From NCBI GenBank assembly GCA_902788035.1, contig CADAIL010000007.1, positions 46,869 to 110,868 on the forward strand: a stretch of 64,000 nt of DNA, given 5' to 3'. The stretch's first letter is position 1, and each line of letters begins with the position of its first letter. Shown here piece by piece: positions 1-64,000 of the stretch. The translations under genes were made by a program, and so were the position numbers. The stretch is from an uncultured Lachnospiraceae bacterium. Lineage in GTDB: Bacteria > Bacillota > Clostridia > Lachnospirales > Lachnospiraceae. The notes under the pieces were generated by a model. The model ran no database searches and was not told where the DNA came from. It was given only the letters and a program-made list of their open reading frames with translations.

Positions 1-2108
1 CAAAGCACTGCTTTATAGAACGTGTGATTTCTGGATACATCTGCAAAAGGACTCTTTGCCGCGGTCTTAGGAGCAGGTTTACCTGCATATCTCCACAGTA
101 ACATCATCGCCTGTCCTCTCGTACACGGCAGGTTCAGACCGAAACTTCCGTCCTCAAAACCCTTCGCGATTCCTCTCCATGAAGCCCAGTAGACCGCCAA
201 ATAATATGGGTGCGTCGAATCCTGCACATCTGAAAACCGCCGCGCGTCTCCGATATTGCCACCCGGCATCTGCGTTAACGAGCAAGAAAGGAAGAACTGC
301 TCGGCAGAGGATTCACCTCTCACTCCCGTCAGAAGTGCCTTTCCCTGTGAAATTTCGGTGCCGGATAGCAGTACTTTTCCGTTAAACGCATTGATGAATG
401 TATATGTTCGGTTCGAATTCTCTTCTATCTTCCAAAGCTGTTCCTGACCGTCACCAGGTATACAAAGCACCACCTTGTCAGAATCTTTATCGGCAGAAAC
501 AGCGAGCATGCTGTCTGTCGACAGGATCCGGTACAGATTATCGTTTACAGGTTCGAATCTAAAATCATTCAGTTCGCGTCTTCCGTTCCCGTTCCACATG
601 ACAATGCCGGATCCGGAGTATCTCCCCTGAGAGTGAACATTAAAGCCACAATTTAGCGATGCGTATATCCAATAATTTCTGTCATTCCTCACTTTCCCGT
701 CATACGAGATCACCGGGTTCTTTTTTCTTTTTTCTGCCTCTCGTATAACTTTCTCAGGTAAAATATTCGAGGAACTGATGGCCCTGACCCATGGGCTTAG
801 TCCGGCAATCTGGGATATATTCTTTACCGTAGTGTTTAACGGTATGCTGTGAAATCTGCAGGTACGCTCGACTGCCTCCGTAATAAGCCACTCATGCACG
901 TAGATGAACATTTTACCGTTGATCAGCTTCTTCAGTTTCTCCGCCCTCTGGACATATCCCTCCTCCGGCTCAAAGACTATATATGTGTAGTTCGAATCCG
1001 GATCCTTTTGGGCCAATGCCTTCAGGGTCTTGGTATCATTCGACAAGTATGTTGCCTTGCCCTGCAGACCGTGCTTTTCGATCAGTGCATAGATGCTGTC
1101 AATCATTTTCTCCGTCACCTGCCGATCCCACTTGATATCAAGGTTCGGCCGAAGTCCGCTCTTTGCGCATATCTTAAGTGCGCTGTCCAGTGTCGGAGCC
1201 TTCTCCCCTTTCCACATCTGTCCCCTGCGTATACCAAAGTCATAAGTCTGCAGCTCCGCGTATGTCAGGTTCCTGACATAAATCGGATTCTCAATCAGCT
1301 TTCCATCTGTTGTTCTGCCGTAATTGTTAATCGCTTCATCGTGAAGGAGAACCGGAACTCCGTCTTTCGTAAAACGAATATCGAATTCCACTTCACGAAA
1401 TCCGACTGCCGCAGCCATACGTATCGAAGAGAGGGTATTTTCGGGAGCCGATTCGAAATATCCCATATGCGCGATAATTGCTAAATTAGAAGAAACGCGT
1501 ACCGGCTCGGTTATTTTTGCGCAGACCACATTTCCATTCACCGTGAGCGCACATTTATCTTTCAACTTCATCCTCTGCAGAAGATTGGCGGCCTTCTGCT
1601 TAGCATCTGTCAGATTCCCGCTGCCTTCTAGCGAAAAATTCCGATTGCCGCCATCAAGCCAGACGATTCGCAATACATATCCGGTTGCACCTGTTAATTC
1701 CTCATCGTCAGCCTGGGACACGTCTCCCCCATGCGTATCGACAACCGGATCAGCTGCACTCTCACATGGAGCAGCCACATCATCTTCTTCCGGCATATCT
1801 ACCTGTCCGGCATTCTCAATGATGGAACCGTCATCCGGTTTTACTCCCCACTTTTCCATCTCGGCTTCATCATCGGGCAAATATTCCGTATCCAGCGACT
1901 CTGTCACATTATCATTCTTTACCGTTCTATCCTCATTTGGTTCCGGCTCATACGCTTCCATATCCGGCACATCAGCAGCCTGTTCGACTATAACCTCTTC
2001 TTCCGAAGCCGGCTTATACATCTCTTCGGCATAAACGCCTGTAACACTTCCGACAAGTACATTGCCAACAAGAAAAAGCAACAATAATAAACTTATGGAT
2101 TTTTTCAA
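1..2108 (-). CDS. Secreted glycerophosphodiester phosphodiesterase (GDPD)-like / ricin-B-like / SLH protein, 3'-truncated by the window edge (paralog B)
   Basis: Not in the ORF track because it has no stop inside the window. Manual translation from TTG at 2108 (GAGGAG upstream) is open to position 1: signal peptide LKKSISLLLLLFLVG, acidic linker, IIAHMGYFESAPENTLSSIRMAAAVGFREVEFDIRFTKDG..HD, then SLH motif DVQDSTHPYYLAVYWASWRGIAKGFEDGSFG. Collinear with 5702..8035. Confidence 0.9.
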   Translation of the reverse strand, partial: MKKSISLLLLLFLVGNVLVGSVTGVYAEEMYKPASEEEVIVEQAADVPDMEAYEPEPNEDRTVKNDNVTESLDTEYLPDDEAEMEKWGVKPDDGSIIENAGQVDMPEEDDVAAPCESAADPVVDTHGGDVSQADDEELTGATGYVLRIVWLDGGNRNFSLEGSGNLTDAKQKAANLLQRMKLKDKCALTVNGNVVCAKITEPVRVSSNLAIIAHMGYFESAPENTLSSIRMAAAVGFREVEFDIRFTKDGVPVLLHDEAINNYGRTTDGKLIENPIYVRNLTYAELQTYDFGIRRGQMWKGEKAPTLDSALKICAKSGLRPNLDIKWDRQVTEKMIDSIYALIEKHGLQGKATYLSNDTKTLKALAQKDPDSNYTYIVFEPEEGYVQRAEKLKKLINGKMFIYVHEWLITEAVERTCRFHSIPLNTTVKNISQIAGLSPWVRAISSSNILPEKVIREAEKRKKNPVISYDGKVRNDRNYWIYASLNCGFNVHSQGRYSGSGIVMWNGNGRRELNDFRFEPVNDNLYRILSTDSMLAVSADKDSDKVVLCIPGDGQEQLWKIEENSNRTYTFINAFNGKVLLSGTEISQGKALLTGVRGESSAEQFFLSCSLTQMPGGNIGDARRFSDVQDSTHPYYLAVYWASWRGIAKGFEDGSFGLNLPCTRGQAMMLLWRYAGKPAPKTAAKSPFADVSRNHTFYKAVL

Positions 2109-2322
2109 AACACAATTCTCTCCTCAGATAGTTTTTACAAAAACGATTCTCGTGCAGGAAGACAGCAGCCACAGGTACTGTCAAAGAACCGGACTGCTGC
2201 TCATTGGTTTCTGATATATGCTATTATTATGAGATGGAACCAATTGACTGCAGTTGCAGTGCCAACGACTTGCGTTGAAAAAGGATCTCAGTCTGTAAAG
2301 AATAGATGTTAGATGGGCATAG

Positions 2323-2496
2323 TCAGGAATATCGTCCTGCGTTTCGGCCTGACTGACTGTCAAAGCGCATATCTCTTACGATATTCAGCACAGACATAAG
2401 CTGCTCGGAATCAAGTTTCTTTAATTCGGCGATGATTTCTGTCATTTCTTTTTCAGTATTCCCCGGATCGGTCATATATGTATTATCGGTTTCCAC
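2323..2496 (-). CDS. Small hypothetical helical protein (57 aa), divergent from the XRE gene
   Basis: Strong RBS (TAGGAGGGG) before a GTG at 2496 within ORF 2323..2568; METDNTYMTDPGNTEKEMTEIIAELKKLDSEQLMSVLNIVRDMRF. Confidence 0.5.
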   Translation of the reverse strand: METDNTYMTDPGNTEKEMTEIIAELKKLDSEQLMSVLNIVRDMRFDSQSGRNAGRYS

Positions 2497-2880
2497 CTGT
2501 CCCCTCCTAAGCGTGTCCCAAATCCTGCTCATGCAGCTTCGATATGAAGTTGATATCCTTTGATGCAAACATATTCCTGCACATTCTCCGCAATTTTGCA
2601 GGTCTTACAGAGAACAGGATAACTTAATACCAATTTAACATATATAATAGTTAACTCAGTTTACTTTGTCAATAAAATCGTGCCTCATTTCTCTTTCTGA
2701 ATATTGCTAAAAGATTCTAGTTATGGTAACGTAACACTAATATGGAATAAAATGTCCGAAGAACTAATTGACCAAACGAGCCGCAGACTGTTCCATCTCA
2801 CCGCCGCTTCATATGAAGACACAAGAATATAGTTGGATAAAAAAAGACCTCGGAACCGACACAATTCGGCCCGGAGTTCC

Positions 2881-2968
2881 CGCGAAGATGCGCTAGGATC
2901 CTGTTTGTTATTATGTCAGCTGCCGCTGATCCGGATTCCGCGCGAGGTCCCGCGAGCGGGACCTGAAT
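2881..2968 (+). repeat. Intergenic repeat family B copy (REP-like hairpin)
   Basis: GATGCGC..GGAT..TTATGTCAGCTG.CGCTGA.CC..AT.CCGCGC.AGGTCCCGCGAGCGGGACCTGAAT aligns with the reverse complement of 36002..36089. Confidence 0.75.
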
Positions 2969-2993
2969 GACATGTTTCAGACAGGAGGCTTAA

Positions 2994-3386
2994 ATGAAGC
3001 CCGGAGACAGAGTAAAAAAAATAAGAAAAGAAGCCGGTCTCACGCAGGAAAAATTCGGAGAACGGCTCGGTGTCAGTAAAGTGGCAATCTCAAAAATCGA
3101 AAGTAAGGTAAACTCTCTGAGCGACCAGATGTGCCGATCGATCTGCAGAGAGTTCAACATCAATAAAGAATGGCTGCTGACCGGCGAGGGAGAGATGCAC
3201 ACCCGTCGCAGCACGGATCTGATTATGCGGCTGAGTGACGAATACGGGCTTGATTCGCTGGAGATAGCCATCCTGCGGGAATATGTTCAGCTGGCTCCTG
3301 AGACAAAGAAGAGGTTCAGAGCGTATTTAACAGCTATCAGCGAGCGATTAACAACCGCTGACGAAGATGAGCGGGAGAACTCCTGA
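2994..3386 (+). CDS. XRE/Cro-CI family helix-turn-helix transcriptional regulator
   Basis: RVKKIRKEAGLTQEKFGERLGVSKVAISKIE...FNINKEWLLTGEGEM is a typical HTH_3 signature; RBS AGGAGG. Confidence 0.9.
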   Translation: MKPGDRVKKIRKEAGLTQEKFGERLGVSKVAISKIESKVNSLSDQMCRSICREFNINKEWLLTGEGEMHTRRSTDLIMRLSDEYGLDSLEIAILREYVQLAPETKKRFRAYLTAISERLTTADEDERENS

Positions 3387-3531
3387 TCATCTCATCGACA
3401 GGGAACCGGTATTCACGCTCGACGACCAGTCGCGGATGTTCCTCTGTGGTAATCGCATAGATGCAGATACCTTCCGGCGTCAGATCATGCGTCTTTATCT
3501 TGAGCTTATCTTCGGAATTGCGGGTGCAGAA
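3385..3531 (-). pseudogene. Orphan internal fragment (49 codons) of the NUDIX hydrolase gene
   Basis: Translates FCTRNSEDKLKIKTHDLTPEGICIYAITTEEHPRLVVEREYRFPVDEMI, identical to 8477..8623; no start, RBS or flanking gene parts. Confidence 0.9.
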
Positions 3532-3553
3532 TTAGTACGAATTGTATAAAAAT

Positions 3554-3625
3554 TCCTCGATAGCTCAATGGTAGAGCACTCGGCTGTTAACCGAGTTGTT
3601 GTAGGTTCGAGTCCGGCTGCCGGCA
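3554..3625 (+). tRNA. Chimeric/pseudo tRNA-Asn(GTT): Asn 5' half, foreign 3' T-stem and acceptor strand
   Basis: TCCTCGATAGCTCAATGGTAGAGCA-CTCGG-CTGTTAA-CCGAG-TTGTT-GTAGG-TTCGAGT-CCGGC-TGCCGGCA. D and anticodon arms are normal; acceptor TCCTCGA/TGCCGGC pairs at only 3 of 7 positions. Confidence 0.8.
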
Positions 3626-3633
3626 GTAAGCAA

Positions 3634-3680
3634 AATCCCCGATCTTGCTGAATTAATCAGCAGGATCGGGGATTCTTTTT
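3634..3680 (+). terminator. Intrinsic terminator (likely bidirectional)
   Basis: ATCCCCGATCTTGCTG-AATTAAT-CAGCAGGATCGGGGAT followed by TCTTTTT. Confidence 0.8.
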
Positions 3681-3709
3681 ATCTTTATCCGTAGCCAGCT
3701 TTCACTATA

Positions 3710-5473
3710 TTAACCCAGCTTCAGCTGCGCTACCATCCTTTTCGCAATCAGTTCCATACCATTATTATTCGGATGACTCAGGCTGCCTCCCTCAGCAATT
3801 CGAGTCGTCCCGTCATTGTATGTCACGATTGTGCCGGCAGGCGGCATTGTAGCTGCAGAACAAATATTCTCGATTGATACAAAATCGCATCCGTTCTCTT
3901 TACACGCACGAATATAATCGCTTATAACAGTCGGCCTGTAATACCATGTTCCGACACAGATTACGCGGGCTTTCGGGCAATCCGCCTTTATCTGCGCAAG
4001 AAGGTGCCTGATATTGTTCCCGAAGGCGGCTTTCTTTTCATTATTGTTCACATTATCTCCGAGTTGGATGATAATCAAATCGAGGTCTTCCTTAAAAAGG
4101 TATCTCTTAGCCGCGTACCACCTTGCTGCTGTATCCAGATCCGTACTTCCTTCAAAGGCCGTTCCCGACAATTTAGTAAAAACTGCAGTTGGATTTTTCT
4201 TAAGAATTGCGCTGGTAACGTAATAATAATAATCGTGTCTGCTGTCAGTGGCACACATACCGAAACGACCGCCTTTTTCCGCTGAACCAAGTCCCTGCAG
4301 CAGACTGTTTCCGATGAACAGAGTCTTTCCCGGAACGGTGGGAACAGAAATTGTCGTCCTGTCTGCTGTCAATATCGTCACATAGCTGCCGTTCTTCTTT
4401 TTGACTACAGGCGAACTGATATTTACAATCTTCCCGTTCTGCTTCGTGACGGTATAGAAATTATTCAAATAGTGTCTATATAAAAATGTAGCGATCTGTC
4501 CGCGTGTGCAGAACAGGCTTGTACCGAAAGTACCATCTGAAAATCCTTTTGTAACGCCTGCACTGCTGCCCCAGCAGACAGCTTGATAATACGGATGCGA
4601 GGCAGATATATCCTTAAAAGGCGACACTTTCGGAACTTTGATATCCGGCTTGCCGGCGACTCTCCACAGGAACATCATGGCGTGTCCGCGCGTGCAGTTC
4701 CTGTTAATGCCGAATGTTCCGTCAGCATATCCTTTGGCAATTCCGTTTTGATAAGCCCACAAAATCGCTTTGTAAAATGCGTGTGTCATCGGAACATCGG
4801 GAAAAGGACTTTTTCTGACATATTTGGGTGCCGGTTTTCCCATGGTTCTCCAAAGGAACATCATTGCTTCGCCGCGCGTGCAGTTGCTGTCGCTCCGAAA
4901 AGCTCCATCACTGTATCCTTTGGCAATCCCGTTGTTCCCGGCCCAGCAGATTGCCTGATAATAGGCGTGCTTAGCATCCTGAACATCCGGGAACGGGCTG
5001 TACGGACCTTTGGTCCACTGTACCCCGACTTTGCTTGGATCATCGTAATATGCCGCTTCCTCTCCCGCAAGGACCGTCGGGTCCTCTACGGTTTCCGAGC
5101 CATCCGTTTCTCCGACCGGTTGCATTTCCCGGTTTTCTTCCAAGGTATTGTCAGCTATCGAATCCGGATCTTCAACAATAGCGCTTTCTGCATCCGGTGT
5201 ATCATCATCTATCAAAGTCGGATCTTCAGCGATCACTTCTTCGCTTTCCGCCGCATTTTCAAAGGCCGAATCCGGGTCATCAGCAATCACATCTTCGGCT
5301 TCTGACACATTTTCAATCATCAGATCAGACTCCCCGGCAATAATTATCTCCGGATCTTCCGCCATGATTTCCGTAAAAGAGTCGACCGCTTGAACCGGGC
5401 AGGCGGTCGAAACTGCCAGCGATAAAGCAGTCAATATCGGCACAATGTGCCCGCGCATGGATTTTATATTCAT
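3710..5473 (-). CDS. Secreted SLH-domain protein with C-terminal SGNH/GDSL-like hydrolase domain
   Basis: Signal peptide, acidic EDP-rich linker, three SLH repeats (DV...H.YY.AI.WA...GI.KGY.DG.F), then LFIGNSL, IIQLGDN and SHPNNNG blocks. Confidence 0.8.
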   Translation of the reverse strand: MNIKSMRGHIVPILTALSLAVSTACPVQAVDSFTEIMAEDPEIIIAGESDLMIENVSEAEDVIADDPDSAFENAAESEEVIAEDPTLIDDDTPDAESAIVEDPDSIADNTLEENREMQPVGETDGSETVEDPTVLAGEEAAYYDDPSKVGVQWTKGPYSPFPDVQDAKHAYYQAICWAGNNGIAKGYSDGAFRSDSNCTRGEAMMFLWRTMGKPAPKYVRKSPFPDVPMTHAFYKAILWAYQNGIAKGYADGTFGINRNCTRGHAMMFLWRVAGKPDIKVPKVSPFKDISASHPYYQAVCWGSSAGVTKGFSDGTFGTSLFCTRGQIATFLYRHYLNNFYTVTKQNGKIVNISSPVVKKKNGSYVTILTADRTTISVPTVPGKTLFIGNSLLQGLGSAEKGGRFGMCATDSRHDYYYYVTSAILKKNPTAVFTKLSGTAFEGSTDLDTAARWYAAKRYLFKEDLDLIIIQLGDNVNNNEKKAAFGNNIRHLLAQIKADCPKARVICVGTWYYRPTVISDYIRACKENGCDFVSIENICSAATMPPAGTIVTYNDGTTRIAEGGSLSHPNNNGMELIAKRMVAQLKLG

Positions 5474-5701
5474 AAATACCTCTGTACTTTTTTATACCTG
5501 TACTGGTCAAAAAAATAATATCTACTCCAATTTAAAATGTCAATACACATCACCATATACAATTCCTTACCGAGCCGTCTCTCTCACTCTCAGCAAATGC
5601 CGGATTTCCGCAAATATTTCACTAATTAATTCTACCCCAATAATAGCATCAGGGGCTATCACTCCAACGGTGTACAGCCCCTGATGTATTCATCTCAATA
5701 T

Positions 5702-8035
5702 TTACTTCGCCCGGTAAAGGAAGGTTACAATAGCGCCTCTTGTGCAGTTCTCATCGATACCGAACGTTCCTTTCTTAGCGCCCGATGTATAGCCTGTCGT
5801 TATCTTCTGCTGATAGCCCCAGAGAATCGCTTTGTAGAAGACGTGACTCTTCGGCACATCCTTGAATAGAGCGGTTGTGACCGCCTTCGGTGCCGGTTTC
5901 CCTTTTAACCTCCAGAGGAACATCATGAGCTCACCGCGGCTTACATTGCTGTCGATGCCGAATGTTCCGTCCGGATATCCCTTTGTGATGCCATTCTGAG
6001 AGGCCCAGAGAATCGCTTTGTAAAATACATGGGTCTTTGAAACATCCTTGAACGGACTCTTTGATACTGCTTCCGGAGCAGGTTTCCCCGCACATCTCCA
6101 CAGGACCATCATCGCCTGTCCTCTCGTACACGGTGCTTTCAGACCGAAACTTCCGTCTTCGAAACCCTTCGTGACTCCTCTCCATGTAGCCCAGTACACC
6201 GCTCTGTAATAGGGATGGTTCGGATCCTGCACATCCGAATACCTGCGCGTATCTCCCACCTTACCGCCCGGCATCTCAGTCAAAGAGAGCGACAGGAAAA
6301 ATTCTTCTGTTGATGATTGATCCTGTTCGGCAACTACAAGGGAATCCCCCTGTGCTATTCCGGTGTTTGCGCGAAGCGATCTTCCGTCAAAAGCATTGAT
6401 AAATGTATATGTCCTGTTCGTATTCTGCTGTATCAGCCACAACTGACGCGGCTCATCATCTGAAGGCAGACTAAGTACGACCTCATCGGAGGTCTCATTT
6501 GTTGAAAGGGCAAGCATGCTGTCTGTCGATGTGATTCGATACAGTCCTTCATATACCTGCTCGAACCTGAAATCATTCAGTTCTTCCCTTCCGCTGCCAT
6601 CCCACATAAGAACCCGAGATCCCACAGAATCGGATTCTATGTGAGCACAGAAACCACAATTTCGCGATGCGTATATGCGATAATTCCTGTCGGTTCTGAC
6701 TTCGCCGTCATAAGAAATTACCGGGTTCTTTTCTCTCTTTTCTGCTTCTTTGATAACTTTCTCCGGAAGCATGTAAGATACACTGATAGCTTTGACCCAC
6801 TTGTCAAGTTTTGCAATATGATCTGTCCTGTCCACAACTGTACTCAGCGGTATACTGTGAAATCTGCAGGTGCGCTCGACAGCTTCCGATATACTCCGTT
6901 CATGTACATAGATAAACAGTTTGCCGTTTATCAATTTCTTAAGTCGTTCTGCCTCCTCTATATATCCTTCCCTCGTACTAAATGCAATATATGTATAGTT
7001 CGAATCCGGGTCCATCTGGGCGAGAACGGTTAAATACCTCGCTATGTTCGACAGATATGTTACGCTGCCCTGAAGATTGTATTTTTCAACCAGTGACCAG
7101 ATGCTGCATATCATTTCCTCCGTCATTCGTCCATCGCTCTTGATATCCAGGTTCGGCCTAAGTCCGCTCTCCGCGCAGATCTTGAGAGCACTGTCTAACG
7201 TAGCTGCCTTCTCTCCTTTCCATATCTGCCCCTTGCGAATGCCGAAATCATATGCCTCCAGCTCAGTATACGTCAAATCCCTGATATAAATCGAATCCTG
7301 GATGACGTTTCCGTCTGTTGTTCTTCCATAATTGTTGATTGTCTCATCATGTGAAATCACCGGAATTCCGTCTTTTGTAAAACGTATATCAAACTCCACT
7401 TCACTAAATCCGACCGCAGCTGCCATTCGAATTGAAGAGAGCGTGTTTTCCGGAACAGCGCTGCAGTATCCCATATGAGCTATGACCGTGATTTTAGATG
7501 AGGCACGTGTCGGCTTTTTGATTTCAGCACAGATTGTATTTCCTCTCACTGTAAGAGTGCATCTGTCTATCAGCTTCAGCTTCCGCAGAATACTCCCGGC
7601 TTGCTGTTTCGCCTCTGTCATGTTCCCGCAATCATTGAGCGAAAACTCCCGGCTCCCCCCATCCAGCCAGACAATCTCGAGCGCATATCCGGAAGAACCG
7701 GATAATCCTTCATCTTCAGGCTGTTGTATATCTTCTGTGTAACTGTTATCAGTGAAATCATCGAAAATCTCGACGTACTGCTCATCAACATCTTCTTCAG
7801 CAGAATCAATTATTTCCGCATCTTCTGTGATGAGCGTCTCATCAGGAAGAGAATCAGCGTCATTCTCCAAGACTTCCTCTGCTTCTGTATCCGGAACTTC
7901 CGCAGCTTCCTCCGTCACGAACATTTCCTCATAAGATGTTCCTGATATCTCCTCCGCATAAATCTCACCGATACCGCAGATGAAGACACTACATACAATT
8001 AAGTGCACCAGCATAAATTTAGCATACATCTTCAT
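5702..8035 (-). CDS. Secreted GDPD-like / ricin-B-like / triple-SLH protein (paralog A)
   Basis: VIAHMG..PENTL...EVEFDIRFTKDG..ISHD (GDPD), YRITSTDSMLAL/QLWLIQQN (beta-trefoil-like), three C-terminal SLH repeats. Confidence 0.85.
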   Translation of the reverse strand: MKMYAKFMLVHLIVCSVFICGIGEIYAEEISGTSYEEMFVTEEAAEVPDTEAEEVLENDADSLPDETLITEDAEIIDSAEEDVDEQYVEIFDDFTDNSYTEDIQQPEDEGLSGSSGYALEIVWLDGGSREFSLNDCGNMTEAKQQAGSILRKLKLIDRCTLTVRGNTICAEIKKPTRASSKITVIAHMGYCSAVPENTLSSIRMAAAVGFSEVEFDIRFTKDGIPVISHDETINNYGRTTDGNVIQDSIYIRDLTYTELEAYDFGIRKGQIWKGEKAATLDSALKICAESGLRPNLDIKSDGRMTEEMICSIWSLVEKYNLQGSVTYLSNIARYLTVLAQMDPDSNYTYIAFSTREGYIEEAERLKKLINGKLFIYVHERSISEAVERTCRFHSIPLSTVVDRTDHIAKLDKWVKAISVSYMLPEKVIKEAEKREKNPVISYDGEVRTDRNYRIYASRNCGFCAHIESDSVGSRVLMWDGSGREELNDFRFEQVYEGLYRITSTDSMLALSTNETSDEVVLSLPSDDEPRQLWLIQQNTNRTYTFINAFDGRSLRANTGIAQGDSLVVAEQDQSSTEEFFLSLSLTEMPGGKVGDTRRYSDVQDPNHPYYRAVYWATWRGVTKGFEDGSFGLKAPCTRGQAMMVLWRCAGKPAPEAVSKSPFKDVSKTHVFYKAILWASQNGITKGYPDGTFGIDSNVSRGELMMFLWRLKGKPAPKAVTTALFKDVPKSHVFYKAILWGYQQKITTGYTSGAKKGTFGIDENCTRGAIVTFLYRAK

Positions 8036-8082
8036 AACTTAATCTCACCCCTCACTGATCTTTAGCTATAACTATTTACTAC

Positions 8083-8109
8083 TTCAAGTCTCGCGAGCGA
8101 GACTTGAAT
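8083..8109. repeat. Family B core hairpin
   Basis: TTCAAGTCTCGC-GA-GCGAGACTTGAA, 12-bp perfect stem just after the NUDIX stop codon. Confidence 0.75.
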
Positions 8110-8110
8110 C

Positions 8111-8743
8111 TCACCTGCATTCAAGGAAGCGGAACGGATCATCATCCGGCATCGCAAGGAACTGCATCATCAAAAACGCGGCTCTGAGTGAGAGTTTCTC
8201 CTCCGCCAGGATTCTTCTAACCTCCGCCTTATCGGCAAGAATGACCTCTATCCACTCCGTCGATTCGAGCTCTCGACCCACATTGGCCATCACGCGGCCG
8301 AACACTGCGCTGCCCGGCTCATCAGTAAATCCCGGCGCAAGGAAGAAGGGTCTCCTACAGAAAGCCTCACCCCCGGTATACTCTGTGAACTCGAATCCTG
8401 TCTCCTCCCTCATCTCACGCCTTGCTGCCTCGCCCGGTGTCTCACCCGGATCTATAAGGCCGGCGGGGAGCTGATAAATCATCTCATCGACCGGAAACCT
8501 GTATTCACGCTCGACGACCAGCCGGGGATGCTCCTCAGTTGTGATTGCGTATATGCAGATTCCTTCCGGCGTCAGATCATGTGTCTTTATCTTGAGCTTG
8601 TCCTCTGAATTGCGGGTACAGAAAAAGTAATCTCTCGGATTCCCTTCACGGTCCTCAAAACCGAGATGATACATATTGAGAAACCGGTTGTCTGTCTGAC
8701 GCTCGACATATTTAATGTGGCTTTTTCTACTCATCTTATTCAT
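8111..8743 (-). CDS. NUDIX hydrolase (ADP-ribose pyrophosphatase-like)
   Basis: Nudix box LPAGLIDPGETPGEAARREMREETG; REYRFPV motif. Confidence 0.9.
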   Translation of the reverse strand: MNKMSRKSHIKYVERQTDNRFLNMYHLGFEDREGNPRDYFFCTRNSEDKLKIKTHDLTPEGICIYAITTEEHPRLVVEREYRFPVDEMIYQLPAGLIDPGETPGEAARREMREETGFEFTEYTGGEAFCRRPFFLAPGFTDEPGSAVFGRVMANVGRELESTEWIEVILADKAEVRRILAEEKLSLRAAFLMMQFLAMPDDDPFRFLECR

Positions 8744-9383
8744 TTTCTCCTTTTTCTTTCGGTATCAGTTTGTCGAATATCTTTCTAAAATAAATTGACA
8801 TGATATACGACAGTCCGCCGGGTCCCAGAAGGAGCCATAACGGAAGTATCACAAAGAAATGGTCCGGTCGCAGATAGAAATAGATATGAGGACCGAGATT
8901 TAAGATGACGAACATGCCTGTCTCCAGCGGATTCAGGACGGCCAGTTTCCAGGCGTTGCCAAACGTGTTTTTAACAGTGTTGTCGAACATGGCAAGAAGC
9001 GGACATACATACGAATAGACCGCGGTAAAGAGAAGAACTGCTGCGCAGACGATCCCGGGAAGAATCCTTCCGGCAGAAGCCCCGCTGACAACCAAATAAT
9101 CGACGAACAGCACCGTATATACGCCGATACCAATCAGGGTCACCGGGACGGACTGCTTGAAATTTTCTCTGAAAGCCTTAAAAAAGCTCCTGACAATTGC
9201 GCCTTCCTCATTCTTCACCATCTTAAGAGTGACCGTATACATGGCAATCGTCGCCGCCCCCATTGTGAAGACGGGTATGCTGCACACGATCCAGAGGACA
9301 GAAAGAATGCCGCAGTCGAATACCTTGGCAAGAAAGCGATTCAGTTTATTATCCGCATCAAACAACCTGTTCACCTGATACAC
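8736..9383 (-). CDS. DUF624/YesL family membrane protein
   Basis: LWIVCSIPVFTMGAATIAMY...FFKAFRENFKQS signature; several hydrophobic segments. Confidence 0.85.
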   Translation of the reverse strand: MYQVNRLFDADNKLNRFLAKVFDCGILSVLWIVCSIPVFTMGAATIAMYTVTLKMVKNEEGAIVRSFFKAFRENFKQSVPVTLIGIGVYTVLFVDYLVVSGASAGRILPGIVCAAVLLFTAVYSYVCPLLAMFDNTVKNTFGNAWKLAVLNPLETGMFVILNLGPHIYFYLRPDHFFVILPLWLLLGPGGLSYIMSIYFRKIFDKLIPKEKGENE

Positions 9384-9444
9384 CTCCCAAAAATTCTTAC
9401 GAAAAAAGCGGAAATGCTATAATGCACTTCCGCTTCTTTTCAGA

Positions 9445-9534
9445 CGGAGAAGGAGGGATTTGAACCCTCGCGCCGCTATTAACGACCTGCACCCTTTCCA
9501 GGGGTGTCCCTTCGGCCAGCTTGGGTACTTCTCC
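9445..9534 (-). tRNA. tRNA-Ser(GGA)
   Basis: GGAGAAGTACCCAAGCTGGCCGAAGGGACACCCCTGGAAAGGGTG...GGTTCAAATCCCTCCTTCTCCG; long variable arm, intact acceptor stem. Confidence 0.95.
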
Positions 9535-9603
9535 ACGTTGCTCGAATCTATGACGCTAAGCGTCTCAGTATTCAGTTGCTGCGCATCCGCAACAGCAGAA
9601 TTG

Positions 9604-9632
9604 ATTATAGCAAACCCCACCTGAATTTGCAA
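9604..9632 (-). promoter_or_regulatory. Sigma-A-type promoter for tRNA-Ser(GGA)
   Basis: TTGCAA-17 nt-TATAAT on the minus strand, about 70 nt upstream of the tRNA. Confidence 0.75.
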
Positions 9633-9687
9633 CACTTTTTTTGCATTTGTCTCAGCTTATTTAAGTACCGCTTATTTATGTACACCG

Positions 9688-9896
9688 GAACAGTTCAGAC
9701 AGGCTGTTACGAAGTTCCGGGTCCGGCCGCAAACATCATCTTCATCGAAAAACGCAGTTCCTGCCCTTCGAGCTTGAGTAGAGGCGGCTTACCGCCTCTA
9801 CCCGATCTCTCCGGTCGGAACTGCAATGTTTTTCTCACGAAGATGGATGCTTTGCTGCCGGAGACGAATTGCAGGAACAGCCTGTCTGAACTGTTC
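9688..9896 (-). repeat. Family A ~200-nt rod-like palindromic element, copy 1
   Basis: 21-bp perfect terminal IR GAACAGTTCAGACAGGCTGTT; conserved arms CCGGCAGCAAAGCATCCATCTTCGTGAGAAAAACATTG / CGTTTTTCGATGAAGATGATGTTTGC. Confidence 0.9.
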
Positions 9897-9951
9897 CTCG
9901 CCTACATCCGAAGTCAGCCCAACTTACTCATCCTTCTATTAATAATTGATA

Positions 9952-12396
9952 TCACACATGACTCAAGATTAAAGTCATCTCTCCCCGGGCGGTGAGCACA
10001 CCCTCCAGCGCGGGTACGAAAACACTCTCTCCCGCTTTCAGCTCCTCCTCGCTCCCGAGGAAGGATACTTTACCGGTGCCGCTCATACATATGATCGAGG
10101 TGAACTTGCTCGTGTCCATCGGAATCCGGGTCTCTCCTTTGATCTCGTACACTGTCGCCTCAAAATACTTGCACCTGGTGACGACTGTGCCCGCGGAATC
10201 TTCCACCTGTTCAATCCCTGCAGGAACGAATTTCTTAAAGTTGAGGACATCAAGAGCTTTCTTCAGATGAAGCTCACGGGGATTTCCGAATTTGTCCCGA
10301 CGGTCAAAGTCATAGAGACGATATGTCGAATTGGAGCTCTGCTGTATCTCACAGACAAGATTGCCGCCGCCGATCGCGTGGACCGTCCCGGCGGGGATGT
10401 AATACACGTCGCCGGGCTTTGTCTCATAGTAGTTGAGAATATCCATGATCGTATTGTCAGCAACCCGGCGCTCTACTTCCTCCGCAGTGACATCACGGTT
10501 GAAGCCTACATAAAGGCCGGCCCCCGGCTCAGCGGCCATAACATACCACATCTCATTTTTACCGTATTCGTTTTCAAACTCCAGCGCGTAGTCATCATTC
10601 GGATGTACCTGGACAGACAGATTGTCTTTGGCATCTATGAATTTGACCAGAAGCGGGAAGTTCTGCAGCGGGCTGCACTTCCAGCCGAGCGCTTCCTTGC
10701 CCACGCCCTTCACATAATCATCAAAATACATACCGCGGTACCGTCCGCTCGCAATGATGCTGGGGCCCGCCTTGTGGGCAGACATTTCCCAGGCTTCCGC
10801 GATGATGTCATAATCGCACTTCATCCCATAAACGTCACGAAGCTTCGTGCCGCCCCACAGGTTATCCTTGAATGATGGAAGAAGCCTGACCAGCGGCTCA
10901 ACAACATATCCGCCGGAAATATTCTCAGAGTCTGCAGCATAGATCTCTGCTCCGCCCTCGAAACTTCCGACGGCTGTCTCCACCATGACCAGAGTCTCCT
11001 CACCCTGGTTGGAGATTGAGTGTTCACATCCGATCGGAATGTCAATATTGGAATTAATGCCGTAGACTCGGGATACGCCGTCCTTAATGATCTCTGCTTT
11101 TCCCTGAACGATTGTAAAGTTCTTGCTGCACTTAGCCAGACTGTGGGTTGGGATCGTATTGCCGGCAGGGATAAAAATCCGTCTGATCCGATAACCTTCA
11201 GCTTCCACCAGTTCCTCATAGTGTCCCCAGGGGCGATAAAAGACTTTACCGTTATCAGCTACGTCCGTCAGCTCTGAATGGTTTTTAACTATATCCTTGA
11301 CCTCACTGGAGCGGCCGTAGCGGCCGACATAGATGGCATCGGGTGTATTTGCGACAATGATGTTATCGAGTCCGTTGATCACGATCGCCTGCTCAGGGTA
11401 TGTATTGAAGACCACAGAATTATAGCAGTCCTCCTTAATGACGATGCCGCCGGCGTTATAGTCTGTGGCTGACAGATCCTCCAGGCTGTCGATCTGGCTC
11501 CACAGGAAGACGCCGCGCACAGCTGCCAGCTTGTCCGTCTTTTCAAGCAGAGCCTTTGCGATGTGCATCGGATTGAAGATTTTCTCCGCTTTAGCGGTAT
11601 AGTACACATAGTTTCCTGTCAGCGTAGGCGCGTCTATGAGAGCGCTCTTCTTCCACGCATCCTGCAGATCGTAGGTCTTTTCGGAATCCTCGACCATATA
11701 TGTCATATCAGCGCCTGCTGTGAGACGCTCATCGTAGACCGCCCGGCATTTGTAATACTCTTCCGGCTGCGCCAGACGAAGTTCGTTGAGAAAGACATCC
11801 GCTCTGAAAAGAAGCATGCCTAGATTACGGTAAACAGCCTCTTTCTTAAGGTCGATTAATGCACGCGCCGCAGCATCCGGCTTCTCTATGAACTTCCCGA
11901 CCGTCCCGTCATCGCGGAGCCCGAACACATAGCCGAACCTCGGATTTATTTCACTCTCTCTCAGTGTAAAGAGCGATATTTTACCGTCACGGGCATATTC
12001 CTTGGCCTGCATGACGCAATCCTTATAGTCTTTCTCACCGTTGCCGCTCTCCGGTCTGGGATAGATCACATGGTCTGCAACCACGACAAAAACATATTCC
12101 GACGGAACAATATCAAGGCATGCAAGCGCAATCGCATGCAGCGTGTCCCTGGAATTCTCCTCATAGACACAGCGATACGGAGTTCCCTGAAAAGCTTTCA
12201 TCTGATCTTCGATGATAAAACGGTAATCGCTTTTAGTCACGATGATAAATTCATCGCAGAATGGGAGATTTCTCGAGACTGTCTCCTGAAACAGAGAGTG
12301 ATTTTTCTGAATCTCAATGAACTGTTTCGGGTAATTTTTTCTTGATAACGGCCACAGGCGCTCGCCCTGTCCTCCGGCCAGGATCAGACATTTCAT
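9952..12396 (-). CDS. Fusion: mannose-1-phosphate guanylyltransferase-like + cupin + class I mannose-6-phosphate isomerase
   Basis: Start refined to MKCLILAGGQGERLWPLSRKNYPKQF (RBS AAGGAGG); RPWG cupin; C-terminal PLLVKFIDAKDNLSVQVHP..GKNEMWY..EIQQSS (PMI type I). Confidence 0.9.
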   Translation of the reverse strand: MKCLILAGGQGERLWPLSRKNYPKQFIEIQKNHSLFQETVSRNLPFCDEFIIVTKSDYRFIIEDQMKAFQGTPYRCVYEENSRDTLHAIALACLDIVPSEYVFVVVADHVIYPRPESGNGEKDYKDCVMQAKEYARDGKISLFTLRESEINPRFGYVFGLRDDGTVGKFIEKPDAAARALIDLKKEAVYRNLGMLLFRADVFLNELRLAQPEEYYKCRAVYDERLTAGADMTYMVEDSEKTYDLQDAWKKSALIDAPTLTGNYVYYTAKAEKIFNPMHIAKALLEKTDKLAAVRGVFLWSQIDSLEDLSATDYNAGGIVIKEDCYNSVVFNTYPEQAIVINGLDNIIVANTPDAIYVGRYGRSSEVKDIVKNHSELTDVADNGKVFYRPWGHYEELVEAEGYRIRRIFIPAGNTIPTHSLAKCSKNFTIVQGKAEIIKDGVSRVYGINSNIDIPIGCEHSISNQGEETLVMVETAVGSFEGGAEIYAADSENISGGYVVEPLVRLLPSFKDNLWGGTKLRDVYGMKCDYDIIAEAWEMSAHKAGPSIIASGRYRGMYFDDYVKGVGKEALGWKCSPLQNFPLLVKFIDAKDNLSVQVHPNDDYALEFENEYGKNEMWYVMAAEPGAGLYVGFNRDVTAEEVERRVADNTIMDILNYYETKPGDVYYIPAGTVHAIGGGNLVCEIQQSSNSTYRLYDFDRRDKFGNPRELHLKKALDVLNFKKFVPAGIEQVEDSAGTVVTRCKYFEATVYEIKGETRIPMDTSKFTSIICMSGTGKVSFLGSEEELKAGESVFVPALEGVLTARGEMTLILSHV

Positions 12397-12712
12397 AAGG
12401 TCCTCCTTTAAACGATGCTGACACACCAATGCGCATTGAACTATTTAAGTATATTTTAACATTACGTCCGAAAATGGCAACTCAAAGAATCTGTTAATTG
12501 TCTGACGACAACTCTGCGTCGCAGCGCTGACCTTGCGGCACAGCCGCTTCGATGTACGTTGGCCGAACGAGCAGGTTCGTGCGAGCACGACCTGCACGTT
12601 CGGCTTTATCGCGCAAAAAGAGCAGTGGCACTAACATGGCACCACTGCTCTTTTCGATTTATCCTATGTTATTCATTACATCCGCAGCAGTAAGTTCCCG
12701 CCTCTTTGGTCA

Positions 12713-13123
12713 TCATGCTTTTTCCTGCTCTTTCATCCTCTCGGCGCAGTCGCGGCACAGCCCGGTGAACTCAATTTCATGCTTTTCAGTAAAGAATCCG
12801 TTTTGCTCCAGCCGGCTGTCAAGATCCTGCATGTAAGGCAGAACCGCGTCCGCGATCCTGCCGCAGCATCTGCAGTGCAGATGGTAATGCGGCTCTGTCT
12901 TATAGTCATATCGCACATCTTCTCCCATCAGCTGGACCCGGGTAATGCTCCCCTCATCAGCAGCATCTGAAAGCACCCTGAACACGGTGGCGCGGGACAC
13001 CTTCTGCCCGTCCTTTGACAGATGCTCCGCGACCATGGAGGCCGTCGGGTGATTATCCATATGATACAGCGCATCCCGAATTGCCCGTTTCTGATGGGTA
13101 GTCCGCTTCTCTGTTTTCGACAT
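12713..13123 (-). CDS. Fur/PerR family transcriptional regulator
   Basis: HPTASMV...SRATVFRVL...HYHLHCRCCG...GLCRDC; start refined to MSKTEKR (RBS AGGAG). Confidence 0.9.
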   Translation of the reverse strand: MSKTEKRTTHQKRAIRDALYHMDNHPTASMVAEHLSKDGQKVSRATVFRVLSDAADEGSITRVQLMGEDVRYDYKTEPHYHLHCRCCGRIADAVLPYMQDLDSRLEQNGFFTEKHEIEFTGLCRDCAERMKEQEKA

Positions 13124-13272
13124 CAGATGATCTCCTAATACAATGCAGTTCCTAAGCGACCGGGCGGCAGTCATGCATACCGCGCCGGTTGTGACCTTAT
13201 CATGCTGTAATCGTACTTGAGATTACATCTCAATCTTAGCGTAACGGACGTTCATTGCCAAGACTAACCTTA

Positions 13273-13809
13273 CTATTCCACAATACTAAATGTGAGACAC
13301 TCTCCGTTATCTATCTGATAATCATAGAAATCACCGCCGTCGATCCGTGACATAACAGCCATGATCGTGCCGCCGTGAACAACAAAAGCGGCATCCCTGC
13401 CGTCCGCGATATCCATAGCCTCATAGAAGCCTTTCATGACCCGGTCAGTCATCTCATTCATTGATTCGCCTCCGGGAAAAGGCATTGTGCCGCCGCTGTC
13501 GATCCAGTTCTGATATTCAGGATTTCCGCTGAGTTCCATATAGTTTCTGCCTTCAAATAATCCGAAGTCACATTCACGGAAATCACTGATCACATGCATT
13601 TCCATTTCCGGATATATGATACCTGCGGTTTCGATACATCTCCGCATCGGACTCACGAACAAAATCTCCGGATGCCCGTACTCTCCCCTCGCAGCCCGCT
13701 CACTGAGCTCCTTAGCGCTCTCCGGCAGGAGCGATTCATCTGTCCTTCCTATATACCGCTTCTCTTTATTTCCCGGCGTACGTCCGTGCCGGATAAAATA
13801 CAGTTCCAT
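13273..13809 (-). CDS. cobC: Histidine phosphatase, alpha-ribazole phosphatase-like
   Basis: FIRHGRT..N, SPMRRCIET, RECDFG.FEG, VVHGGTI motifs; follows cobS. Confidence 0.75.
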   Translation of the reverse strand: MELYFIRHGRTPGNKEKRYIGRTDESLLPESAKELSERAARGEYGHPEILFVSPMRRCIETAGIIYPEMEMHVISDFRECDFGLFEGRNYMELSGNPEYQNWIDSGGTMPFPGGESMNEMTDRVMKGFYEAMDIADGRDAAFVVHGGTIMAVMSRIDGGDFYDYQIDNGECLTFSIVE

Positions 13810-13837
13810 AGCAATCTCCGGATTTCTTTGCGCAGCT

Positions 13838-14602
13838 TCAAATCATTATGAGCGAAGCCGCCGCTGCCACCGCGGCAAAGACAAGTTCAAGTTCAAGAAT
13901 AAGACAGCCGCACAGATCACCGCTGAGCCCGCCGAATTCACGCTCCATCTTTCTGCAGAAAATGAGCGCCCACAGAGCGCCGGCTGCCACTGCCGCAAAA
14001 CCGGCATACGGCGACACAATAATCATCATGGCCGACCACAGTACATTGGAGACGAGAAGCGCGATCCTCACCTTAGGCTTGTCAGAAGCCTCCGTGAATG
14101 TATACGCCATGCCTTCCCGCTTATTGCCGGGCATATAGACCATAGCCGTCCCGGTCAGCGATCTGGCATAAGCAAATCCGAAAGCCGCAATGAGAGCGTA
14201 TTCCGCATTAACTTCAGAGACAGACGCCAGCATAAGCAGATAGTATACAATTGTCATGATCACGGAAAACGCGCCTATATGGCTGTCTTCAAGAATCATC
14301 AGTTTCTTTTCCCGTGATCCCCAGGAATTTCGGGCGTCCATCGTATCCATGTAACCGTCCACATGAATACCGCCCGAAAGGAGTATGGGGAGCGCGGTCA
14401 GAAGGCATGCGCGCGCAGTCGTTCCCGCGCCGATATATATCAGAAGCCGGAAAAGAAGATACCATAAAAGACCAAGAACAGCTCCGACCAGCGGCAGAAA
14501 GCATAATACGAACCGCATGTTTTCCTTCTTCCACTCCACTTTTGGCATCGGTATTTTACTGTACATTGCAAATGCTATCACAAGCGATCGTACAACTCCC
14601 AT
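13838..14602 (-). CDS. cobS: Adenosylcobinamide-GDP ribazoletransferase
   Basis: GGIHVDGYMDTMD, DSHIGAF and FGGLSGDLCG motifs. Confidence 0.92.
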   Translation of the reverse strand: MGVVRSLVIAFAMYSKIPMPKVEWKKENMRFVLCFLPLVGAVLGLLWYLLFRLLIYIGAGTTARACLLTALPILLSGGIHVDGYMDTMDARNSWGSREKKLMILEDSHIGAFSVIMTIVYYLLMLASVSEVNAEYALIAAFGFAYARSLTGTAMVYMPGNKREGMAYTFTEASDKPKVRIALLVSNVLWSAMMIIVSPYAGFAAVAAGALWALIFCRKMEREFGGLSGDLCGCLILELELVFAAVAAAASLIMI

Positions 14603-14616
14603 CCGAGCATCTCCTG

Positions 14617-15723
14617 TTATTTCCTCATGAACACCCGTATTCCGTCCTCAGCATCTTCATCAGATACAAATCCCATATCATCAAAAGTAAGCGCGCTGTT
14701 ATACTCCGCTGCCGCCACATCCAGAATCGGAAAAAGAAGGACAGCACCCGTTCCCTCGCCCAGTGCCAGGTCAGCTTGCAGGATTGCCTTAAGGCCGAGC
14801 TTTTTAAGAACTGCCGAAGTACCCGCTTCCCGACCGATATGAGACGCGATCAGATAGTCTCTGACATTCTCATTCATGTAAACCGCCGTGAGAGCTGCCG
14901 CTGCCGAAATAAGGCCGTCCAGAATGACCGGGATATGGTGGGATGCGCAGCCCGTATAAAAGCCTGCCATGGCAGCAATATCAAGGCCACCGACGCAGCA
15001 GAGAGCGCGCCATGCCGTCTCTGCCGGCTCACCGCCGCTGCAATCTAATAATTCATGCTTGAGAATGCCTCTACGCACGACATCGATTTTTCTTACGAGA
15101 CCGCTGTCATCAAGTCCGGCTCCTCTTCCGACTATCTCCCGGGGTTCGCGGTCCAAAAGTGCAGCAATCACCGCTGCCGATGTAGTCGTGTTCCCGATTC
15201 CCATCTCTCCGGCTGCCGCGATCCTGATCCCTTTTTCGCTGATCCGGTCCGCCATATAAAGACCTGCCCCGAAAGCTTTCCGGGCATCCTCATCTGTCAT
15301 GGCCGGTCCCTCAAGAAAACTGCGGGTCCCGTCCGTCACATGAAGATCGACCATCTCACGCGGTCTGACCGGCAGATACCTTGAATCGATGCCGACATCC
15401 ACGCAGATCACATCACATCCGGCAGCCCGGCTCATCGTGTTGATGTTTCCGCGCCCGCAGGCGATATGAGCGGCGACACCCGCGGTGAGATCCGGAGAAG
15501 ACTGAGCGATCCGCTCAGCGACGATCCCGTTATCTGCCGCAAAGACAACTGCGGCGCGGGGAGATAAATCTATGTTCTCCGTCCTCTGAGCACCCGCGAT
15601 ACGAACAATCAGCTCCTCGAGATCCCCGAGGGATTTTTTGGGCTTGGACACGGCATCCCATCGGCTTTCGGCCCGGGATATCGCTTCCGCATCCGCCGGA
15701 AGAATCTTTATTTCGTTAATCAT
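14617..15723 (-). CDS. cobT: Nicotinate-nucleotide--dimethylbenzimidazole phosphoribosyltransferase
   Basis: KPKKSLGDLE, FAADNGI, GEMGIGNTTTSAA, LALGEGTGA. Confidence 0.93.
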   Translation of the reverse strand: MINEIKILPADAEAISRAESRWDAVSKPKKSLGDLEELIVRIAGAQRTENIDLSPRAAVVFAADNGIVAERIAQSSPDLTAGVAAHIACGRGNINTMSRAAGCDVICVDVGIDSRYLPVRPREMVDLHVTDGTRSFLEGPAMTDEDARKAFGAGLYMADRISEKGIRIAAAGEMGIGNTTTSAAVIAALLDREPREIVGRGAGLDDSGLVRKIDVVRRGILKHELLDCSGGEPAETAWRALCCVGGLDIAAMAGFYTGCASHHIPVILDGLISAAAALTAVYMNENVRDYLIASHIGREAGTSAVLKKLGLKAILQADLALGEGTGAVLLFPILDVAAAEYNSALTFDDMGFVSDEDAEDGIRVFMRK

Positions 15724-16906
15724 CGATTTTTACCAGGGAGATCAGGAGCTCTGCACACTTTTCCATCTCCTGAACGCTTGCAAATTCATACCGGCCATGA
15801 AAATTATATCCGCCTGTGCACAGATTCGGGCAAGGGATACCTTTGAAACTCAGGGCAGCGCCGTCCGTACCCCCTCTTATGGGCATCGTGACACAGTTTA
15901 CACCGAGCTTTGCAAACTTTTCCTTAACGCGCTCGATCATATCCATATGATCTTTCATCACCTCAGCCATGTTATAGTAGGTGTCCCGGATATCGAGCGT
16001 GATCGTGCCCTCACCGTACTTCTCGTTGAGAAATGTCGCGATTCTCGCGAACAGGCCCTTTCTCATCTCGAATAAGCCGCGGTCATGATCCCTGATGATA
16101 TACTTCATCCGGGCCTCATCCACGCCGCCTTCCATGGTCGACAGCATGAAGAAACCTTCATACATAGTCGTGTGCTCAGGTCTTTCAATCGCAGGGAGAA
16201 AACCGTTGAACTCCATGGCCACGTAGATGGCGTTGATCATCTTGTCCTTCGCGTCTCCCGGATGGACGCTCCTGCCCTTGATCTTAACTTCCGCAGATGC
16301 GGCGTTAAAGCACTCGTATTCCACTACCCCGAGCTTGCCGCCGTCCACAGTGTAGGCTTCTGCGGCTCCGAACTGATCCGTATCAAAATGCAGAGTTCCC
16401 TGACCGATTTCCTCATCCGACGTAAATGCGACAGAGATGGTCCTGTGGCGGATCTCAGGGTGCTCGCTGTAATACTGAAGCATGTTCATGATCTCGGCGA
16501 TGCCCGCCTTGTCATCCGCCCCCAGAAGAGTAGTGCCGTCAGTCGCAATCAGAGTCTCTCCGTGATGCAGAGCGAGCTCCGGAAACTGATCCTCCCGAAG
16601 GAACGGATCGTCTCCCTGGAAGTTCTCAATGAACCTGGGCTTTACATTCGCGCCGGACGCGGCCGGCGACGTATCCATATGAGATACGAAGCCGAGAGGT
16701 TCTCCCTCACCTTTAAGTTTTGCATATACATTACAGTGATCCCTGTCATATACAACATCTTCCGCCCCGAGTTCGACAAGTTCCGAGACCAGCAGTCCCG
16801 CCAGGTCATGCTGTTTCATGGTGCTTGGACTTGTCGTGCTCTCCTCGCTGCTCTGGGTGTCGATTGCAACATAGTTAAGGAATCTGTTGATCAGGTTTTC
16901 TGTCAT
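15716..16906 (-). CDS. pepT: Peptidase T (M20B)
   Basis: SHMDT, LLGADDKAG, DEEIG, IRGGTDGA, FHGRYEF. Confidence 0.95.
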   Translation of the reverse strand: MTENLINRFLNYVAIDTQSSEESTTSPSTMKQHDLAGLLVSELVELGAEDVVYDRDHCNVYAKLKGEGEPLGFVSHMDTSPAASGANVKPRFIENFQGDDPFLREDQFPELALHHGETLIATDGTTLLGADDKAGIAEIMNMLQYYSEHPEIRHRTISVAFTSDEEIGQGTLHFDTDQFGAAEAYTVDGGKLGVVEYECFNAASAEVKIKGRSVHPGDAKDKMINAIYVAMEFNGFLPAIERPEHTTMYEGFFMLSTMEGGVDEARMKYIIRDHDRGLFEMRKGLFARIATFLNEKYGEGTITLDIRDTYYNMAEVMKDHMDMIERVKEKFAKLGVNCVTMPIRGGTDGAALSFKGIPCPNLCTGGYNFHGRYEFASVQEMEKCAELLISLVKIDD

Positions 16907-17019
16907 TATGCATATGCCTCCAAATTATTCTTGTCTGTTTCAGGTGCTGTACGGTCCGCGCGATGCGCTTCGGCCTTATCGCGCAAGAAAAAAGACGTCC
17001 TCGGAAGGACGCCCTTAAG

Positions 17020-17105
17020 CGGAGAGGATGGGATTCGAACCCATGCGCCCGTTAGGACAAACGGTTTTCAAGACCGCCTCGTTATGACCGCTTCGATACC
17101 TCTCC
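17020..17105 (-). tRNA. tRNA-Ser(TGA)
   Basis: GGAGAGGTATCGAAGCGGTCATAACGAGGCGGTCTTGAAAACCG...GGTTCGAATCCCATCCTCTCCG; upstream TTGCTT-17-TATAAT promoter (17133..17161). Confidence 0.95.
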
Positions 17106-17169
17106 ATATATGCTGTCTCAGACAGCTAAATTATTATAACAAAGCCTGCGCAAAAAAGCAACCACAAAA

Positions 17170-17832
17170 TCAGATTTTCAGATCTTCCGGTGTTGTGATT
17201 TTAATATTGCTGTAAGCTCCTTCGACGAGCCGGACCTTTGTGAGTCCTGCCGCCTCGACCACCATCGCATCGTCTGTGATCTTTGTCATGTCCGAGTCCC
17301 GGATGAGTTCGTACGCGGCTCTTATGATCGCGTATGAAAAGACCTGCGGAGTCTGAATCGTCCACACACGCCTACGGTCCGGCGTACTAAGGACATAGCC
17401 GTTTTCATCAGCGATCTTGATCGTATCCTTGACCGGCATACCCGCCGCGACTGCCTGATACATCTCGACCTCCGACGCGCATCTCCTGATAATATCCTCC
17501 GTCACATACGGTCTTGCTCCGTCGTGAATAAATACATAATCTGCCTCCGGGCAGGCAAGCAGGCCGGAGTAAACGGAGTCATAGCGTTCCGCCCCGCCAT
17601 TTACAATTTTCTTGACCTTTCGAAAGATCTCCTTGAGAACGATCTCCGTCTTAACAAAATCAGCCCAGTCAGGTGAGACCACAAGTACAATTTCCTGAAT
17701 CTCAGGACTCTCCTCAAATACTCTTACAGTCCTTGTAAGCACCATCTCGTTGTCCAGCGGAAGAAACTGCTTGGGAGTTGCGGAATTCATGCGCGAGCCT
17801 GTTCCGGCCGCCACAATAATTGCTGCATTCAT
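17170..17832 (-). CDS. ispD: 2-C-methyl-D-erythritol 4-phosphate cytidylyltransferase
   Basis: Start refined to MNAAIIVAAGTGSRM..PKQF; HDGARP, QTPQVF, TDDA, NIKITTPED. Confidence 0.95.
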   Translation of the reverse strand: MNAAIIVAAGTGSRMNSATPKQFLPLDNEMVLTRTVRVFEESPEIQEIVLVVSPDWADFVKTEIVLKEIFRKVKKIVNGGAERYDSVYSGLLACPEADYVFIHDGARPYVTEDIIRRCASEVEMYQAVAAGMPVKDTIKIADENGYVLSTPDRRRVWTIQTPQVFSYAIIRAAYELIRDSDMTKITDDAMVVEAAGLTKVRLVEGAYSNIKITTPEDLKI

Positions 17833-17953
17833 AAGGGACCTCCATACATTCTTACTGCCCGCTGCCCGAAGACGCGGGAAGCATCTCATTTTGAGATAAT
17901 CCGGCATTGGAAAAACGCCGTGTTTTTATGCAGGCTTTACGCCTGCCATGTAA

Positions 17954-18976
17954 TTATTTCTCCCCAAGCCTGAGTCCCGGTACAGCGTTCAGGTCCCATC
18001 CGCTTCTCGTTCCGGCCTCGTACTCGTGGAACGCGGCCGCTCCGATCATGACCGCGTTATCCGTACAGTAGACCGGCGACGGGATGAATAGCCTGAGACC
18101 GTTCGCATCGCACATTTTCCTCAGCCCTTCTCTGAGTCCGCTGTTCGACGCGACACCGCCTGCCACCGCGACATTTTTAATACCGTAATCCTTTGCTGCC
18201 TTAAGTGTGTGTTCACATATGACGTCTACGACTGATTTCTGGAAGCTGGCCGCAAGATCCGCGCGGTTCACTTCCTCATGCTTCATCTCCGCCTGATTGA
18301 GGTAATTAAGTACCGCGCTCTTAAGTCCGCTGAAACTGAAGTCATACTCCGAGCCGTTCACTTTGGCCTTCGTGAAACGTACAGCGTTCGGGTTCCCTTC
18401 TTTCGATATCTTATCGATTTTCGGTCCGCCCGGATACCCGAGTCCGATTGCTCTGGCCACTTTGTCAAATGCCTCTCCCGCAGCATCATCGACTGTTCTT
18501 CCCAGGATCCTGAACTTTGCCCAGTCCTCGACAATTACCAGGTGCGTGTGTCCGCCGGACACGATGAGTCCGAGGTAAGGAGGAACAAGATCCGGATGTT
18601 CAATGTAATTGGCAGAAATATGCCCTTCGATGTGATGTACACCTATGAGCGGTTTTTTGGCTGCCCACGCAATTGCCTTGGCCTCCGCGACTCCGACGAG
18701 CAGCGCACCGACAAGTCCCGGTCCGTAAGTCACCGCTATCGCATCCGTATCTTTGAGCTCCATACCCGCGTCATCGAGGGCCTTCTGGATCACATAATTG
18801 ATTTTTTCTATATGTGCGCGGGACGCAAGCTCCGGCACGACGCCGCCGTAGACAGTGTGCATATCGATCTGCGAGTAAATGACATTGGAAAGCACCTCTT
18901 TGCCGTCCCTTACAACAGCGGCGGCAGTCTCATCACAGGAACTCTCAATCGCCAGTATATCTATATGTCCGTCCAT
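17954..18976 (-). CDS. tsaD: tRNA N6-adenosine threonylcarbamoyltransferase
   Basis: [42 protein letters not shown]. Confidence 0.97.
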
Positions 18977-18985
18977 GTATCTGTC

Positions 18986-19897
18986 TCATTCCTCCTCAAA
19001 ATTCAGCGTGATCTCCTGCCCGTCTCGTGCCGCGATGGCTTCGGGGAATACTTCTCTCACTGTATTCATATACAGGTCAGGGCGTACAAGCGACGGTGAA
19101 AAGTGGGTCAGCCACATACGCGCGGGCTCAGCCTTCCTGGCTATCTCTGCCGCCTCCATCATGGTCATATGCCTGTGCTCTCTGGCTTTTTTCTCCATGC
19201 CCGGCTCGCCGTACATGCCCTCACAGATGAAGAGATCCGCACCTTTCGCATGTTCCCCGATAGATTCCGTCGGTCTCGTGTCTGTCGTATAGACGACTTT
19301 CAGGCCCTTTCGCTCCGCGCCGAGCACCATGTCGGGAGTAAAGACTCTCCCGTCGCTTTCAATCGTCTGGCCCTTCTGGAGAGGATTCCAGAACTTCAGC
19401 GGAATCTGATTCTTTCTCGCACGCTCCGCATCGAACTTGCCGCTTCTTTTTATACTCACCTCATAGCCGTAGCATGTAATATTGTGGTTCACCCTGAAGG
19501 CTGTGATATCCATCCCGTCAACATGAAATGTCTGCTCACTGCTCTCTATCTCGATAACCTCCAGATTGAACGGCAGCTCCGGTGCCAGTGTACGCACGGC
19601 GGCTATCATCCTCGGCGTGCCCTTAGGTCCGATGATCCGGACCGGCTCCGTCCTGTCGGAATTACCCATGGTCAGCAGAAATCCGGGCAGGCCTGCAATG
19701 TGGTCCGCATGAAAATGCGTGAGCAGGATCGTATTGATCGGCTTAAACGACCATCCTTTCTCCCTGAGAGCGATCTGTGTTCCTTCACCGCAGTCGATGA
19801 GCAGGCTTGCTCCGTTATATCGCATGAGGCAGGATGTGACCCACCTCTTTGGCAGAGGCATCATCCCTCCTGTTCCCAGTAAACTGACATCCAGCAT
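18986..19897 (-). CDS. rnz: Ribonuclease Z
   Basis: LGTGG, DCGEGTQ, THFHADH, TDTRP, THFS metallo-beta-lactamase motifs. Confidence 0.92.
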   Translation of the reverse strand: MLDVSLLGTGGMMPLPKRWVTSCLMRYNGASLLIDCGEGTQIALREKGWSFKPINTILLTHFHADHIAGLPGFLLTMGNSDRTEPVRIIGPKGTPRMIAAVRTLAPELPFNLEVIEIESSEQTFHVDGMDITAFRVNHNITCYGYEVSIKRSGKFDAERARKNQIPLKFWNPLQKGQTIESDGRVFTPDMVLGAERKGLKVVYTTDTRPTESIGEHAKGADLFICEGMYGEPGMEKKAREHRHMTMMEAAEIARKAEPARMWLTHFSPSLVRPDLYMNTVREVFPEAIAARDGQEITLNFEEE

Positions 19898-19910
19898 TCA
19901 TATCTCCATT

Positions 19911-20411
19911 TCAATGTATCTGAGGTTCCTGCCTGACTGTCATGGTGACAGCATTTTCAACAGGTGCCGTATAGTAATTTTTCCTTATTCCGTCTCTGAC
20001 AAATCCAAGCTTTTCATACAAATGGATCGCGGCCGCATTCGATTCCCTTACCTCCAGGTGTATGTCCGTCACCCCATATTTCTTCGCACTCTCAATGATT
20101 TCTCTCATGAGACGGGTACCGATCCCGCGGTTCCTCACTTTCCCGCTCACCGTGATGTTCAGTACATCCGCCTCGTAGGGTACCATGAGGAGTCCGACAT
20201 AGCCGTAGATCTCCGGCCAGAAAAAATTCTCTTCATCCACTGCATCCGGATCGTAATCCTCCGGAAATTCGTCCGAGGCGACCAGAAAAAGCGCATCCTC
20301 GCGAAGAAGATAAGTGAGCAGTCCGTTCTCATCCCAGGGGGTCAGAGAGTAGGCGCGCTCAAGTTCGGCGACCGGAGCGATATCATCAAACCGCATCTCC
20401 CTGATAATCAT
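19911..20411 (-). CDS. rimI: Ribosomal protein S18 alanine N-acetyltransferase
   Basis: RNRGIG, LEVRESN..AI.LYEKLGF...GIRKNYY; sits in the tsa operon. Confidence 0.88.
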   Translation of the reverse strand: MIIREMRFDDIAPVAELERAYSLTPWDENGLLTYLLREDALFLVASDEFPEDYDPDAVDEENFFWPEIYGYVGLLMVPYEADVLNITVSGKVRNRGIGTRLMREIIESAKKYGVTDIHLEVRESNAAAIHLYEKLGFVRDGIRKNYYTAPVENAVTMTVRQEPQIH

Positions 20412-21136
20412 AGAGAATCCTTTCCTGCCATCCGGCGCTCACGTTCCTGCTCAGCCTGAGATTTGCGCAGGTAGATCGGAGCGTGTTCCTCCGCCTTCAC
20501 ATACCTTCCTTCGGCATACAGCACAAGCGCGAGAGCTCCGACTGAACCCGCTCTCTGTCTTCCGACGTGGGCAGGCGCAAATGAATACGGAACCGTAAGT
20601 CTCTCACTCTCCTCGGCAATCACAGGCACTCCGTCGCCCAAAAATATCAATCCGTCCTTTGTCAGTTCGGGATCCATAGCGATAAGCTCGTCAATCAGTT
20701 CCGCTGCCGCAATCGGGCGCTGATCCTTAACTGTTACGAGCTTATGATCCTCGAATCTGTATATTCCGTTGTATACCTGTTTTCTGCGCGCGTCCATACA
20801 CGGTACGATAAGCCCTTTAGCATCAAACAGATTATATGCAAGACCCGCCAGTGTAGGCACCTCGATGATCGGAATGCCGAGTGCAAGACCCAGGCCTTTG
20901 GCTGTGGCGGAGCCGATGCGCAGTCCGGTAAAAGAACCGGGACCTGCAGCTATCGCAACCGCATCTACCTCGCCAAGGTCAAGATTTATCATGTTCGATA
21001 TTTCGTCGAGCATGGGCAGGAGGGTCTGGCTGTGCGTCTTCTTGTAGTTGACCGTATATTCTGCCAGCAGTTCATTATCGGAAAGAACAGCTGCCGAAGC
21101 GACAAGCCCCGAGCTGTCCAGTGCAATCAGTTTCAT
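20408..21136 (-). CDS. tsaB: tRNA threonylcarbamoyladenosine biosynthesis protein TsaB
   Basis: HSQTLLP, GPGSFTGLRIG, DARRKQVY, P.YLRKSQAE. Confidence 0.95.
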   Translation of the reverse strand: MKLIALDSSGLVASAAVLSDNELLAEYTVNYKKTHSQTLLPMLDEISNMINLDLGEVDAVAIAAGPGSFTGLRIGSATAKGLGLALGIPIIEVPTLAGLAYNLFDAKGLIVPCMDARRKQVYNGIYRFEDHKLVTVKDQRPIAAAELIDELIAMDPELTKDGLIFLGDGVPVIAEESERLTVPYSFAPAHVGRQRAGSVGALALVLYAEGRYVKAEEHAPIYLRKSQAEQERERRMAGKDSL

Positions 21137-21163
21137 TGTGTCTCCTTCTTCTGCGGTTACACT

Positions 21164-21586
21164 TCACTCAAACGTAATCCGCCTCATATCCGGGCCTCGG
21201 CTCAGATCTTTCTCGATCCTGATATGAATCGTATTTTCCGGCATGAGTTCCTCAATAAATTCCGCCCACTCGACAATAGTGACCCCGCCGCCAAAGAAAC
21301 AATCGTCATAACCGATCTCCTCCATCTCATCGATGTCGGATATGCGGTAGACATCAAAGTGAAAGAACGGAAGTCTTCCACCCTGATAGCTCTGAACAAT
21401 TGTGAAGGTCGGACTGGTAACAGGTTCTGTGATCCCGAGACCGGCTGCAACACCTTTTGTGAACACGGTCTTTCCGACGCCCAGGTCTCCGCTCAGCGCA
21501 TAGACCGTATTCGGCGTCGCTGTCTCACCTGTCCTTATTCCGAGGGCGTAAGTATCCTCCTCGCAGAAAGTCTCAAATACCTGCAT
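21164..21586 (-). CDS. tsaE: tRNA threonylcarbamoyladenosine biosynthesis ATPase TsaE
   Basis: Start refined to MQVFET (RBS AGGAGG); GDLGVGKT, SPTFTI, HFDVYR, VEWAE. Confidence 0.95.
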   Translation of the reverse strand: MQVFETFCEEDTYALGIRTGETATPNTVYALSGDLGVGKTVFTKGVAAGLGITEPVTSPTFTIVQSYQGGRLPFFHFDVYRISDIDEMEEIGYDDCFFGGGVTIVEWAEFIEELMPENTIHIRIEKDLSRGPDMRRITFE

Positions 21587-21720
21587 GCTGTTCCTCCTGT
21601 GTGTCCGGGCTTTGCGGACACGTCCGCTTCTTTGATGGCGCGCTATGTGCGGGCGGAATCTAAGTATACCACGAGTTTTCTTTTTTGCAAACACATGCGC
21701 TGCATACTGTAAATCTGAAA

Positions 21721-21817
21721 TAGTTCGGCTGGCTGCAGCGGATGATCAGGAACCGGCGCAAGCATCATCTTCATCGAAAAACGCCGGTCCTTCCAGATTT
21801 AACCGCCTCTTGAACTA
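21721..21817 (-). repeat. Family A half copy (one arm only)
   Basis: Reverse complement GGACCGGCGTTTTTCGATGAAGATGATGCTTGCGCCGG..GCAGCC..GAACTA matches the 3' arm of the full copies. Confidence 0.8.
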
Positions 21818-21939
21818 AATTGATTCTTTTCGTATAATAGCATGCGGTAGCCATTCATATCCGGGTGTCCGTGCATGCAGTGACTGCGGGGATCCGAATA
21901 CGAGTTACCTATCAATATTTTGACAAAGGAGAAATAATA

Positions 21940-22458
21940 ATGGCATATCCGATCGTAACCATCACAATGGCAGACGGCAGCGTGATGAAGGCGGAGCTCT
22001 ATCCGGAAACCGCTCCGAATACAGTAAACAACTTCATCAGTCTCGTAAATGCAGGTTTCTACAACGGACTCATCTTTCACCGCGTCATCAATGGTTTCAT
22101 GATTCAGGGCGGATGCCCGGACGGCACCGGCATGGGCGGCCCCGGCTACACAATTCCCGGAGAATTCGCGATGAACGGTTTCCAGAATACATTAAAGCAC
22201 ACGGCAGGCGTCCTCTCCATGGCGCGCGCTCAGCATCCGGACTCAGCAGGCAGCCAGTTCTTCATCATGCACAAGGATGCCCCCTATCTCGACGGTCAGT
22301 ACGCCGCTTTCGGCAAGATCATCGAGGGCATGGAAGTCGTCAACAAGATTGCCTCTGTCCGCACAAACTTCGCCGACAAGCCGCTTAAGCCTCAGGTCAT
22401 CTCTTCTATGACGGTCGACACACAGGGCAAAGACTACCCGGAACCGAAGAAAGCATAA
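21940..22458 (+). CDS. Cyclophilin-type peptidyl-prolyl cis-trans isomerase
   Basis: Start refined to MAYPIVT; FHRVINGFMIQGG, SMARA, SQFFI, LDGQYAAFG. Confidence 0.95.
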   Translation: MAYPIVTITMADGSVMKAELYPETAPNTVNNFISLVNAGFYNGLIFHRVINGFMIQGGCPDGTGMGGPGYTIPGEFAMNGFQNTLKHTAGVLSMARAQHPDSAGSQFFIMHKDAPYLDGQYAAFGKIIEGMEVVNKIASVRTNFADKPLKPQVISSMTVDTQGKDYPEPKKA

Positions 22459-22480
22459 GCAGAACATCAGAACAAATCAC

Positions 22481-22508
22481 GGAGCTGTCACTTGTGGCAG
22501 CTCTTTTT
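22481..22508 (+). terminator. Intrinsic terminator
   Basis: GAGCTGTCAC-TT-GTGGCAGCTC followed by a T-tract. Confidence 0.7.
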
Positions 22509-22584
22509 TGTCTCAGTGGCAGAAGATCTCCGCTTCTACAAGCGGTGGGCAAAACCAACGTCCTGCTCATCTCAGCAGCCGTTC

Positions 22585-23229
22585 TCATGATCGGGACTTT
22601 TGTGTATATTCTTTCTCGTTTTCCTCCAGGAATTCAGCTTTTCCGTCTGTATTTTCAATCACCAGTTTTCGTATCCTCTGAACGTCCTGCCTCGGAACAA
22701 ACTGATGCATGATAACGTCCTGTCCATATTCAATCTCACAGGCGGGAAGATTCTCCCGGGCAAAAACATATTGAAGCTTGCCTGCCTGGGGATAAGTCAC
22801 CCGGATCACAAGCTCCGTCCCGCGTATAACTTCGATGATTTCCGCATTTTCCAGCGCTGCCTTTACCGCCGCGGTGTAAGCGCGCACAAGACCGCCGGTG
22901 CCCAGCAGAGTACCGCCGAAGTATCTCGTAACCACACAGGCGGTGTAGTGAAGACCGGCACCTGAAAGCACCTCCAGCATCGGCTTTCCGGCAGTCCCAC
23001 CGGGTTCCCCGTCATCATTCGACCTCACGATCTCCTCCGGTGTCCCCGGAGTGCCTACAACACAGGCAAAGCAATTGTGTCTTGCGTCATAGTATTTTTT
23101 TCTGGCTGCGGCAAGATAAGATTCCGCCTCCTCCAGAGTTTCAGCATGGTAGACCGCACCGATAAATCTGGATTTTTTCTCTACATATTCTCCCTGTCCG
23201 CTTGTTCGGATTGTCTTATAGCTGTCCAT
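22585..23229 (-). CDS. YigZ/IMPACT family protein
   Basis: EKKSRFI, DARHNC, DDGEPGGTAG, VTRYFGG.LLG.GGLVRAY. Confidence 0.93.
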   Translation of the reverse strand: MDSYKTIRTSGQGEYVEKKSRFIGAVYHAETLEEAESYLAAARKKYYDARHNCFACVVGTPGTPEEIVRSNDDGEPGGTAGKPMLEVLSGAGLHYTACVVTRYFGGTLLGTGGLVRAYTAAVKAALENAEIIEVIRGTELVIRVTYPQAGKLQYVFARENLPACEIEYGQDVIMHQFVPRQDVQRIRKLVIENTDGKAEFLEENEKEYTQKSRS

Positions 23230-23330
23230 AAATCTCCACTCTTTTAATTCGCAGCGCTCTATTAACGCACTTTTATCGTTAAGAACCGCATACTGTCGTT
23301 TCCTGTCACAAAAGCCCGCCTGAATTCGCC

Positions 23331-25271
23331 TTACATGTTATCGTCTTCTGTCACGACCGGTCCCCGGTCCGCAGTGTGGAAGAAGTCATATACGCTCCTT
23401 GCCGATTTTGCGTTCATCGACGGAGCATGCAGAAGCTCCTCATAGGAGGCATCGCGGATTCTCTCCGCTGTCTTAAATGCGCGAAGAAGCGCTTTTCTTC
23501 TTGTCGGTCCGATGCCCTCAATCTCATCGAGGACAGAGCGGACCTGCCCCTTGCTGCGCAGCTGTCTGTGATACTCAATGGCAAATCGATGCACTTCGTC
23601 CTGTATCCTCGTAAGCAGCTTAAATCCCTCAGAGTCCCTGGCGATCGGTATCTCCCGGTCATTGAAATACAGACCACGCGTACGGTGGTAATCGTCTTTC
23701 ACCATGCCGGCGACAGGTATGTCAAAACCGACTCTTTGAAGGACCTCAAGCGCAATATGGACCTGTCCTTTTCCGCCGTCCATCAGAATAACATCGGGCA
23801 GATCAGTGAATCCTTCCGAGCCTTCTCTGGCTCTCATAAACCGCCTGGTAAGGACCTCGTCCATACTGGCGTAATCATCGGGTCCGACGACCCACTTGAT
23901 CTTGAACTTTCTGTAATCGTTCTTCTTAGGCTTCCCTTTCACGTACACGACCATGGAGCCGACTGAATCGAATCCGCTGATATTGGAGATATCATAGGAT
24001 TCAATGCGGTCCGCTCTCTCAAGCCCAAGAAGGGCAGCAATTTCTTTTACGGCGCCGATCGTCCTCAATTCCTCGCGCTTCAGTCTCTCTCTGTCCCGGG
24101 AAAGCACCATCTCCGCGTTCTCATGGGCAAGCGCGACAAGCTTTTCTTTCATACCCTTCTGCGGTATGCGGATCCTGACTCTGGATCCCCGCTTATCGGA
24201 GAGCCACTTGGATAGCAGCTCACGGTCCGGAATGTCATATTCGAGCATAAGCTCCTTCGGGACAAACGGTGTTCCTGAATAATACTGTGATATGAAACTT
24301 GCGATCACACAGGCGGGATCATCTGTATCATCAGCTGTCAGGAAGAAATGCTCTCTTCCTATCAGCTTTCCCTCACGCACAAAAAAGACCTGTACGACAG
24401 CATTCCGGGTCCCGGTAAGGTCGGGACTGATATTGGTCTCATCCGTGAGTACCAGTCCTGCCTGCTCCGGGGTATCCATCGCGATCGCGATGATATCTCT
24501 GTCATCCCCGTCGGAACCGGTTATCTTTTGACGCTCACCGATCTGTCGTATGCTCTCGATAAGGTCTCGTATTTCCGCGGCTTCCTCATACCTCATTTCC
24601 ATCGAGGCAGTCATCATTTTTTCCGTGAGACGGTCAATTTCCTCCTGGTAATGCCCCTTGAGAAAATCAAGCATACGCTTAATGTTTTCCCCGTAAGCCT
24701 CCTTTGTGATATATCCCTGGCACGGCGCGGGGCACTGGCCGATGTGATAATAAAGACACTGTCTGTCCTTCCCTATATCCTGGGGCAGTTTTTTTGAGCA
24801 TGTACGGATGTGATAGAGCTTTCTGAGAAGCTCAATAATATCTCTGACCGCGGTCGAGTTCGTATAAGGTCCGAAATATCTCGAAGTATCCTTTTTCATG
24901 CTTCTGGCGATCATTATTCGAGGAAAGTCCTCACCTGTCGTCACCTTGATATACGGATAACTCTTGTCATCCTTCAGCATCGTGTTATACTTCGGCCTGT
25001 GTTCCTTGATAAGATTGGATTCGAGGACCAGGGCCTCAAGTTCGCTCGACGTTACTATATACTCAAAGCGCTCAATATTCTGCACCATGCGCATGATCTT
25101 CGGGCTCTTCTTGTAGCCTGTCTGAAAATACTGACGCACCCGGTTCTTAAGGCTCACGGCCTTTCCGACATAGATTATGTCGTCGTGCGCGTCATGCATG
25201 ATATAGACCCCGGGGCTCCCGGGCAGCTTTTTCAGTTCTTCCTCTATATTAAAATCTTTGTTCTCGCTCAT
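23331..25271 (-). CDS. uvrC: Excinuclease ABC subunit C
   Basis: GIY-YIG (PGVY..IIYVGKA), RIESYDISNI, DGGKGQ, QDEVHRFA, HhH GIGP. Confidence 0.97.
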   Translation of the reverse strand: MSENKDFNIEEELKKLPGSPGVYIMHDAHDDIIYVGKAVSLKNRVRQYFQTGYKKSPKIMRMVQNIERFEYIVTSSELEALVLESNLIKEHRPKYNTMLKDDKSYPYIKVTTGEDFPRIMIARSMKKDTSRYFGPYTNSTAVRDIIELLRKLYHIRTCSKKLPQDIGKDRQCLYYHIGQCPAPCQGYITKEAYGENIKRMLDFLKGHYQEEIDRLTEKMMTASMEMRYEEAAEIRDLIESIRQIGERQKITGSDGDDRDIIAIAMDTPEQAGLVLTDETNISPDLTGTRNAVVQVFFVREGKLIGREHFFLTADDTDDPACVIASFISQYYSGTPFVPKELMLEYDIPDRELLSKWLSDKRGSRVRIRIPQKGMKEKLVALAHENAEMVLSRDRERLKREELRTIGAVKEIAALLGLERADRIESYDISNISGFDSVGSMVVYVKGKPKKNDYRKFKIKWVVGPDDYASMDEVLTRRFMRAREGSEGFTDLPDVILMDGGKGQVHIALEVLQRVGFDIPVAGMVKDDYHRTRGLYFNDREIPIARDSEGFKLLTRIQDEVHRFAIEYHRQLRSKGQVRSVLDEIEGIGPTRRKALLRAFKTAERIRDASYEELLHAPSMNAKSARSVYDFFHTADRGPVVTEDDNM

Positions 25272-25506
25272 TTTTCAACCGACCGGCATTCCCTGTCTTT
25301 TCTTTCTTAGATATCCCGATTATAACACGCAGACTGTACGGTCCGCAATTCATGCATTAGTATAGGACTGCGCAAAACAAGGGCTGTCGCATCAGGCAGT
25401 TTCACCGCTATAAATGGCAGACATTTGTAAATAACATCTGCCATTTATAGTTGCGTCTTGCTTTAATGCGACAGCCCAAAGTATTTTCAAGTCTTGCTGA
25501 GATATA

Positions 25507-27885
25507 TTACTGTTTACTCAAATTATGCAGGAATTTAACGATCTGCCCGCGTGTACAGTTCTTATCGACTCCGAAAGTTCCGTCGGCAAAGCCCTTGGTG
25601 ATTTTCTTCTGATATCCATAAAGAATCGCTCTGTAGTAGATATGCTGCTTTGGGACATCACAAAACGGCGATGCCGATGACATTGCAGGTACCGGTTTTC
25701 TCAGATATTTCCATATGAACATCATGATATGCCCCCTCGTACATGCCTCGTTCATGCGAAAAGTCCCGTCGCTGTAGCCGCCGGCAATACCTGTCTGATA
25801 AGCCCACAATATGGGCTTGTAGAACGCACCGTATTTTGGCACATCCCGGAAAGAAAGTGCCGGCGTCTGTTTCGGCTCCGGTTTCCCCGCGAAGCACCAC
25901 AAGAAGCGAATTGCCTCCGCTCTGGTACAGGCTCTGTCTATTCCGAAGGTCCCGTCACTGTAGCCGCCGGCAATGCCTTTATCCGCAGCCCAGTAAATCG
26001 CATTGTAATAGGGATGACTGGGATCCAGAACATCAGAGAAGACTTTTCTACCCGCTTTCGCGGTGCCAAGCGTCCTCGTTGCCGCACGGATACGCAGCAC
26101 TTCCCCGTCGCCTTCCTCTGCCAGATCCATCCATTTGCCGCAGGGCATTCTTACAAGACTTCTGCAGTAAAGATTATCAGTCTCAAAGAGAACATCACCG
26201 ACCAGCTGCCGTCTCTGCGCTGAAAACGACTCAGTCCGGTTGCCGATGTTCTCTACGACGATCGAATACCAGCTGCCCGAGCTCACTACGACTTCCTTCG
26301 GAAGCCTGAAAGTATTGAGTCCCGCCCCGTTCATCTGCACGGTTTGGCTGACAGCCCTCCGCCCGCTCGTCGGATCATCCGTGTCCAGGAGATCAGTAAA
26401 TACCGTTACCTTATACCTGGCATTTCCGGTCCACGTACACAGCGATATCTCACCTATGGCTTCGCCCCGTCCGGCACCCGCCTTGACTTCGTAGACATTG
26501 GCGCCCGCAGTCATATTTTCACCGCTCACTGCGGAAACAGGGTCCAGACAGCACGAATTTCCCACCATCGCAAGTCCGTCATAGAAATACAGATTCGAAT
26601 ATTTTCTCTCCGCTGTCTTCACGGCTGACACTGACACACAGCCAAGCATCGTTGCATTCTCATAAGATATGTAGAAATAACCGCCGTCGCCCCAGTCATC
26701 GCCCCAGGAATTTTTAGCGATCCATGCGCCGCTCTTTTTCGGTCTGCCGCCGCTGTTGAATTTGGATACCGCAAATGCGTCATCCCAGCCCACCAGCGTG
26801 ACCACATGATTGCTCCTCATGTTAGCCGAATCATAGTAACCGTTCGTAGTCAGGTTCCTTGACGCGTTCTCATAGTACATGGAAACAGCGACAGCCCCGT
26901 TTTCCATGATCTCTTTTTTTACTTTGTCAACGCTGTAATCAAATGTCTCGTAACTCTCAAGTCCTGCGTAAGAGATATAGGCTTTATCCTTCGACGGAAC
27001 AGCGGATGACTCCTTATAATACACATTTCCTTTCGAGTCGACACGCCTTGTGAGATAAAACGGAACATCGGCTTCCTTCGCTATCCCCTGACCGGTGCTG
27101 AGTTCCTGCAGCAGATAGATCGGACTGCCGGACGCATGTCTGTACGCGGTCGCTTCGTCGGAGTCCTGATAAACCATCTGCATGTCTCCGGTATTGTGAA
27201 GGGGGTCATCCTGCCTGTTAAAATAAAAATATGCCAGCTGCTCTTCAGACAGATCAAGAGCATTCTTATTCTCATCAGTATATCTTTGAAGGAGTGATGT
27301 CTCCATAAGAGCTGCTGCGGAGAAAGCCCAGCAGAGTCCTGAAGTACCCTGGTCTCTTACAGGCGTGAGCCGTGATGTGATATAGGAGGATGGGGTATTG
27401 GCTCCGACCAGCTCCTCATCTTCCTCCTGCTCTCCTTCGTCGGGAGAAGGGACATCGAACTCCTTGAGTCCTTCATAATATCTGGCAAATCGCTCTTCAT
27501 CCTGCACGTACGCCCGGGGCAGTCCCTGCTCATCTTTGTCTGGAACATCTGCATCGGACTGCTGCTCTTCGACCCATCCTTCACAGAGCGGCTCCCAGAC
27601 CCGGTCACCGGGCTCAGGCTGCTCTTCGCTGCCGGCTTCCTGAATCGGCTTTTCATTATCACAAGCTTCGGGTGTCGGAGACTCCGCTTCAGCTTCATCG
27701 GATTCATCTACAGCTTCCGTAATTGTTTCAGCCTCAGTCTCTTCCCACATTGCGTCCTCATCGTATCGGACAGACACATTCAAAGTGTCAGAATACTGTT
27801 CGCCCATAACGGGAGACACAGTCATAGTCAGCATAACGCTTATGGCCGTAAGCATGATCACAAAACGCCTAAATCCCTTACTCAT
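25507..27885 (-). CDS. Secreted papain-like C1A cysteine peptidase with lectin-like domain and triple SLH
   Basis: DQGTSGLCWAFS (Cys), NHVVTLVGWDD (His), KNSWG (Asn); signal peptide; three C-terminal SLH repeats. Confidence 0.9.
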   Translation of the reverse strand: MSKGFRRFVIMLTAISVMLTMTVSPVMGEQYSDTLNVSVRYDEDAMWEETEAETITEAVDESDEAEAESPTPEACDNEKPIQEAGSEEQPEPGDRVWEPLCEGWVEEQQSDADVPDKDEQGLPRAYVQDEERFARYYEGLKEFDVPSPDEGEQEEDEELVGANTPSSYITSRLTPVRDQGTSGLCWAFSAAALMETSLLQRYTDENKNALDLSEEQLAYFYFNRQDDPLHNTGDMQMVYQDSDEATAYRHASGSPIYLLQELSTGQGIAKEADVPFYLTRRVDSKGNVYYKESSAVPSKDKAYISYAGLESYETFDYSVDKVKKEIMENGAVAVSMYYENASRNLTTNGYYDSANMRSNHVVTLVGWDDAFAVSKFNSGGRPKKSGAWIAKNSWGDDWGDGGYFYISYENATMLGCVSVSAVKTAERKYSNLYFYDGLAMVGNSCCLDPVSAVSGENMTAGANVYEVKAGAGRGEAIGEISLCTWTGNARYKVTVFTDLLDTDDPTSGRRAVSQTVQMNGAGLNTFRLPKEVVVSSGSWYSIVVENIGNRTESFSAQRRQLVGDVLFETDNLYCRSLVRMPCGKWMDLAEEGDGEVLRIRAATRTLGTAKAGRKVFSDVLDPSHPYYNAIYWAADKGIAGGYSDGTFGIDRACTRAEAIRFLWCFAGKPEPKQTPALSFRDVPKYGAFYKPILWAYQTGIAGGYSDGTFRMNEACTRGHIMMFIWKYLRKPVPAMSSASPFCDVPKQHIYYRAILYGYQKKITKGFADGTFGVDKNCTRGQIVKFLHNLSKQ

Positions 27886-28243
27886 GACCGCATCTCCTCT
27901 AAAAAATCAAGAACACCCCGGCGATATTGCCGCGATGAAGAATAAAAATGTATGCACGTTCCAAAACAACATGTGGACATAATGCATACAAACAAATGCT
28001 ATATATAGTTATATTATAGCATAATTTTCTGATATTTGTATAAATACTCACATATTTAACAAACATGTAACACTCTTCACAATTATTTTACAGATTATAG
28101 CCCGTTTCAAACGGAGCCTCACATGGCTGAGTTCACGGAATGTATCATGCTGATTGCAAGTACTGCCGCACACGAACTACGATATTGTTTAATCCATCCC
28201 TGTGTGATAAACTTAAGTATAAGTTAAGGGTCCGGACCGGACG

Positions 28244-28298
28244 ATGTCAGCTGACGTCGGCCTGCTTCCGTCACCGGACTTGCGAGCGAGATTTAAAT
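28244..28298 (+). repeat. Degenerate family B copy
   Basis: ATGTCAGCTGACG....CC...T.CC...CC...CTTGCGAGCGAGATTTAAAT resembles the family B consensus; 22 nt before the hprK ATG. Confidence 0.45.
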
Positions 28299-28320
28299 TT
28301 TAAAGAAAAGAGGGTTCATA

Positions 28321-29259
28321 ATGAAAACTGTTGTTCAGCTCAGCAAGCTGGCAGAGGAAATGAAACTTAAGAACCTGACCCCTGAAATCAGCATGGACGA
28401 GGTGGAAATCACCTCACAGGAAATCAACCGCCCTGCCCTGCAGCTCGCCGGCTTTTATGAGCACTTTTCACATGAGCGTGTCCAGATCATCGGCTATGTC
28501 GAGTATACCTACCTCATGCAGAAGGAAGAAGATGAGCGCTCGGTCTGTTTTGAGAGATTTATCTCCAGCGGTATACCCTGTGTTATTTTCACCACATTGA
28601 CAGAGCCGACGGAAAACATGCTGCTCATTTGCAGAAAATACAACGTTCCCGCTCTGGTCACAACGCGCACGACAAGCGCTTTTATGGCTGAGATCATCAG
28701 ATGGCTCGGAGTGGAACTTGCACCCAGCATTTCTATCCACGGTGTTCTGGTCGATGTTTACGGCGAAGGCGTCCTGATCATGGGCGAGAGCGGAATAGGC
28801 AAGTCCGAAGCCGCACTCGAGCTTGTGCGCCGCGGACATCGTCTGGTCAGTGATGACGTGGTCATCATCCGCAAAGTTTCTGACGCGACTCTGCTCGGAT
28901 GCGCCCCGGATGTCACAAAACATCTCATTGAACTTCGGGGTATCGGTATTATTGACGTAAAGACACTGTACGGCGTCGAGCACGTCAAGGATTCACAGGC
29001 TATCGACCTGGTAATCAAACTCGAGGACTGGAGCCGGGAAAAGGAATACGACCGTCTCGGACTTGAAGACCAGACGACGGAATTTCTCGGAAACAAAGTC
29101 ACCTGCCACTCACTGCCGATCCGGCCGGGACGCAATCTTGCTGTTATCGTCGAAACGGCAGCGGTCAATCACAGACAGAAGAAGATGGGATACAATGCCG
29201 CGCATGAACTATACAGGCGTGTGCAGGAAAATATAATGAACAAGAGAGGTGATATCTAA
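28321..29259 (+). CDS. hprK: HPr(Ser) kinase/phosphatase
   Basis: NRPALQLAG, HGVLVDVYGEGVLIMGESGIGKSE, LVSDD, ELRGIGI, PGRNLA. Confidence 0.97.
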   Translation: MKTVVQLSKLAEEMKLKNLTPEISMDEVEITSQEINRPALQLAGFYEHFSHERVQIIGYVEYTYLMQKEEDERSVCFERFISSGIPCVIFTTLTEPTENMLLICRKYNVPALVTTRTTSAFMAEIIRWLGVELAPSISIHGVLVDVYGEGVLIMGESGIGKSEAALELVRRGHRLVSDDVVIIRKVSDATLLGCAPDVTKHLIELRGIGIIDVKTLYGVEHVKDSQAIDLVIKLEDWSREKEYDRLGLEDQTTEFLGNKVTCHSLPIRPGRNLAVIVETAAVNHRQKKMGYNAAHELYRRVQENIMNKRGDI

Positions 29260-30191
29260 TGGGCAAGTATTGTTTTGGTATCGACGTAGGCGGAACCACC
29301 GTAAAGTGCGGACTCTTTGAGACGAGCGGCACCCTCCTTGACAAGTGGGAAATCGTCACACGTACAGAAAACGGCGGTGAAAATGTTCTTCCCGACATCG
29401 CAGCGACGATTATCGCAAAGATGACAGTCAAGGGCATTGCCAAAGAAGATGTTGTCGGTGTGGGCGTAGGCATCCCGGGACCGGTCATGCAGGGTGTCGT
29501 TCCGGTGGCTGTCAACCTTCACTGGGGAGAAAAAAATGTCGAATATGAGCTCGGCAAGATTCTTGACATGAAGGTCCGCGCAGGCAATGACGCCAATGTC
29601 GCAGCCCTCGGCGAGCTCTGGAAAGGCGGCGGAGAAGGCAAGGAGAACCTCATCATGGTCACATTGGGAACAGGTGTCGGCGGCGGCATCATTGTCGACG
29701 GCAAGATCATCGAGGGTTCTCATGGTGCCGGCGGTGAGATCGGACACGCTCACGTAGACGACAACATTAAAGATCCGTGCAACTGCGGCAACTACGGATG
29801 CCTCGAACAGGTCGCGTCCGCAACAGGCGTTGTACGTCTTGCTAAAGAAGAGCTCCAGAGAAACCCGGACGCTGTCACAACCCTGCGCGATCAGGAAGTC
29901 ACATCCAAGGCTGTTTTCGACGCATACAAGGATGGCGATGCCGTCGCTTCCGCGATTGTCAACAGGTTTGCGTCCTATCTCGGAACCGCGCTTGCTACAT
30001 TTGCCTGCGTAACAGATCCGGAAGTTATCGTCATCGGCGGCGGTGTCTCCAAGGCAGGCGAAGTCCTCACAGACATTGTCGGCAAGTACTATCGCACCCG
30101 CGCATTCTCATCCTGCGCCAATACACCGATCGTTCTCGCAAAACTCGGCAACGATGCGGGTATGTACGGAGCTGCCAAGCTCGTCGTATAA
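29259..30191 (+). CDS. glcK: ROK family glucokinase
   Basis: GIDVGGT, NDANVAALGE, TLGTGVGGG, EIGH..CNCGNYGCLE. Confidence 0.93.
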   Translation: MGKYCFGIDVGGTTVKCGLFETSGTLLDKWEIVTRTENGGENVLPDIAATIIAKMTVKGIAKEDVVGVGVGIPGPVMQGVVPVAVNLHWGEKNVEYELGKILDMKVRAGNDANVAALGELWKGGGEGKENLIMVTLGTGVGGGIIVDGKIIEGSHGAGGEIGHAHVDDNIKDPCNCGNYGCLEQVASATGVVRLAKEELQRNPDAVTTLRDQEVTSKAVFDAYKDGDAVASAIVNRFASYLGTALATFACVTDPEVIVIGGGVSKAGEVLTDIVGKYYRTRAFSSCANTPIVLAKLGNDAGMYGAAKLVV

Positions 30192-30218
30192 TTTCTTTTA
30201 ATTTCTGTACAGAAAACA

Positions 30219-30269
30219 AAGAAGCTGCATATGACCGGCACATTCCGTGTCGTCATATGCAGCTTTTTC
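30219..30269. terminator. Bidirectional terminator between convergent glcK and PBP1A
   Basis: AAGCTGCATATGAC-(loop)-GTCATATGCAGCTT with T-tracts. Confidence 0.75.
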
Positions 30270-30327
30270 TCGTCAGAAAGATTCATCCGATTCTGTATGT
30301 CAGGCTCTGATGATACATAACTCTATA

Positions 30328-32970
30328 TCAGTAGTCGCCTTCGTCCTCATCATAACCCTCGTCGTTTCCGCCGCCTCCGTTATCTTCGGACTGCTCCTCA
30401 CCGCCGCCGTTATTATTCTCATCAGTGTGCTGATTATTGCCTTCCTGATTCTCGTTATTGCCCTGATCAGAATGATTCTGCTGATTATTTTGATTCTCCT
30501 GATCCTGCTGACCGGTCTCTGTCTCCTCTTCCTCTTCGTCATCCCAGTCGTAATCCCACCTGTTCCAGTCTTCCTCCTCCTCTTCTTCGTGATACCCGCT
30601 GTGGACACGCCATCCGCCGCAGGTCTCAGTCGGAGCTGTTCCCGGCGCGAAGTACTCCCAATGACTCGGGCAGCTGCCTCTTGGTATAAGCCCGGTCTGA
30701 GAGCAGACCTCCACATGAGTAATGGTGTTCGGAAGCAGGAACTGGATCTTGCTCTGATTCCTTGAAATGCGGTCCATAACTGACTTCCAGAGGATCTGAT
30801 GATAAACATGGTAGATGCCTTCATCCGGAAGATTTTCTGAATCGTCATAGCCTGCCCAGACGCCGCATGTGTAATACGGTGTGTAGCCGACGAACCAGAC
30901 ATCGCGGTAGTCTGTTGTCGTACCGGTCTTACCGGCGACAGGCATGCCGCAGTCAAGACGTACATTCTGACCGGTTCCCTTTGTGACTACGTCCTCCATT
31001 GCATTCGTGAGAAGAGCTGCTGTCTCGCGGGAGATTGCCCGGGTCGTCTCGGGCGTATTGTTGATGACAATATTGCCGTCCTGATCTTCAATTCTTGTGT
31101 AGAAAATCGGTTTGGTGTAATTGCCTTCATTTGCAATTGCCGCAAATGCCGCCGTCAGTTCAAGATTTGTAACACCGTTGTAGATACCGCCGAGGGCAAG
31201 CGGCTGATAAACATCGTTCCTCTCAGACAGTGTCGTAAAGCCGTACTTGAGAAGCTGATTGTATGCAGCCTTCGGTGTGATATCCGTGATCGTCTGCACC
31301 GCGATCGTATTTACGGAATTGATGATCGCGTCCCTGATGTTCATCATGTCGTGTGTATAGGTGTTGTTCGAGTTCGATACCGGAGTGCCGTCCTCGTATG
31401 TAATCTCATCGTCAAGATAGGTCGAAGCGAGAGTCTTCATTCCGCTGTCCAGAGCATAGGAATATGTGGACAGGATCTTGAACGTTGAACCCGGCTGACG
31501 GGTCGAATTCGTCGCTCGATTCAGGGTCAGGGACGCAGTCTTTTCACCGCGGCCGCCGATAAGTCCCTTCACGTAACCGGTCTTCTGATCCATGAGGACC
31601 ATCGAGGACTGCGGTTCCGGAGCACAGGAGAATCTCTCCGCTATGATCACGTCTCCTGCCTCTTCGTTCACCACATGTGATTTATAATCGCTGACAAAGT
31701 TTCTTGCCTGCTCCTCAGATTCAAACGCAAGAATGCTGAATGATGGATCCAGATTTTCACGGTAGAAATTGCGGAGCATCTCACGGCTGTAGTTAGTGAC
31801 CTCACCTTCCGAATTCGCAACGGAAAGAGCCCAGTCAAGCGAATACTTGGTACCTTCCGGGAAGTTCGCGGGGTTGGCGTACACTTCATCCATGATAGCC
31901 TGTATTTCCATATCCTGCGTTGTGTAAATACGCAGACCGCCGGAATAGAGGGCCTGATATGCCTGATTCTCTGTATAGCCCTTCTGACGCATAAGGTCAG
32001 AAACGACCTGCTCTGTCAGTTCGTCGACAAAGTAAGAGTAAATTGTCGTCACCTGCTCGTTGGTGCTCTGGGCGTTAGCGATCCTGTCATAGACCGGGTC
32101 CGCCAGCGCCTCATCCATCGACTGCTGGGAAATATACCCCTGCTCGACCATGTCATTCAGTATCTTTATACGGCGTTCGGCATTTTTCTCCGGCTGTCTG
32201 ATCGGATTATAACGGCTCGGGTTCTGGGTTATACCTGCAATGACTGTGGCCTCAGACAGCGTGAGCGATTCGACATCCTTTCCGAAGTACTTTCTGGAAG
32301 CGGCCTGGACACCGTAGGTGCCTGCCCCGAGGTTGATTGTATTCAGATAGTTCTCAAGAATTCTGTCTTTGGCCGCCTGCTTGCTGCCCAGTTCCTCTTC
32401 AAGTTTTTCCTCAAGTTCAACAGCGAGGAACTGCTCCTGAATCTTTCGCTTGACGCTGTCGACTCTGCTCTCCTCTGTCCAGTTCGTGAAGACGTTATTT
32501 TTCAGCAGCTGCTGGGTGATCGTACTCGCGCCTTCAGTGAAGCGGAATCGGTTGCGGACACCAACGACGAACGCGCGGACAATACCCTTGGCATCAATGC
32601 CGTTGTGCAGGTAAAAACGCTCATCCTCGACTGCAATGACAGCCTTCTGCAGGGCAACCGGAACTTTATCCAGGGAGACCGAAATTCGGTTCGAATTGGA
32701 TGTTGTCAGTTTCTGGAGCTGATTTCCGTCCGAGTCGTAAATAAACGTGGCATAGCCGCTCGGCGCGATATTGACCGATGCGACATCCGGGGTGTTGGCT
32801 ACAATGCCGCTCAGAATGCCGAGTACTCCGAACCCGCCGATCAGGATGACTGAAATGAACGCAATCAGAAGAAGCCGGATCACAATGACTCCGACACGCT
32901 TCTCTATCTCCTGGGAGGTAGACTCGAACTGATCTACTTTGCGTTCAATTGCCTCTGTAGTGTAATTCAT
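30328..32970 (-). CDS. Class A penicillin-binding protein (PBP1A family) with acidic/Asn-rich tail
   Basis: EDERF, GASTITQQL, LENYLN (transglycosylase); RQPGSTFK (SxxK), SVN, KTGT (transpeptidase). Confidence 0.95.
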   Translation of the reverse strand: MNYTTEAIERKVDQFESTSQEIEKRVGVIVIRLLLIAFISVILIGGFGVLGILSGIVANTPDVASVNIAPSGYATFIYDSDGNQLQKLTTSNSNRISVSLDKVPVALQKAVIAVEDERFYLHNGIDAKGIVRAFVVGVRNRFRFTEGASTITQQLLKNNVFTNWTEESRVDSVKRKIQEQFLAVELEEKLEEELGSKQAAKDRILENYLNTINLGAGTYGVQAASRKYFGKDVESLTLSEATVIAGITQNPSRYNPIRQPEKNAERRIKILNDMVEQGYISQQSMDEALADPVYDRIANAQSTNEQVTTIYSYFVDELTEQVVSDLMRQKGYTENQAYQALYSGGLRIYTTQDMEIQAIMDEVYANPANFPEGTKYSLDWALSVANSEGEVTNYSREMLRNFYRENLDPSFSILAFESEEQARNFVSDYKSHVVNEEAGDVIIAERFSCAPEPQSSMVLMDQKTGYVKGLIGGRGEKTASLTLNRATNSTRQPGSTFKILSTYSYALDSGMKTLASTYLDDEITYEDGTPVSNSNNTYTHDMMNIRDAIINSVNTIAVQTITDITPKAAYNQLLKYGFTTLSERNDVYQPLALGGIYNGVTNLELTAAFAAIANEGNYTKPIFYTRIEDQDGNIVINNTPETTRAISRETAALLTNAMEDVVTKGTGQNVRLDCGMPVAGKTGTTTDYRDVWFVGYTPYYTCGVWAGYDDSENLPDEGIYHVYHQILWKSVMDRISRNQSKIQFLLPNTITHVEVCSQTGLIPRGSCPSHWEYFAPGTAPTETCGGWRVHSGYHEEEEEEDWNRWDYDWDDEEEEETETGQQDQENQNNQQNHSDQGNNENQEGNNQHTDENNNGGGEEQSEDNGGGGNDEGYDEDEGDY

Positions 32971-33136
32971 GTATATGATGTCCGCTCTTACGGCGCGGCA
33001 CTCCTCCTTCGAACATAGTCATAGATGGTATTATTTTAAATCAAATAAATCTACATTGCAATATACAAGTCACGACTCAATAATCGCGTTCGCAGCGGGA
33101 TCGCCGCGGTTCGTCGCAGTTCGCCATGGACAGAAA

Positions 33137-33329
33137 AGTTCAGACAGGCTGCATCATCATTTCGTTTCCGGCAGCAGAGCATTCATCTTCGTGAGAAAAA
33201 CATTGCTGGTCCTTCACTGAGAGATCAGCAATGCACATGCATTGCTAAGCTCTCAGATAGGACCTGCGTTTTTCGATGAAGATGATGTCTGCGCCGGATT
33301 CGGGAACTGTCTTGCAGCCTGTCTGAACT
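33137..33329 (+). repeat. Family A element, copy 2
   Basis: AGTTCAGACAGGCTGCA...TGCAGCCTGTCTGAACT with the same internal arms as copy 1. Confidence 0.9.
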
Positions 33330-33531
33330 GTTACAGCGGATATTAATACGGGAAGGCTCCTTACGCGTTAGTCCCTGCGCATCACCAAAAAAAGACTGCC
33401 GTATACGCGGCAGTCTCATATGGGGCCACTGATCAAGAACGTCTCGGCGCTCCTGCCGCGACGTGTGCGGCGATTTTTCCTCCCGCTGCGCACGTCTGCG
33501 ATCCACGATAGTTTTCATTCTGCGTCAGAGA

Positions 33532-35805
33532 TTAAATCTGTTCAGCCTTGTTTTCCACCGGGATCTCATCGGCTTCGTGTTCTTCAGTCTTTTTCTCCTC
33601 CGACTCCATTTTTACCAGGTCGATCATCGGAGCATCCGGGTTCGGAACTGCCATGATCTGCTTCTTAGCAGTTTCCTCCTCACTGACTTGAGGATTTTCT
33701 TCGCTGCCTTCGGGTCCGGAAACAGTGCCCTGCTCTGGTGTTTCACTTCTTTCGCCCGCCTCCGGTGCCGGCCTTCTGACAGGCCTGCGTCTCGGTGTGC
33801 CGTCCGGATTCATCATAGGCCGTCTCGGGCGGCGTCTCGGTGTCCCGTCCGGGTTCATCGGGCGTTCACGGCGCGGAGCCGGGGAACCCGTTTCAGCCTT
33901 GTCGCCGTTATCCGTGATTCTTCCCTCGATCCTCGGGACGGATTCATCTGTTTCCGGGATTCCTTCGACTTCACGGAATATCTTCATGAACTCCTTACCG
34001 GTGATTGTTTCCCTCTGGATCAGATACTCAGCCAGGCGGTCCATGGTGCTCCTGTGCTCGCGAAGCATCCGGAGAGCCTCGGCGTACGACTTCTTAAGTA
34101 TAAGCATGACCTCATGGTCAATCTCGGTCGCCGTCGCGTCGCCGCAGTTCAGATAAGTTCTGCCGTCCAGATACTGATTCTCCTGAGTGACCAGACCGAT
34201 AAGGCCGAACTTCTCGGACATACCGAACTGCGTGATCATCGCGCGGGCAATCTTTGTCGCCTTCTCAATATCATTGGCAGCACCCGTAGTCACAGTATCA
34301 AAAACGATTTCCTCAGCTGCTCTTCCGCCGAGAGCCATGACGATCTGTGCTTCAAGTTCTTTCTTGGTATTAAGGTATTTCTCCTCTTCCGGCACGTTCA
34401 TAACGTAACCGAGCGCCCCCATCGTTCTCGGGATGATGGTGATCTTCTGCACCGGCTCAGCGTTCTTCTGAAGAGCTGAGAGCAGTGCATGACCAATCTC
34501 ATGGTAGGAGACGATACGCCTCTCTTCCACACTGAGGATGCGGTCCTTTTTCTCCTTGCCGACGAGAACGACTTCAACTGCATCCAGCAGGTCCTTCTGG
34601 CTTACCTGGTGGCGTCCGTTCTTGACGGCCAGGATCGCTGCCTCATTGATCATATTGGCAAGATCCGAACCGACCGCGCCGCCTGTGGCAAGGGCAATCG
34701 CGTCGAGGTCTACTGTGTCGTCCATGAGAACATCCTTCGAGTGGACTTTAAGAATCGCAATACGTCCCTTGAGATCCGGTCTGTCAACGATGACACGTCT
34801 GTCAAAACGTCCCGGGCGCAACAGTGCGGGGTCAAGGACCTCCGGCCGGTTGGTAGCTGCTATGATAAGGAGGCCCTTGGATGCCTCGAAACCGTCCATC
34901 TCAGCGAGCAGCTGGTTGAGTGTCTGCTCACGCTCGTCATTGCCGCCGTAGCGGCCGCCGTCGCGTGCCTTACCTATAGCGTCGATCTCATCAATGAAAA
35001 TGATGCACGGCGCGTTCTTCTTCGCCTCCTCAAAGAGGTCACGGACACGGCTCGCGCCGACACCGACGAACATCTCTACAAATTCAGAACCGGACAGCGA
35101 GAAGAAGGGTACATGGGCTTCGCCCGCCACAGCCTTGGCAAGAAGTGTCTTGCCTGTACCGGGAGGTCCGACCAGCAGAGCTCCCTTCGGAAGCTTGGCA
35201 CCGATTTCGGAATACTTGGCCGGGTTGTGCAGGAAATCTACGCACTCCTGAAGGCTTTCCTTGGCCTCATCCTCACCGGCCACATCCTTGAAAGTAACCC
35301 CTGTGTCCTGCTGGATGTAGGTCTTGGCCCTGCTCTTGCCGACGCCCATCATACCGCCGCCGCGGCCCATCCGGTTCATGAAGATGCTGATTATAATCAT
35401 AAAGAGGACGAACGGGATAAGGAATGACAGGATCGAGTAAATGATTTCTGACATCATTGATGCCTCGACTGCCTTGTACTCTACCCCGTATTTTTCAAGG
35501 CGCTTGGTGAGAGCGTTCCCATCCTCGATTGTCTTCGTGTAATACTTGATCGTCCCGACGTCATTGCCGTTCGTTTTCGGAGTGATTTCAATCCGGGAAG
35601 ATCCGATTTCCACACTCGCGATCTCATCGTTCTCGAGCATATCGATGAACTTGTCGTACGTTATCTCTCTGGATGTGCTGGAGTCCAGCGCTCCCGAAAA
35701 AAGACTCATACCGATGAGGCCGACCATGAGGCAGACCAGAAAAATGATCAGGGACTGCCCGTTCCGGTTTCCACCGCTATTGTTCTTGTTATTGTTATCG
35801 TTCAT
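33532..35805 (-). CDS. ftsH: ATP-dependent zinc metalloprotease FtsH
   Basis: Start refined to MNDNNN (RBS GAAAGGAG); [25 protein letters not shown]. Confidence 0.96.
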
Positions 35806-36001
35806 ATTACTCCTTTCGGTCCTGTGCACTTTAGGTGCTTGAAAAACCAAGCTATATTATATGAATTTATAACCGATAATGCAAGGTCTGGCTCCTGCGG
35901 GAGTTGTGAAATTTCTGTAAATTCATTTGCCGCGCCAAATAAGGGCAAATGTTTCTCTGCTCATTTTTTTATGGAAATGAACCCCATAATCTGCTATTAT
36001 A

Positions 36002-36134
36002 ATTCAAGTCTTGCTCGCGAGACTTGGCGCGGGATTTGGGTCAGCGTCAGCTGACATAATCCCATACCAAATCCCTGCGCATCCACGCGGAGCGTTTATC
36101 TCAGTTGTGGGTTGTGACCCACCACTGAGATAAT
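36002..36134 (-). repeat. Family B full composite copy
   Basis: Reverse complement: TTATCTCAGT-hairpin ... GATGCGCAGGGATTTGG...TTATGTCAGCTGACGCTGACCCAAATCCCGCGCCAAGTCTCGCGAGCAAGACTTGAAT. Confidence 0.8.
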
Positions 36135-36178
36135 GTTTTTTTAGAGACAGATCTGACAATTAGATAGTCTAAGGAGGC

Positions 36179-37663
36179 ATGTATATGAAAATCGGTTTCA
36201 GTAATGAAAAGTATCTCGAAATGCAGTCAAACATGATAAGAGAGAGGATCAGTGAGTTCGGCGGCAAGCTTTATCTCGAGTTCGGCGGCAAACTCTTCGA
36301 CGATTACCATGCTTCCAGAGTTCTGCCGGGCTTCCAGCCCGATTCCAAGCTTCGTATGCTGCTCCAGCTGAAAGAACAGACTGAGATCGTCATCGTTATA
36401 TCCGCGACTGATATAGAAAATAATAAAGTCCGCGGCGACCTCGGCATCACATACGACACTGATGTGCTCCGCCTCATGAACGAATTCCAGAGCTGCGGTC
36501 TCTATGTCGGCTCGGTCGTCATCACACATTTTAGAGGTCAGGATGCCGCGATCCTCTTCAGAAATCATCTGGAAAAATACGGTGTGCGCGTTTATCTCCA
36601 CTACCTGATCAAAGGATATCCGAACAATATTCCTCTCATTGTAAGTGACCAGGGCTATGGGAAAAACGATTATATCGAGACGACAAGACCTCTGGTCATC
36701 GTGACGGCTCCGGGTCCGGGATCCGGAAAGCTGGCCACCTGCCTCTCCCAGCTCTATCACGACCACAAACGGGGAATCAACGCCGGCTACGCGAAATTCG
36801 AGACATTCCCGATCTGGAATCTGCCTCTCAAGCATCCGGTCAATCTGGCTTACGAGGCAGCTACGGCCGATCTCAACGATGTCAACATGATCGACCCCTT
36901 CCATCTGGAAGCCTATGGTAAGACCACGGTCAATTACAACAGAGATGTGCAGGCGTTCCCGGTGCTCCAGGCGATCTTCGAGTCCATATACGGTGAGTGC
37001 ACTTACAAGTCTCCCACGGATATGGGCGTCAACATGGCAGGCAACTGCATTATTGACGATGAAGTCTGCAAAGAAGCCTCCAGACAGGAGATCATACGGC
37101 GGTATTATGAGGCTCTTGCAGGCCTTGCCGACGGCACAAGGCGCGAGGAAGAGGCCGATAAAATCGAAGTCATTATGAATCAGGCTCACGTAAAGAAAGA
37201 GGACCGCATCGTTGTAGGTCACGCTCACAAACGCGCGGAGGAGACCGGCGCTGCCGCCACAGCCATTGAGCTCCCGGACGGCGCGATCGTCACCGGCAAG
37301 ACCTCTGACCTGCTCGGACCGACATCTGCAGCCCTGCTCAATGCGCTCAAGGTACTTGCAGGCATTCCGCACTCTGTCAAGATTATCACACCGGAGGCCA
37401 TCGCTCCTATCCAGAAGCTCAAGACGACCTATCTTGGCGGAAAGAACCCGAGGCTCCACACAGATGAGGTCCTTATCGCCCTCTCAACTTCGGCAGCTAC
37501 AGATCCGAACGCGGCGTCCGCGCTCGAAGCTCTTCCGAAGCTCCGCGGCTGCCAGGCTCATTCATCTGTCATGCTCTCACCGGTCGATATCAGACTCATG
37601 AAGAGAATCGGCGTACAGATGACCTGTGAACCGGTCTACGAGAACAAGAAGATTTTCCACTAA
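36179..37663 (+). CDS. DUF1846 (UPF0371) family protein
   Basis: KLYLEFGGKLFDDYHASRVLPGF, GPGSGK.ATCLSQLYH, AKFETFPIWN, YEAATADL family signatures. Confidence 0.9.
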   Translation: MYMKIGFSNEKYLEMQSNMIRERISEFGGKLYLEFGGKLFDDYHASRVLPGFQPDSKLRMLLQLKEQTEIVIVISATDIENNKVRGDLGITYDTDVLRLMNEFQSCGLYVGSVVITHFRGQDAAILFRNHLEKYGVRVYLHYLIKGYPNNIPLIVSDQGYGKNDYIETTRPLVIVTAPGPGSGKLATCLSQLYHDHKRGINAGYAKFETFPIWNLPLKHPVNLAYEAATADLNDVNMIDPFHLEAYGKTTVNYNRDVQAFPVLQAIFESIYGECTYKSPTDMGVNMAGNCIIDDEVCKEASRQEIIRRYYEALAGLADGTRREEEADKIEVIMNQAHVKKEDRIVVGHAHKRAEETGAAATAIELPDGAIVTGKTSDLLGPTSAALLNALKVLAGIPHSVKIITPEAIAPIQKLKTTYLGGKNPRLHTDEVLIALSTSAATDPNAASALEALPKLRGCQAHSSVMLSPVDIRLMKRIGVQMTCEPVYENKKIFH

Positions 37664-37836
37664 AACGCAAACGAGGAGGCTACGCCTCCTCGCAGTTCCG
37701 CATTAATGTGAACGTTACCCGCTCTGCCGGGTCAGAACAGAAAAGCTCCGGTGATTTCTCACCGGAGCCTCTTTTTTTCTGATCTGAGCCGTGCTCGTCA
37801 TTTCCGTGACATCACGAACAAAGCCCGCTTTGAGAA

Positions 37837-38094
37837 TTAAAGGTTAGCCTTAAGGAATGCCTCAAGAGCTGCTGCGTTGGCTTCTTCTGCGCCGCCGGAA
37901 ACCTGAACTTCGATTTCATTGCCCTGCTTTACGCCGAGGGACATGAGGTTCATGAGCTTCTTGCCGTCAGCTGACTTGCCATTTGCAAGAACCTTAACGT
38001 CGGAATCATATTTCTTGATTTCCTTGACAAGAGCGCCTGCCGGACGTGCATGGATACCAACCGGATCTGTGATAACATACTTAAAAGACTTCAT
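37837..38094 (-). CDS. HPr family phosphocarrier protein (His15 present, Lys at position 46)
   Basis: GIHARPA motif; 85 aa. Confidence 0.92.
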   Translation of the reverse strand: MKSFKYVITDPVGIHARPAGALVKEIKKYDSDVKVLANGKSADGKKLMNLMSLGVKQGNEIEVQVSGGAEEANAAALEAFLKANL

Positions 38095-38231
38095 TTTACA
38101 ATCCTCCTAAAGTGTTTTGCCCATTTTGGGCCTGCTCACGTACAAGCTAGTAAATATTATACACCACTTTACTGGAATCGTCACTGATTTTTGGTGATTT
38201 TTTATTATAAAATCACGATTGTTATAGCAGT

Positions 38232-39509
38232 TCAGCCGAGCGCATTCGCAACATCCGCGACCAGATCCTCGGTGTTCTCAAGTCCGCAGGACATTCTGAC
38301 AAGGTTGCCGGCTACGCCGCAGGCATCAAGCTCTTCATCGGTCAGCTGGCGGTGTGTGCTGCTTGCCGGGTGCAGACAGCAGGATCTTGCGTCGGCTACA
38401 TGGGTCTCGATCGCGAATATTCTGAGCTTCTTCATGAACTCTTCCGCCGCAGCTCTTCCGCCTTTGACACCAAAGGATACAACGCCGCAGCTTCCATTCG
38501 GCATGTACTTCATAGCCACGTCATAATACTTATCACCCGGAAGGGACGGATAATTCACGAATTCTGCCTTCGGGGAGGACTTGAGGAATTCAGCCAGAGC
38601 CATGGCGTTCGCGCAGTGCTGTTTCATGCGGACATGCAGGCTCTCAAGACCGAGGTTCAGATAATACGCGTTCTGCGGCGACTGGATCGATCCGAAATCA
38701 CGCATGAGCTGAGCGGTCGCCTTTGTGATAAACGCGCCCTCCTTGCCGAATTTCTCCGCATATGTGATGCCGTGATAGCTGTCATCCGGAGTCGTGAGAC
38801 CCGGGAACTTATCAGCGTGAGCCATCCAGTCAAATCTGCCGGAATCGACGATCGCGCCGCCGACTGCGGAGCCGTGGCCATCCATATACTTAGTCGTAGA
38901 ATGTGTGATAATGTCGACTCCGAACTCGAACGGACGGCAGTTTACCGGTGTCGGGAATGTATTGTCAACTATGAACGGAACGCCGTGCGCGTGGGCTGCA
39001 GACGCGAACTTCTCAAAGTCAATTACGGTCAGGGCCGGGTTGGCAATGCTCTCGCCAAAGACAGCCTTTGTATTCGGTCTGAAGGCAGCTTCAAGCTCTT
39101 CCTCTGTGCAGTCCGGGGATACGAATGTAAATTCGATGCCCATCTTGCGCATTGTCACATTGAACAGGTTGAAAGTTCCGCCATAGATGGAGGAGCTGGA
39201 GATGATGTGGTCGCCTGCATTTGCAATATTGAAAATCGCGAAGAAGTTGGCGGCCTGGCCCGAGGATGTCAGCATGCCTGCAGTACCGCCCTCCATAGCG
39301 GCGATCTTGGCTGCGACAAGGTCATTCGTCGGGTTCTGCAGACGAGTGTAGAAATAGCCGCTCGCCTCAAGGTCAAAGAGCTTTGCCATATCCGCGCTGG
39401 TGTCGTACTTGAATGTCGTGCTCTGATAAATCGGGACCTCTCTCGGCTCACCGTTCTGAGGACGATAACCACTCTGAACACATTTTGTCTCAATATTCCA
39501 TTTATCCAT
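38232..39509 (-). CDS. metY: O-acetylhomoserine aminocarboxypropyltransferase (MetY/CysD family)
   Basis: PIYQST, YTRLQNPT, DNTF, HSTTKYMDGHG (PLP Lys), HPASSTH, RMSCGLE. Confidence 0.92.
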   Translation of the reverse strand: MDKWNIETKCVQSGYRPQNGEPREVPIYQSTTFKYDTSADMAKLFDLEASGYFYTRLQNPTNDLVAAKIAAMEGGTAGMLTSSGQAANFFAIFNIANAGDHIISSSSIYGGTFNLFNVTMRKMGIEFTFVSPDCTEEELEAAFRPNTKAVFGESIANPALTVIDFEKFASAAHAHGVPFIVDNTFPTPVNCRPFEFGVDIITHSTTKYMDGHGSAVGGAIVDSGRFDWMAHADKFPGLTTPDDSYHGITYAEKFGKEGAFITKATAQLMRDFGSIQSPQNAYYLNLGLESLHVRMKQHCANAMALAEFLKSSPKAEFVNYPSLPGDKYYDVAMKYMPNGSCGVVSFGVKGGRAAAEEFMKKLRIFAIETHVADARSCCLHPASSTHRQLTDEELDACGVAGNLVRMSCGLENTEDLVADVANALG

Positions 39510-39689
39510 TACTGTCTCCTCTCTAACGCTAAAGCACCGGCGTTTTCCGGGCTTTATTGTTCCACACGGGGATCTTCGCCCCCCACTAATCAGATATATT
39601 ATCGGAAGCGCTTCGCGAACCCGATAATCATAATGCAGGCGATTTTATCGCCCTTTTATCAGGAGTTCCTTTCGGAACCTCCGATAAGT

Positions 39690-39718
39690 ATATTACCAGA
39701 TGACAGTTTTATGGACAA
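39690..39718 (-). promoter_or_regulatory. Putative sigma-A promoter of metY with a ~175-nt structured leader
   Basis: TTGTCC-17 nt-TAATAT on the minus strand. Confidence 0.55.
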
Positions 39719-39870
39719 GTACTCTCTTTACATCGGGGCTGCATGGAGCTTAGTGCAGAGCTTGGCCATGGAGCTTGGCCGTCGCGACAGTTCATTTCCT
39801 GCTTCTAGCATTCTCTACTGTCACAGTCTATGCTCGACAGTATAAAACTAAGAATGACTTTTCTCATCGG

Positions 39871-40131
39871 TCACTCCCAGTAATGCCGCCGGCGATTCTT
39901 TCTAAAGCGCTGCTCCCGGGAATTCTTTCCCTCGTCAGGATCTATTTCCATTCTCTGCGGATCCGGGTCATCTTCATAGCGCCAGATGAATCCGCCGTCT
40001 GTCTTTCTCTCACGCCGGCACACGCTGGATATATGCGTTATATTATAAATCGCCTGCGGCTCCCTTATAGTCCTGTATCTCTGGATTTCCTCCATGTTCT
40101 GTGTGTACTGGATGACTCTCTTTTCCCTCAT
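39871..40131 (-). CDS. Stand-alone NUMOD1-like (homing-endonuclease-associated) DNA-binding domain protein
   Basis: KRVIQYTQNMEEIQRYRTIRE....NITHISSVCRRERKTDGGFIWRY follows the K.V.QY..I..Y.SI.EA..IS..C...KT.GG..W.Y pattern; RBS AAGGAAGAGAGG. Confidence 0.75.
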   Translation of the reverse strand: MREKRVIQYTQNMEEIQRYRTIREPQAIYNITHISSVCRRERKTDGGFIWRYEDDPDPQRMEIDPDEGKNSREQRFRKNRRRHYWE

Positions 40132-40615
40132 GCCTCTCTTCCTTTCTGTTGTGTATCAAAGTACATAATCCTCCAGTAAATCGCGATCTCTGATCGCGCG
40201 CGAGCTGCGCAACGCACTTGTGCGTTTTCCTCTGCGCAGCTCTGCGATCCGCCGGAGGCTCATTCTTCAACGCATGATTTACGCATTCCTCTCATGACTA
40301 AAGTCACGAGTATCCTGCGTTGAAGAATGAAAAAAGGCACCTTAAGGTGCCTAAGTCAATACGCCTCCTCTTCTGCTCTGAGGCAGCTTCAAAAACGCGT
40401 TAAAAAGGGTGTGGAATCTCTTCCACACCCGAAGTATACTTCGCTCACCGCAGGGATGCAAATGTTTTTGCTTCCCCGCCCTAAAGTCCATAATATTCTG
40501 CCATTTTAATGGTAAATTATTAGCATAAAATCAAGAACGCCTCGGCGTTCTTGCCGCGCCGCGCAAAGCGCGAAGCACCTTCTTAAATCACTTATCACGA
40601 GTATTTAACCTCTCA

Positions 40616-41497
40616 TCATGAGAAAGTGATTGTGTAGGACGCCTCGAAGGTCTCCCCGGCAGCCAGGCACTGCTCATAGTCTCGCTCCGGCAGCTCGCCC
40701 TCGAAATACGTCTTGTCTGCACGACCGTACCACGGCTCAAGGCACACGAACGGTGCCTCCGGTTTCGGGGACCAGACTCCGAACAGAGGAGCTGTAAAGT
40801 CCACTGTGACGAACGGAGCCTTCTTAGAATCAAGGAGTACCAGCTTGTGAGCCTGGTCCTTCTCCACGATCAGTGTATCGATGTCGAACAGGTCGTCTGT
40901 GATCCTTATCATCCCGTCATCCAGCTCATAGGGACGGATCTCATCTGTGAGGCCGCCAAGGACCAGGTCTTTGATTGATACGTCCAGAGTCTTCTTCGTG
41001 TCGAATCCGAGATAGCACTCGTTCTTTTTATCCCCGCTGCCCATGGCAGGTGTGTTGAAAGCAGGATGCGCGCCGATCTGGAAATACATATCCTGATCGC
41101 CCGTATTGAATACCTTCCAGATGACCTTGAGAGTCCTGCCCGATAGAGCATAGCCGACCTCAAGTCTGAACTTGAACGGATATACAGCGAGGGTGTCTGC
41201 GCTGTCGCAGAGCGCAAATCCAATGTCAGCACCTTCCACAGAAGCCTCTTCGAATTCGCTTCTCCTTGCAAATCCATGCTGCTTCATCTCATAGGTCTTT
41301 CCCGCATAGCGAAATATGTCGTAAGCTACATTTCCTACGATCGGGAAGAGGACCGGTGAAGTCCATCCCCAGAAAGCAGGATCTGCCTGCCACATGTATT
41401 CGCGCCCGGTCTCATTATCGAGAACTGAACGAATCTCAGCGCCGCGTGAGCTGACCTTCACAGCAAGTTCGTCATTTTTAAGAAAGAATTCTGCCAT
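40616..41497 (-). CDS. Aldose 1-epimerase family protein (LacX-like)
   Basis: Start refined to MAEFFLK; EYMWQAD..FW..SPVLFPIVG, HGFAR, GAHPAFN, FVCLEPW. Confidence 0.92.
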   Translation of the reverse strand: MAEFFLKNDELAVKVSSRGAEIRSVLDNETGREYMWQADPAFWGWTSPVLFPIVGNVAYDIFRYAGKTYEMKQHGFARRSEFEEASVEGADIGFALCDSADTLAVYPFKFRLEVGYALSGRTLKVIWKVFNTGDQDMYFQIGAHPAFNTPAMGSGDKKNECYLGFDTKKTLDVSIKDLVLGGLTDEIRPYELDDGMIRITDDLFDIDTLIVEKDQAHKLVLLDSKKAPFVTVDFTAPLFGVWSPKPEAPFVCLEPWYGRADKTYFEGELPERDYEQCLAAGETFEASYTITFS

Positions 41498-41577
41498 CGT
41501 GTTAACCTCCTTATGATTAAGGTCGGGCAGCCTCATTTCGGCTGCGCTCCAATATGTACAGTTCGTTCTAATGCGGA

Positions 41578-42177
41578 TCATTCATCCTGATCCTGTCTCA
41601 TCCTGACCTGACTCGTCTTTTTTCTGATTCTCTGAATCGCGTTGTCAATTGATTTCGGAGACCTGTCCATGATTTCCGCGATCTCCCTGTAGCTGTATCC
41701 GCGTAGCATCAGGTTAAAGACCACCTTTTCCGTGCGGCTCAGGGCATCGAGTATAAGGCTGATCGTCTCGTCAGCATTCTCCTGATCGAGGAAAATCTGC
41801 TCCGGATTTTCGTCTCCGGTCACAGAATACTTATCCAGTTCTTCCTCCTCGTAAGCTACCGCGTCATTCAGAGCAAATCTCTTCTGCCGCTGTGATGCCT
41901 CAATAGCCTTGTAGAGCTGACGGTCTATGCAGAGCTGTGCAAATGTGAAGAAAGAAGCCCCCTTTTCATTGGCAGGATCATAATCCCGCACGGCTTTATA
42001 AAGACCGATCATGCCCTCCTGAATGAGATCATCCGGGTCTCCGCCTTTCAGGAACTTTGTAGCCGCCCGGCTCTTGACAAGCGGTTTATATTTTTCGAGG
42101 AGATAGTCCATGTAGTCCGAGTGTCCGTCCCGGATCTCATAGACGAGCTCCTCATCGGACAGAGGCTTTTGGGGCAT
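41578..42177 (-). CDS. sigH: Sigma-H-like RNA polymerase sigma factor
   Basis: DDLIQEGMIGLYKAVRDY, SFFTFA.LCI.RQ, GYSY.EIA..KSIDNAIQRIRKK; usual position after rlmB. Confidence 0.85.
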   Translation of the reverse strand: MPQKPLSDEELVYEIRDGHSDYMDYLLEKYKPLVKSRAATKFLKGGDPDDLIQEGMIGLYKAVRDYDPANEKGASFFTFAQLCIDRQLYKAIEASQRQKRFALNDAVAYEEEELDKYSVTGDENPEQIFLDQENADETISLILDALSRTEKVVFNLMLRGYSYREIAEIMDRSPKSIDNAIQRIRKKTSQVRMRQDQDE

Positions 42178-42178
42178 A

Positions 42179-42949
42179 TCAGATACCTCTCTGTCTTACG
42201 ATTTCATACATCAGAACACCCGCCGCCACCGACGCATTGAGGGAATCGATCACACCCTTCATCGGAATGGCTGCGGTAAAGTCGCACTTCTCTTTAACAA
42301 GCCTTCCGGCTCCTTCTCCCTCGGAACCCACGACAAGACCGATCGGTCCCTTAAGGTCCAGGTCGTACATGACTTTTCCGCCCATATCGGCACAGACGAA
42401 CCAGATGCCCTTTTCCTTAAGTTTGTCGATCGTCGCGCCTATGTTGACGACTCTGGCGACAGGCACATAGTTCACAGCGCCGGCCGACGCGCGGACCGCT
42501 ACAGGTGTGAGACCGGCCGCCCTGCGCTTCTGGATAATGACCCCGTGTGCCCCCGCAAGGCAGGCTGTACGGATGATGGCGCCGAGATTATGCGGGTCCT
42601 GAATGCCGTCAAGCACGATGATAAACGGCGGCTCCCCGGCCTCCTCGGCCTTCTTCAATATATCCTCGACTTCCGCGTATTCAAATGCAGCCGCCTGCGC
42701 GATCACACCCTGATGATGTCCAGTCTCGGACATCTCGTTAAGTCTCTCTTTAGTCACATAATTAATGATAGTCCCGGCCTTTTTGGCTTCTCTCAGCACC
42801 GTGTTCACAGGACCGTCGTGAAGACCCTCCTGCACAAAAAGTTTATCAATCGTTCTACCTGACCGATAAGCCTCGATGACGCTGTTCCTTCCCTCGATCC
42901 TTGCGTCCGGGATGTAATCCGGATCGTTCTTTGCTTCTTTCCTGCCCAT
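42179..42949 (-). CDS. rlmB: 23S rRNA (guanosine-2251-2'-O)-methyltransferase
   Basis: IEGRN.V.EA, HHQGV, LDGIQDPHNLGAIIR, GSEGEG, SLNASVAAG; start uncertain (42949-43003). Confidence 0.92.
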   Translation of the reverse strand: MGRKEAKNDPDYIPDARIEGRNSVIEAYRSGRTIDKLFVQEGLHDGPVNTVLREAKKAGTIINYVTKERLNEMSETGHHQGVIAQAAAFEYAEVEDILKKAEEAGEPPFIIVLDGIQDPHNLGAIIRTACLAGAHGVIIQKRRAAGLTPVAVRASAGAVNYVPVARVVNIGATIDKLKEKGIWFVCADMGGKVMYDLDLKGPIGLVVGSEGEGAGRLVKEKCDFTAAIPMKGVIDSLNASVAAGVLMYEIVRQRGI

Positions 42950-42953
42950 ATGG

Positions 42954-43430
42954 TTATCTGTTCTCCCGTTCATATGTAATTCCGATGCGTACGATTTCGA
43001 CAAGCCTTCTCATCTGTCCGGACAGGTACAGATACCCGACTAAGGCTTCAAAGCCGGTAGCCCGGCGGTAATCTGCCACAGTCGCGTTCTTGGCCATCGT
43101 ATGAGATTTTGCGTTCCTGCCTCTGCGGTAGATATCGTCCTCCTCCTTAGTGAGGCACGGTTCAATTGCCTCCATAGCGTCCGACTGGGACTTAGCTCTG
43201 GCAAGGGCGGACGATGCACGATTTAGCTCATTCGGTCTCCTCTCGGCTTCTTGGACCAGCATGGTCCGAACGAGCAGCTCGTAGACCGCGTCACCGACAA
43301 ATGCAAGCGTGAGCGGTGCGTAGGCGGCAGCCTCGGCACATTTCATTCCCGGAAGCAGGGGCAAAGTTCCCTCCGCCATACGCATCTCTTCATCTATAAA
43401 TAAAATATCCGTCTTGTCTTCCGGATTCAT
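42954..43430 (-). CDS. mrnC: Mini-ribonuclease III
   Basis: LAFVGDAVYEL, RRGRNAK, YRRATGFEALVGYLYL. Confidence 0.92.
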   Translation of the reverse strand: MNPEDKTDILFIDEEMRMAEGTLPLLPGMKCAEAAAYAPLTLAFVGDAVYELLVRTMLVQEAERRPNELNRASSALARAKSQSDAMEAIEPCLTKEEDDIYRRGRNAKSHTMAKNATVADYRRATGFEALVGYLYLSGQMRRLVEIVRIGITYERENR

Positions 43431-43470
43431 AAACTCCAATTCCTCACACCAATCAGACTGCGGGCGAATA

Positions 43471-44271
43471 TCAGATATAATCCGCAAATACGCAGTCGTC
43501 TATTTCTTCATAATCCCGCTCAGCTTCAGGCTGAATCTTTATAGTCTTCTTCTCTCTGAGATAATCGGACTCACAGAAGCGCTCATCACCCGGCATGGCA
43601 CCTCTTTTCTCAGTCACAAGCCGCCTGATTTCCTCCTCAACTGCCAGCATGCGGTTGATGAGTTCGGTGTTGACTCGCTCGAGCACCTTCATATCCTGCA
43701 GAATCGGGTCCGGAAGGTGAATCTGATCAATATCATCCCTCGGTACGACCTGATTCTTCATGCGGACAACACGTCCCGGCACACCTACTACCGTGCAGTT
43801 TGGCGGGACGGACTTCAGTACGACGGAACCAGCTCCGATCTTAGAGTTCGCGCCTATTGTGATGGACCCGAGTACTTTGGCTCCCGCAGACACCATCACA
43901 CCGTCTTCCAGCGTCGGATGGCGCTTGCCCTGTTCCTTACCGGTACCGCCGAGAGTGACGCCCTGATATAAAGTGCAGTTATCCCCTATGATCGTCGTCT
44001 CACCGATGACGACTCCGGTCCCGTGGTCGATGAACAGGCCTTTGCCTATTGTCGCGCCGGGGTGGATCTCTATACCGGTCTTCCTGGCCGCGCGCTGTGA
44101 TATCAGTCTTGCGCTCCAGTGATGACCTGCGTTCCACAGCTTATTCGCTTTTCTGTACGATCTCAGGGCATGGTAACAGGGGTACAGAAGGACATCCCAG
44201 TAGGTCCTGATCGCAGGATCCCGCTCTCTGTAGATCACATATGTCTCTTTCAATTCTTTGTACCAGCCCAT
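43471..44271 (-). CDS. cysE: Serine O-acetyltransferase
   Basis: Start refined to MGWYKEL; ERDPA, TGIEIHPGA, FIDHG.GVVIGET, KRHPT hexapeptide region. Confidence 0.93.
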   Translation of the reverse strand: MGWYKELKETYVIYRERDPAIRTYWDVLLYPCYHALRSYRKANKLWNAGHHWSARLISQRAARKTGIEIHPGATIGKGLFIDHGTGVVIGETTIIGDNCTLYQGVTLGGTGKEQGKRHPTLEDGVMVSAGAKVLGSITIGANSKIGAGSVVLKSVPPNCTVVGVPGRVVRMKNQVVPRDDIDQIHLPDPILQDMKVLERVNTELINRMLAVEEEIRRLVTEKRGAMPGDERFCESDYLREKKTIKIQPEAERDYEEIDDCVFADYI

Positions 44272-44294
44272 ACTATATCCTCCCCGGACTATAT

Positions 44295-44425
44295 TTATCT
44301 CAGTGGGGGTAGCCCCCACTTCCGCAAGGTAGTTAAATCAATTTCCTGTTCGTATCAGAGTCAAGTCACAACCCCACTAACGCTGACCCGAATTCCGCGC
44401 CAAGTCTCGCGAGAGAAACTTGAAT
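44295..44425 (+). repeat. Family B composite copy
   Basis: TTATCTCAGTGG... CGCTGACCCGAATTCCGCGCCAAGTCTCGCGAGAGAAACTTGAAT ending 5 nt from the ispF stop. Confidence 0.75.
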
Positions 44426-44430
44426 CATGG

Positions 44431-44904
44431 TCAGCCGTCAACCAAAGCGACCGCCTGAGCAGAAATACCCAGCCCCTCGCCGGTAAAACCGAGCTTTTCC
44501 TCAGTCGTGGCCTTAACGTTCACGCACTGGACAGGGATTTCCAGCGCATCGGCAATATTTTTCCGCATCATATCAATATGCGGCCTCATTTTCGGAGCCT
44601 GGGCGATGACCGTCGCATCCACGTTGTGGATGGTGAAACCGCCGTCGGCAAGTTTTGCCCTCACTGCGCGGAGCAGCATGAGCGAATCCGCGCCCTCATA
44701 TTCTTTGGCGGTGTCCGGGAAATGAAGACCGATATCCCCCATGGCCGCCGCTCCGAGCAGCGCGTCCATGATCGCATGGAGCAGAACGTCAGCGTCGGAA
44801 TGTCCGAGCAGCCCCTTCTCATAGGGAATATCTACACCTCCTATGATAAGCTTTCTCCCCTCAACAAGTCTGTGAACATCATATCCGCTTCCGACTCTGA
44901 TCAT
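44431..44904 (-). CDS. ispF: 2-C-methyl-D-erythritol 2,4-cyclodiphosphate synthase
   Basis: Start refined to [11 protein letters not shown] (RBS AAGGAGG); [23 protein letters not shown]. Confidence 0.96.
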
Positions 44905-45005
44905 TTGCTCCTCCTTCAGGCGCGCTTTGGCACGCTTCCCGTTATCCTGCGTTTGATAAGACAGTTCTTTGCACATTATATCAGAATCAGCTTCTGAAAT
45001 ATAGT

Positions 45006-45542
45006 TCAACCGGTAAAATCCGAGAGCTTCTTTTCCACAGCGGCCTTGATAGACGGCTGTACGGAGTATACAGTGTCCGGCTCCCCCTCATATATAGCGT
45101 AGACCGAACCGGCAGTCTCGTTATTGTCGCCGATAAGGACGGTGGTCGTGGTTCCGTCCCGGTCAGTCACCGATATTTTATAGACCGGCGCATCAAGCCC
45201 GTAGGGAGCAAGGTCCGTGACATCAGGGATCACCTGATATACCGAGACACCTGTCATTCCCGACGCCAGAAGATTGGCTTTCTCCTGGTCTACTTTAAGC
45301 GCCTCATCATACTCGTACTTCCACTCTCCGCTCTCTCTTGCAAATGCTAACTTCTCCCCGTCAGAGGTCTCCCACTCGATCCGCGCGATTTTGTTCGCCG
45401 TCAGATCAATCAGTGTATCATAGTTTACTTTCTGCTCTTCCTCATAGGCTGCCGAGCGGCTTTTCACAAGAAAGAATACTCCTGTAAGAACGCAAAGAAC
45501 GCCGAGCGCAAAGAGGAGTACAGTCATTTTTTTCTTCATCAT
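45006..45542 (-). CDS. DUF4340-like exported protein
   Basis: N-terminal TM; [17 protein letters not shown] pattern; follows GldG-like gene. Confidence 0.75.
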
Positions 45543-45593
45543 TGTTCCTCCATAAAAGATAACACGCAGTCTCTGCCGCGTGTTATCAAAATC

Positions 45594-47072
45594 TTATCTT
45601 CTGCGTCTCCTGACTGTCACCGCGATTCCCGCAATAAGGACCGCAGCCGGGAGGCCGAACATAAGCGCGTTGCCAATCAGCGTCTCTTTGCCTTCTGAGA
45701 CAGTCAACGTCGGCTCATCCATCGACTTTGCTTCAATCGATACTGTCATTTCCTTATCCGTGAGGTAGGTGACAGAGTCGGCAAAAAGCTTCATGTTGCC
45801 GGCAGGCATCTCCGCGTACATCTGAAGCAGGGAGGACAGGGCATCCGAGCTGAAAAGGCACGGAGATGTATAGTATAGAATCTTGGTGAGCCCGCTCCCC
45901 TCTGTCTTTTCTTCTTTGTCGTCACCCTCGAGGTCAATATCAGCCTCCCCAAAAGATCCCACAGAGCGGTTCCCCTCGATCTGGACTGCCAATGTGAACG
46001 GTCCCTCCGGATCTCCGCTCTCTTTTTCCATCGTCTGTGACATCAGGGATTTACTGAAGGCTTTGGCAGACGTCGTAAAGAGAGGCGTCGCGACGACATT
46101 CAGGTCATCGCTCTCTACAGTCTCTATGCCCTGGGCAAATCCATACAGCAGATTGTTCCCCTTGACAGACGCGGTCACCTGCGACGCGGTCGATGCCACC
46201 GGAAGAAGCAGGTACGGTATCTCCGTGTAATAGTCCGGATCGCCTTCCATCACGTATCCGTCGACTGCGCTCACTCCGTAGGCCTTAAGAATACCGGCAA
46301 TATTCGGCATCTCAGTGCTCGTCGCAAGCGTGACGATCAGGGCATGACCGCCATTTTCAAGATACTTTTTGACCTTCCCGGCCTCATCCGTCGTGAAATC
46401 GCTGCCCGGCGCAAATATGATAAGGGCTTCGCAGTCCCCCGGAATCTGAGAGCTGAGCAGATTCAGCTCGGAAGCTGTTATATTGGCCTTTTCAAGCGTA
46501 TCCGTCATCTCCGCGGAGAGCGCGATCTCATCGTGTCCGACCGTATAGTACACTTTGCCTGAATCTTCCGAGGCAACATACGCGATCGCCGACGTGATCT
46601 GCCCCTCTCCGTCAAAGGATGATTTATAGTTCGTGTAATCCGTAATGTATATGCTGTTATAATCGATTACCTTTGACTTGCCGCCGGAAGTGACAATGAC
46701 GCTGCCCGACGGGACATTTGCATCCGTATACTCTTTCGCAAATGTGGGATCTGCCACAAGATCGACCTTTTTGACCTTCACATGGCTTGATGCCGCGTCA
46801 TAAGACTCGAGCAGTTTTTCGATGCGCTCATCCTCCGATCCGATCTTCGTAATGAAATTCAAAGTGACGTCCTCACTGAGGCTCGCAAGTACTTCCCGGG
46901 TCGTATCGCCGATCGTGAACAGCTTATTGTAGGACGTATCAAATGTCGTCATGTCCGCAGGCAGCGCTCCCACAATAAGATTGACAAGGGCGATTGCCGC
47001 GATAATGACTGCCGTAAGGACCATCGAGTAGGAACCGTTGGTCAGAGTTTTCATATCTATTTTTTTCTTCAT
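45594..47072 (-). CDS. GldG-like ABC transporter auxiliary component
   Basis: FD.SYNKLFTIG, FDGEGQITSAI.YV, YY..GH.E; N- and C-terminal TM. Confidence 0.85.
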   Translation of the reverse strand: MKKKIDMKTLTNGSYSMVLTAVIIAAIALVNLIVGALPADMTTFDTSYNKLFTIGDTTREVLASLSEDVTLNFITKIGSEDERIEKLLESYDAASSHVKVKKVDLVADPTFAKEYTDANVPSGSVIVTSGGKSKVIDYNSIYITDYTNYKSSFDGEGQITSAIAYVASEDSGKVYYTVGHDEIALSAEMTDTLEKANITASELNLLSSQIPGDCEALIIFAPGSDFTTDEAGKVKKYLENGGHALIVTLATSTEMPNIAGILKAYGVSAVDGYVMEGDPDYYTEIPYLLLPVASTASQVTASVKGNNLLYGFAQGIETVESDDLNVVATPLFTTSAKAFSKSLMSQTMEKESGDPEGPFTLAVQIEGNRSVGSFGEADIDLEGDDKEEKTEGSGLTKILYYTSPCLFSSDALSSLLQMYAEMPAGNMKLFADSVTYLTDKEMTVSIEAKSMDEPTLTVSEGKETLIGNALMFGLPAAVLIAGIAVTVRRRRR

Positions 47073-47081
47073 ACAGCCTCC

Positions 47082-47948
47082 TTATGACCATCTTCTCTTC
47101 TGGATCCGCGCTATGGTCAGCACGACGCCTGCGACTGACACAGATACAAAATAAAGAAGATCCGGGATACTGAATGAACCGTACGCGAACGATTCAAAGT
47201 GCGAGAAAAAGTCAAATATCGACAAAATCTTTTCAGACTTGCCGCCGAACCAGTCGGGACTCACCATGAACGCTGCAAATGCAGCCAGCGCGCACACAAG
47301 GATCACCCCCAGCGATGCCCAGTAAAATTTTGTCATCACATAGACCAGGATGCCCAGAAGCACCGCCAGAACGATAAAGAATATCAGCGAGGCAAAGTTC
47401 GATGCCGAGACCATAGAATACGCGTTGTGAATGATCATGGTCGCGAACACAAAAAGAATTCCTCCGATCGCGGAGATGATCAGGTTGTCCGTCAGCGACG
47501 AGATGAACATGCCGCAGGAGAGGTACGCGCAGCCCATCGCAAAAAAGACCAGGATCGACAAGTATGCTGTGCCCATCATCTCACCGCCGCCAAGCGGAAT
47601 CAGGATGAGGGGAAGGATGCACATCACAAGGATCGGCACAGCGAACACCGTGATGAGCGCAAAGTACTTGCCGAGCACAATATCGATAAGCGATACCGGT
47701 GCCGTGAGCAGCAGCTGGTCGGTCTTCTGCCGACGCTCGTCCGTAAAAGTGCGCATGGTCAGGACCGGGACGACGATATAAAAAATCAGGTTCGAATTAA
47801 AAACAGTGTAAACGAGTGACGCCGTGCCGTAGGACAGGTTATAGTACCTGAACATATAGCCGACGACCAGAAGCATTACTGCAACCGCGATCGGTCCGGA
47901 CATGGAGGTCGCGTAGCTCTTTATCTCTTTTTTATAAATTGCTCTCAT
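47082..47948 (-). CDS. ABC-2 type permease (GldF-like)
   Basis: MRAIYKKEIKSY, LTMRTFTDERRQKTDQLLLTAP, IVLGKY. Confidence 0.9.
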   Translation of the reverse strand: MRAIYKKEIKSYATSMSGPIAVAVMLLVVGYMFRYYNLSYGTASLVYTVFNSNLIFYIVVPVLTMRTFTDERRQKTDQLLLTAPVSLIDIVLGKYFALITVFAVPILVMCILPLILIPLGGGEMMGTAYLSILVFFAMGCAYLSCGMFISSLTDNLIISAIGGILFVFATMIIHNAYSMVSASNFASLIFFIVLAVLLGILVYVMTKFYWASLGVILVCALAAFAAFMVSPDWFGGKSEKILSIFDFFSHFESFAYGSFSIPDLLYFVSVSVAGVVLTIARIQKRRWS

Positions 47949-49066
47949 TCCGCTTCCTCCCCGCTGTCCGCTTCTTCCTGTGTCTCAGACTGTTCGGTGT
48001 CCGCGACAGAATCAGATTCACTGCTCTCCGGCTCCTTTTCATCGGAAACCATTCCCGCCTGCGTCTTTACAGAATTCAAGCGGTCTTGCGACTCAGCGTC
48101 TTCAGTCATCTCATCGTCTGTGTCATCATACTCTTCATCTTCACTGTCCGTAAGCTCAAGGAAGATATCCTCAAGACTTGCCCGCTGCACATCAACGCTG
48201 TAATAGGAGCATCCGCCGGCAGTAAGAGCTGTAATAATATCCTTCCTCGGGTCACCCTCGCCGTCAAAGGTCACGTGTGCCGTGACAGTACCCTCGCCGT
48301 CATCTGTGAAATCCACTCCGGTCACGTGCTCAAGACCCTCCAGAACAGGACGCATCTCATCAGCCGTGGCAGGGGATGTGATAGTGACAGTGGCGCCCGC
48401 GCTCTTCCTGGCAAGGTTCTCCGGGGAATCCAGCGCAACAAGGCGCCCTCTGGACATAATGAGGACTGTATCGCAGATTTCACTCACCTCAGCTAAAATA
48501 TGAGAGCTCAGTATGACTGTGTGCCGTCTGCCGAGGGACTTTATGAGCTCGCGGATCTCGATGATCTGCTTCGGGTCAAGTCCGACCGTCGGCTCGTCCA
48601 GTATAAGTGTCTCCGGATCTCCTATGATGGCCTGGGCAAAACCGACTCTCTGCTTATATCCCTTCGAGAGATGACGGATCAGCCTGTCCGCAACATCCAT
48701 AATAGACAGCTCCTGCATGGCGTGGACCACTGCCAGTTTTACTTCCTTCCGCGGGACCTTCTTCAGTTCCGCCGCAAATGTCAGATATTCCCGCACCGTC
48801 ATGTCCGGATACAGTGGGGGAATCTCAGGCAGATAGCCGATTGTCCTCTTGGCTTTTTCCGGCTCCTCAAGGATATTGTAGCCGTTTATAATGACATCAC
48901 CCTCGGTGGCGGCCAGATATCCTGTCATGATATTCATTGTCGTGGACTTTCCTGCACCGTTCGGTCCCAGAAAACCGTAGACCTGACCTTCATCTACTTT
49001 AAAGCTCAGATGATCGACCGCGATGTGATCTCCGTATTTTTTCGTAAGGTTTCTCACTTCAATCAA
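47945..49066 (-). CDS. ABC transporter ATP-binding protein (GldA-like) with acidic tail
   Basis: GPNGAGKST, LSKGYKQR, LILDEPT, SSHIL. Confidence 0.93.
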   Translation of the reverse strand: MIEVRNLTKKYGDHIAVDHLSFKVDEGQVYGFLGPNGAGKSTTMNIMTGYLAATEGDVIINGYNILEEPEKAKRTIGYLPEIPPLYPDMTVREYLTFAAELKKVPRKEVKLAVVHAMQELSIMDVADRLIRHLSKGYKQRVGFAQAIIGDPETLILDEPTVGLDPKQIIEIRELIKSLGRRHTVILSSHILAEVSEICDTVLIMSRGRLVALDSPENLARKSAGATVTITSPATADEMRPVLEGLEHVTGVDFTDDGEGTVTAHVTFDGEGDPRKDIITALTAGGCSYYSVDVQRASLEDIFLELTDSEDEEYDDTDDEMTEDAESQDRLNSVKTQAGMVSDEKEPESSESDSVADTEQSETQEEADSGEEAE

Positions 49067-49140
49067 AGCGCTCTTCCTCCTTTATAACCCACTGTATCAT
49101 AATGGCACTTTGTGTCAGATTTGTGAAGTCCGATTTTAGC

Positions 49141-49343
49141 GTGACAGTTCAGACAGGCTGTTCTTATGTGACGTTTCCGGCAGCAAAGCATCCATCTTCG
49201 TGAGAAAAACATTGCATATCCGACTGAGAGACCGAAACATGCGAGGCGTGTTGCAGGCTCGCAGGGAAGGATATGCGTTTTTCGATGAAGATGATGTTTG
49301 CGCCGGATTCTGAAACTCCGCTACAGCCTGTCTGAACTGTCAC
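49141..49343 (+). repeat. Family A element, copy 3
   Basis: 21-bp perfect terminal IR GTGACAGTTCAGACAGGCTGT / ACAGCCTGTCTGAACTGTCAC. Confidence 0.9.
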
Positions 49344-49443
49344 AATTTCGGCTCAATCTCACAAGTGAGACTGTGCTGACAAAAGAGAAGGACTGCCGCA
49401 CAAGCAGCAGTCCCTCGTCTTTATATTTTGCGCAAACTCTTGA

Positions 49444-49884
49444 TTAATCTCCGAAAATCTTCTCAAGCTCATCCTGGCAGATGACTTTAACGCCGTTCTT
49501 TTTGAGAATGTCCGCAGCGGCGGCGTTGTCAGCGACCTTGATGACCAGATAAGCCTTGTCCTTCTCGCGGGTGAGGAAAGCATAGGTATACTCGAGATTA
49601 ATGTTCTGTTCACCGAGCAGCGCGAGGATCTCGGACAGAGCGCCCGGTCTGTCTTCCATCTCGACTGTGAGTACCTTGGTGATCTGGCACACATATCCCT
49701 CATCCTTCAGGACAGTGACTGTATCATAGACGTTATCCACGATAACACGAGCAATGCCGAAATCCATAGCGTCCGCCACACACATGGCCCGCATATCGAT
49801 ATTGTTCTTCTGCAGGACCTTGCAGAATTCAGCAAGAGTTCCCGGTCTGTTTTCAAGAAATACAGAAATCTGCTTTGTCGTCAT
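49444..49884 (-). CDS. Double ACT-domain protein
   Basis: QISVFLENRPGTL, EDRPGALSEIL, INLEYTYAF. Confidence 0.9.
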   Translation of the reverse strand: MTTKQISVFLENRPGTLAEFCKVLQKNNIDMRAMCVADAMDFGIARVIVDNVYDTVTVLKDEGYVCQITKVLTVEMEDRPGALSEILALLGEQNINLEYTYAFLTREKDKAYLVIKVADNAAAADILKKNGVKVICQDELEKIFGD

Positions 49885-49917
49885 AGTATTTACCTCCTCA
49901 AAAGGTGTGTGTAATTA

Positions 49918-51225
49918 TTATCCTTTATAAAGGTTGCGTTTGTCAATAACGCGGACAGCTTTTCCTTCGGAACGGACGATGCTCTTCGGAGCGACAAGTT
50001 TGACATCCGCATGGATGCCCAGCATGGACTTGAGGCCGGCGACAAGCTCTCTCTCCTTCGCGGAGACCTTGGACAGCTCATCGGAGAACATCTCCGGAGT
50101 CATCTCCACACGAACTTCCAGCGAATCGCTGTTCTTATGACGATCTACGATAATCTGATAGTTGGCTGCATAGCCATGGTTCAGGAGGACTGTCTCGATC
50201 TGGGACGGGAATACGTTGACGCCCTTGACAATAAGCATGTCGTCAGAGCGGCCGAGCGGCTTCGTCATCTTTACAAATGTACGTCCGCAGGAGCACTTCT
50301 CTCTCGACAGGATGCAGATATCTTTCGTGCGATAGCGGAGAAGCGGGAACGCTTCCTTGGCAAATGCAGTAAATACGAGCTCACCCTTCTCTCCGTCCGG
50401 GAGTACTTCCCCTGTCTTAGGATCAATGACTTCGACAATAAAATAGTCCTCGTTGATATGCATGCCATCCTGATTTTCGCACTCGAACGCAACACCGGGA
50501 CCTGAGATCTCGGTCAGACCGTAAATATCATAGGCTTTGATGCCGAGAGTCTCCTCGATGTCACGGCGCATTTCCTCCGTCCATGCCTCAGCGCCGAAGA
50601 TTCCGGCTTTGAGGCGGATCTTATCCCGGACCCCTCTCTCATGGATAGACTCGCCGAGATACGCGGCATAGGACGGCGTGCAGCACAGAACTGTAGCTCC
50701 GAGATCTGTCATGAACTGGATCTGACGGTCCGTATTTCCCGAAGACATGGGCAGTGTCAGACAGCCCACCTTATGGGAACCGCCGTTGAGGCCAAATCCG
50801 CCGGTGAAGAGTCCGTAGCCGTAGCTGACCTGCACAACATCTTCTTCTGTCGCGCCGGCAGCGGTCAGTGCGCGCGCGCAGCACTCATCCCACAGATCAA
50901 TATCGTTTTGTGTATAGAAAGCGACGACACGGCGTCCCGTGGTTCCCGAAGTACTGTGGATGCGGACACAGTCAGAGAGCGGTCTTGCTAAAAGCCCGTA
51001 CGGATACGCGTCACGGAGGTCATCCTTTGTGAGGAACGGGAGCTTGTGGAGATCCTCGATACCTTTTATATCATCGGGGGTGACACCCTTCTTTTCCATC
51101 TTCTTTCGATAATAGGGAACGTTATCCCACACTCTTTTTACGCAGTCGACAAGACCTGCGTTCTGCCATTCAACGATCTGTTCCCGGGAAGCGGTCTCCT
51201 TCTCCGGTGAGAAATATTTGCTCAT
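49918..51225 (-). CDS. paaK: Phenylacetate--CoA ligase family protein
   Basis: HSTSGTTG, YGYGLFTGG, YDIYGLTE, LRYRTKD, GRSDDMLIVKGVNVFP. Confidence 0.92.
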   Translation of the reverse strand: MSKYFSPEKETASREQIVEWQNAGLVDCVKRVWDNVPYYRKKMEKKGVTPDDIKGIEDLHKLPFLTKDDLRDAYPYGLLARPLSDCVRIHSTSGTTGRRVVAFYTQNDIDLWDECCARALTAAGATEEDVVQVSYGYGLFTGGFGLNGGSHKVGCLTLPMSSGNTDRQIQFMTDLGATVLCCTPSYAAYLGESIHERGVRDKIRLKAGIFGAEAWTEEMRRDIEETLGIKAYDIYGLTEISGPGVAFECENQDGMHINEDYFIVEVIDPKTGEVLPDGEKGELVFTAFAKEAFPLLRYRTKDICILSREKCSCGRTFVKMTKPLGRSDDMLIVKGVNVFPSQIETVLLNHGYAANYQIIVDRHKNSDSLEVRVEMTPEMFSDELSKVSAKERELVAGLKSMLGIHADVKLVAPKSIVRSEGKAVRVIDKRNLYKG

Positions 51226-51543
51226 AATAATAGCTCCTCTCTATTAAGTACTCAGGCAGCCGCAAAAGACGATACTTTCTCACATCTGTCTGATATAAGT
51301 ACTGGATGAAATTTTACCACTTTAAAGTGGTGTAACGCAACAGTTAATTTGCATTTATAATAAATATATTTAAGCATATCCGCGAATTTGGCGGACGCAG
51401 GGAAATATTTATGCGTCCTCAAATGCGGTCCGCTCAAAGACATGTTTACTAACACTTAAAGATGCGTTATGATTGCTAAGACTTACCAATTGACAATACT
51501 CGGCTTATCGAGCGGTACCGAAATTATGTTTCATGAGGTGACA

Positions 51544-52266
51544 ATGGAAAACACGATCAGAATAACAGCCGGAGAGCTCCGGAATTTCTATACAGCCCTA
51601 CTCGCAAAACTTGACTTTGATGCTGCCAGAAGGCGGACACTGTCAGAGATCATACTGGCATCATCCGACTATAAGGCCGCCTCTGTTATTTTTGACCGGG
51701 TCACGTCCGGTCTCATAGATCCGAAAGCGCTGCCGGTCCATGCCGGAAAAAAACGCCGTTCGGTGATGATCGACGGCTCCCGCACCGAGCCTCATTTGAC
51801 ATGCCTTCTGGCTATGGAATGCGCATGTGAGACCGCAGCGGCCGAAGGAATCGGCATGGTCCTGGTCCGCGGGCTCCTGCCGGTCCGGCGGCTCAGGCTC
51901 TACGAGAAAGTCGCAGCCGCTCACGGTCTTGTCGCCGAAGTCAAAGAAGCTGTCTATGCGGATGAGACGGACGCAAAAATAACCCACAGCTTTTTAGCTG
52001 TGGATCCGGGGCACTTCGGAGACCGGGAAAGTCTCTCGCCGCTCCTTATTGAATTTGCTCAGAAAACCGGCAATGCAGGGATTCCGGGGCGCAGCGGAGT
52101 CGATCCTACGTTTGAAAATGAAGGCACTGCCCGCACCTATACGGGCAGTGTCAACGCAGTCTATAAAAATAAAGATCTCATCGCGGTCCCGTCCTCGGTC
52201 ATTGACGAGTGGAACGAGATTGCAGCCGCGCTGGAGATAAAATCTCCGCTGATTGAAAACGATTAA
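51544..52266 (+). CDS. Shortened, degenerate Ldh_2 (malate/L-lactate/ureidoglycolate dehydrogenase type 2) fold protein
   Basis: ELRNF, GLIDPKA.P, IDG, AMECA..A...GIG.VLVR, FLAVDPGHF, IPG match the family scaffold; 240 aa; RBS GAGGTG. Confidence 0.65.
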   Translation: MENTIRITAGELRNFYTALLAKLDFDAARRRTLSEIILASSDYKAASVIFDRVTSGLIDPKALPVHAGKKRRSVMIDGSRTEPHLTCLLAMECACETAAAEGIGMVLVRGLLPVRRLRLYEKVAAAHGLVAEVKEAVYADETDAKITHSFLAVDPGHFGDRESLSPLLIEFAQKTGNAGIPGRSGVDPTFENEGTARTYTGSVNAVYKNKDLIAVPSSVIDEWNEIAAALEIKSPLIEND

Positions 52267-52685
52267 TCCTCCAGCGTTTCTTTGCCAAAACCGTACGGAA
52301 GCAGCTCACCGAGGGTGAGCTCTTTTGTTTCTTCCGGGGATCTCGCAAGGACCACGGTAAAAGTATCGGGATCGCAGAATTCCCTGAGAACCTGACGGCA
52401 GACACCGCAGGGCGGGCAGAAATCGGTGACTTCGCCTTCCTTTCCGCCGACGACACAGATGGCCGTAAAATCCCGATCGCCGCACGCGACCGCGCGGAAG
52501 ACAGCGGTCCTTTCCGCACAGTTCGACGGGCCGTAAGCAGCGTTTTCGACGTTGCAGCCCCCGTACAGCATACCATTTGCACTCAAAAGAGCCGCGCCGA
52601 CTTTAAAATGGCTGTAGGGGGCATATGAGTACTCCAGCATCCTGAAGGCTTCTGCGACCATTTCCTTTTTGACCTGTTCGTTCAT
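52263..52685 (-). CDS. cdd: Cytidine deaminase
   Basis: YAPYSHFKVGAA, NVENAAY, CAERTA, PCGVCRQ. Confidence 0.96.
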   Translation of the reverse strand: MNEQVKKEMVAEAFRMLEYSYAPYSHFKVGAALLSANGMLYGGCNVENAAYGPSNCAERTAVFRAVACGDRDFTAICVVGGKEGEVTDFCPPCGVCRQVLREFCDPDTFTVVLARSPEETKELTLGELLPYGFGKETLED

Positions 52686-52699
52686 AAATGTCTCCCGGT

Positions 52700-53422
52700 T
52701 CAGATAGCGGTCTCGAGCGCAAGCTCCATCATCTTCGTAAAGGTCTTCTGGCGATCCTCGGCACTCAGTTCCTTCCCTGAATAGATTTCATCGGAAATTG
52801 TAAAAATGGCGAGAGCTTTCTTGTTCCAGCGGGCAGCGTTCATATAGAGGGCTGCCGCTTCCATCTCAAGACAGATGATACCCATCTTGCTCCAGATTTC
52901 GGGAACATCCCTGTCCATGTTGTAGAATACATCCTCAGACAGGCAGTTGCCTACAACGATGTCCGTGCCAAGCCTCTCGGCGGTCTTCGCGCATTTATAG
53001 AGAAGATCCCAGGAAGCGATTGCTGAGAAATGTCCGTTAAGGCAATACTGGTCCTGCCATGACGAGGTCGTGCTTGCTCCCTCCGCCACAACTATGTCGT
53101 TGATGTGGACGTTCTCATTGATCGAACCGGCTGAGCCGATGCGGATCAGGTTCTCGCACCCATAATAATTAAAAAGTTCAAATGAGTAAATGCCTATGGA
53201 CGGCATACCCATTCCGCTGCCCATGACGGAAACTTCTTTTCCCTTATAGGTCCCGGTATATCCGAGGATATTCCGGACTCCGTTCACAAGACGCGCGTTT
53301 TCAAGAAAGTTTTCGGCAATAAACTTCGCTCTCAGCGGATCTCCCGGTAAAAGGCATGTCTTTGCGAAGTCTCCCGGCATCGCTGAATTGTGCGGGGTAG
53401 GTGTGTGTGCGCAATGAGCCAT
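52700..53422 (-). CDS. deoD: Purine nucleoside phosphorylase (DeoD type)
   Basis: TPHN, PGDPLRAKFIA, GMGMPS.GIY, RIGSAG, EMEAA, FTISD. Confidence 0.95.
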   Translation of the reverse strand: MAHCAHTPTPHNSAMPGDFAKTCLLPGDPLRAKFIAENFLENARLVNGVRNILGYTGTYKGKEVSVMGSGMGMPSIGIYSFELFNYYGCENLIRIGSAGSINENVHINDIVVAEGASTTSSWQDQYCLNGHFSAIASWDLLYKCAKTAERLGTDIVVGNCLSEDVFYNMDRDVPEIWSKMGIICLEMEAAALYMNAARWNKKALAIFTISDEIYSGKELSAEDRQKTFTKMMELALETAI

Positions 53423-53476
53423 AGTCTCCTCCTTTCATATCCAACCATGATCTCCAGGCAGATCATGCATTTATCT

Positions 53477-54235
53477 CTACAGATCTTTTATCGCTTCTAT
53501 TGCGACCCTGATGCACAGGTCAGTGTCGCGCACGACCGGATTTTCAAGCCCCAGCTTTGCTCTCTCCTGATTGGCCATGACCAGCATAACCGCACCGACA
53601 CGGACATGTCTTGCAGCACCGGCAATAAAAAGAGTCGAGCTCTCCATCTCGGAGCCGAGACACCCCATTCTGACCCAGGCATCCCATTTGTTCATAAGTT
53701 CATAGGAAACCGGCATCTTCTCCGGCTCGTGCTGTCCGTAAAAAGCATCCTTGCACTGCACGACGCCCACATGATACGGGACATCGAGAGTCTTCGCCGC
53801 CCGCACCAGAGCTGTGGTGACCTCAAAATCCGCTGCCGCGGGGTACTCGATCGGAGCATATTCGCGGCTTGTGCCGTCCATGCGCACTGCCGCCGTCGCA
53901 ACTATCACGTCGCCGCTCTTCACATTCGTCTGCATACCGCCGCATGTACCGACGCGGATAAACGTATGCGCGCCGCACCGGACAAGTTCCTCGAGGGCGA
54001 TGGCTGCGGACGGACCGCCGATGCCGGTCGACGTGACTGACACTTTCTTTCCGGCGACGGTACCTGTATAGGTAATATACTCCCTGTTGTCCGCGATGAG
54101 GACCGGATCATCAAAATACTTTGCAATCTTTGCGCAGCGCTTCGGGTCACCCGGCAGTATGACAATCTCGCCGACCTCCCCGGGGGCTACCTGAATGTGA
54201 TACAGCTTTTCTTTGTCTGCCGAATAATTAATCAT
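53477..54235 (-). CDS. udp: Uridine phosphorylase
   Basis: [37 protein letters not shown]; start refined to MINYS. Confidence 0.93.
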
Positions 54236-54247
54236 TTGCACCTCCGT

Positions 54248-54658
54248 TTATCTTCCAAATGCCAGTACGGTAATCGCAAGGCAGATGACTCCGATCGGAA
54301 TCATGACAATTGCCTTTCCGACGCCGTTAAACCTGTTGATTCTGAAAATATCCGGGTGATAAATATGCTTCCATATCGTGTATGTCTCCCCCGGCACGTA
54401 AGCCTGGGCGTCCTTGACGCTGAACTTATCCTCCGATACGCCCGGCGCTTCCACTCCGTGTATTTTTATCTTGAACAGCAGCTGCCTTCTCTCTGTCTCT
54501 TTTCCTATGGCTTTTTTATTTCTGACCGGCTTCTCGAAGACTCCTTCATCTCTGACTTTATAGAAAAAGAATGGCTGGATAATGAAATTCATTCCGCCCA
54601 TGATCATAATGATCGAGATAAACAGAAGCAAAAAACCTACTGACTGAAATAAATCCAT
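54248..54658 (-). CDS. Hypothetical two-TM membrane protein
   Basis: Hydrophobic N- and C-terminal segments around a soluble loop; RBS GAGAGGT. Confidence 0.65.
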   Translation of the reverse strand: MDLFQSVGFLLLFISIIMIMGGMNFIIQPFFFYKVRDEGVFEKPVRNKKAIGKETERRQLLFKIKIHGVEAPGVSEDKFSVKDAQAYVPGETYTIWKHIYHPDIFRINRFNGVGKAIVMIPIGVICLAITVLAFGR

Positions 54659-54972
54659 AAAATACCTCTCTCATACCGCGGCATCGCTGCGCGGTAATGT
54701 TTCTTCATATATGTTCATTATTATCGCATATGTTTCCGGTCATGCCTACAAAAAAGCATGCAAAAAAAGCAGCCGGATCCGCTTTTTAGAATTTCATCTC
54801 AAAATTTTTATTTTTACTTTATAAATTTTATATTTTTTTCAGGTCACGTACAAATTCGTTTCACATTTAGCCTGTATAGTATACATCAGATAGAGAAACA
54901 ACCACTCACTATCTCCCCCCTCATTAAGAATAAGAGAGAGAGACCTGCAAGGGTCTCTTTTTCTTATGTCTT

Positions 54973-55019
54973 ATATCTCAGTGAGAACCCGCGCAAGTCT
55001 CGACGAGCGGGACTTGAAC
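54973..55019 (+). repeat. Family B internally deleted copy
   Basis: TATCTCAGTG..CCCGCGCAAGTCTCGACGAGCGGGACTTGAAC, adjacent to the nth stop codon. Confidence 0.7.
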
Positions 55020-55020
55020 T

Positions 55021-55653
55021 TCAGATATTCTTAGCGCATATCTCAGAAAGGCAGCACCTGTCACAGTATGGCCTGGTTCTTGCCGTGCACACTTCCCTGC
55101 CGTGCAGCACGAACCTGTGACAGAGAGCATTTCCCTCCTCCGGAGGGACAATTTTCCACAGAGCCATCTCTACCTTCTTCGGGTCCTTTATTCCGTCCAC
55201 AAGACCGATTCTGTTCGAAAGCCTTATACAGTGTGTATCAGTAACAATGGCCGGCTTTCCGAATACATCTCCCATAATGAGGTTCGCGCTTTTTCTGCCC
55301 ACTCCGGGCAGCTTCAGCAGTTCGTCAAATGAATCCGGCACCTTTCCCTGATACTTGTCACGCAAAATCCGCATGCAGGCGCTTATGTCTCTGGCTTTAC
55401 TCCTGCCGAGACCGCACGGGCGGACTATCTCCTCGATCTCTTCCGGTGTCGCTTCCGCCAGCGCATTCACATCCGGGTATTTTTTATACAGATCTTCGAC
55501 GATCACATTGACCCTTGCGTCAGTGCACTGGGCTGCCAGCCGCACGCTGACAAGCAGCTTCCACGCCTCATCATAATCCAGCGTACAGTCGGCATCCGGG
55601 TATTCCGCAGCAAGCAGTTTTATGACCTCCAATGTAAGTTTTTTCTTATCCAT
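55021..55653 (-). CDS. nth: Endonuclease III
   Basis: Start refined to MDKKKL; LAAQCTD, LPGVGRKSAN (HhH), VTDTH, C..TRPYC..C 4Fe-4S motif. Confidence 0.95.
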   Translation of the reverse strand: MDKKKLTLEVIKLLAAEYPDADCTLDYDEAWKLLVSVRLAAQCTDARVNVIVEDLYKKYPDVNALAEATPEEIEEIVRPCGLGRSKARDISACMRILRDKYQGKVPDSFDELLKLPGVGRKSANLIMGDVFGKPAIVTDTHCIRLSNRIGLVDGIKDPKKVEMALWKIVPPEEGNALCHRFVLHGREVCTARTRPYCDRCCLSEICAKNI

Positions 55654-55773
55654 GCCAATACTCCTTTTCACTCCCGGTATTATACCACAGGATTGCCCCT
55701 CTGTCACTTTGCGCGCGTATCTCACGACTGTCTCCGACTGTCTAAAGTCACGGGCATTGCGCGATGAAGATAA

Positions 55774-55970
55774 AACAGTTAGGCAGACTTATTATGCAGT
55801 TCGTTACCGGCAGCAAAGCATCCATCTTCGTGAGAAAAACATTGTCGGTCCGACTGAGAGATCAGCAATGCGTATGCATTGCTAAGCTCGGAGGGCAGGA
55901 CCGACGTTTTTCGATGAAGATGATGTTTGCGGCCGGTTATGGAACCCCGTCGCAGCCTGTCCGAACGGTT
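55774..55970 (+). repeat. Family A element, copy 4 (decayed terminal IR)
   Basis: Internal arms CCGGCAGCAAAGCATCCATCTTCGTGAGAAAAACATTG / CGTTTTTCGATGAAGATGATGTTTGCGGCCGG intact; ends AACAGTTAGGCAG / GCAGCCTGTCCGAACGGTT. Confidence 0.85.
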
Positions 55971-56172
55971 AGCCATTGTATCGAAAAGATGCGAATTTAT
56001 CATATAAACACCCCTTCATTTGTGGAAAACAGCGGACTTTTTCCAAACCACTTGACAGTCGCCATGTTTTAGTGTATACATGTGTCTTGTCAGTAGTAAA
56101 CACATCTGTTGACAGCAAAAGGGTAAAACCACCGAACAATACATCTGCTTTCCAAAAAGGAGGAAACTGATC

Positions 56173-57264
56173 ATGAATAAATTCAAAGCTTTCCTTAAGC
56201 GCAAGGACATTGAGATCTCTGTCAAACGCTACCTGATCGACGCGCTCGGCGCAATGGCACAGGGTCTCTTCTGCTCATTGCTCATCGGAACCATAATCAA
56301 CACGATCGGTTCGCAGTTTCACATCGGTTTCCTTACAACACCGGTCGCTACCGTAGCGGGAGCTGAGTACACTGTCGGAGGTCTGGCAACCGCAATGAGC
56401 GGTCCCGCGATGGCAGTCGCCATCGGATCTGCCCTTCACTGCCCGCCTCTCGTACTATTCTCACTGATCACAGTGGGATTTGCATCCAACGCCCTCGGCG
56501 GAGCAGGCGGCCCGCTGGCAGTCCTCTTTATCGCTATTATCGCGTCTGAAATCGGAAAAATGGTTTCGAAAGAAACAAGAGTAGATATTCTTGTCACCCC
56601 GCTCGTGACCATCGGGGTAGGCGTCGCGCTCTCCGCATGGTGGGCTCCCGCCCTCGGCACAGCCGCAATGCACGTAGGAGATTTCATCATGTGGGCTACA
56701 GAACTGCAGCCGTTCCTCATGGGCATGCTGGTCTCACTCGTCGTCGGCGTAGCCCTGACTCTGCCGATTTCCTCGGCTGCAATCTGCGCAGCCCTCGGTC
56801 TTACCGGTCTCGCGGGCGGCGCTGCCGTTGCGGGATGCTGCGCACAGATGGTCGGATTTGCAGTCATGTCCTTCCCTGAGAACAAATGGGGCGGTCTCGT
56901 CTCCCAGGGCATCGGCACATCCATGCTGCAGATGGGCAATATCGTCAAGAACCCCCGCATCTGGATCGCTCCCTGCATCACAAGCATGATCACAGGACCG
57001 ATCGCGACATGTGTTTTCCGACTTCAGATGAACGGTGCTGCAGTCAGCTCCGGCATGGGAACCTGCGGTCTGGTCGGTCAGATCGGTGTCTATACAGGCT
57101 GGCTTAATGATATTGCACAGGGCACAAAGGCTGCTATCACAGCTTCCGACTGGATCGGTCTCATCATGATCAGCTTCATTCTGCCGGCGATTCTCTGCCC
57201 GCTCATCAACTCTGCGCTGAACCGCATCGGATGGGTCAAGGCCGGCGATCTTGCCCTCTCCTGA
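56173..57264 (+). CDS. Orphan PTS EIIC-like membrane protein (PTS_EIIC_2 type)
   Basis: YLIDALGAMAQGLF.SL.IG, LTLPISSAA, GCCAQMVGF, GTSMLQM.NI, GMGTCGLVG. Confidence 0.85.
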   Translation: MNKFKAFLKRKDIEISVKRYLIDALGAMAQGLFCSLLIGTIINTIGSQFHIGFLTTPVATVAGAEYTVGGLATAMSGPAMAVAIGSALHCPPLVLFSLITVGFASNALGGAGGPLAVLFIAIIASEIGKMVSKETRVDILVTPLVTIGVGVALSAWWAPALGTAAMHVGDFIMWATELQPFLMGMLVSLVVGVALTLPISSAAICAALGLTGLAGGAAVAGCCAQMVGFAVMSFPENKWGGLVSQGIGTSMLQMGNIVKNPRIWIAPCITSMITGPIATCVFRLQMNGAAVSSGMGTCGLVGQIGVYTGWLNDIAQGTKAAITASDWIGLIMISFILPAILCPLINSALNRIGWVKAGDLALS

Positions 57265-57333
57265 GACTCATCCTGCACCGGGATCAATCGACACTCTTCG
57301 CCTGATAATTGCGGAGATCACAATAATATGAAC

Positions 57334-57387
57334 TTCCCTCCATTTCGCGTCTAAGATATGAGGCGCGAAATGGAGGGGACTTTTTCG
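57334..57387 (+). terminator. Intrinsic terminator after the EIIC-like gene
   Basis: CCCTCCATTTCGCG-(loop)-CGCGAAATGGAGGG followed by ACTTTTT. Confidence 0.7.
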
Positions 57388-57504
57388 TTTACGTTGCAGA
57401 CAAATTGTTTGCACAATATTATATATGACAAACTGTTTTCAATTTTGTACAATGAATTTTACATAATACCTTGAAATACAAAGTCCATAAAGAGTATTAT
57501 AAGA

Positions 57505-57687
57505 GTGGTTTCAATAGATTATCACAAACATTGGTGTATACTTAGGCATCAGAGACCACACGGTTTTTCGGAAGTGCCAGGCCACATAAATATTATAACT
57601 AACTTTGCTTACGCACCCGAGCGAAAAACCCCTTGCCCGGCGTAAGAGCAGCCCGTCCAATCATATGGACGGGCCGCTTTAGTTTTT
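57505..57687 (+). ncRNA. Candidate ~180-nt small RNA
   Basis: TTGAAA-18-TATTAT promoter (57471..57500), hairpins, plus-strand terminator GCCCGTCCA/TGGACGGGC + T-tract, no RBS-led ORF. Confidence 0.4.
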
Positions 57688-57723
57688 GGGTAAGCCCCCG
57701 CATCTAAGGTAACGGGTCATATC

Positions 57724-59304
57724 TCAAAGGCGATCATCTGAATGTTTTTCTCCGGTGAACCAGCTCCGAATAAGGTACGTCGGCGTACAGCTCCACGCAT
57801 GGCAATAGCTGTTGATGATAGCACCTCCGTAGGGGGAGTCGTCTGGGTGCTCCGGATCCCAGGCTTCCCAGAATGTATCGGCACCGGTCTCCATCATGCT
57901 TCCCCAGTAGGCCTTCATATGCTCGAGTGCTTTCTCCTTAAGACCGACACGAAGCAGCGCGCTCACATAATAGTGATGCATATAGGGTGTCTTCATCGGG
58001 AAGCAGTCGAAGAACTCCTCCGACCTCTCCATCAGCGCCCTGGCCTCATCCGGATGCAGCACATCCGCAAGCACCATCCAGGTCTGTGTGATAACAGATG
58101 CCTCACCGCCGGAGACAAAGCACTTCCTTTCTTCATCATAATAAGCCGTTCTTGCTACCCGCTTCAGCCTTTCAAGCTGTTCGTCAAGCCACGATGACTG
58201 GGACCAGTCATTCTTTCTTCTAGCCAGTCTTCTCGCATAGCGCAGAGCATAGATCAGGACCGCGAGGGCACCCGCGCTCTTGTTCATTTCCTCGTTCCAG
58301 TCGAGGAATGCATTTGCAGCCCTTTCCTTTTCAATAGTTCCATCAAACTCAAGATAGCGGAGAGTTATCTCGATCTGCTGCATCGCGATGTCATAGAGGT
58401 CTTTCAGAGTTTCCTCATCGTTCGTCTGCTGCATATACTCCTCGAGAGCGACAACAAAGAACAGCGAATAGTCGAAAAGCCAGGTATCGTCGGCCTCGAC
58501 CGTGGGTTTAGTGAACAGACAGGCTGCAATTCTTCCGTCAGGGAACCGGCTGCCTGCGAAGAGATACAGGCATCTGCGGACAAGGTCATAGTTTCGGAAC
58601 GTGCAGTAATTGGCCAGTGCCTGAAGGCGCAGATCGCCCATCCAGAGACGCTGATCGCGCTTCGGACCGTCCTCGAAAACATCCTGCATGCAGTTCTGCA
58701 AGGTCCTCAGGCTGATCTCATCCATTTTCTGAAGGAACGGGTCCGGATGAGTGCACGGAGTCAGCTTCCGCATATCAGCGGATGTCACAGTCTTGCACTC
58801 GGCGTTGCGGACGACAAGCTTATACTTGACGGACGTATCCATCGTCGTGATCTTCAGATATCGGAACGCATGCCGTCTGGGTAGCTCCACCACAGCGGGA
58901 AGCACGTCAACGTGGATGTATTCCTCCTGGATCCAGCTCTGTGAGATCCACCCGCTGTAGTCCTCGGAGTTTTCCGCCAGTTCTTTATATGTTTCGGCAA
59001 ATTTCAGCTTCAGATAGGCAGGCGCATCCGGATGACTTCCGGTGTAGGTGAATTCAAGCGTAACGTTTCCGACCAGATGCGTGCCGAAATCGAGACAAAG
59101 ATTCTCCCCCTTTCCCATCGCAAGATGATGCACTCTATGCATTTCTATTTCTTCAGCCTCCGGGCTGTATCTGTCCTTCAGAACGAAGGCACCGACCGGC
59201 TCCACGATCCGGTGATGCAGGATCGGACGAAGCTTTTCTGCAGTGTCAAGGAGTTTCGCGTTATTGAGCGGATGAAAATCCTGAATAATACTTATGAGTG
59301 CCAT
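57724..59304 (-). CDS. Alpha-L-rhamnosidase-like six-hairpin glycoside hydrolase (GH78-like)
   Basis: LDFG, RHAFRYL, DGPKRDQRLWMGD, GADTFWEAWDP, SYCHAWS. Confidence 0.85.
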   Translation of the reverse strand: MALISIIQDFHPLNNAKLLDTAEKLRPILHHRIVEPVGAFVLKDRYSPEAEEIEMHRVHHLAMGKGENLCLDFGTHLVGNVTLEFTYTGSHPDAPAYLKLKFAETYKELAENSEDYSGWISQSWIQEEYIHVDVLPAVVELPRRHAFRYLKITTMDTSVKYKLVVRNAECKTVTSADMRKLTPCTHPDPFLQKMDEISLRTLQNCMQDVFEDGPKRDQRLWMGDLRLQALANYCTFRNYDLVRRCLYLFAGSRFPDGRIAACLFTKPTVEADDTWLFDYSLFFVVALEEYMQQTNDEETLKDLYDIAMQQIEITLRYLEFDGTIEKERAANAFLDWNEEMNKSAGALAVLIYALRYARRLARRKNDWSQSSWLDEQLERLKRVARTAYYDEERKCFVSGGEASVITQTWMVLADVLHPDEARALMERSEEFFDCFPMKTPYMHHYYVSALLRVGLKEKALEHMKAYWGSMMETGADTFWEAWDPEHPDDSPYGGAIINSYCHAWSCTPTYLIRSWFTGEKHSDDRL

Positions 59305-59574
59305 GAGATGTCCTCCTTATGTTCCTTATTGCCAAACTTCCGAAGAGTATCGCCCTGCGGCTACGTCCTTCAAAGCAGTATTACATGGTATGATGGTGAG
59401 ATGCCAATTTCACACGCCCGCTGCCGTTATGATGAACGATCATCAGGGAGGATCCGGACGGATCGCCTGCTTTGTCCTCATAGTTTTATTTCTCTTTTAT
59501 TATACTATCTAATTCATGCAGATGCCACGTTTGACGCCAATGGTCTCAATGTTGTCGCAAAATTCCGGTGAGCC

Positions 59575-59603
59575 AAAAAAGAGACCGCCGAAGCGGTCTC
59601 TCA
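59575..59603 (-). terminator. Terminator after the sugar permease genes
   Basis: Minus strand GAGAGACCGC-TTCG-GCGGTCTCT-TTTTT. Confidence 0.75.
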
Positions 59604-59623
59604 AAACATTATGCAAACACACA

Positions 59624-60487
59624 TCAGCCCTTAACGGCACCGGATGTGACACCTTCAACGATGTAGCGCTGCAGGAAGACATAGAGGATCAGGATCGGCA
59701 GCATAGCGAGAAGCAGGGCTGCCATGACCAGACCGATATCCGTGGAATAGGTTCCGTAGAATGCCTGGGTCGCGATCGGGATCGTGTAGAGCTCCTTCTT
59801 GGTGAGCACAAGGCTGGGAAGGAGGTAATCGTTCCAGAACGCCATAGCGTCGATAATCGCTACAGTTGCGATTGTGGGCTTAAGAAGCGGAAATACGATC
59901 TGCCAGTATGTCTGCCAGCGCGTACAGCCGTCGATCAGAGCGGCTTCCTCGAGTTCCAGAGGAATATTCGTGTGAATAGATCCGTGGAACATGAATGTCG
60001 CCATCGACACCGAGAAACCGACGTGCATCAGGATCAGTGTGAGTCTGTGGTTCAGGACGCCGAATGTTCCGCCGTATACGGATACAAGGGGAACCATAAG
60101 AACCTGGAAAGGAATGACCATGGAAGCGACCATGGCTGAGAACAGCAGCGCGCATGCCGGCCATTTCTGATTTCTGACAATGACAAATGAAGCCATGGAG
60201 GAAACGAGAATCGTCAGGATCGTTGACGTAATCGTTATGATGGCTGAGTTGCCGAAAACACGCCAGAAATTCATTTTCTTCATTGCTTCCGGGAAGTTCT
60301 TCATCGTGAAGCCGTGCTTGCCGATCAGGGCGAGCGGATTGGAAGTGATATCCGCCTTGGTCTTAAAAACGTTGATAACGACAAGAATAAACGGCGCAAC
60401 GAAGCAGAGGAACAGAAGGAGCAGCACGACCCACATGACTGCATGCATTATCTTCTTTTTTCTTGCGGCTTTTTCATTATCAGTCAT
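59624..60487 (-). CDS. Carbohydrate ABC transporter permease (MalG-like)
   Basis: MVIPFQVLMVPL, ELEEAALIDG (EAA motif), WNDYLLP. Confidence 0.93.
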   Translation of the reverse strand: MTDNEKAARKKKIMHAVMWVVLLLLFLCFVAPFILVVINVFKTKADITSNPLALIGKHGFTMKNFPEAMKKMNFWRVFGNSAIITITSTILTILVSSMASFVIVRNQKWPACALLFSAMVASMVIPFQVLMVPLVSVYGGTFGVLNHRLTLILMHVGFSVSMATFMFHGSIHTNIPLELEEAALIDGCTRWQTYWQIVFPLLKPTIATVAIIDAMAFWNDYLLPSLVLTKKELYTIPIATQAFYGTYSTDIGLVMAALLLAMLPILILYVFLQRYIVEGVTSGAVKG

Positions 60488-61365
60488 TATGCGGCCACCT
60501 CCCCTTTCTTACCGATGTAGACCTGCGTGATACCGACAACGGCGCAGATCACGAACAGGATCAGAGCCTCGGCCTGACCGAGACCATAATTCTTGTACGT
60601 GAAAGCCTGCCTGTAGACGTGCATAGCGGCCATGACGGATGATCCGTACGGTTCGCCGTTGGTCAAGGACAGGTTAACATCGTACACGACGAAGCATCTT
60701 GTGATGGACAGGAATATACACTGTACAAAAGACGCGCGCATAAGCGGAATCGTGACATTCCACATGGCCTGTGCCGGTGTACATCCGTCGATCAGAGCTG
60801 CTTCCTTGAGCGCGTCTGAGACACTCATGAAACCGGCGACATAGATAAGCATCATGTAGCCTGCGTACTGCCAGACGGCAACCAGGATGAGGCAGAACAT
60901 AGCGCCTCCCGATGTTGCAAGCAGGGATGAAGCGTTGCCGCGTGAGATTGCGCTCGCAACCGCAACAAAGGCACGGTTAAAAACGAATTTCCAGACATAA
61001 CCGAGGACGATACCGCCGATCAGGTTCGGGATGAAGAAACCTGCGCGGAAGAAGTTCTGTCCCTTGACACCGCTGGTGACAAGATATGCCAGGAAGAACG
61101 CAATAATATTGATCAATATGACCGCGAAAATAGAATAGATGGCTGTGCGTCCGAGCGCATGCCAGTAGTCTGTGTCAGCAAATGCCGCAGCGTAGTTGGC
61201 ACCACCCACTAACGGCTTTGTCTTTGAGATGCCGTCCCAGCTCGTGAATGTCAGGTAAATACCATATACAAATGGTATGATGACGACCGCGCAGAAAAGG
61301 ACAGCCGCAGGTCCCGCGAACATCAGGAACTGCTTCACCTTATAGGAGAGCGTATTTTTATTCAT
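60487..61365 (-). CDS. Carbohydrate ABC transporter permease (MalF-like)
   Basis: Start refined to MNKNTL; FTSWDG, FFIPNLI, EAALIDG. Confidence 0.93.
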   Translation of the reverse strand: MNKNTLSYKVKQFLMFAGPAAVLFCAVVIIPFVYGIYLTFTSWDGISKTKPLVGGANYAAAFADTDYWHALGRTAIYSIFAVILINIIAFFLAYLVTSGVKGQNFFRAGFFIPNLIGGIVLGYVWKFVFNRAFVAVASAISRGNASSLLATSGGAMFCLILVAVWQYAGYMMLIYVAGFMSVSDALKEAALIDGCTPAQAMWNVTIPLMRASFVQCIFLSITRCFVVYDVNLSLTNGEPYGSSVMAAMHVYRQAFTYKNYGLGQAEALILFVICAVVGITQVYIGKKGEVAA

Positions 61366-61604
61366 TGAATCCTCCTCTAAGTAGCACACAGGAATCGCCG
61401 GAGATCCGGGATCCCTGCATGTTTTTGTAACTCTGACATTCGTCAATTTGCTATTTGTACATAATTTTACACTGTCATTTTTACAATTTTCACAAAATGT
61501 AAGGCGTCCGTTTTTTTCGTTGCATTTGACTATTATTTGTCATTTTTGTATAATTTTAAGTAGCTAACAGGCATCTTGCATCTTAGGCAACAGGAGGAAG
61601 CTAC

Positions 61605-62666
61605 ATGTCAGGGCGCGTGACTATGCAGGATATTGCCGATTCACTGGGACTATCCAGAAACACTGTCTCAAAGGCATTTAATAATACCGGTGTGATTGCT
61701 GAATCTACAAAGGATCTCATTCTCCGCAAGGCAGCAGAGATGGGCTATAAAAATTCGAGCGGCAGCGCTATGCCGAATGCGTTCCCGATCGCATCCGACA
61801 AGAAAGAGATTGCCATGCTGACCTGCTATATACCGGGTGGATCGCACTTTGCGGTGACTACGATTGATCGAATACAGCAGAACCTTTCATCATGTGGGTA
61901 CAGCCTGACATTTTATCGTGTGACACATAGTGAACTCACGGAGCTTCGTCTGCCCGGGAGCTTCAGCACTGATAAAGTTGCGGCCATCTTCTGCATGGAA
62001 CTTTTCAGCTACGAATATTGCGAAATGCTGTGTTCCCTCCCCATCCCTATTCTCTTTATCGATACCCCCGTAAAACCGGGTCGGCCGCCCCTCATGGCGG
62101 ACACACTTTTCATGGAAAACCAGGCAGGAATCTATTCGTTTGTCTCACAGATTGCGGAAAAGGGTAAAAAATCCGTCGGTTTTGTGGGTGATATGCTGCA
62201 TTGCCGCTCTTTTTTCGAGCGGGCAGGCGCCTGCATCACCGCTGCCGCGGTTTTCGGACTGGAGCCTGCCGAGAAGTACTCAATTCCCGCTTTTCCACCC
62301 TCCAAAATGCAGCTGCAGCCGGCCAACTACATCACTTATGCTGACATGCTCTACAGTGCACTGCAGAACTTATCAAAGCTTCCCGACGCATTTATCTGCG
62401 CAAATGACTTTATCGCTATAAACCTCATCAGTTCCCTGAGGCGCATGGACATACGCTGTCCGGATGATGTCCTGGTCATGGGGTTTGATGATTCACCGGA
62501 ATCACGCTATCACGCGCCGGCTGTAACTACTGTACATATTCATACACAGGTCATGGGCGATATAGCTTCCGAGCTCATACTGAACCGTATAGCTGATCAG
62601 ACCCGCGAACCCAGAACAGTCTACGTGCCGACGGAGCTCATCTTACGGGAGTCGACGAAGATATAG
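61605..62666 (+). CDS. LacI family transcriptional regulator
   Basis: VTMQDIADSLGLSRNTVSKAFN, PDAFICAND, DVLVMGFDD, LILREST. Confidence 0.95.
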   Translation: MSGRVTMQDIADSLGLSRNTVSKAFNNTGVIAESTKDLILRKAAEMGYKNSSGSAMPNAFPIASDKKEIAMLTCYIPGGSHFAVTTIDRIQQNLSSCGYSLTFYRVTHSELTELRLPGSFSTDKVAAIFCMELFSYEYCEMLCSLPIPILFIDTPVKPGRPPLMADTLFMENQAGIYSFVSQIAEKGKKSVGFVGDMLHCRSFFERAGACITAAAVFGLEPAEKYSIPAFPPSKMQLQPANYITYADMLYSALQNLSKLPDAFICANDFIAINLISSLRRMDIRCPDDVLVMGFDDSPESRYHAPAVTTVHIHTQVMGDIASELILNRIADQTREPRTVYVPTELILRESTKI

Positions 62667-62691
62667 AGGCATTCATCACCTGAGGTACTTT

Positions 62692-64000
62692 ATGGAAAAA
62701 GAGATTCATCTTATAAAAAAGAAGCGAAAGGGACTGCTTTCTCTGATATTCAGCCGCACCGGGGTCATAATAATTCTCTTTGCTCTCGCGGTACTGACCG
62801 CACTCTCCGTTATGAACTGGTTCGCAGGTCTCATCGCTCATATCAGTGCCGGCATCATCCTGTTCAATATCATCGTCATAATCTATCTTGTGAATACGGA
62901 GATGGATTCTTCCGCAAAGGCCACGTGGATACTGGTCATTGCGGTCACGTCCGTATTCGGAACACTGTTTTACCTCTATACGAGATCCTCTCTCGGAAGT
63001 ATCGCAATAAGAGAAGGACATAAAAAACTGCTGCAGGAACACAAAAACGACCTCATCCAGGATGCTGATGTGATAAATGACCTTGAGGCCGACAGTCCCG
63101 AGACGAGGGATCTGGTCACCTACCTGAACCGGTCAGGGACCTACCCCGTGACAGAACACAACGTTGTCACCTACTACCCTCTCGGTGAAGACAAGTGGAA
63201 AGACATGCTGATCGAGCTCGAGAAGGCAAAGCATTTCATTTTCATGGAATACTTCATTATCGATGAGGGGAAAATGTGGGGGACGATCCTGGCTATCTTA
63301 AAGCGCAAGGCCGCCGAGGGAGTAGAGGTCCGCGTCATGTACGACGGCATGTGCGCATTTTCTACGCTGCCTTACAATTACCCTGAAATGCTCGAGGATA
63401 TAGGCATCAAGTCCAAGATGTTCTCTCCTCTCACACCCTTCGTCTCGACACATTACAATTACCGTGACCACAGAAAGATTCTGGTCATTGACGGCAAGGT
63501 CGGCTTCAACGGCGGCGTAAATATAGCGGATGAATATGTCAATGAGATCGTTCGCTTCGGTCACTGGAAAGACACAGCGATCCGCATCAAAGGGCCGGCA
63601 GTCAAAAATCTGACTCTCATGTTCCTCAACATGTGGGAAATCCTCGCCCCGGACGCCGATTATTCCAGGTATTTAGATGTGCCGACGGAACCCTGCACTT
63701 CAGCCAAAGGCTACGTCATTCCCTACGCGGACAACCCGTTCGATGACGACAAGGTGGGCGAAAAAGTTTACATGAGCATTCTGAACAGGGCAAATAATTA
63801 TGTCCACATCATGTCGCCCTACCTGATCCTCGACGACGAGCTCCTCATGGCCCTGAAATACGCAGCGGAGCGAGGCATCGACGTCAAGCTGATCCTGCCG
63901 GGGATCCCCGACAAAAAAATGGTGTACAATCTGGCAAAGAGGTATTTCAGGACCCTGCTCTCATCAGGCGTAAAGATCTATCTCTATACTCCGGGCTTCG
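62692..64000 (+). CDS. cls: Cardiolipin synthase, 3'-truncated by the window edge
   Basis: Not in the ORF track. Manual translation from ATG 62692 (MEKEIHLIKKKRKGLL, RBS GAGGT): TM segments, FIFMEYFII, RDHRKILVIDG (HKD), GGVNIADEY, WKDT. Confidence 0.92.
   Translation, partial: MEKEIHLIKKKRKGLLSLIFSRTGVIIILFALAVLTALSVMNWFAGLIAHISAGIILFNIIVIIYLVNTEMDSSAKATWILVIAVTSVFGTLFYLYTRSSLGSIAIREGHKKLLQEHKNDLIQDADVINDLEADSPETRDLVTYLNRSGTYPVTEHNVVTYYPLGEDKWKDMLIELEKAKHFIFMEYFIIDEGKMWGTILAILKRKAAEGVEVRVMYDGMCAFSTLPYNYPEMLEDIGIKSKMFSPLTPFVSTHYNYRDHRKILVIDGKVGFNGGVNIADEYVNEIVRFGHWKDTAIRIKGPAVKNLTLMFLNMWEILAPDADYSRYLDVPTEPCTSAKGYVIPYADNPFDDDKVGEKVYMSILNRANNYVHIMSPYLILDDELLMALKYAAERGIDVKLILPGIPDKKMVYNLAKRYFRTLLSSGVKIYLYTPGF

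Follow-up and report, generated by a model that had tools for sequence, protein, structure and literature searches.

The window analysed here is a stretch of 64,000 nucleotides from an uncultured Lachnospiraceae bacterium (GCA_902788035.1, CADAIL010000007.1:46869-110868), and its left part carries genes for S-layer proteins, a regulator and a NUDIX hydrolase next to tRNA genes. The first of these, here called GDPD', encodes an S-layer protein with GDPD, ricin-type lectin and SLH domains (3-2108, minus strand; Pfam) and runs past the window start. It is followed by the small ORF of an orf-XRE module (2323-2568, minus strand; 57-69 aa in public assemblies), homologues of which lie between GDPD and XRE in the relatives G022, G051 and G053 (91% aa identity in G053), and by an intact gene for a 130-aa XRE-family HTH regulator (2994-3386, plus strand; Pfam HTH_19/HTH_3), whose TGA stop occupies 3384-3386. 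The XRE protein occurs as an identical copy on 22 contigs, and its homologue in G053 shares 94% of its amino acids along the full 130 residues. Next come the NUDIX' remnant that is the subject of this report (3394-3531, minus strand), the native 22-nt upstream flank of a tRNA-Asn gene (3532-3553, plus strand; identical to C7:42560-42581), a collapsed tRNA array (3554-3625, plus strand) and a strong hairpin terminator with an 18-bp stem and a T run (3634-3681, plus strand; hairpin at 3634-3674). Beyond the terminator, the minus strand encodes an S-layer protein with SLH and GDSL-lipase domains (3710-5473; Pfam), a second S-layer protein of the GDPD-lectin-SLH type (5702-8035; Pfam) and an intact, resident NUDIX hydrolase of 210 aa (8111-8743; Pfam NUDIX), which belongs to a cluster of 172 near-identical proteins. 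Members of this cluster are named ADP-ribose pyrophosphatase by JGI, and the NudE/ADP-ribose matches that NCBIfam returns for the resident protein are all sub-threshold. Periodic repeats of 186 nt (4645-4969, 5789-6217, 25588-26016 and 74-212) correspond to the SLH domain triplets of several S-layer proteins, and another SLH protein is encoded near 25.6 kb of the window.

The reverse complements of 3385-3531 and 8477-8623 give the same 49-residue translation, FCTRNSEDKLKIKTHDLTPEGICIYAITTEEHPRLVVEREYRFPVDEMI (49/49), which in the resident 210-aa ORF at 8111-8743 (minus strand) corresponds to residues 41-89 in the same frame. The two 147-bp stretches differ at 19 nucleotides, 18 of them at third positions and one at a first position (CGG/AGG), and all of these differences are synonymous. 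By the Nei-Gojobori method (S = 32.7, N = 114.3), dS is 1.12 and dN is 0. The chance that a random substitution here is silent is 0.22-0.28, and the probability that 19 of 19 are synonymous under neutrality is about 1e-11 to 1e-12. The count needs one refinement at the left edge. One of the 19 differences, at base 3385, falls on the G of the XRE stop and belongs to XRE, and 3386-3393 (ATCATCTC) is common to both parents of a deletion joint described below, so that 18 differences are certain; they lie in 3394-3531, the stretch that is certainly derived from NUDIX, with 18 synonymous and 0 non-synonymous changes relative to the resident gene. The remnant spans codons 41 to about 86, has no start codon and cannot yield a protein, with codons 1-40 and 90-210 gone and an in-frame TAA directly upstream; an ORF scan found no minus-strand ORF of at least 40 aa over it. 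Three neutral hits in the remnant would all be silent just 1-2% of the time, and the observed 0 non-synonymous changes are compatible with at most about two neutral hits since truncation. The preliminary description of this locus had reported the 49 identical residues and the 19 purely synonymous differences, which we recomputed with the same result. Its further arguments also hold up: the all-silent pattern is not that of a decaying local duplicate of the resident gene, the dN of 0 indicates a diverged source that was functional and under purifying selection, and the loss of function was recent, given how few neutral hits fit the data.

The functional NUDIX genes of three relatives (G000, G004 and G051) encode the same 49 residues and lie 12-22 of 147 nt apart, and many metagenome NUDIX alleles encode exactly these 49 residues too. 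The remnant is 16-20 nt away from each of these three functional alleles. Neighbouring genes (DUF624 and the isomerase gene) are 85-89% identical in nucleotides between species of the clade, which is the level seen between remnant and resident gene. Given these silent differences among functional alleles and the divergence of the neighbours, the remnant behaves like a further functional allele, whose lineage is roughly one species removed and which was brought in beside the resident allele and recently truncated; because it is as far from every sampled allele as these are from each other, it has had a long history of its own under constraint. The near-identical intact donor that the preliminary description proposed to look for did not turn up. 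No intact NUDIX gene identical to the whole remnant was present in 53 genomes of the genus (best 90%, in G051) or at 16 loci reached via 4-5 members of the 90% protein cluster, and exact-pattern scans of JGI metagenome contigs for the intact right end and for the central 35-mer gave 0 matches each, so that the donor lineage is one we infer rather than one we can name.

The nearest intact allele, L052, has 11 differences in 147 nt and is mosaic, being identical over 3471-3531. Unitigs in several runs likewise match 3470-3531 and then run on into the 5' part of NUDIX; the left part, 3386-3468, was seen in the truncated copy only. Loose ends in runs X12, X14 and X18 were considered as the intact donor and rejected, as only 3470-3531 is common to intact genes, and the 'undeleted' end past 3393 belongs to an L038-type haplotype, which carries a resident-type NUDIX allele. 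A comparison of the whole resident gene (8111-8743) with L038, L043, L048, L052, L053 and L057 gave a mosaic, almost only synonymous pattern (92-99% nt and about 97-100% aa identity). Such mosaic alleles fit frequent recombination at this flank gene.

The remnant is one of several doubled elements. A repeat search and self-BLAST of the window plus 10 kb upstream returned four collinear matches, namely 1-1715 with 5782-7723 (72% nt identity), 3386-3537 with 8478-8629 (87%), C7:42560-42642 with 3532-3614 (99%) and C7:42990-43071 with 3604-3685 (88%). Doubled in the same order and orientation are GDPD'/GDPD, NUDIX'/NUDIX, tRNA-Asn with its flank, and the tRNA-Leu 3' end with its terminator. Unit 1 (7.8 kb) comprises a tRNA array, gtr-like glycosyltransferase genes (GT_STM0557_N, GT2 and GtrA by Pfam), GDPD', the small ORF, XRE and the NUDIX' piece; the Pfam lists contain no integrase, excisionase or transposase among its genes. 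Unit 2 (5.1 kb) follows directly and comprises the collapsed tRNA array, SLH-GDSL, GDPD and the intact NUDIX gene, with DUF624, tRNA-Ser and a mannose-1-phosphate guanylyltransferase/isomerase gene after it. Because the flanks are doubled too, the remnant marks where a doubled block of 5-8 kb ends; it is not an isolated insert. The degree of similarity between the units varies along their length. Over 74 nt of tRNA-Asn and its flank the units are identical; the tRNA-Leu 3' end with the terminator, of which 3634-3681 is the unit 2 copy, is 88% identical, over a length too short to interpret (83 nt, including 22 nt of tRNA). GDPD' and GDPD are collinear at 59% aa identity and about 72% nt identity over 1958 nt, and by this comparison GDPD' is a paralogue or xenologue of GDPD. 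A search for the pre-doubling haplotype through the exact SLH-GDSL protein returned only the doubled form or contexts too short to tell.

Three illegitimate joints, here called J1, J2 and J3, lie within 240 bp of each other around the remnant. J1 is marked by the 8-nt microhomology ATCATCTC (3386-3393), left by a 437-bp deletion that took the spacer between XRE and NUDIX' together with NUDIX' codons 90-210. One copy of ATCATCTC overlaps the XRE stop, as in L038, the other lies in NUDIX codons 87-89, and a single copy is kept. The left parent, L038, reads ...CTCCTGATCATCTC up to the joint and CCGCGCG beyond it, the NUDIX parent, represented by the intact gene, reads ...GATAAATCATCTC and then ATCGAC, and the window combines ...CTCCTGATCATCTC with ATCGAC. 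After the deletion the XRE stop codon abuts NUDIX' codon 89, and homology of G053 to the window likewise stops at 3393. J2 (3531/3532), placed by three-way comparison, fuses NUDIX' codon 41 to position -22 of tRNA-Asn; unit 1 ends here, and unit 2, whose first element is tRNA-Asn, begins. This joint is blunt, with 0-1 nt of microhomology and just an offset AGTA similarity nearby, and on the NUDIX strand it reads TAC-TAA-TTC, which creates the in-frame stop. The preliminary description had observed that the fragment starts exactly at the XRE stop and ends 22 nt before the tRNA; both statements are correct, the first because the J1 microhomology overlaps the stop codon, and the 22 nt of the second are the native upstream flank of tRNA-Asn. 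A 60-aa ORF on the plus strand (3367-3549) runs over the XRE end, the remnant and J2 and is annotated as a gene in a single public assembly (L033), most likely a false prediction that bridges the scar.

J3 lies inside the tRNA array. A complete Asn-Met-Asp-Leu array is found upstream (C7:42582-43011), and its alignment to 3554-3625 resolves the latter into the 5' part of tRNA-Asn(GTT) (3554-3603), the sequence GGTTCGAG (3604-3611; J3) and the 3' end of tRNA-Leu(TAA) (3612-3625). At J3, 358 bp have been deleted between the GGTTCGAG T-loops of tRNA-Asn and tRNA-Leu, leaving one copy of GGTTCGAG; the deletion took the remainder of Asn, the Met and Asp genes and the larger part of Leu. What the preliminary description had called a chimeric tRNA is, on this alignment, the Asn-Met-Asp-Leu array of the second copy after its collapse. 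Its acceptor stem cannot pair, so the product would be non-functional. ARAGORN calls no tRNA at 3554-3625, and Rfam gives nothing there except a partial tRNA match, to model positions 7-64 only. Deletion between short direct repeats by replication slippage is established in bacteria and keeps one repeat copy, as J1 (8 nt, 437 bp) and J3 (8 nt, 358 bp) each do.

The arrangement from which the remnant was cut can be seen in relatives. A complete NUDIX gene lies directly downstream of, and convergent with, an XRE homologue in G022, G051, G053, G054 and L038, and L048, L049 and L053-L056 likewise carry an intact XRE gene with a complete NUDIX gene converging on it; the spacer between the two genes in this ancestral arrangement measures 10-77 nt. 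The metagenome contig L038 is the closest example, with an identical XRE protein and 99.4% identity to 2138-3393, followed by a 70-nt spacer and a complete NUDIX gene, and G053 is 94% identical to 2109-3393. The order of the locus in relatives is tRNA Asn-Met-Asp-Leu (plus strand), S-layer and glycosylation genes (minus), small ORF (minus), XRE (plus), NUDIX (minus), DUF624 (minus) and tRNA-Ser (minus). The capture of a gene fragment, as first proposed, is contradicted by these relatives, which keep a complete NUDIX gene after XRE; what the window displays is two truncations of that same gene. The intact XRE-NUDIX pairs are essentially the complete second NUDIX gene, later shortened by two deletions, that the preliminary description had itself named as the alternative to capture.

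In rumen Lachnospiraceae, the interval between the tRNA array and NUDIX-DUF624-tRNA-Ser is an S-layer and glycosylation site whose gene content differs between strains and species (L017, L029-L032, L038, L043, L048, L053 and L057). The elements combined in this interval include GDPD-SLH, SLH-GDSL, gtrA/GT2/GT_STM0557 and two kinds of XRE regulator (130 aa and 195 aa), and at least six arrangements of the variable locus were seen. The interval from tRNA array to NUDIX looks like a hotspot for the replacement of surface structures.

Our preferred reading of the 147-bp stretch, to which we assign a probability of roughly 85%, is that a variable surface locus exists in two tandem, non-identical copies and that the stretch is what is left, without function, of the NUDIX gene at the end of the first copy. 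It is a pseudogene and a rearrangement scar of an ordinary kind, with two deletions at microhomologies nearby. The surface locus is present twice, the remnant being the rest of a second, foreign-allele NUDIX gene, and the two units are xenologous, coming from different lineages rather than being fresh copies of one another. J2 could have been created by tandem doubling, by a circularised donor fragment and one crossover, or by homology-facilitated illegitimate recombination (HFIR). The deletion between ATCATCTC repeats at J1 cut codons 90-210 from NUDIX', and the one between GGTTCGAG T-loops at J3 collapsed the second tRNA array. The silent differences would have arisen while both NUDIX genes worked in separate lineages, with the truncation too recent for neutral decay; the differences would be purely synonymous because they accrued in two functional genes and little time has passed since one of them was truncated. 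The order of the J1, J2 and J3 events and the route to J2 are what we infer; tandem duplication with allelic replacement, single-crossover integration of a circularised fragment and HFIR have identical topology at J2. The position of the J1 and J3 deletions within 240 bp of J2 may hint at one complex event. Read in this way, a gene fragment with only synonymous differences needs no exotic capture, since a diverged functional allele brought beside the resident gene and then truncated would suffice. The scar would record how surface loci of rumen Lachnospiraceae are rebuilt, through homologous flanks and illegitimate joints, and annotators should treat the remnant as well as the chimeric tRNA as pseudogenes.

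The position of NUDIX at the border of a variable surface locus has a parallel in gnd, which lies beside the O-antigen cluster of Escherichia coli and shows the hitch-hiking polymorphism of a conserved flank gene. NUDIX similarly displays deep, mosaic and almost purely synonymous divergence among close relatives, a likeness seen among the sampled relatives and metagenome alleles. HFIR and circularisation followed by single-crossover integration have both been documented for incoming linear DNA of foreign origin (PMC3240628); the former has also been put forward to explain comparable arrays, with orphan gene ends, at T6SS and Rhs loci (PMC5361080). The present locus, a possible product of these routes, resembles what they yield in having a diverged unit with a conserved left flank, in having one illegitimate joint (J2) accompanied by long homology, and in having diverged DNA inserted with the resident kept. 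Unlike typical HFIR, J2 lacks the usual 3-10 nt of microhomology (0-1 nt here, beside the offset AGTA), and a plain tandem duplication with later allelic replacement would yield an identical map. Orphan remnants from sequential displacement have been described in the T6SS effector-immunity arrays of Vibrio cholerae and as orphan 3' ends at Rhs/CDI loci (PMC5361080). As in those arrays, an incoming allelic module appears to have been anchored by a conserved flank and the resident was not cleanly replaced, and tandem modules occur with truncated pieces of a conserved gene that bear the signature of another lineage. In contrast to them, the modules here encode S-layer and glycosylation functions instead of toxins, truncation struck a NUDIX flank gene of housekeeping type and not the variable gene itself, and no function such as retained immunity is tied to the remnant.

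Metatranscriptome assemblies bear on whether the remnant is expressed. In four of four runs, from three studies, unstranded contigs continue unbroken from XRE into the remnant (2756-3499, 2840-3499, 3364-3499 and 3025-3480), in one run a contig crosses J2 (3484-3560), and together these contigs cover 2756-3560 continuously. In the Illumina RNA runs X25, X26 and X28 the neighbouring stretches are almost without coverage. The contigs of the XRE transcript begin within or before a GC-rich, hairpin-forming repeat of about 55-89 nt at 2880-2968, directly upstream of the XRE start. This repeat also occurs at 36002-36090 and 44377-44428 and gives 35 BLASTN matches in the genome including itself (73-90% identity), with dozens more across other genomes of the genus; Rfam has no match for it, and it looks like a REP/MITE-type element. 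The preliminary description had noted that no terminator separates XRE from the chimeric tRNA, and this stands in so far as none is convincing from the XRE stop to 3634, although there is a weak 5-bp match to the terminator consensus at 3476-3493, no better than shuffles give. The hairpin at 3634-3681 is the likely end of both an XRE read-through transcript and the convergent SLH-GDSL mRNA. As the RNA contigs are unbroken over the remnant, a read-through transcript is plausible, and the remnant probably forms the tail of the XRE mRNA. That part of the earlier proposal of a read-through transcript carrying an antisense stretch against the NUDIX mRNA thus finds some backing, but the contigs are unstranded. 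In another RNA run (X32), one contig skips 169 nt (5530 to 5700) from the SLH-GDSL start region to the GDPD end and differs in many further places; its probable source is a related strain whose intergenic region is shorter, not processing.

If the remnant is transcribed in this way, the tail of the XRE mRNA, about 146 nt, might pair in trans with the resident NUDIX mRNA, alter its stability or translation, and be kept by selection. The remnant has 87% complementarity to the NUDIX mRNA over 146 nt, with perfect runs of 21, 20 and 17 nt, and the predicted duplex has an energy of -232 kcal/mol vs -63 for shuffles. The continuous RNA coverage and the near-absence of coverage in the neighbouring stretches would also agree with such a role, as would the lack of a convincing terminator, and since the XRE-NUDIX spacer is so short in relatives, a cis-antisense overlap may pre-exist. 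Nonetheless we regard a functional antisense role as unlikely. The RNA contigs are unstranded, and the three illegitimate joints fully account for the anatomy. The remnant has no sign of selection beyond its recency, the SNP count (0 in 146 nt of remnant vs about 1% in the flanks) is not significant, and the mismatch of 13% is the level of any unselected foreign allele. The remnant in the 3' tail of the XRE transcript is most likely a passive passenger. It is doubtful, on somewhat longer odds still, that a microhomology deletion turned a probable XRE/NUDIX cis-antisense overlap into a trans-acting tail on the XRE mRNA. On that reading, the XRE mRNA would carry 146 nt complementary to the mRNA of the surviving NUDIX gene 5 kb away and then a tRNA-like 3' structure. 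If this were true, NUDIX expression would be coupled to the XRE regulator, and a trans-antisense regulator would have been caught at birth from a gene remnant; if confirmed, such a case would be of moderate interest.

An old tandem duplication in place, in which all changes fell in the functional copy and the truncated copy stayed unchanged, would produce the topology of a tandem duplication seen here and is nevertheless very improbable. Neutral evolution of a truncated copy proceeds at roughly the synonymous rate. At a dS of 1.12, about half of the changes would be due in the remnant and about 75% of these would be non-synonymous, but none is. An old in-place duplicate is excluded because the truncated copy would have gained non-synonymous changes. 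The remnant is, moreover, as far from each functional allele (16-20 nt) as the alleles are from each other, and GDPD and GDPD' are just 59% identical in protein.

Some features of the locus recall integrase-mediated islands that enter at a tRNA gene and bring a replacement piece of their target gene, as phage 21 and e14 carry a replacement 3' end of icd in E. coli. As in those cases, the resident gene has next to it a duplicated coding segment whose differences are biased towards synonymous sites and which encodes the same amino acids; in addition, the remnant adjoins tRNA genes, and unit 1 has gtr-like genes of the serotype type. Unlike phage 21 and e14, unit 1 has neither integrase nor excisionase, the remnant is internal (residues 41-89, at neither gene end) and restores no reading frame, and the tRNA-Asn 5' part is duplicated together with its upstream flank, which an att-site mechanism does not do; an island of this type is therefore scarcely credible, and an integrase-borne replacement gene end was rejected on the same absence of an integrase and the same internal position. 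Two further candidates were discarded, a template/variable pair of a diversity-generating retroelement (DGR), as the differences occur at all four bases and at third positions without any residue change and the neighbouring genes include no RT, and a silent cassette for gene conversion of the pilS type, as 49 of 49 residues are identical and there are no variant residues.

The structure itself is well covered by independent data. For each of J1, J2 and J3, Logan assemblies from separate runs and several studies contain contigs that cross the joint at 100% identity, including contigs over J2 in runs X1, X4, X10, X12, X14 and X16. Among those that cross J3 are a contig of 363 nt in X1 and the ENA scaffold L061, and in X4 a 7430-nt contig connects 3561 with the tRNA-Leu of unit 1. 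Seven ENA assemblies (ERZ27280471, ERZ27280377, ERZ919287, ERZ27280389, ERZ920179, ERZ28613406 and ERZ28614149), which come from different assemblers (megahit k141 contigs and scaffolds of other pipelines), span at least one joint with contigs 99.98-100% identical to the window, and the longest, in the first three, run from GDPD' into unit 2. The same structure is present in at least seven independent assemblies and is no misassembly. A chimera of two co-occurring strains, joined by the assembler via shared tRNA or NUDIX sequence, might have been suspected in a 53-contig, metagenome-type assembly from samples in which related haplotypes co-occur, but it is extremely unlikely in view of these spanning contigs, and microhomologies of 8 nt are too short to fool assemblers with k of 21 or more.

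Farther along the window, a family of 80-90-nt repeats (79-92% identity) occurs in both orientations at 9673-9897, 21731-21794, 33133-33348, 49144-49340 and 55781-55970. One pair of these repeats forms a local inverted repeat adjoining tRNA-Ser(gga).

Follow-up and report, generated by a model that had tools for sequence, protein, structure and literature searches.

A dispersed hairpin element of rumen Lachnospiraceae that probably spread as a non-autonomous DNA transposon

We describe a family of intergenic elements, family A, each a near-perfect hairpin of ~205 nt whose core is conserved and asymmetric, whose stems covary and whose apical hairpins are interchangeable. The evidence favors, with fair confidence, a non-autonomous DNA transposon (MITE) that multiplied, in a clade of rumen Lachnospiraceae, to roughly 200 copies in each genome, moved by a DDE transposase supplied in trans, with covariation driven mainly by recombination together with selection on source copies.

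Results

Copies in the window and across the family

The window, a stretch of 64,000 nucleotides from an uncultured Lachnospiraceae bacterium, holds four full copies and a half copy, located as an earlier note on this DNA had reported (Table 1). The note's locations stand; its coordinates were refined, as the true termini, GTAACAG...CTGTTAC, lie 4 nt beyond CAGTTCAG/CTGAACTG. Every stem, apical hairpin and outermost pair that the note had quoted is present as written. The 21-mer CGTTTTTCGATGAAGATGATG occurs five times and the 22-mer CATCTTCGTGAGAAAAACATTG four times in the window, and neither occurs in shuffles. There is no transposase in the window, as had been stated. The orientation of copy 4 does not differ among 10 strain contigs, and a 102-aa ORF overlying this copy has no Pfam match and is called in some assemblies only. 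The note had not recognized a named family, in agreement with Rfam, where the window has no match at gathering scores and copy 3 no meaningful match at E up to 10.

Table 1 Copies of family A in the window
Feature	Position	Strand	Length (nt)	Ends and modules	Neighbors
Full copy 1	9687..9897	-	211	Refined ends, GGAACAG...CTGTTCC; apex module GTAGAGGCGG-TAAG-CCGCCTCTAC	DUF624 gene / mannose-1-phosphate guanylyltransferase/isomerase gene
Right-arm remnant	21716..21817	-		HMM positions 127-204; right core, degenerate right terminal repeat and apex-module fragment (AGAGGCGG); left arm deleted	tsaE / cyclophilin gene
Full copy 2	33132..33334	+	203	Refined ends; 18-bp inverted repeat, GTTCAGACAGGCTGCA.../...TGCAGCCTGTCTGAAC	ftsH terminator (33392-33417, minus strand) / PBP1 gene
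Full copy 3	49141..49343	+	203	Refined ends; perfect 21-bp terminal inverted repeat, GTGACAGTTCAGACAGGCTGT	ACT-domain gene terminator (49387-49416, minus strand) / promoter-like site of ABC transporter gene
Full copy 4	55772..55972	+	201	Left terminal repeat degenerate (ACAGTTAGGCAGACTT)	Divergent spacer, endonuclease III / PTS EIIC genes

Examining 0.76 Mb of fetched loci, we found at least 111 copies, 190-211 nt long, in six or more species of rumen Lachnospiraceae. The k-mer depth of the family was about 170-230-fold over single-copy DNA in three of four metagenomes, and the copy number is roughly 200 per genome. The copies are intergenic, lack an ORF of their own, and stand singly between housekeeping genes rather than in arrays. 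Deletion derivatives and solo ends also occur; remnants of the type seen in the window are found at orthologous loci as well (for example, a remnant in L013 where L012 has a full copy). Copies are retained at the same loci across species, and their core evolves slowly. The 30 strain contigs that cover three of the window loci all carry the element, which is absent from one diverged locus (L052 vs L086, 78% identity), where the junction is not precisely readable. No plasmid or phage matches to the family were found. The note's view of a dispersed mobile-element family with a hairpin architecture holds.

Hairpin architecture

Each copy is predicted to fold into a single long hairpin (MFE -129 kcal/mol, z = -13.4), and the opposite strand folds similarly. 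The arms are inverted copies of each other, both with the subterminal motif CATCTTC-N3/4-GAAAAAC, so either strand can form a ~100-bp hairpin. The core consists of helices of 7 bp each, CATCTTC/GAAGATG and GAAAAAC/GTTTTTC, plus a GA/G internal loop, which is fixed, and two bulges, ATT and C. Its left/right asymmetry (GTGA vs GAT, and the two bulges) is constant in about 110 copies. Between the two conserved cores, the variable stem, the junction and the apex run on as a single uninterrupted segment; therefore, both sides of the stem travel together upon exchange. The 'top' strand (as aligned, left core CATCTTCGTGAGAAAAAC) outfolds its complement in 60-70 of 72 copies, by about 7 kcal/mol, and in 70 of 72 under DNA parameters. 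The inner GC-rich hairpin is flanked by conserved A5 (GAGAAAAAC) and T5 (GTTTTTC) tracts; read directly from copies 1-4, a T5 run follows it on both strands. About 10 copies lie at the center of another palindrome.

An 8-bp duplication abuts the GTAA ends

The terminal inverted repeats span 16-22 bp, (GTAA)CAGTTCAGACAGGCTG / CAGCCTGTCTGAACTG(TTAC). At the four terminal positions the commonest standard pair is found in 35-56% of copies, and only about half of the copies end in GTAA. A target-site duplication of 8 bp fits best in a register exactly 4 nt outside CAG/CTG, abutting the GTAA/TTAC ends. In this main register, 11 of 75 copies match at six or more of the eight positions, none perfectly (permutations: mean 0.59, maximum 4 in 2000). 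With flexible offsets, the count rises to 22 of 75 against 6.1 expected, including three copies with 8/8 against 0.1 expected. A recognizable duplication is left in only about a quarter of copies; it has decayed in most. Three of the four full copies in the window show 5/8, 3/8 and 1/8 matches, the first being copy 3 with its flanking 8-mers ATTTTAGC and AATTTCGG as the candidate duplication. The earlier report of no target-site duplication is right for the window's own copies and wrong for the family. The note had also considered ends that match an annotated insertion sequence with such duplications: the duplications are partly there, and no annotated match was found.

An 8-bp duplication at GTAA...TTAC ends is what a DDE transposase leaves when it makes staggered cuts in double-stranded DNA. 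The hallmark of IS66 is inverted repeats of 20-30 bp with GTAAGCG at the start and 8-bp direct repeats on either side (PMC11946415); ISBst12, an IS66 subgroup found in Firmicutes, is listed under IS66 in Geobacillus (PMC8024623). Judged by end sequence and duplication length, family A fits the IS66-family signature, which points to a non-autonomous DDE transposon.

We looked for a partner enzyme. The 0.76 Mb of loci contain no multi-copy ORFs; the scan of viral contigs for an autonomous partner was empty, the metagenome scan yielded remnants only, and solo terminal repeats are likewise remnants. An IS66-type transposase with these ends was found in none of these sets. No recombinase, RAYT or TnpA gene lies beside the copies in the loci or the window, and no invertase gene was found near them. 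The partner gene may be rare or extinct.

Pairing covaries across the family and decays in resident copies

The earlier note had reported strong compensatory covariation from a handful of copies. Using a 72-copy alignment, 58 pairs, 500 shuffles and slid controls, we find it far above chance. Double-sided changes affect 28 of the 58 pairs (16.6 in shuffles) and 195 cells (61 in shuffles), the observed value was reached by none of the 500 shuffles on any measure, and slid controls stayed at or below 0.056 against 0.187 observed. The terminal repeats covary too (columns 16-19 with 209-212).

Between orthologues, 18 two-sided changes were seen where about 6.5 were expected, and the pair was kept in 10 of them. 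One-sided changes left 52 pairs broken and 24 as wobble, which is the neutral share; in resident copies, base pairs are lost at about the neutral rate. G·T pairs exceed A·C pairs both in orthologue comparisons (29 vs 13) and family-wide (121 vs 67). Orthologues diverge by about 3% in the left core and by 12-15% elsewhere in the element, a difference partly biased by the copy-finding method.

In-place inversion and module exchange

The element often flips in place. Its interior is reversed, with the flanks unchanged, at five orthologous loci: L008/L029; L006/L024; L020 vs L022 and L028; L096/L098, where copy 3 is flipped in place in L098; and L121/L123, the copy 2 locus. In the last pair, ftsH is 99.6% identical and, in L123, the inner 159 bp, up to the 18-bp inverted repeat on each side, are the exact reverse complement, with the asymmetric outer ends unaltered. 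Apex or stem modules differ between orthologous copies, as in the L009 orthologue of copy 1, whose apex is a different one; apical modules are swapped between copies.

Discussion

We propose that a DDE-type transposase acting in trans would move the element, making 8-bp staggered cuts and recognizing terminal inverted repeats that begin with GTAACAGTTCAG. Its autonomous partner would be expected to carry the gene of a DDE transposase, of the IS66 type or another, between GTAACAGTTCAGACAGGCTG-like repeats. The covariation would have three sources. Arms recombine within an element, as the precise in-place inversion at the 16-22-bp terminal repeats shows, presumably accompanied by arm-to-arm conversion; the central block is exchanged between copies; and the copies under selection would be the active source ("master") ones rather than the resident ones. 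Most copies would now be old fossils in intergenic spacers, passively co-transcribed. We infer that arm-to-arm and copy-to-copy recombination is the main source of the covariation, with selection on master copies added, because orientation is random, no promoter is evident, and resident pairs are lost neutrally. The earlier note had instead envisaged recognition of folded ssDNA or RNA in the manner of REPINs or attC sites. We abandon this logic, because the 8-bp duplications, random orientation, in-place inversion, apex exchange and neutral pair breakage give the covariation a simpler origin, and no RNA or ssDNA recognition system is invoked.

A plain DDE-MITE model leaves several features unexplained, namely the covarying terminal repeats, the fixed core asymmetry, the slow left core, the G·T excess and the 'top'-strand folding bias. 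Given these, a folded single strand or a protein-binding core could still be under some constraint. Rather than a transposase-binding relic, the invariant asymmetric core might be a structure-specific site that a protein of the host or of the element recognizes on one folded strand, or it might belong to a domesticated bidirectional terminator or insulator. We regard this as unlikely; if true, the family would be a mobile functional module, selected for its structure and retained at conserved loci in different species.

Could the element be a dispersed structured RNA, selected as a folded transcript, with mobility only its means of spread? For example, as a hairpin it would stabilize mRNA or be processed by RNase III, or the inner GC-rich hairpin and its A5/T5 tracts would serve as an intrinsic terminator in both directions. 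The strong covariation, the excess of G·U over A·C pairs, the better-folding 'top' strand, the T5 run on both strands, and the persistence of copies with a slow core at the same loci across species all agree with such a role. The family is also present in metatranscriptome assemblies, contiguous with flanking genes, although these contigs are unstranded and may contain DNA. However, the copies are oriented at random with respect to flanking ORFs (20 co-directional, 27 antisense, 10 convergent and 5 divergent), no promoter is evident inside the element, and close strains differ by its in-place flips. Copies 2 and 3 each follow the terminator that the upstream gene already has and precede the next gene, so a further terminator is unneeded there; the gene after copy 3 is preceded by a promoter-like site, and a simple terminator scan did not flag the element. 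With pairs in resident copies lost neutrally and no Rfam match, we hold an RNA role to be improbable.

The proposal of the earlier note, a single-strand hairpin element (REPIN, IS200/IS605 end or attC-like) moved as folded ssDNA by a Y1/HUH enzyme or a tyrosine recombinase, fares worse. In its favor, pairing and not sequence is conserved along most of the stem, terminal repeats included; the conserved extrahelical bases and bulges recall attC logic, the 'top' strand folds better under DNA parameters, and some copies are centered in another palindrome. The target-site duplication already disfavors this proposal: 8 bp at defined ends is not a product of Y1/HUH or integron-type reactions. Moreover, no recombinase, RAYT or TnpA gene lies beside any copy in the 0.76 Mb of loci or the window, the copies form no arrays, and there is no orientation bias against gene direction, a proxy for replication direction. 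We consider it very unlikely.

Least credible of all is a programmed invertible switch, an 'inverton' whose terminal repeats are the sites of a dedicated invertase and whose flipping regulates the neighbors: precise inversion at inverted repeats, polymorphic between near-identical strains at five loci, would fit, but the interior is nearly palindromic, so a flip changes almost nothing, internal promoter and nearby invertase gene are absent, about 200 dispersed copies beside housekeeping genes are unlike a regulon, and the four metagenomes carrying the copy 2 locus hold no contig in the alternative orientation, although contigs can miss rare variants. Such elements could be miscalled as invertons in metagenomic screens.

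Comparison with known systems

Like IS66, family A has an inverted repeat starting with GTAA and an 8-bp target-site duplication (PMC11946415), but only these first four bases fit the canonical GTAAGCG. IS66 members are 1.4-3 kb long and are not whole-length palindromes, whereas family A is a ~205-nt near-perfect hairpin.

With REP/REPIN sequences family A shares dispersed intergenic hairpins, structure-preserving variation and a very high copy number. REPINs, in contrast, are paired short REP hairpins without a target-site duplication, accompanied by a RAYT gene flanked by REPs. We rejected a REPIN/RAYT system, given the duplication and the lack of a RAYT (Y1) gene in the window or loci, and an integron attC site, given solitary, randomly oriented copies between housekeeping genes. 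As in invertons, a segment bounded by short inverted repeats occurs in both orientations among close relatives; unlike them, family A has no dedicated recombinase or internal promoter, its interior is palindromic, and mixed orientation was undetected within samples.

Hairpin-folding bacterial MITEs include Correia/NEMIS in Neisseria, ERIC/IRU in enterobacteria and RUP/BOX/SPRITE in pneumococcus, and compensatory changes have been reported in ERIC. Family A has no sequence similarity to these and a different host clade, the rumen Lachnospiraceae, and its duplication is 8 bp where that of Correia is TA. Its core is unusually invariant, asymmetric and subterminal, and it shows strain-level in-place inversion and interchangeable apical hairpins. 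Like them, it is a non-coding intergenic repeat of 100-250 nt in tens to hundreds of copies, with terminal inverted repeats, imperfect palindromy over the whole element, subfamilies with internal modules, and co-transcription with neighboring genes. Family A belongs to this known class, the MITEs, and is not a new kind of system.

Family A forms a long hairpin and recurs in rumen Lachnospiraceae

The earlier note had described four full copies and one half copy of family A, a dispersed hairpin repeat of ~200 nt, and we found all of them in their places in the window. The right-arm 21-mer CGTTTTTCGATGAAGATGATG occurs five times and the left-arm 22-mer CATCTTCGTGAGAAAAACATTG four times in the window, against zero in shuffles for both; the outer 16-mer CAGCCTGTCTGAACTG marks both ends of the element. 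A family-A HMM matched these five places only. Upon folding, every full copy of the window formed one long hairpin. Copy 1 showed an MFE of -129.1 kcal/mol compared to -66.8 ± 4.7 for shuffles (z = -13.4), and the complementary strand folded almost equally well. The genes flanking the window copies are housekeeping genes (PBP1, FtsH, TsaE, endonuclease III, PTS EIIC and cyclophilin). A 102-aa ORF overlapping copy 4 is annotated as a gene in some public assemblies, probably spuriously due to the repeat; it gave no Pfam match.

Performing the cmscan search against Rfam that had been proposed, we obtained no match in the window at gathering thresholds. With copy 3 and E up to 10, the sole Rfam match was a weak chance match just outside the element. 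Scanning a species-representative genome collection with the right-arm 21-mer, we found at least 94 stretches carrying it; among the matches listed, all were MAGs of rumen or gut Lachnospiraceae, representing at least six species. We extracted 91 full and about 18 partial copies from the fetched family-A loci, and nhmmer on these loci returned about 111 full-length copies. Standard-length copies measure 189-203 nt, from CAGTTCAG to CTGAACTG. The length outliers are one short copy (174 nt) and three copies of 274-290 nt, which are longer because of a nested insertion in the apex, the exchangeable end hairpin. The long variants carry in this hairpin an extra hairpin-forming segment of ~90 nt that contains GCCAAAGTGCCT...AGGCACCTTGGC. 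A mini-derivative (~90 nt) with two terminal repeats and one core fragment was present on two metagenome contigs.

We also checked k-mer depth in four metagenomes carrying the organism. The right-core k-mers stood at ~170-230x the flanking single-copy depth in three of them, in agreement with the window density of about 4.5 copies per 64 kb. The fourth showed ~580x flanking single-copy DNA, other species probably contributing. BLAST against plasmids and phages and a scan of viral contigs gave no family-A match, and a literature search returned nothing relevant on a Lachnospiraceae MITE or an IS66-derived hairpin MITE. Family A is apparently an undescribed, abundant repeat family of uncultured rumen Lachnospiraceae.

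Base pairs of family A covary far above shuffles

The compensatory covariation reported from the window copies proved to be real when analyzed in an alignment of 72 copies. RNAalifold predicted 44 pairs, 16 of them with double-sided changes. Considering the full 58-pair hairpin, 92.6% of cells were paired; double-sided changes appeared at 28 pairs compared to 16.6 ± 1.9 in shuffles, and in 195 cells compared to 61. By every measure, 0 of 500 shuffles attained the observed value, and with the partners slid by 1-3 columns the covariation score, 0.187 in register, fell to 0.056 or less. The variation has three hot spots. One is the 4-bp stem adjoining the core (columns 80-83 paired to 150-153), another the middle four positions of the terminal repeat (columns 16-19 paired to 209-212); the third is the apex, where several unrelated perfect hairpins occur. 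The 20-pair core helix had zero double changes in this alignment; it covaries in divergent copies, as GAAAAGC with GCTTTTC (four copies) and GAAAGGC with GCCTTTC (L011).

The ends carry an 8-bp target-site duplication

The earlier note had seen no target-site duplication, a view that does not hold for the family. Scanning direct repeats between both flanks at all offsets, we found a single clear register, in which an 8-mer ending 4 nt before CAGTTCAG is repeated as an 8-mer starting 4 nt after CTGAACTG. Here 11 of 75 copies matched at 6 or more of 8 positions, while the mean over 2000 permutations was 0.59 and the highest count 4. Allowing offsets of ±2, 22 copies reached at least 6/8 (6.1 expected) and three reached 8/8 (0.1 expected). 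Thus, the element ends as GTAACAG...CTGTTAC and makes an 8-bp duplication, the signature of a DDE transposase with staggered cleavage of double-stranded target DNA. A 2-bp TA duplication was rejected, since the gtga/tcac and ggaa/ttcc flanks are inverted and not direct.

The duplication is lost in most copies, transitions make up most of the mismatches where a pair survives, and many insertions are common to different species; therefore, the family is old. Flanks have also been exchanged between copies, as the left end of L015 is joined to the right flank of window copy 3. Searching for empty sites by flank-join BLAST yielded one candidate only, which was diverged, and metagenome contigs break at the repeat; among strain contigs there was no empty site, all of them carrying the element. 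In some loci, short tandem duplications (units of 7-45 nt, two to four times) directly abut the element ends, and some are repeats of the right arm's terminal portion, which suggests replication slippage at the palindrome.

A terminal repeat starting with GTAA and 8-bp direct repeats are hallmarks of the IS66 family (PMC11946415), whose ISBst12 subgroup occurs in Firmicutes (PMC8024623). Family A has both features, a resemblance of ends only, and its membership of the IS66 lineage, resting on these two features, is unproven. A partner DDE transposase gene would be bounded by GTAACAGTTCAGACAGGCTG-like repeats and 8-bp duplications.

We looked for such a partner. In the fetched loci, no left and right arms stood more than 200 nt apart, as they would when separated by a gene; the five solo terminal repeats were all remnants, and none of 723 ORFs of at least 200 aa was multi-copy. 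A viral scan gave 0 matches. A metagenome scan for terminal repeats without the MITE interior gave five, all remnants or mini-derivatives. The first 50 kb of E. coli pO157 held no IS66 protein to serve as seed. An ORF of L036 ending inside a right-arm remnant looked at first like a transposase 3′ end and was set aside, since its sequence does not resemble a transposase and the loci contain no paralogue of it. Right-arm-only remnants appeared over-represented among partial copies, an excess that was ascertainment bias. Left-arm-only partial copies exist too, and "5′-truncation" was discarded as a retroelement-like signature. In L012/L013, the deletion post-dates the insertion.

Copies invert in place

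Comparing flanks across genomes, we found seven orthologous pairs sharing one orientation; at four loci, both flanks matched in the opposite sense, and three of these were clean on inspection. L055 against L009 and the window was rejected as an in-place inversion because of differing junctions and an additional partial copy. Two further inversions came from contigs carrying proteins identical to window proteins. At copy 2, the inverted strain (L123) has an ftsH differing at 10 of 2319 positions; the 18-bp repeat GTTCAGACAGGCTGCA and the outermost bases (AACAG left, CTTTT right) are unmoved, which places the crossover inside the terminal repeat. In-place inversion is recombination between the arms and not excision and reinsertion. 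In the four metagenomes carrying the copy-2 locus, no contig had the alternative orientation, and there is thus no evidence for rapid programmed switching. Family A shows cleanly, in nature, how a palindromic transposon can flip in place among near-identical strains, and inverton screens could misread such flips as programmed phase variation.

Features of family A and of neighboring repeats. L-numbers are contigs or loci from other genomes or strains carrying family-A copies.
Feature	Location	Detail
Clean inversion	L008/L029	flanks 94-95% identical up to terminal repeat; interior 96% only in the element's own frame
Clean inversion	L006/L024	
Clean inversion	L020 vs L022 and L028	
Inversion at copy 3	L098	1 of 10 contigs; ~95% identical overall; intergenic length identical
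Inversion at copy 2	L123	1 of 10 contigs; inner 159 bp an exact reverse complement
Duplication example		GCCTCAGA / gtaaCGG...CTGttac / CCCTCAGA
Duplication example		CCTGTGGC / gtgaCAG...tcac / CCCGTGGC
Duplication example		CATCACAT / gctgCAG...ctgc / CATCACTT
Tandem duplications in flanks	L003, L016, L039/L056, L071, L078, L007	
Long variants	L033:3382-3677, L047:5662-5942, L065:7492-7782, L046:4181-4516	
Mini-derivative	L106:592-700, L108:7884-7974	
Copy-4 haplotype boundary	L111-L120, positions 694-743 (window about 55966-56015)	just outside right end
102-aa ORF	window 55764-56072 (+)	overlaps copy 4
CAAGTCTCGCGAGCGAGACTTG core family	window 2944-2969, 8085-8110, 28274-28299, 36005-36030, 44401-44426	
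CAAGTCTCGCGAGCGAGACTTG family, longer matches	window 2880-2968 / 36002-36090 / 44377-44428	
High-depth bin	window 35755-36405	~10-20x single-copy depth in metagenomes
Third short repeat	window 27903-27934, 33429-33460, 40527-40558; also 40150-40620	
Spacer	window 40.2-40.6 kb	several hairpins; raised metagenome depth
Palindrome B	L042:1503-1548 (alone); L011, L033, L034, L052, L053, L060, L077, L093	around family-A copies in all but L042
Paralogous segments	window 1-1338 vs 6006-7346; 3386-3537 vs 8478-8629	~75% identical (short one 87%); 5-6 kb apart
tRNA match	window 3560-3618	model positions 7-64 only

Resident copies exchange modules and lose pairing

Apex and stem modules can differ between orthologous copies, such as window copy 1 and L009, which implies that other copies have acted as conversion donors. 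Between the two invariant cores, the variable stem, junction and apex make up an unbroken block of ~70 nt, so that any core-anchored exchange moves both stem sides together. Counting changes at non-core base pairs in 13 orthologous pairs, we noted 76 one-sided changes, of which 24 remained paired via wobble and 52 were broken, about the share expected without selection. Pairing is therefore not protected in resident copies. Two-sided changes hit 18 pairs, compared to about 6.5 expected from independence, and kept the pair in 10. Arm-to-arm or inter-copy conversion would be expected to give just this combination of unprotected pairing and an excess of paired double changes.

Orientation relative to flanking ORFs was random (20 co-directional, 27 antisense, 10 convergent, 5 divergent). 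Copies 2 and 3 are each preceded by the terminator of the upstream gene and followed by the next gene, which in the case of copy 3 has a promoter-like site in front of it. Metatranscriptome assemblies show family A contiguous with flanking genes; these contigs are unstranded and may include DNA, and thus show at most passive co-transcription.

Strains with near-identical genes beside copy 4 show 2-15 differing sites over 2 kb. In the 50-90 nt immediately beside the copy, these strains split into two haplotypes with 13-14 differing sites, which looks like the boundary of a recombination tract at the repeat.

The core is nearly invariant

The core, the conserved asymmetric arm segments, shows almost no variation across about 110 copies, among them copies that the search word had not picked out, and its left/right asymmetry is fixed (GTGA against GAT, an ATT bulge and a C bulge). 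Orthologues differed by about 3% in the left core compared to 12-15% elsewhere; only the left core is counted, the right core being ascertained by the search. G·T pairs exceeded A·C pairs both between orthologues (29 to 13) and across the family (121 to 67). Of the 72 copies, 60 folded better as the aligned strand than as its complement with RNA parameters, and 70 did so with DNA parameters, a difference that is largely a shared property of the core. These features could reflect homogenization by conversion, a genuine constraint acting on a single folded strand, or a candidate binding site for a transposase or host protein that both arms carry (CATCTTC-N3/4-GAAAAAC). With A5 and T5 tracts on its two sides, the inner hairpin looks like a weak bidirectional terminator, a function that the window contexts do not require.

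Other repeats

A second dispersed palindromic family in the window has the core CAAGTCTCGCGAGCGAGACTTG inside repeats of ~50-90 nt. A third short repeat, (A)ATCAAGAACNYCTCGGCG.TYCTTGCCGCG, is found near intergenic terminators; one of its copies is situated ~95 nt past the right end of family-A copy 2. Palindrome B, a perfect ~46-nt palindrome (GGGGACGGTTCTTTTCRCGTGR...YCACGYGAAAAGAACCGTCCCC), is absent from the window. In about 10 loci, it has a family-A copy at its center, giving a composite hairpin of ~240 nt; the outer ends of these family-A copies are degenerate, and the motif ACRGTTC is common to B and the family-A terminus.

Conclusion

Family A is a MITE that folds into a hairpin over its whole length and has IS66-like ends. 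An old and abundant family in a clade of rumen Lachnospiraceae, it is prone to in-place inversion and module exchange, which largely explain its striking covariation. Such textbook-looking "compensatory covariation", arising from arm-to-arm and copy-to-copy recombination without RNA-level selection, is a caution for covariation-based discovery of non-coding RNA. At about 200 places per genome, the family also interrupts metagenome assemblies, and it promotes rearrangements. If the core indeed binds a protein or terminates transcription, family A would be a case of transposon domestication. It works like the Correia, ERIC and RUP-type elements, but belongs to none of them.
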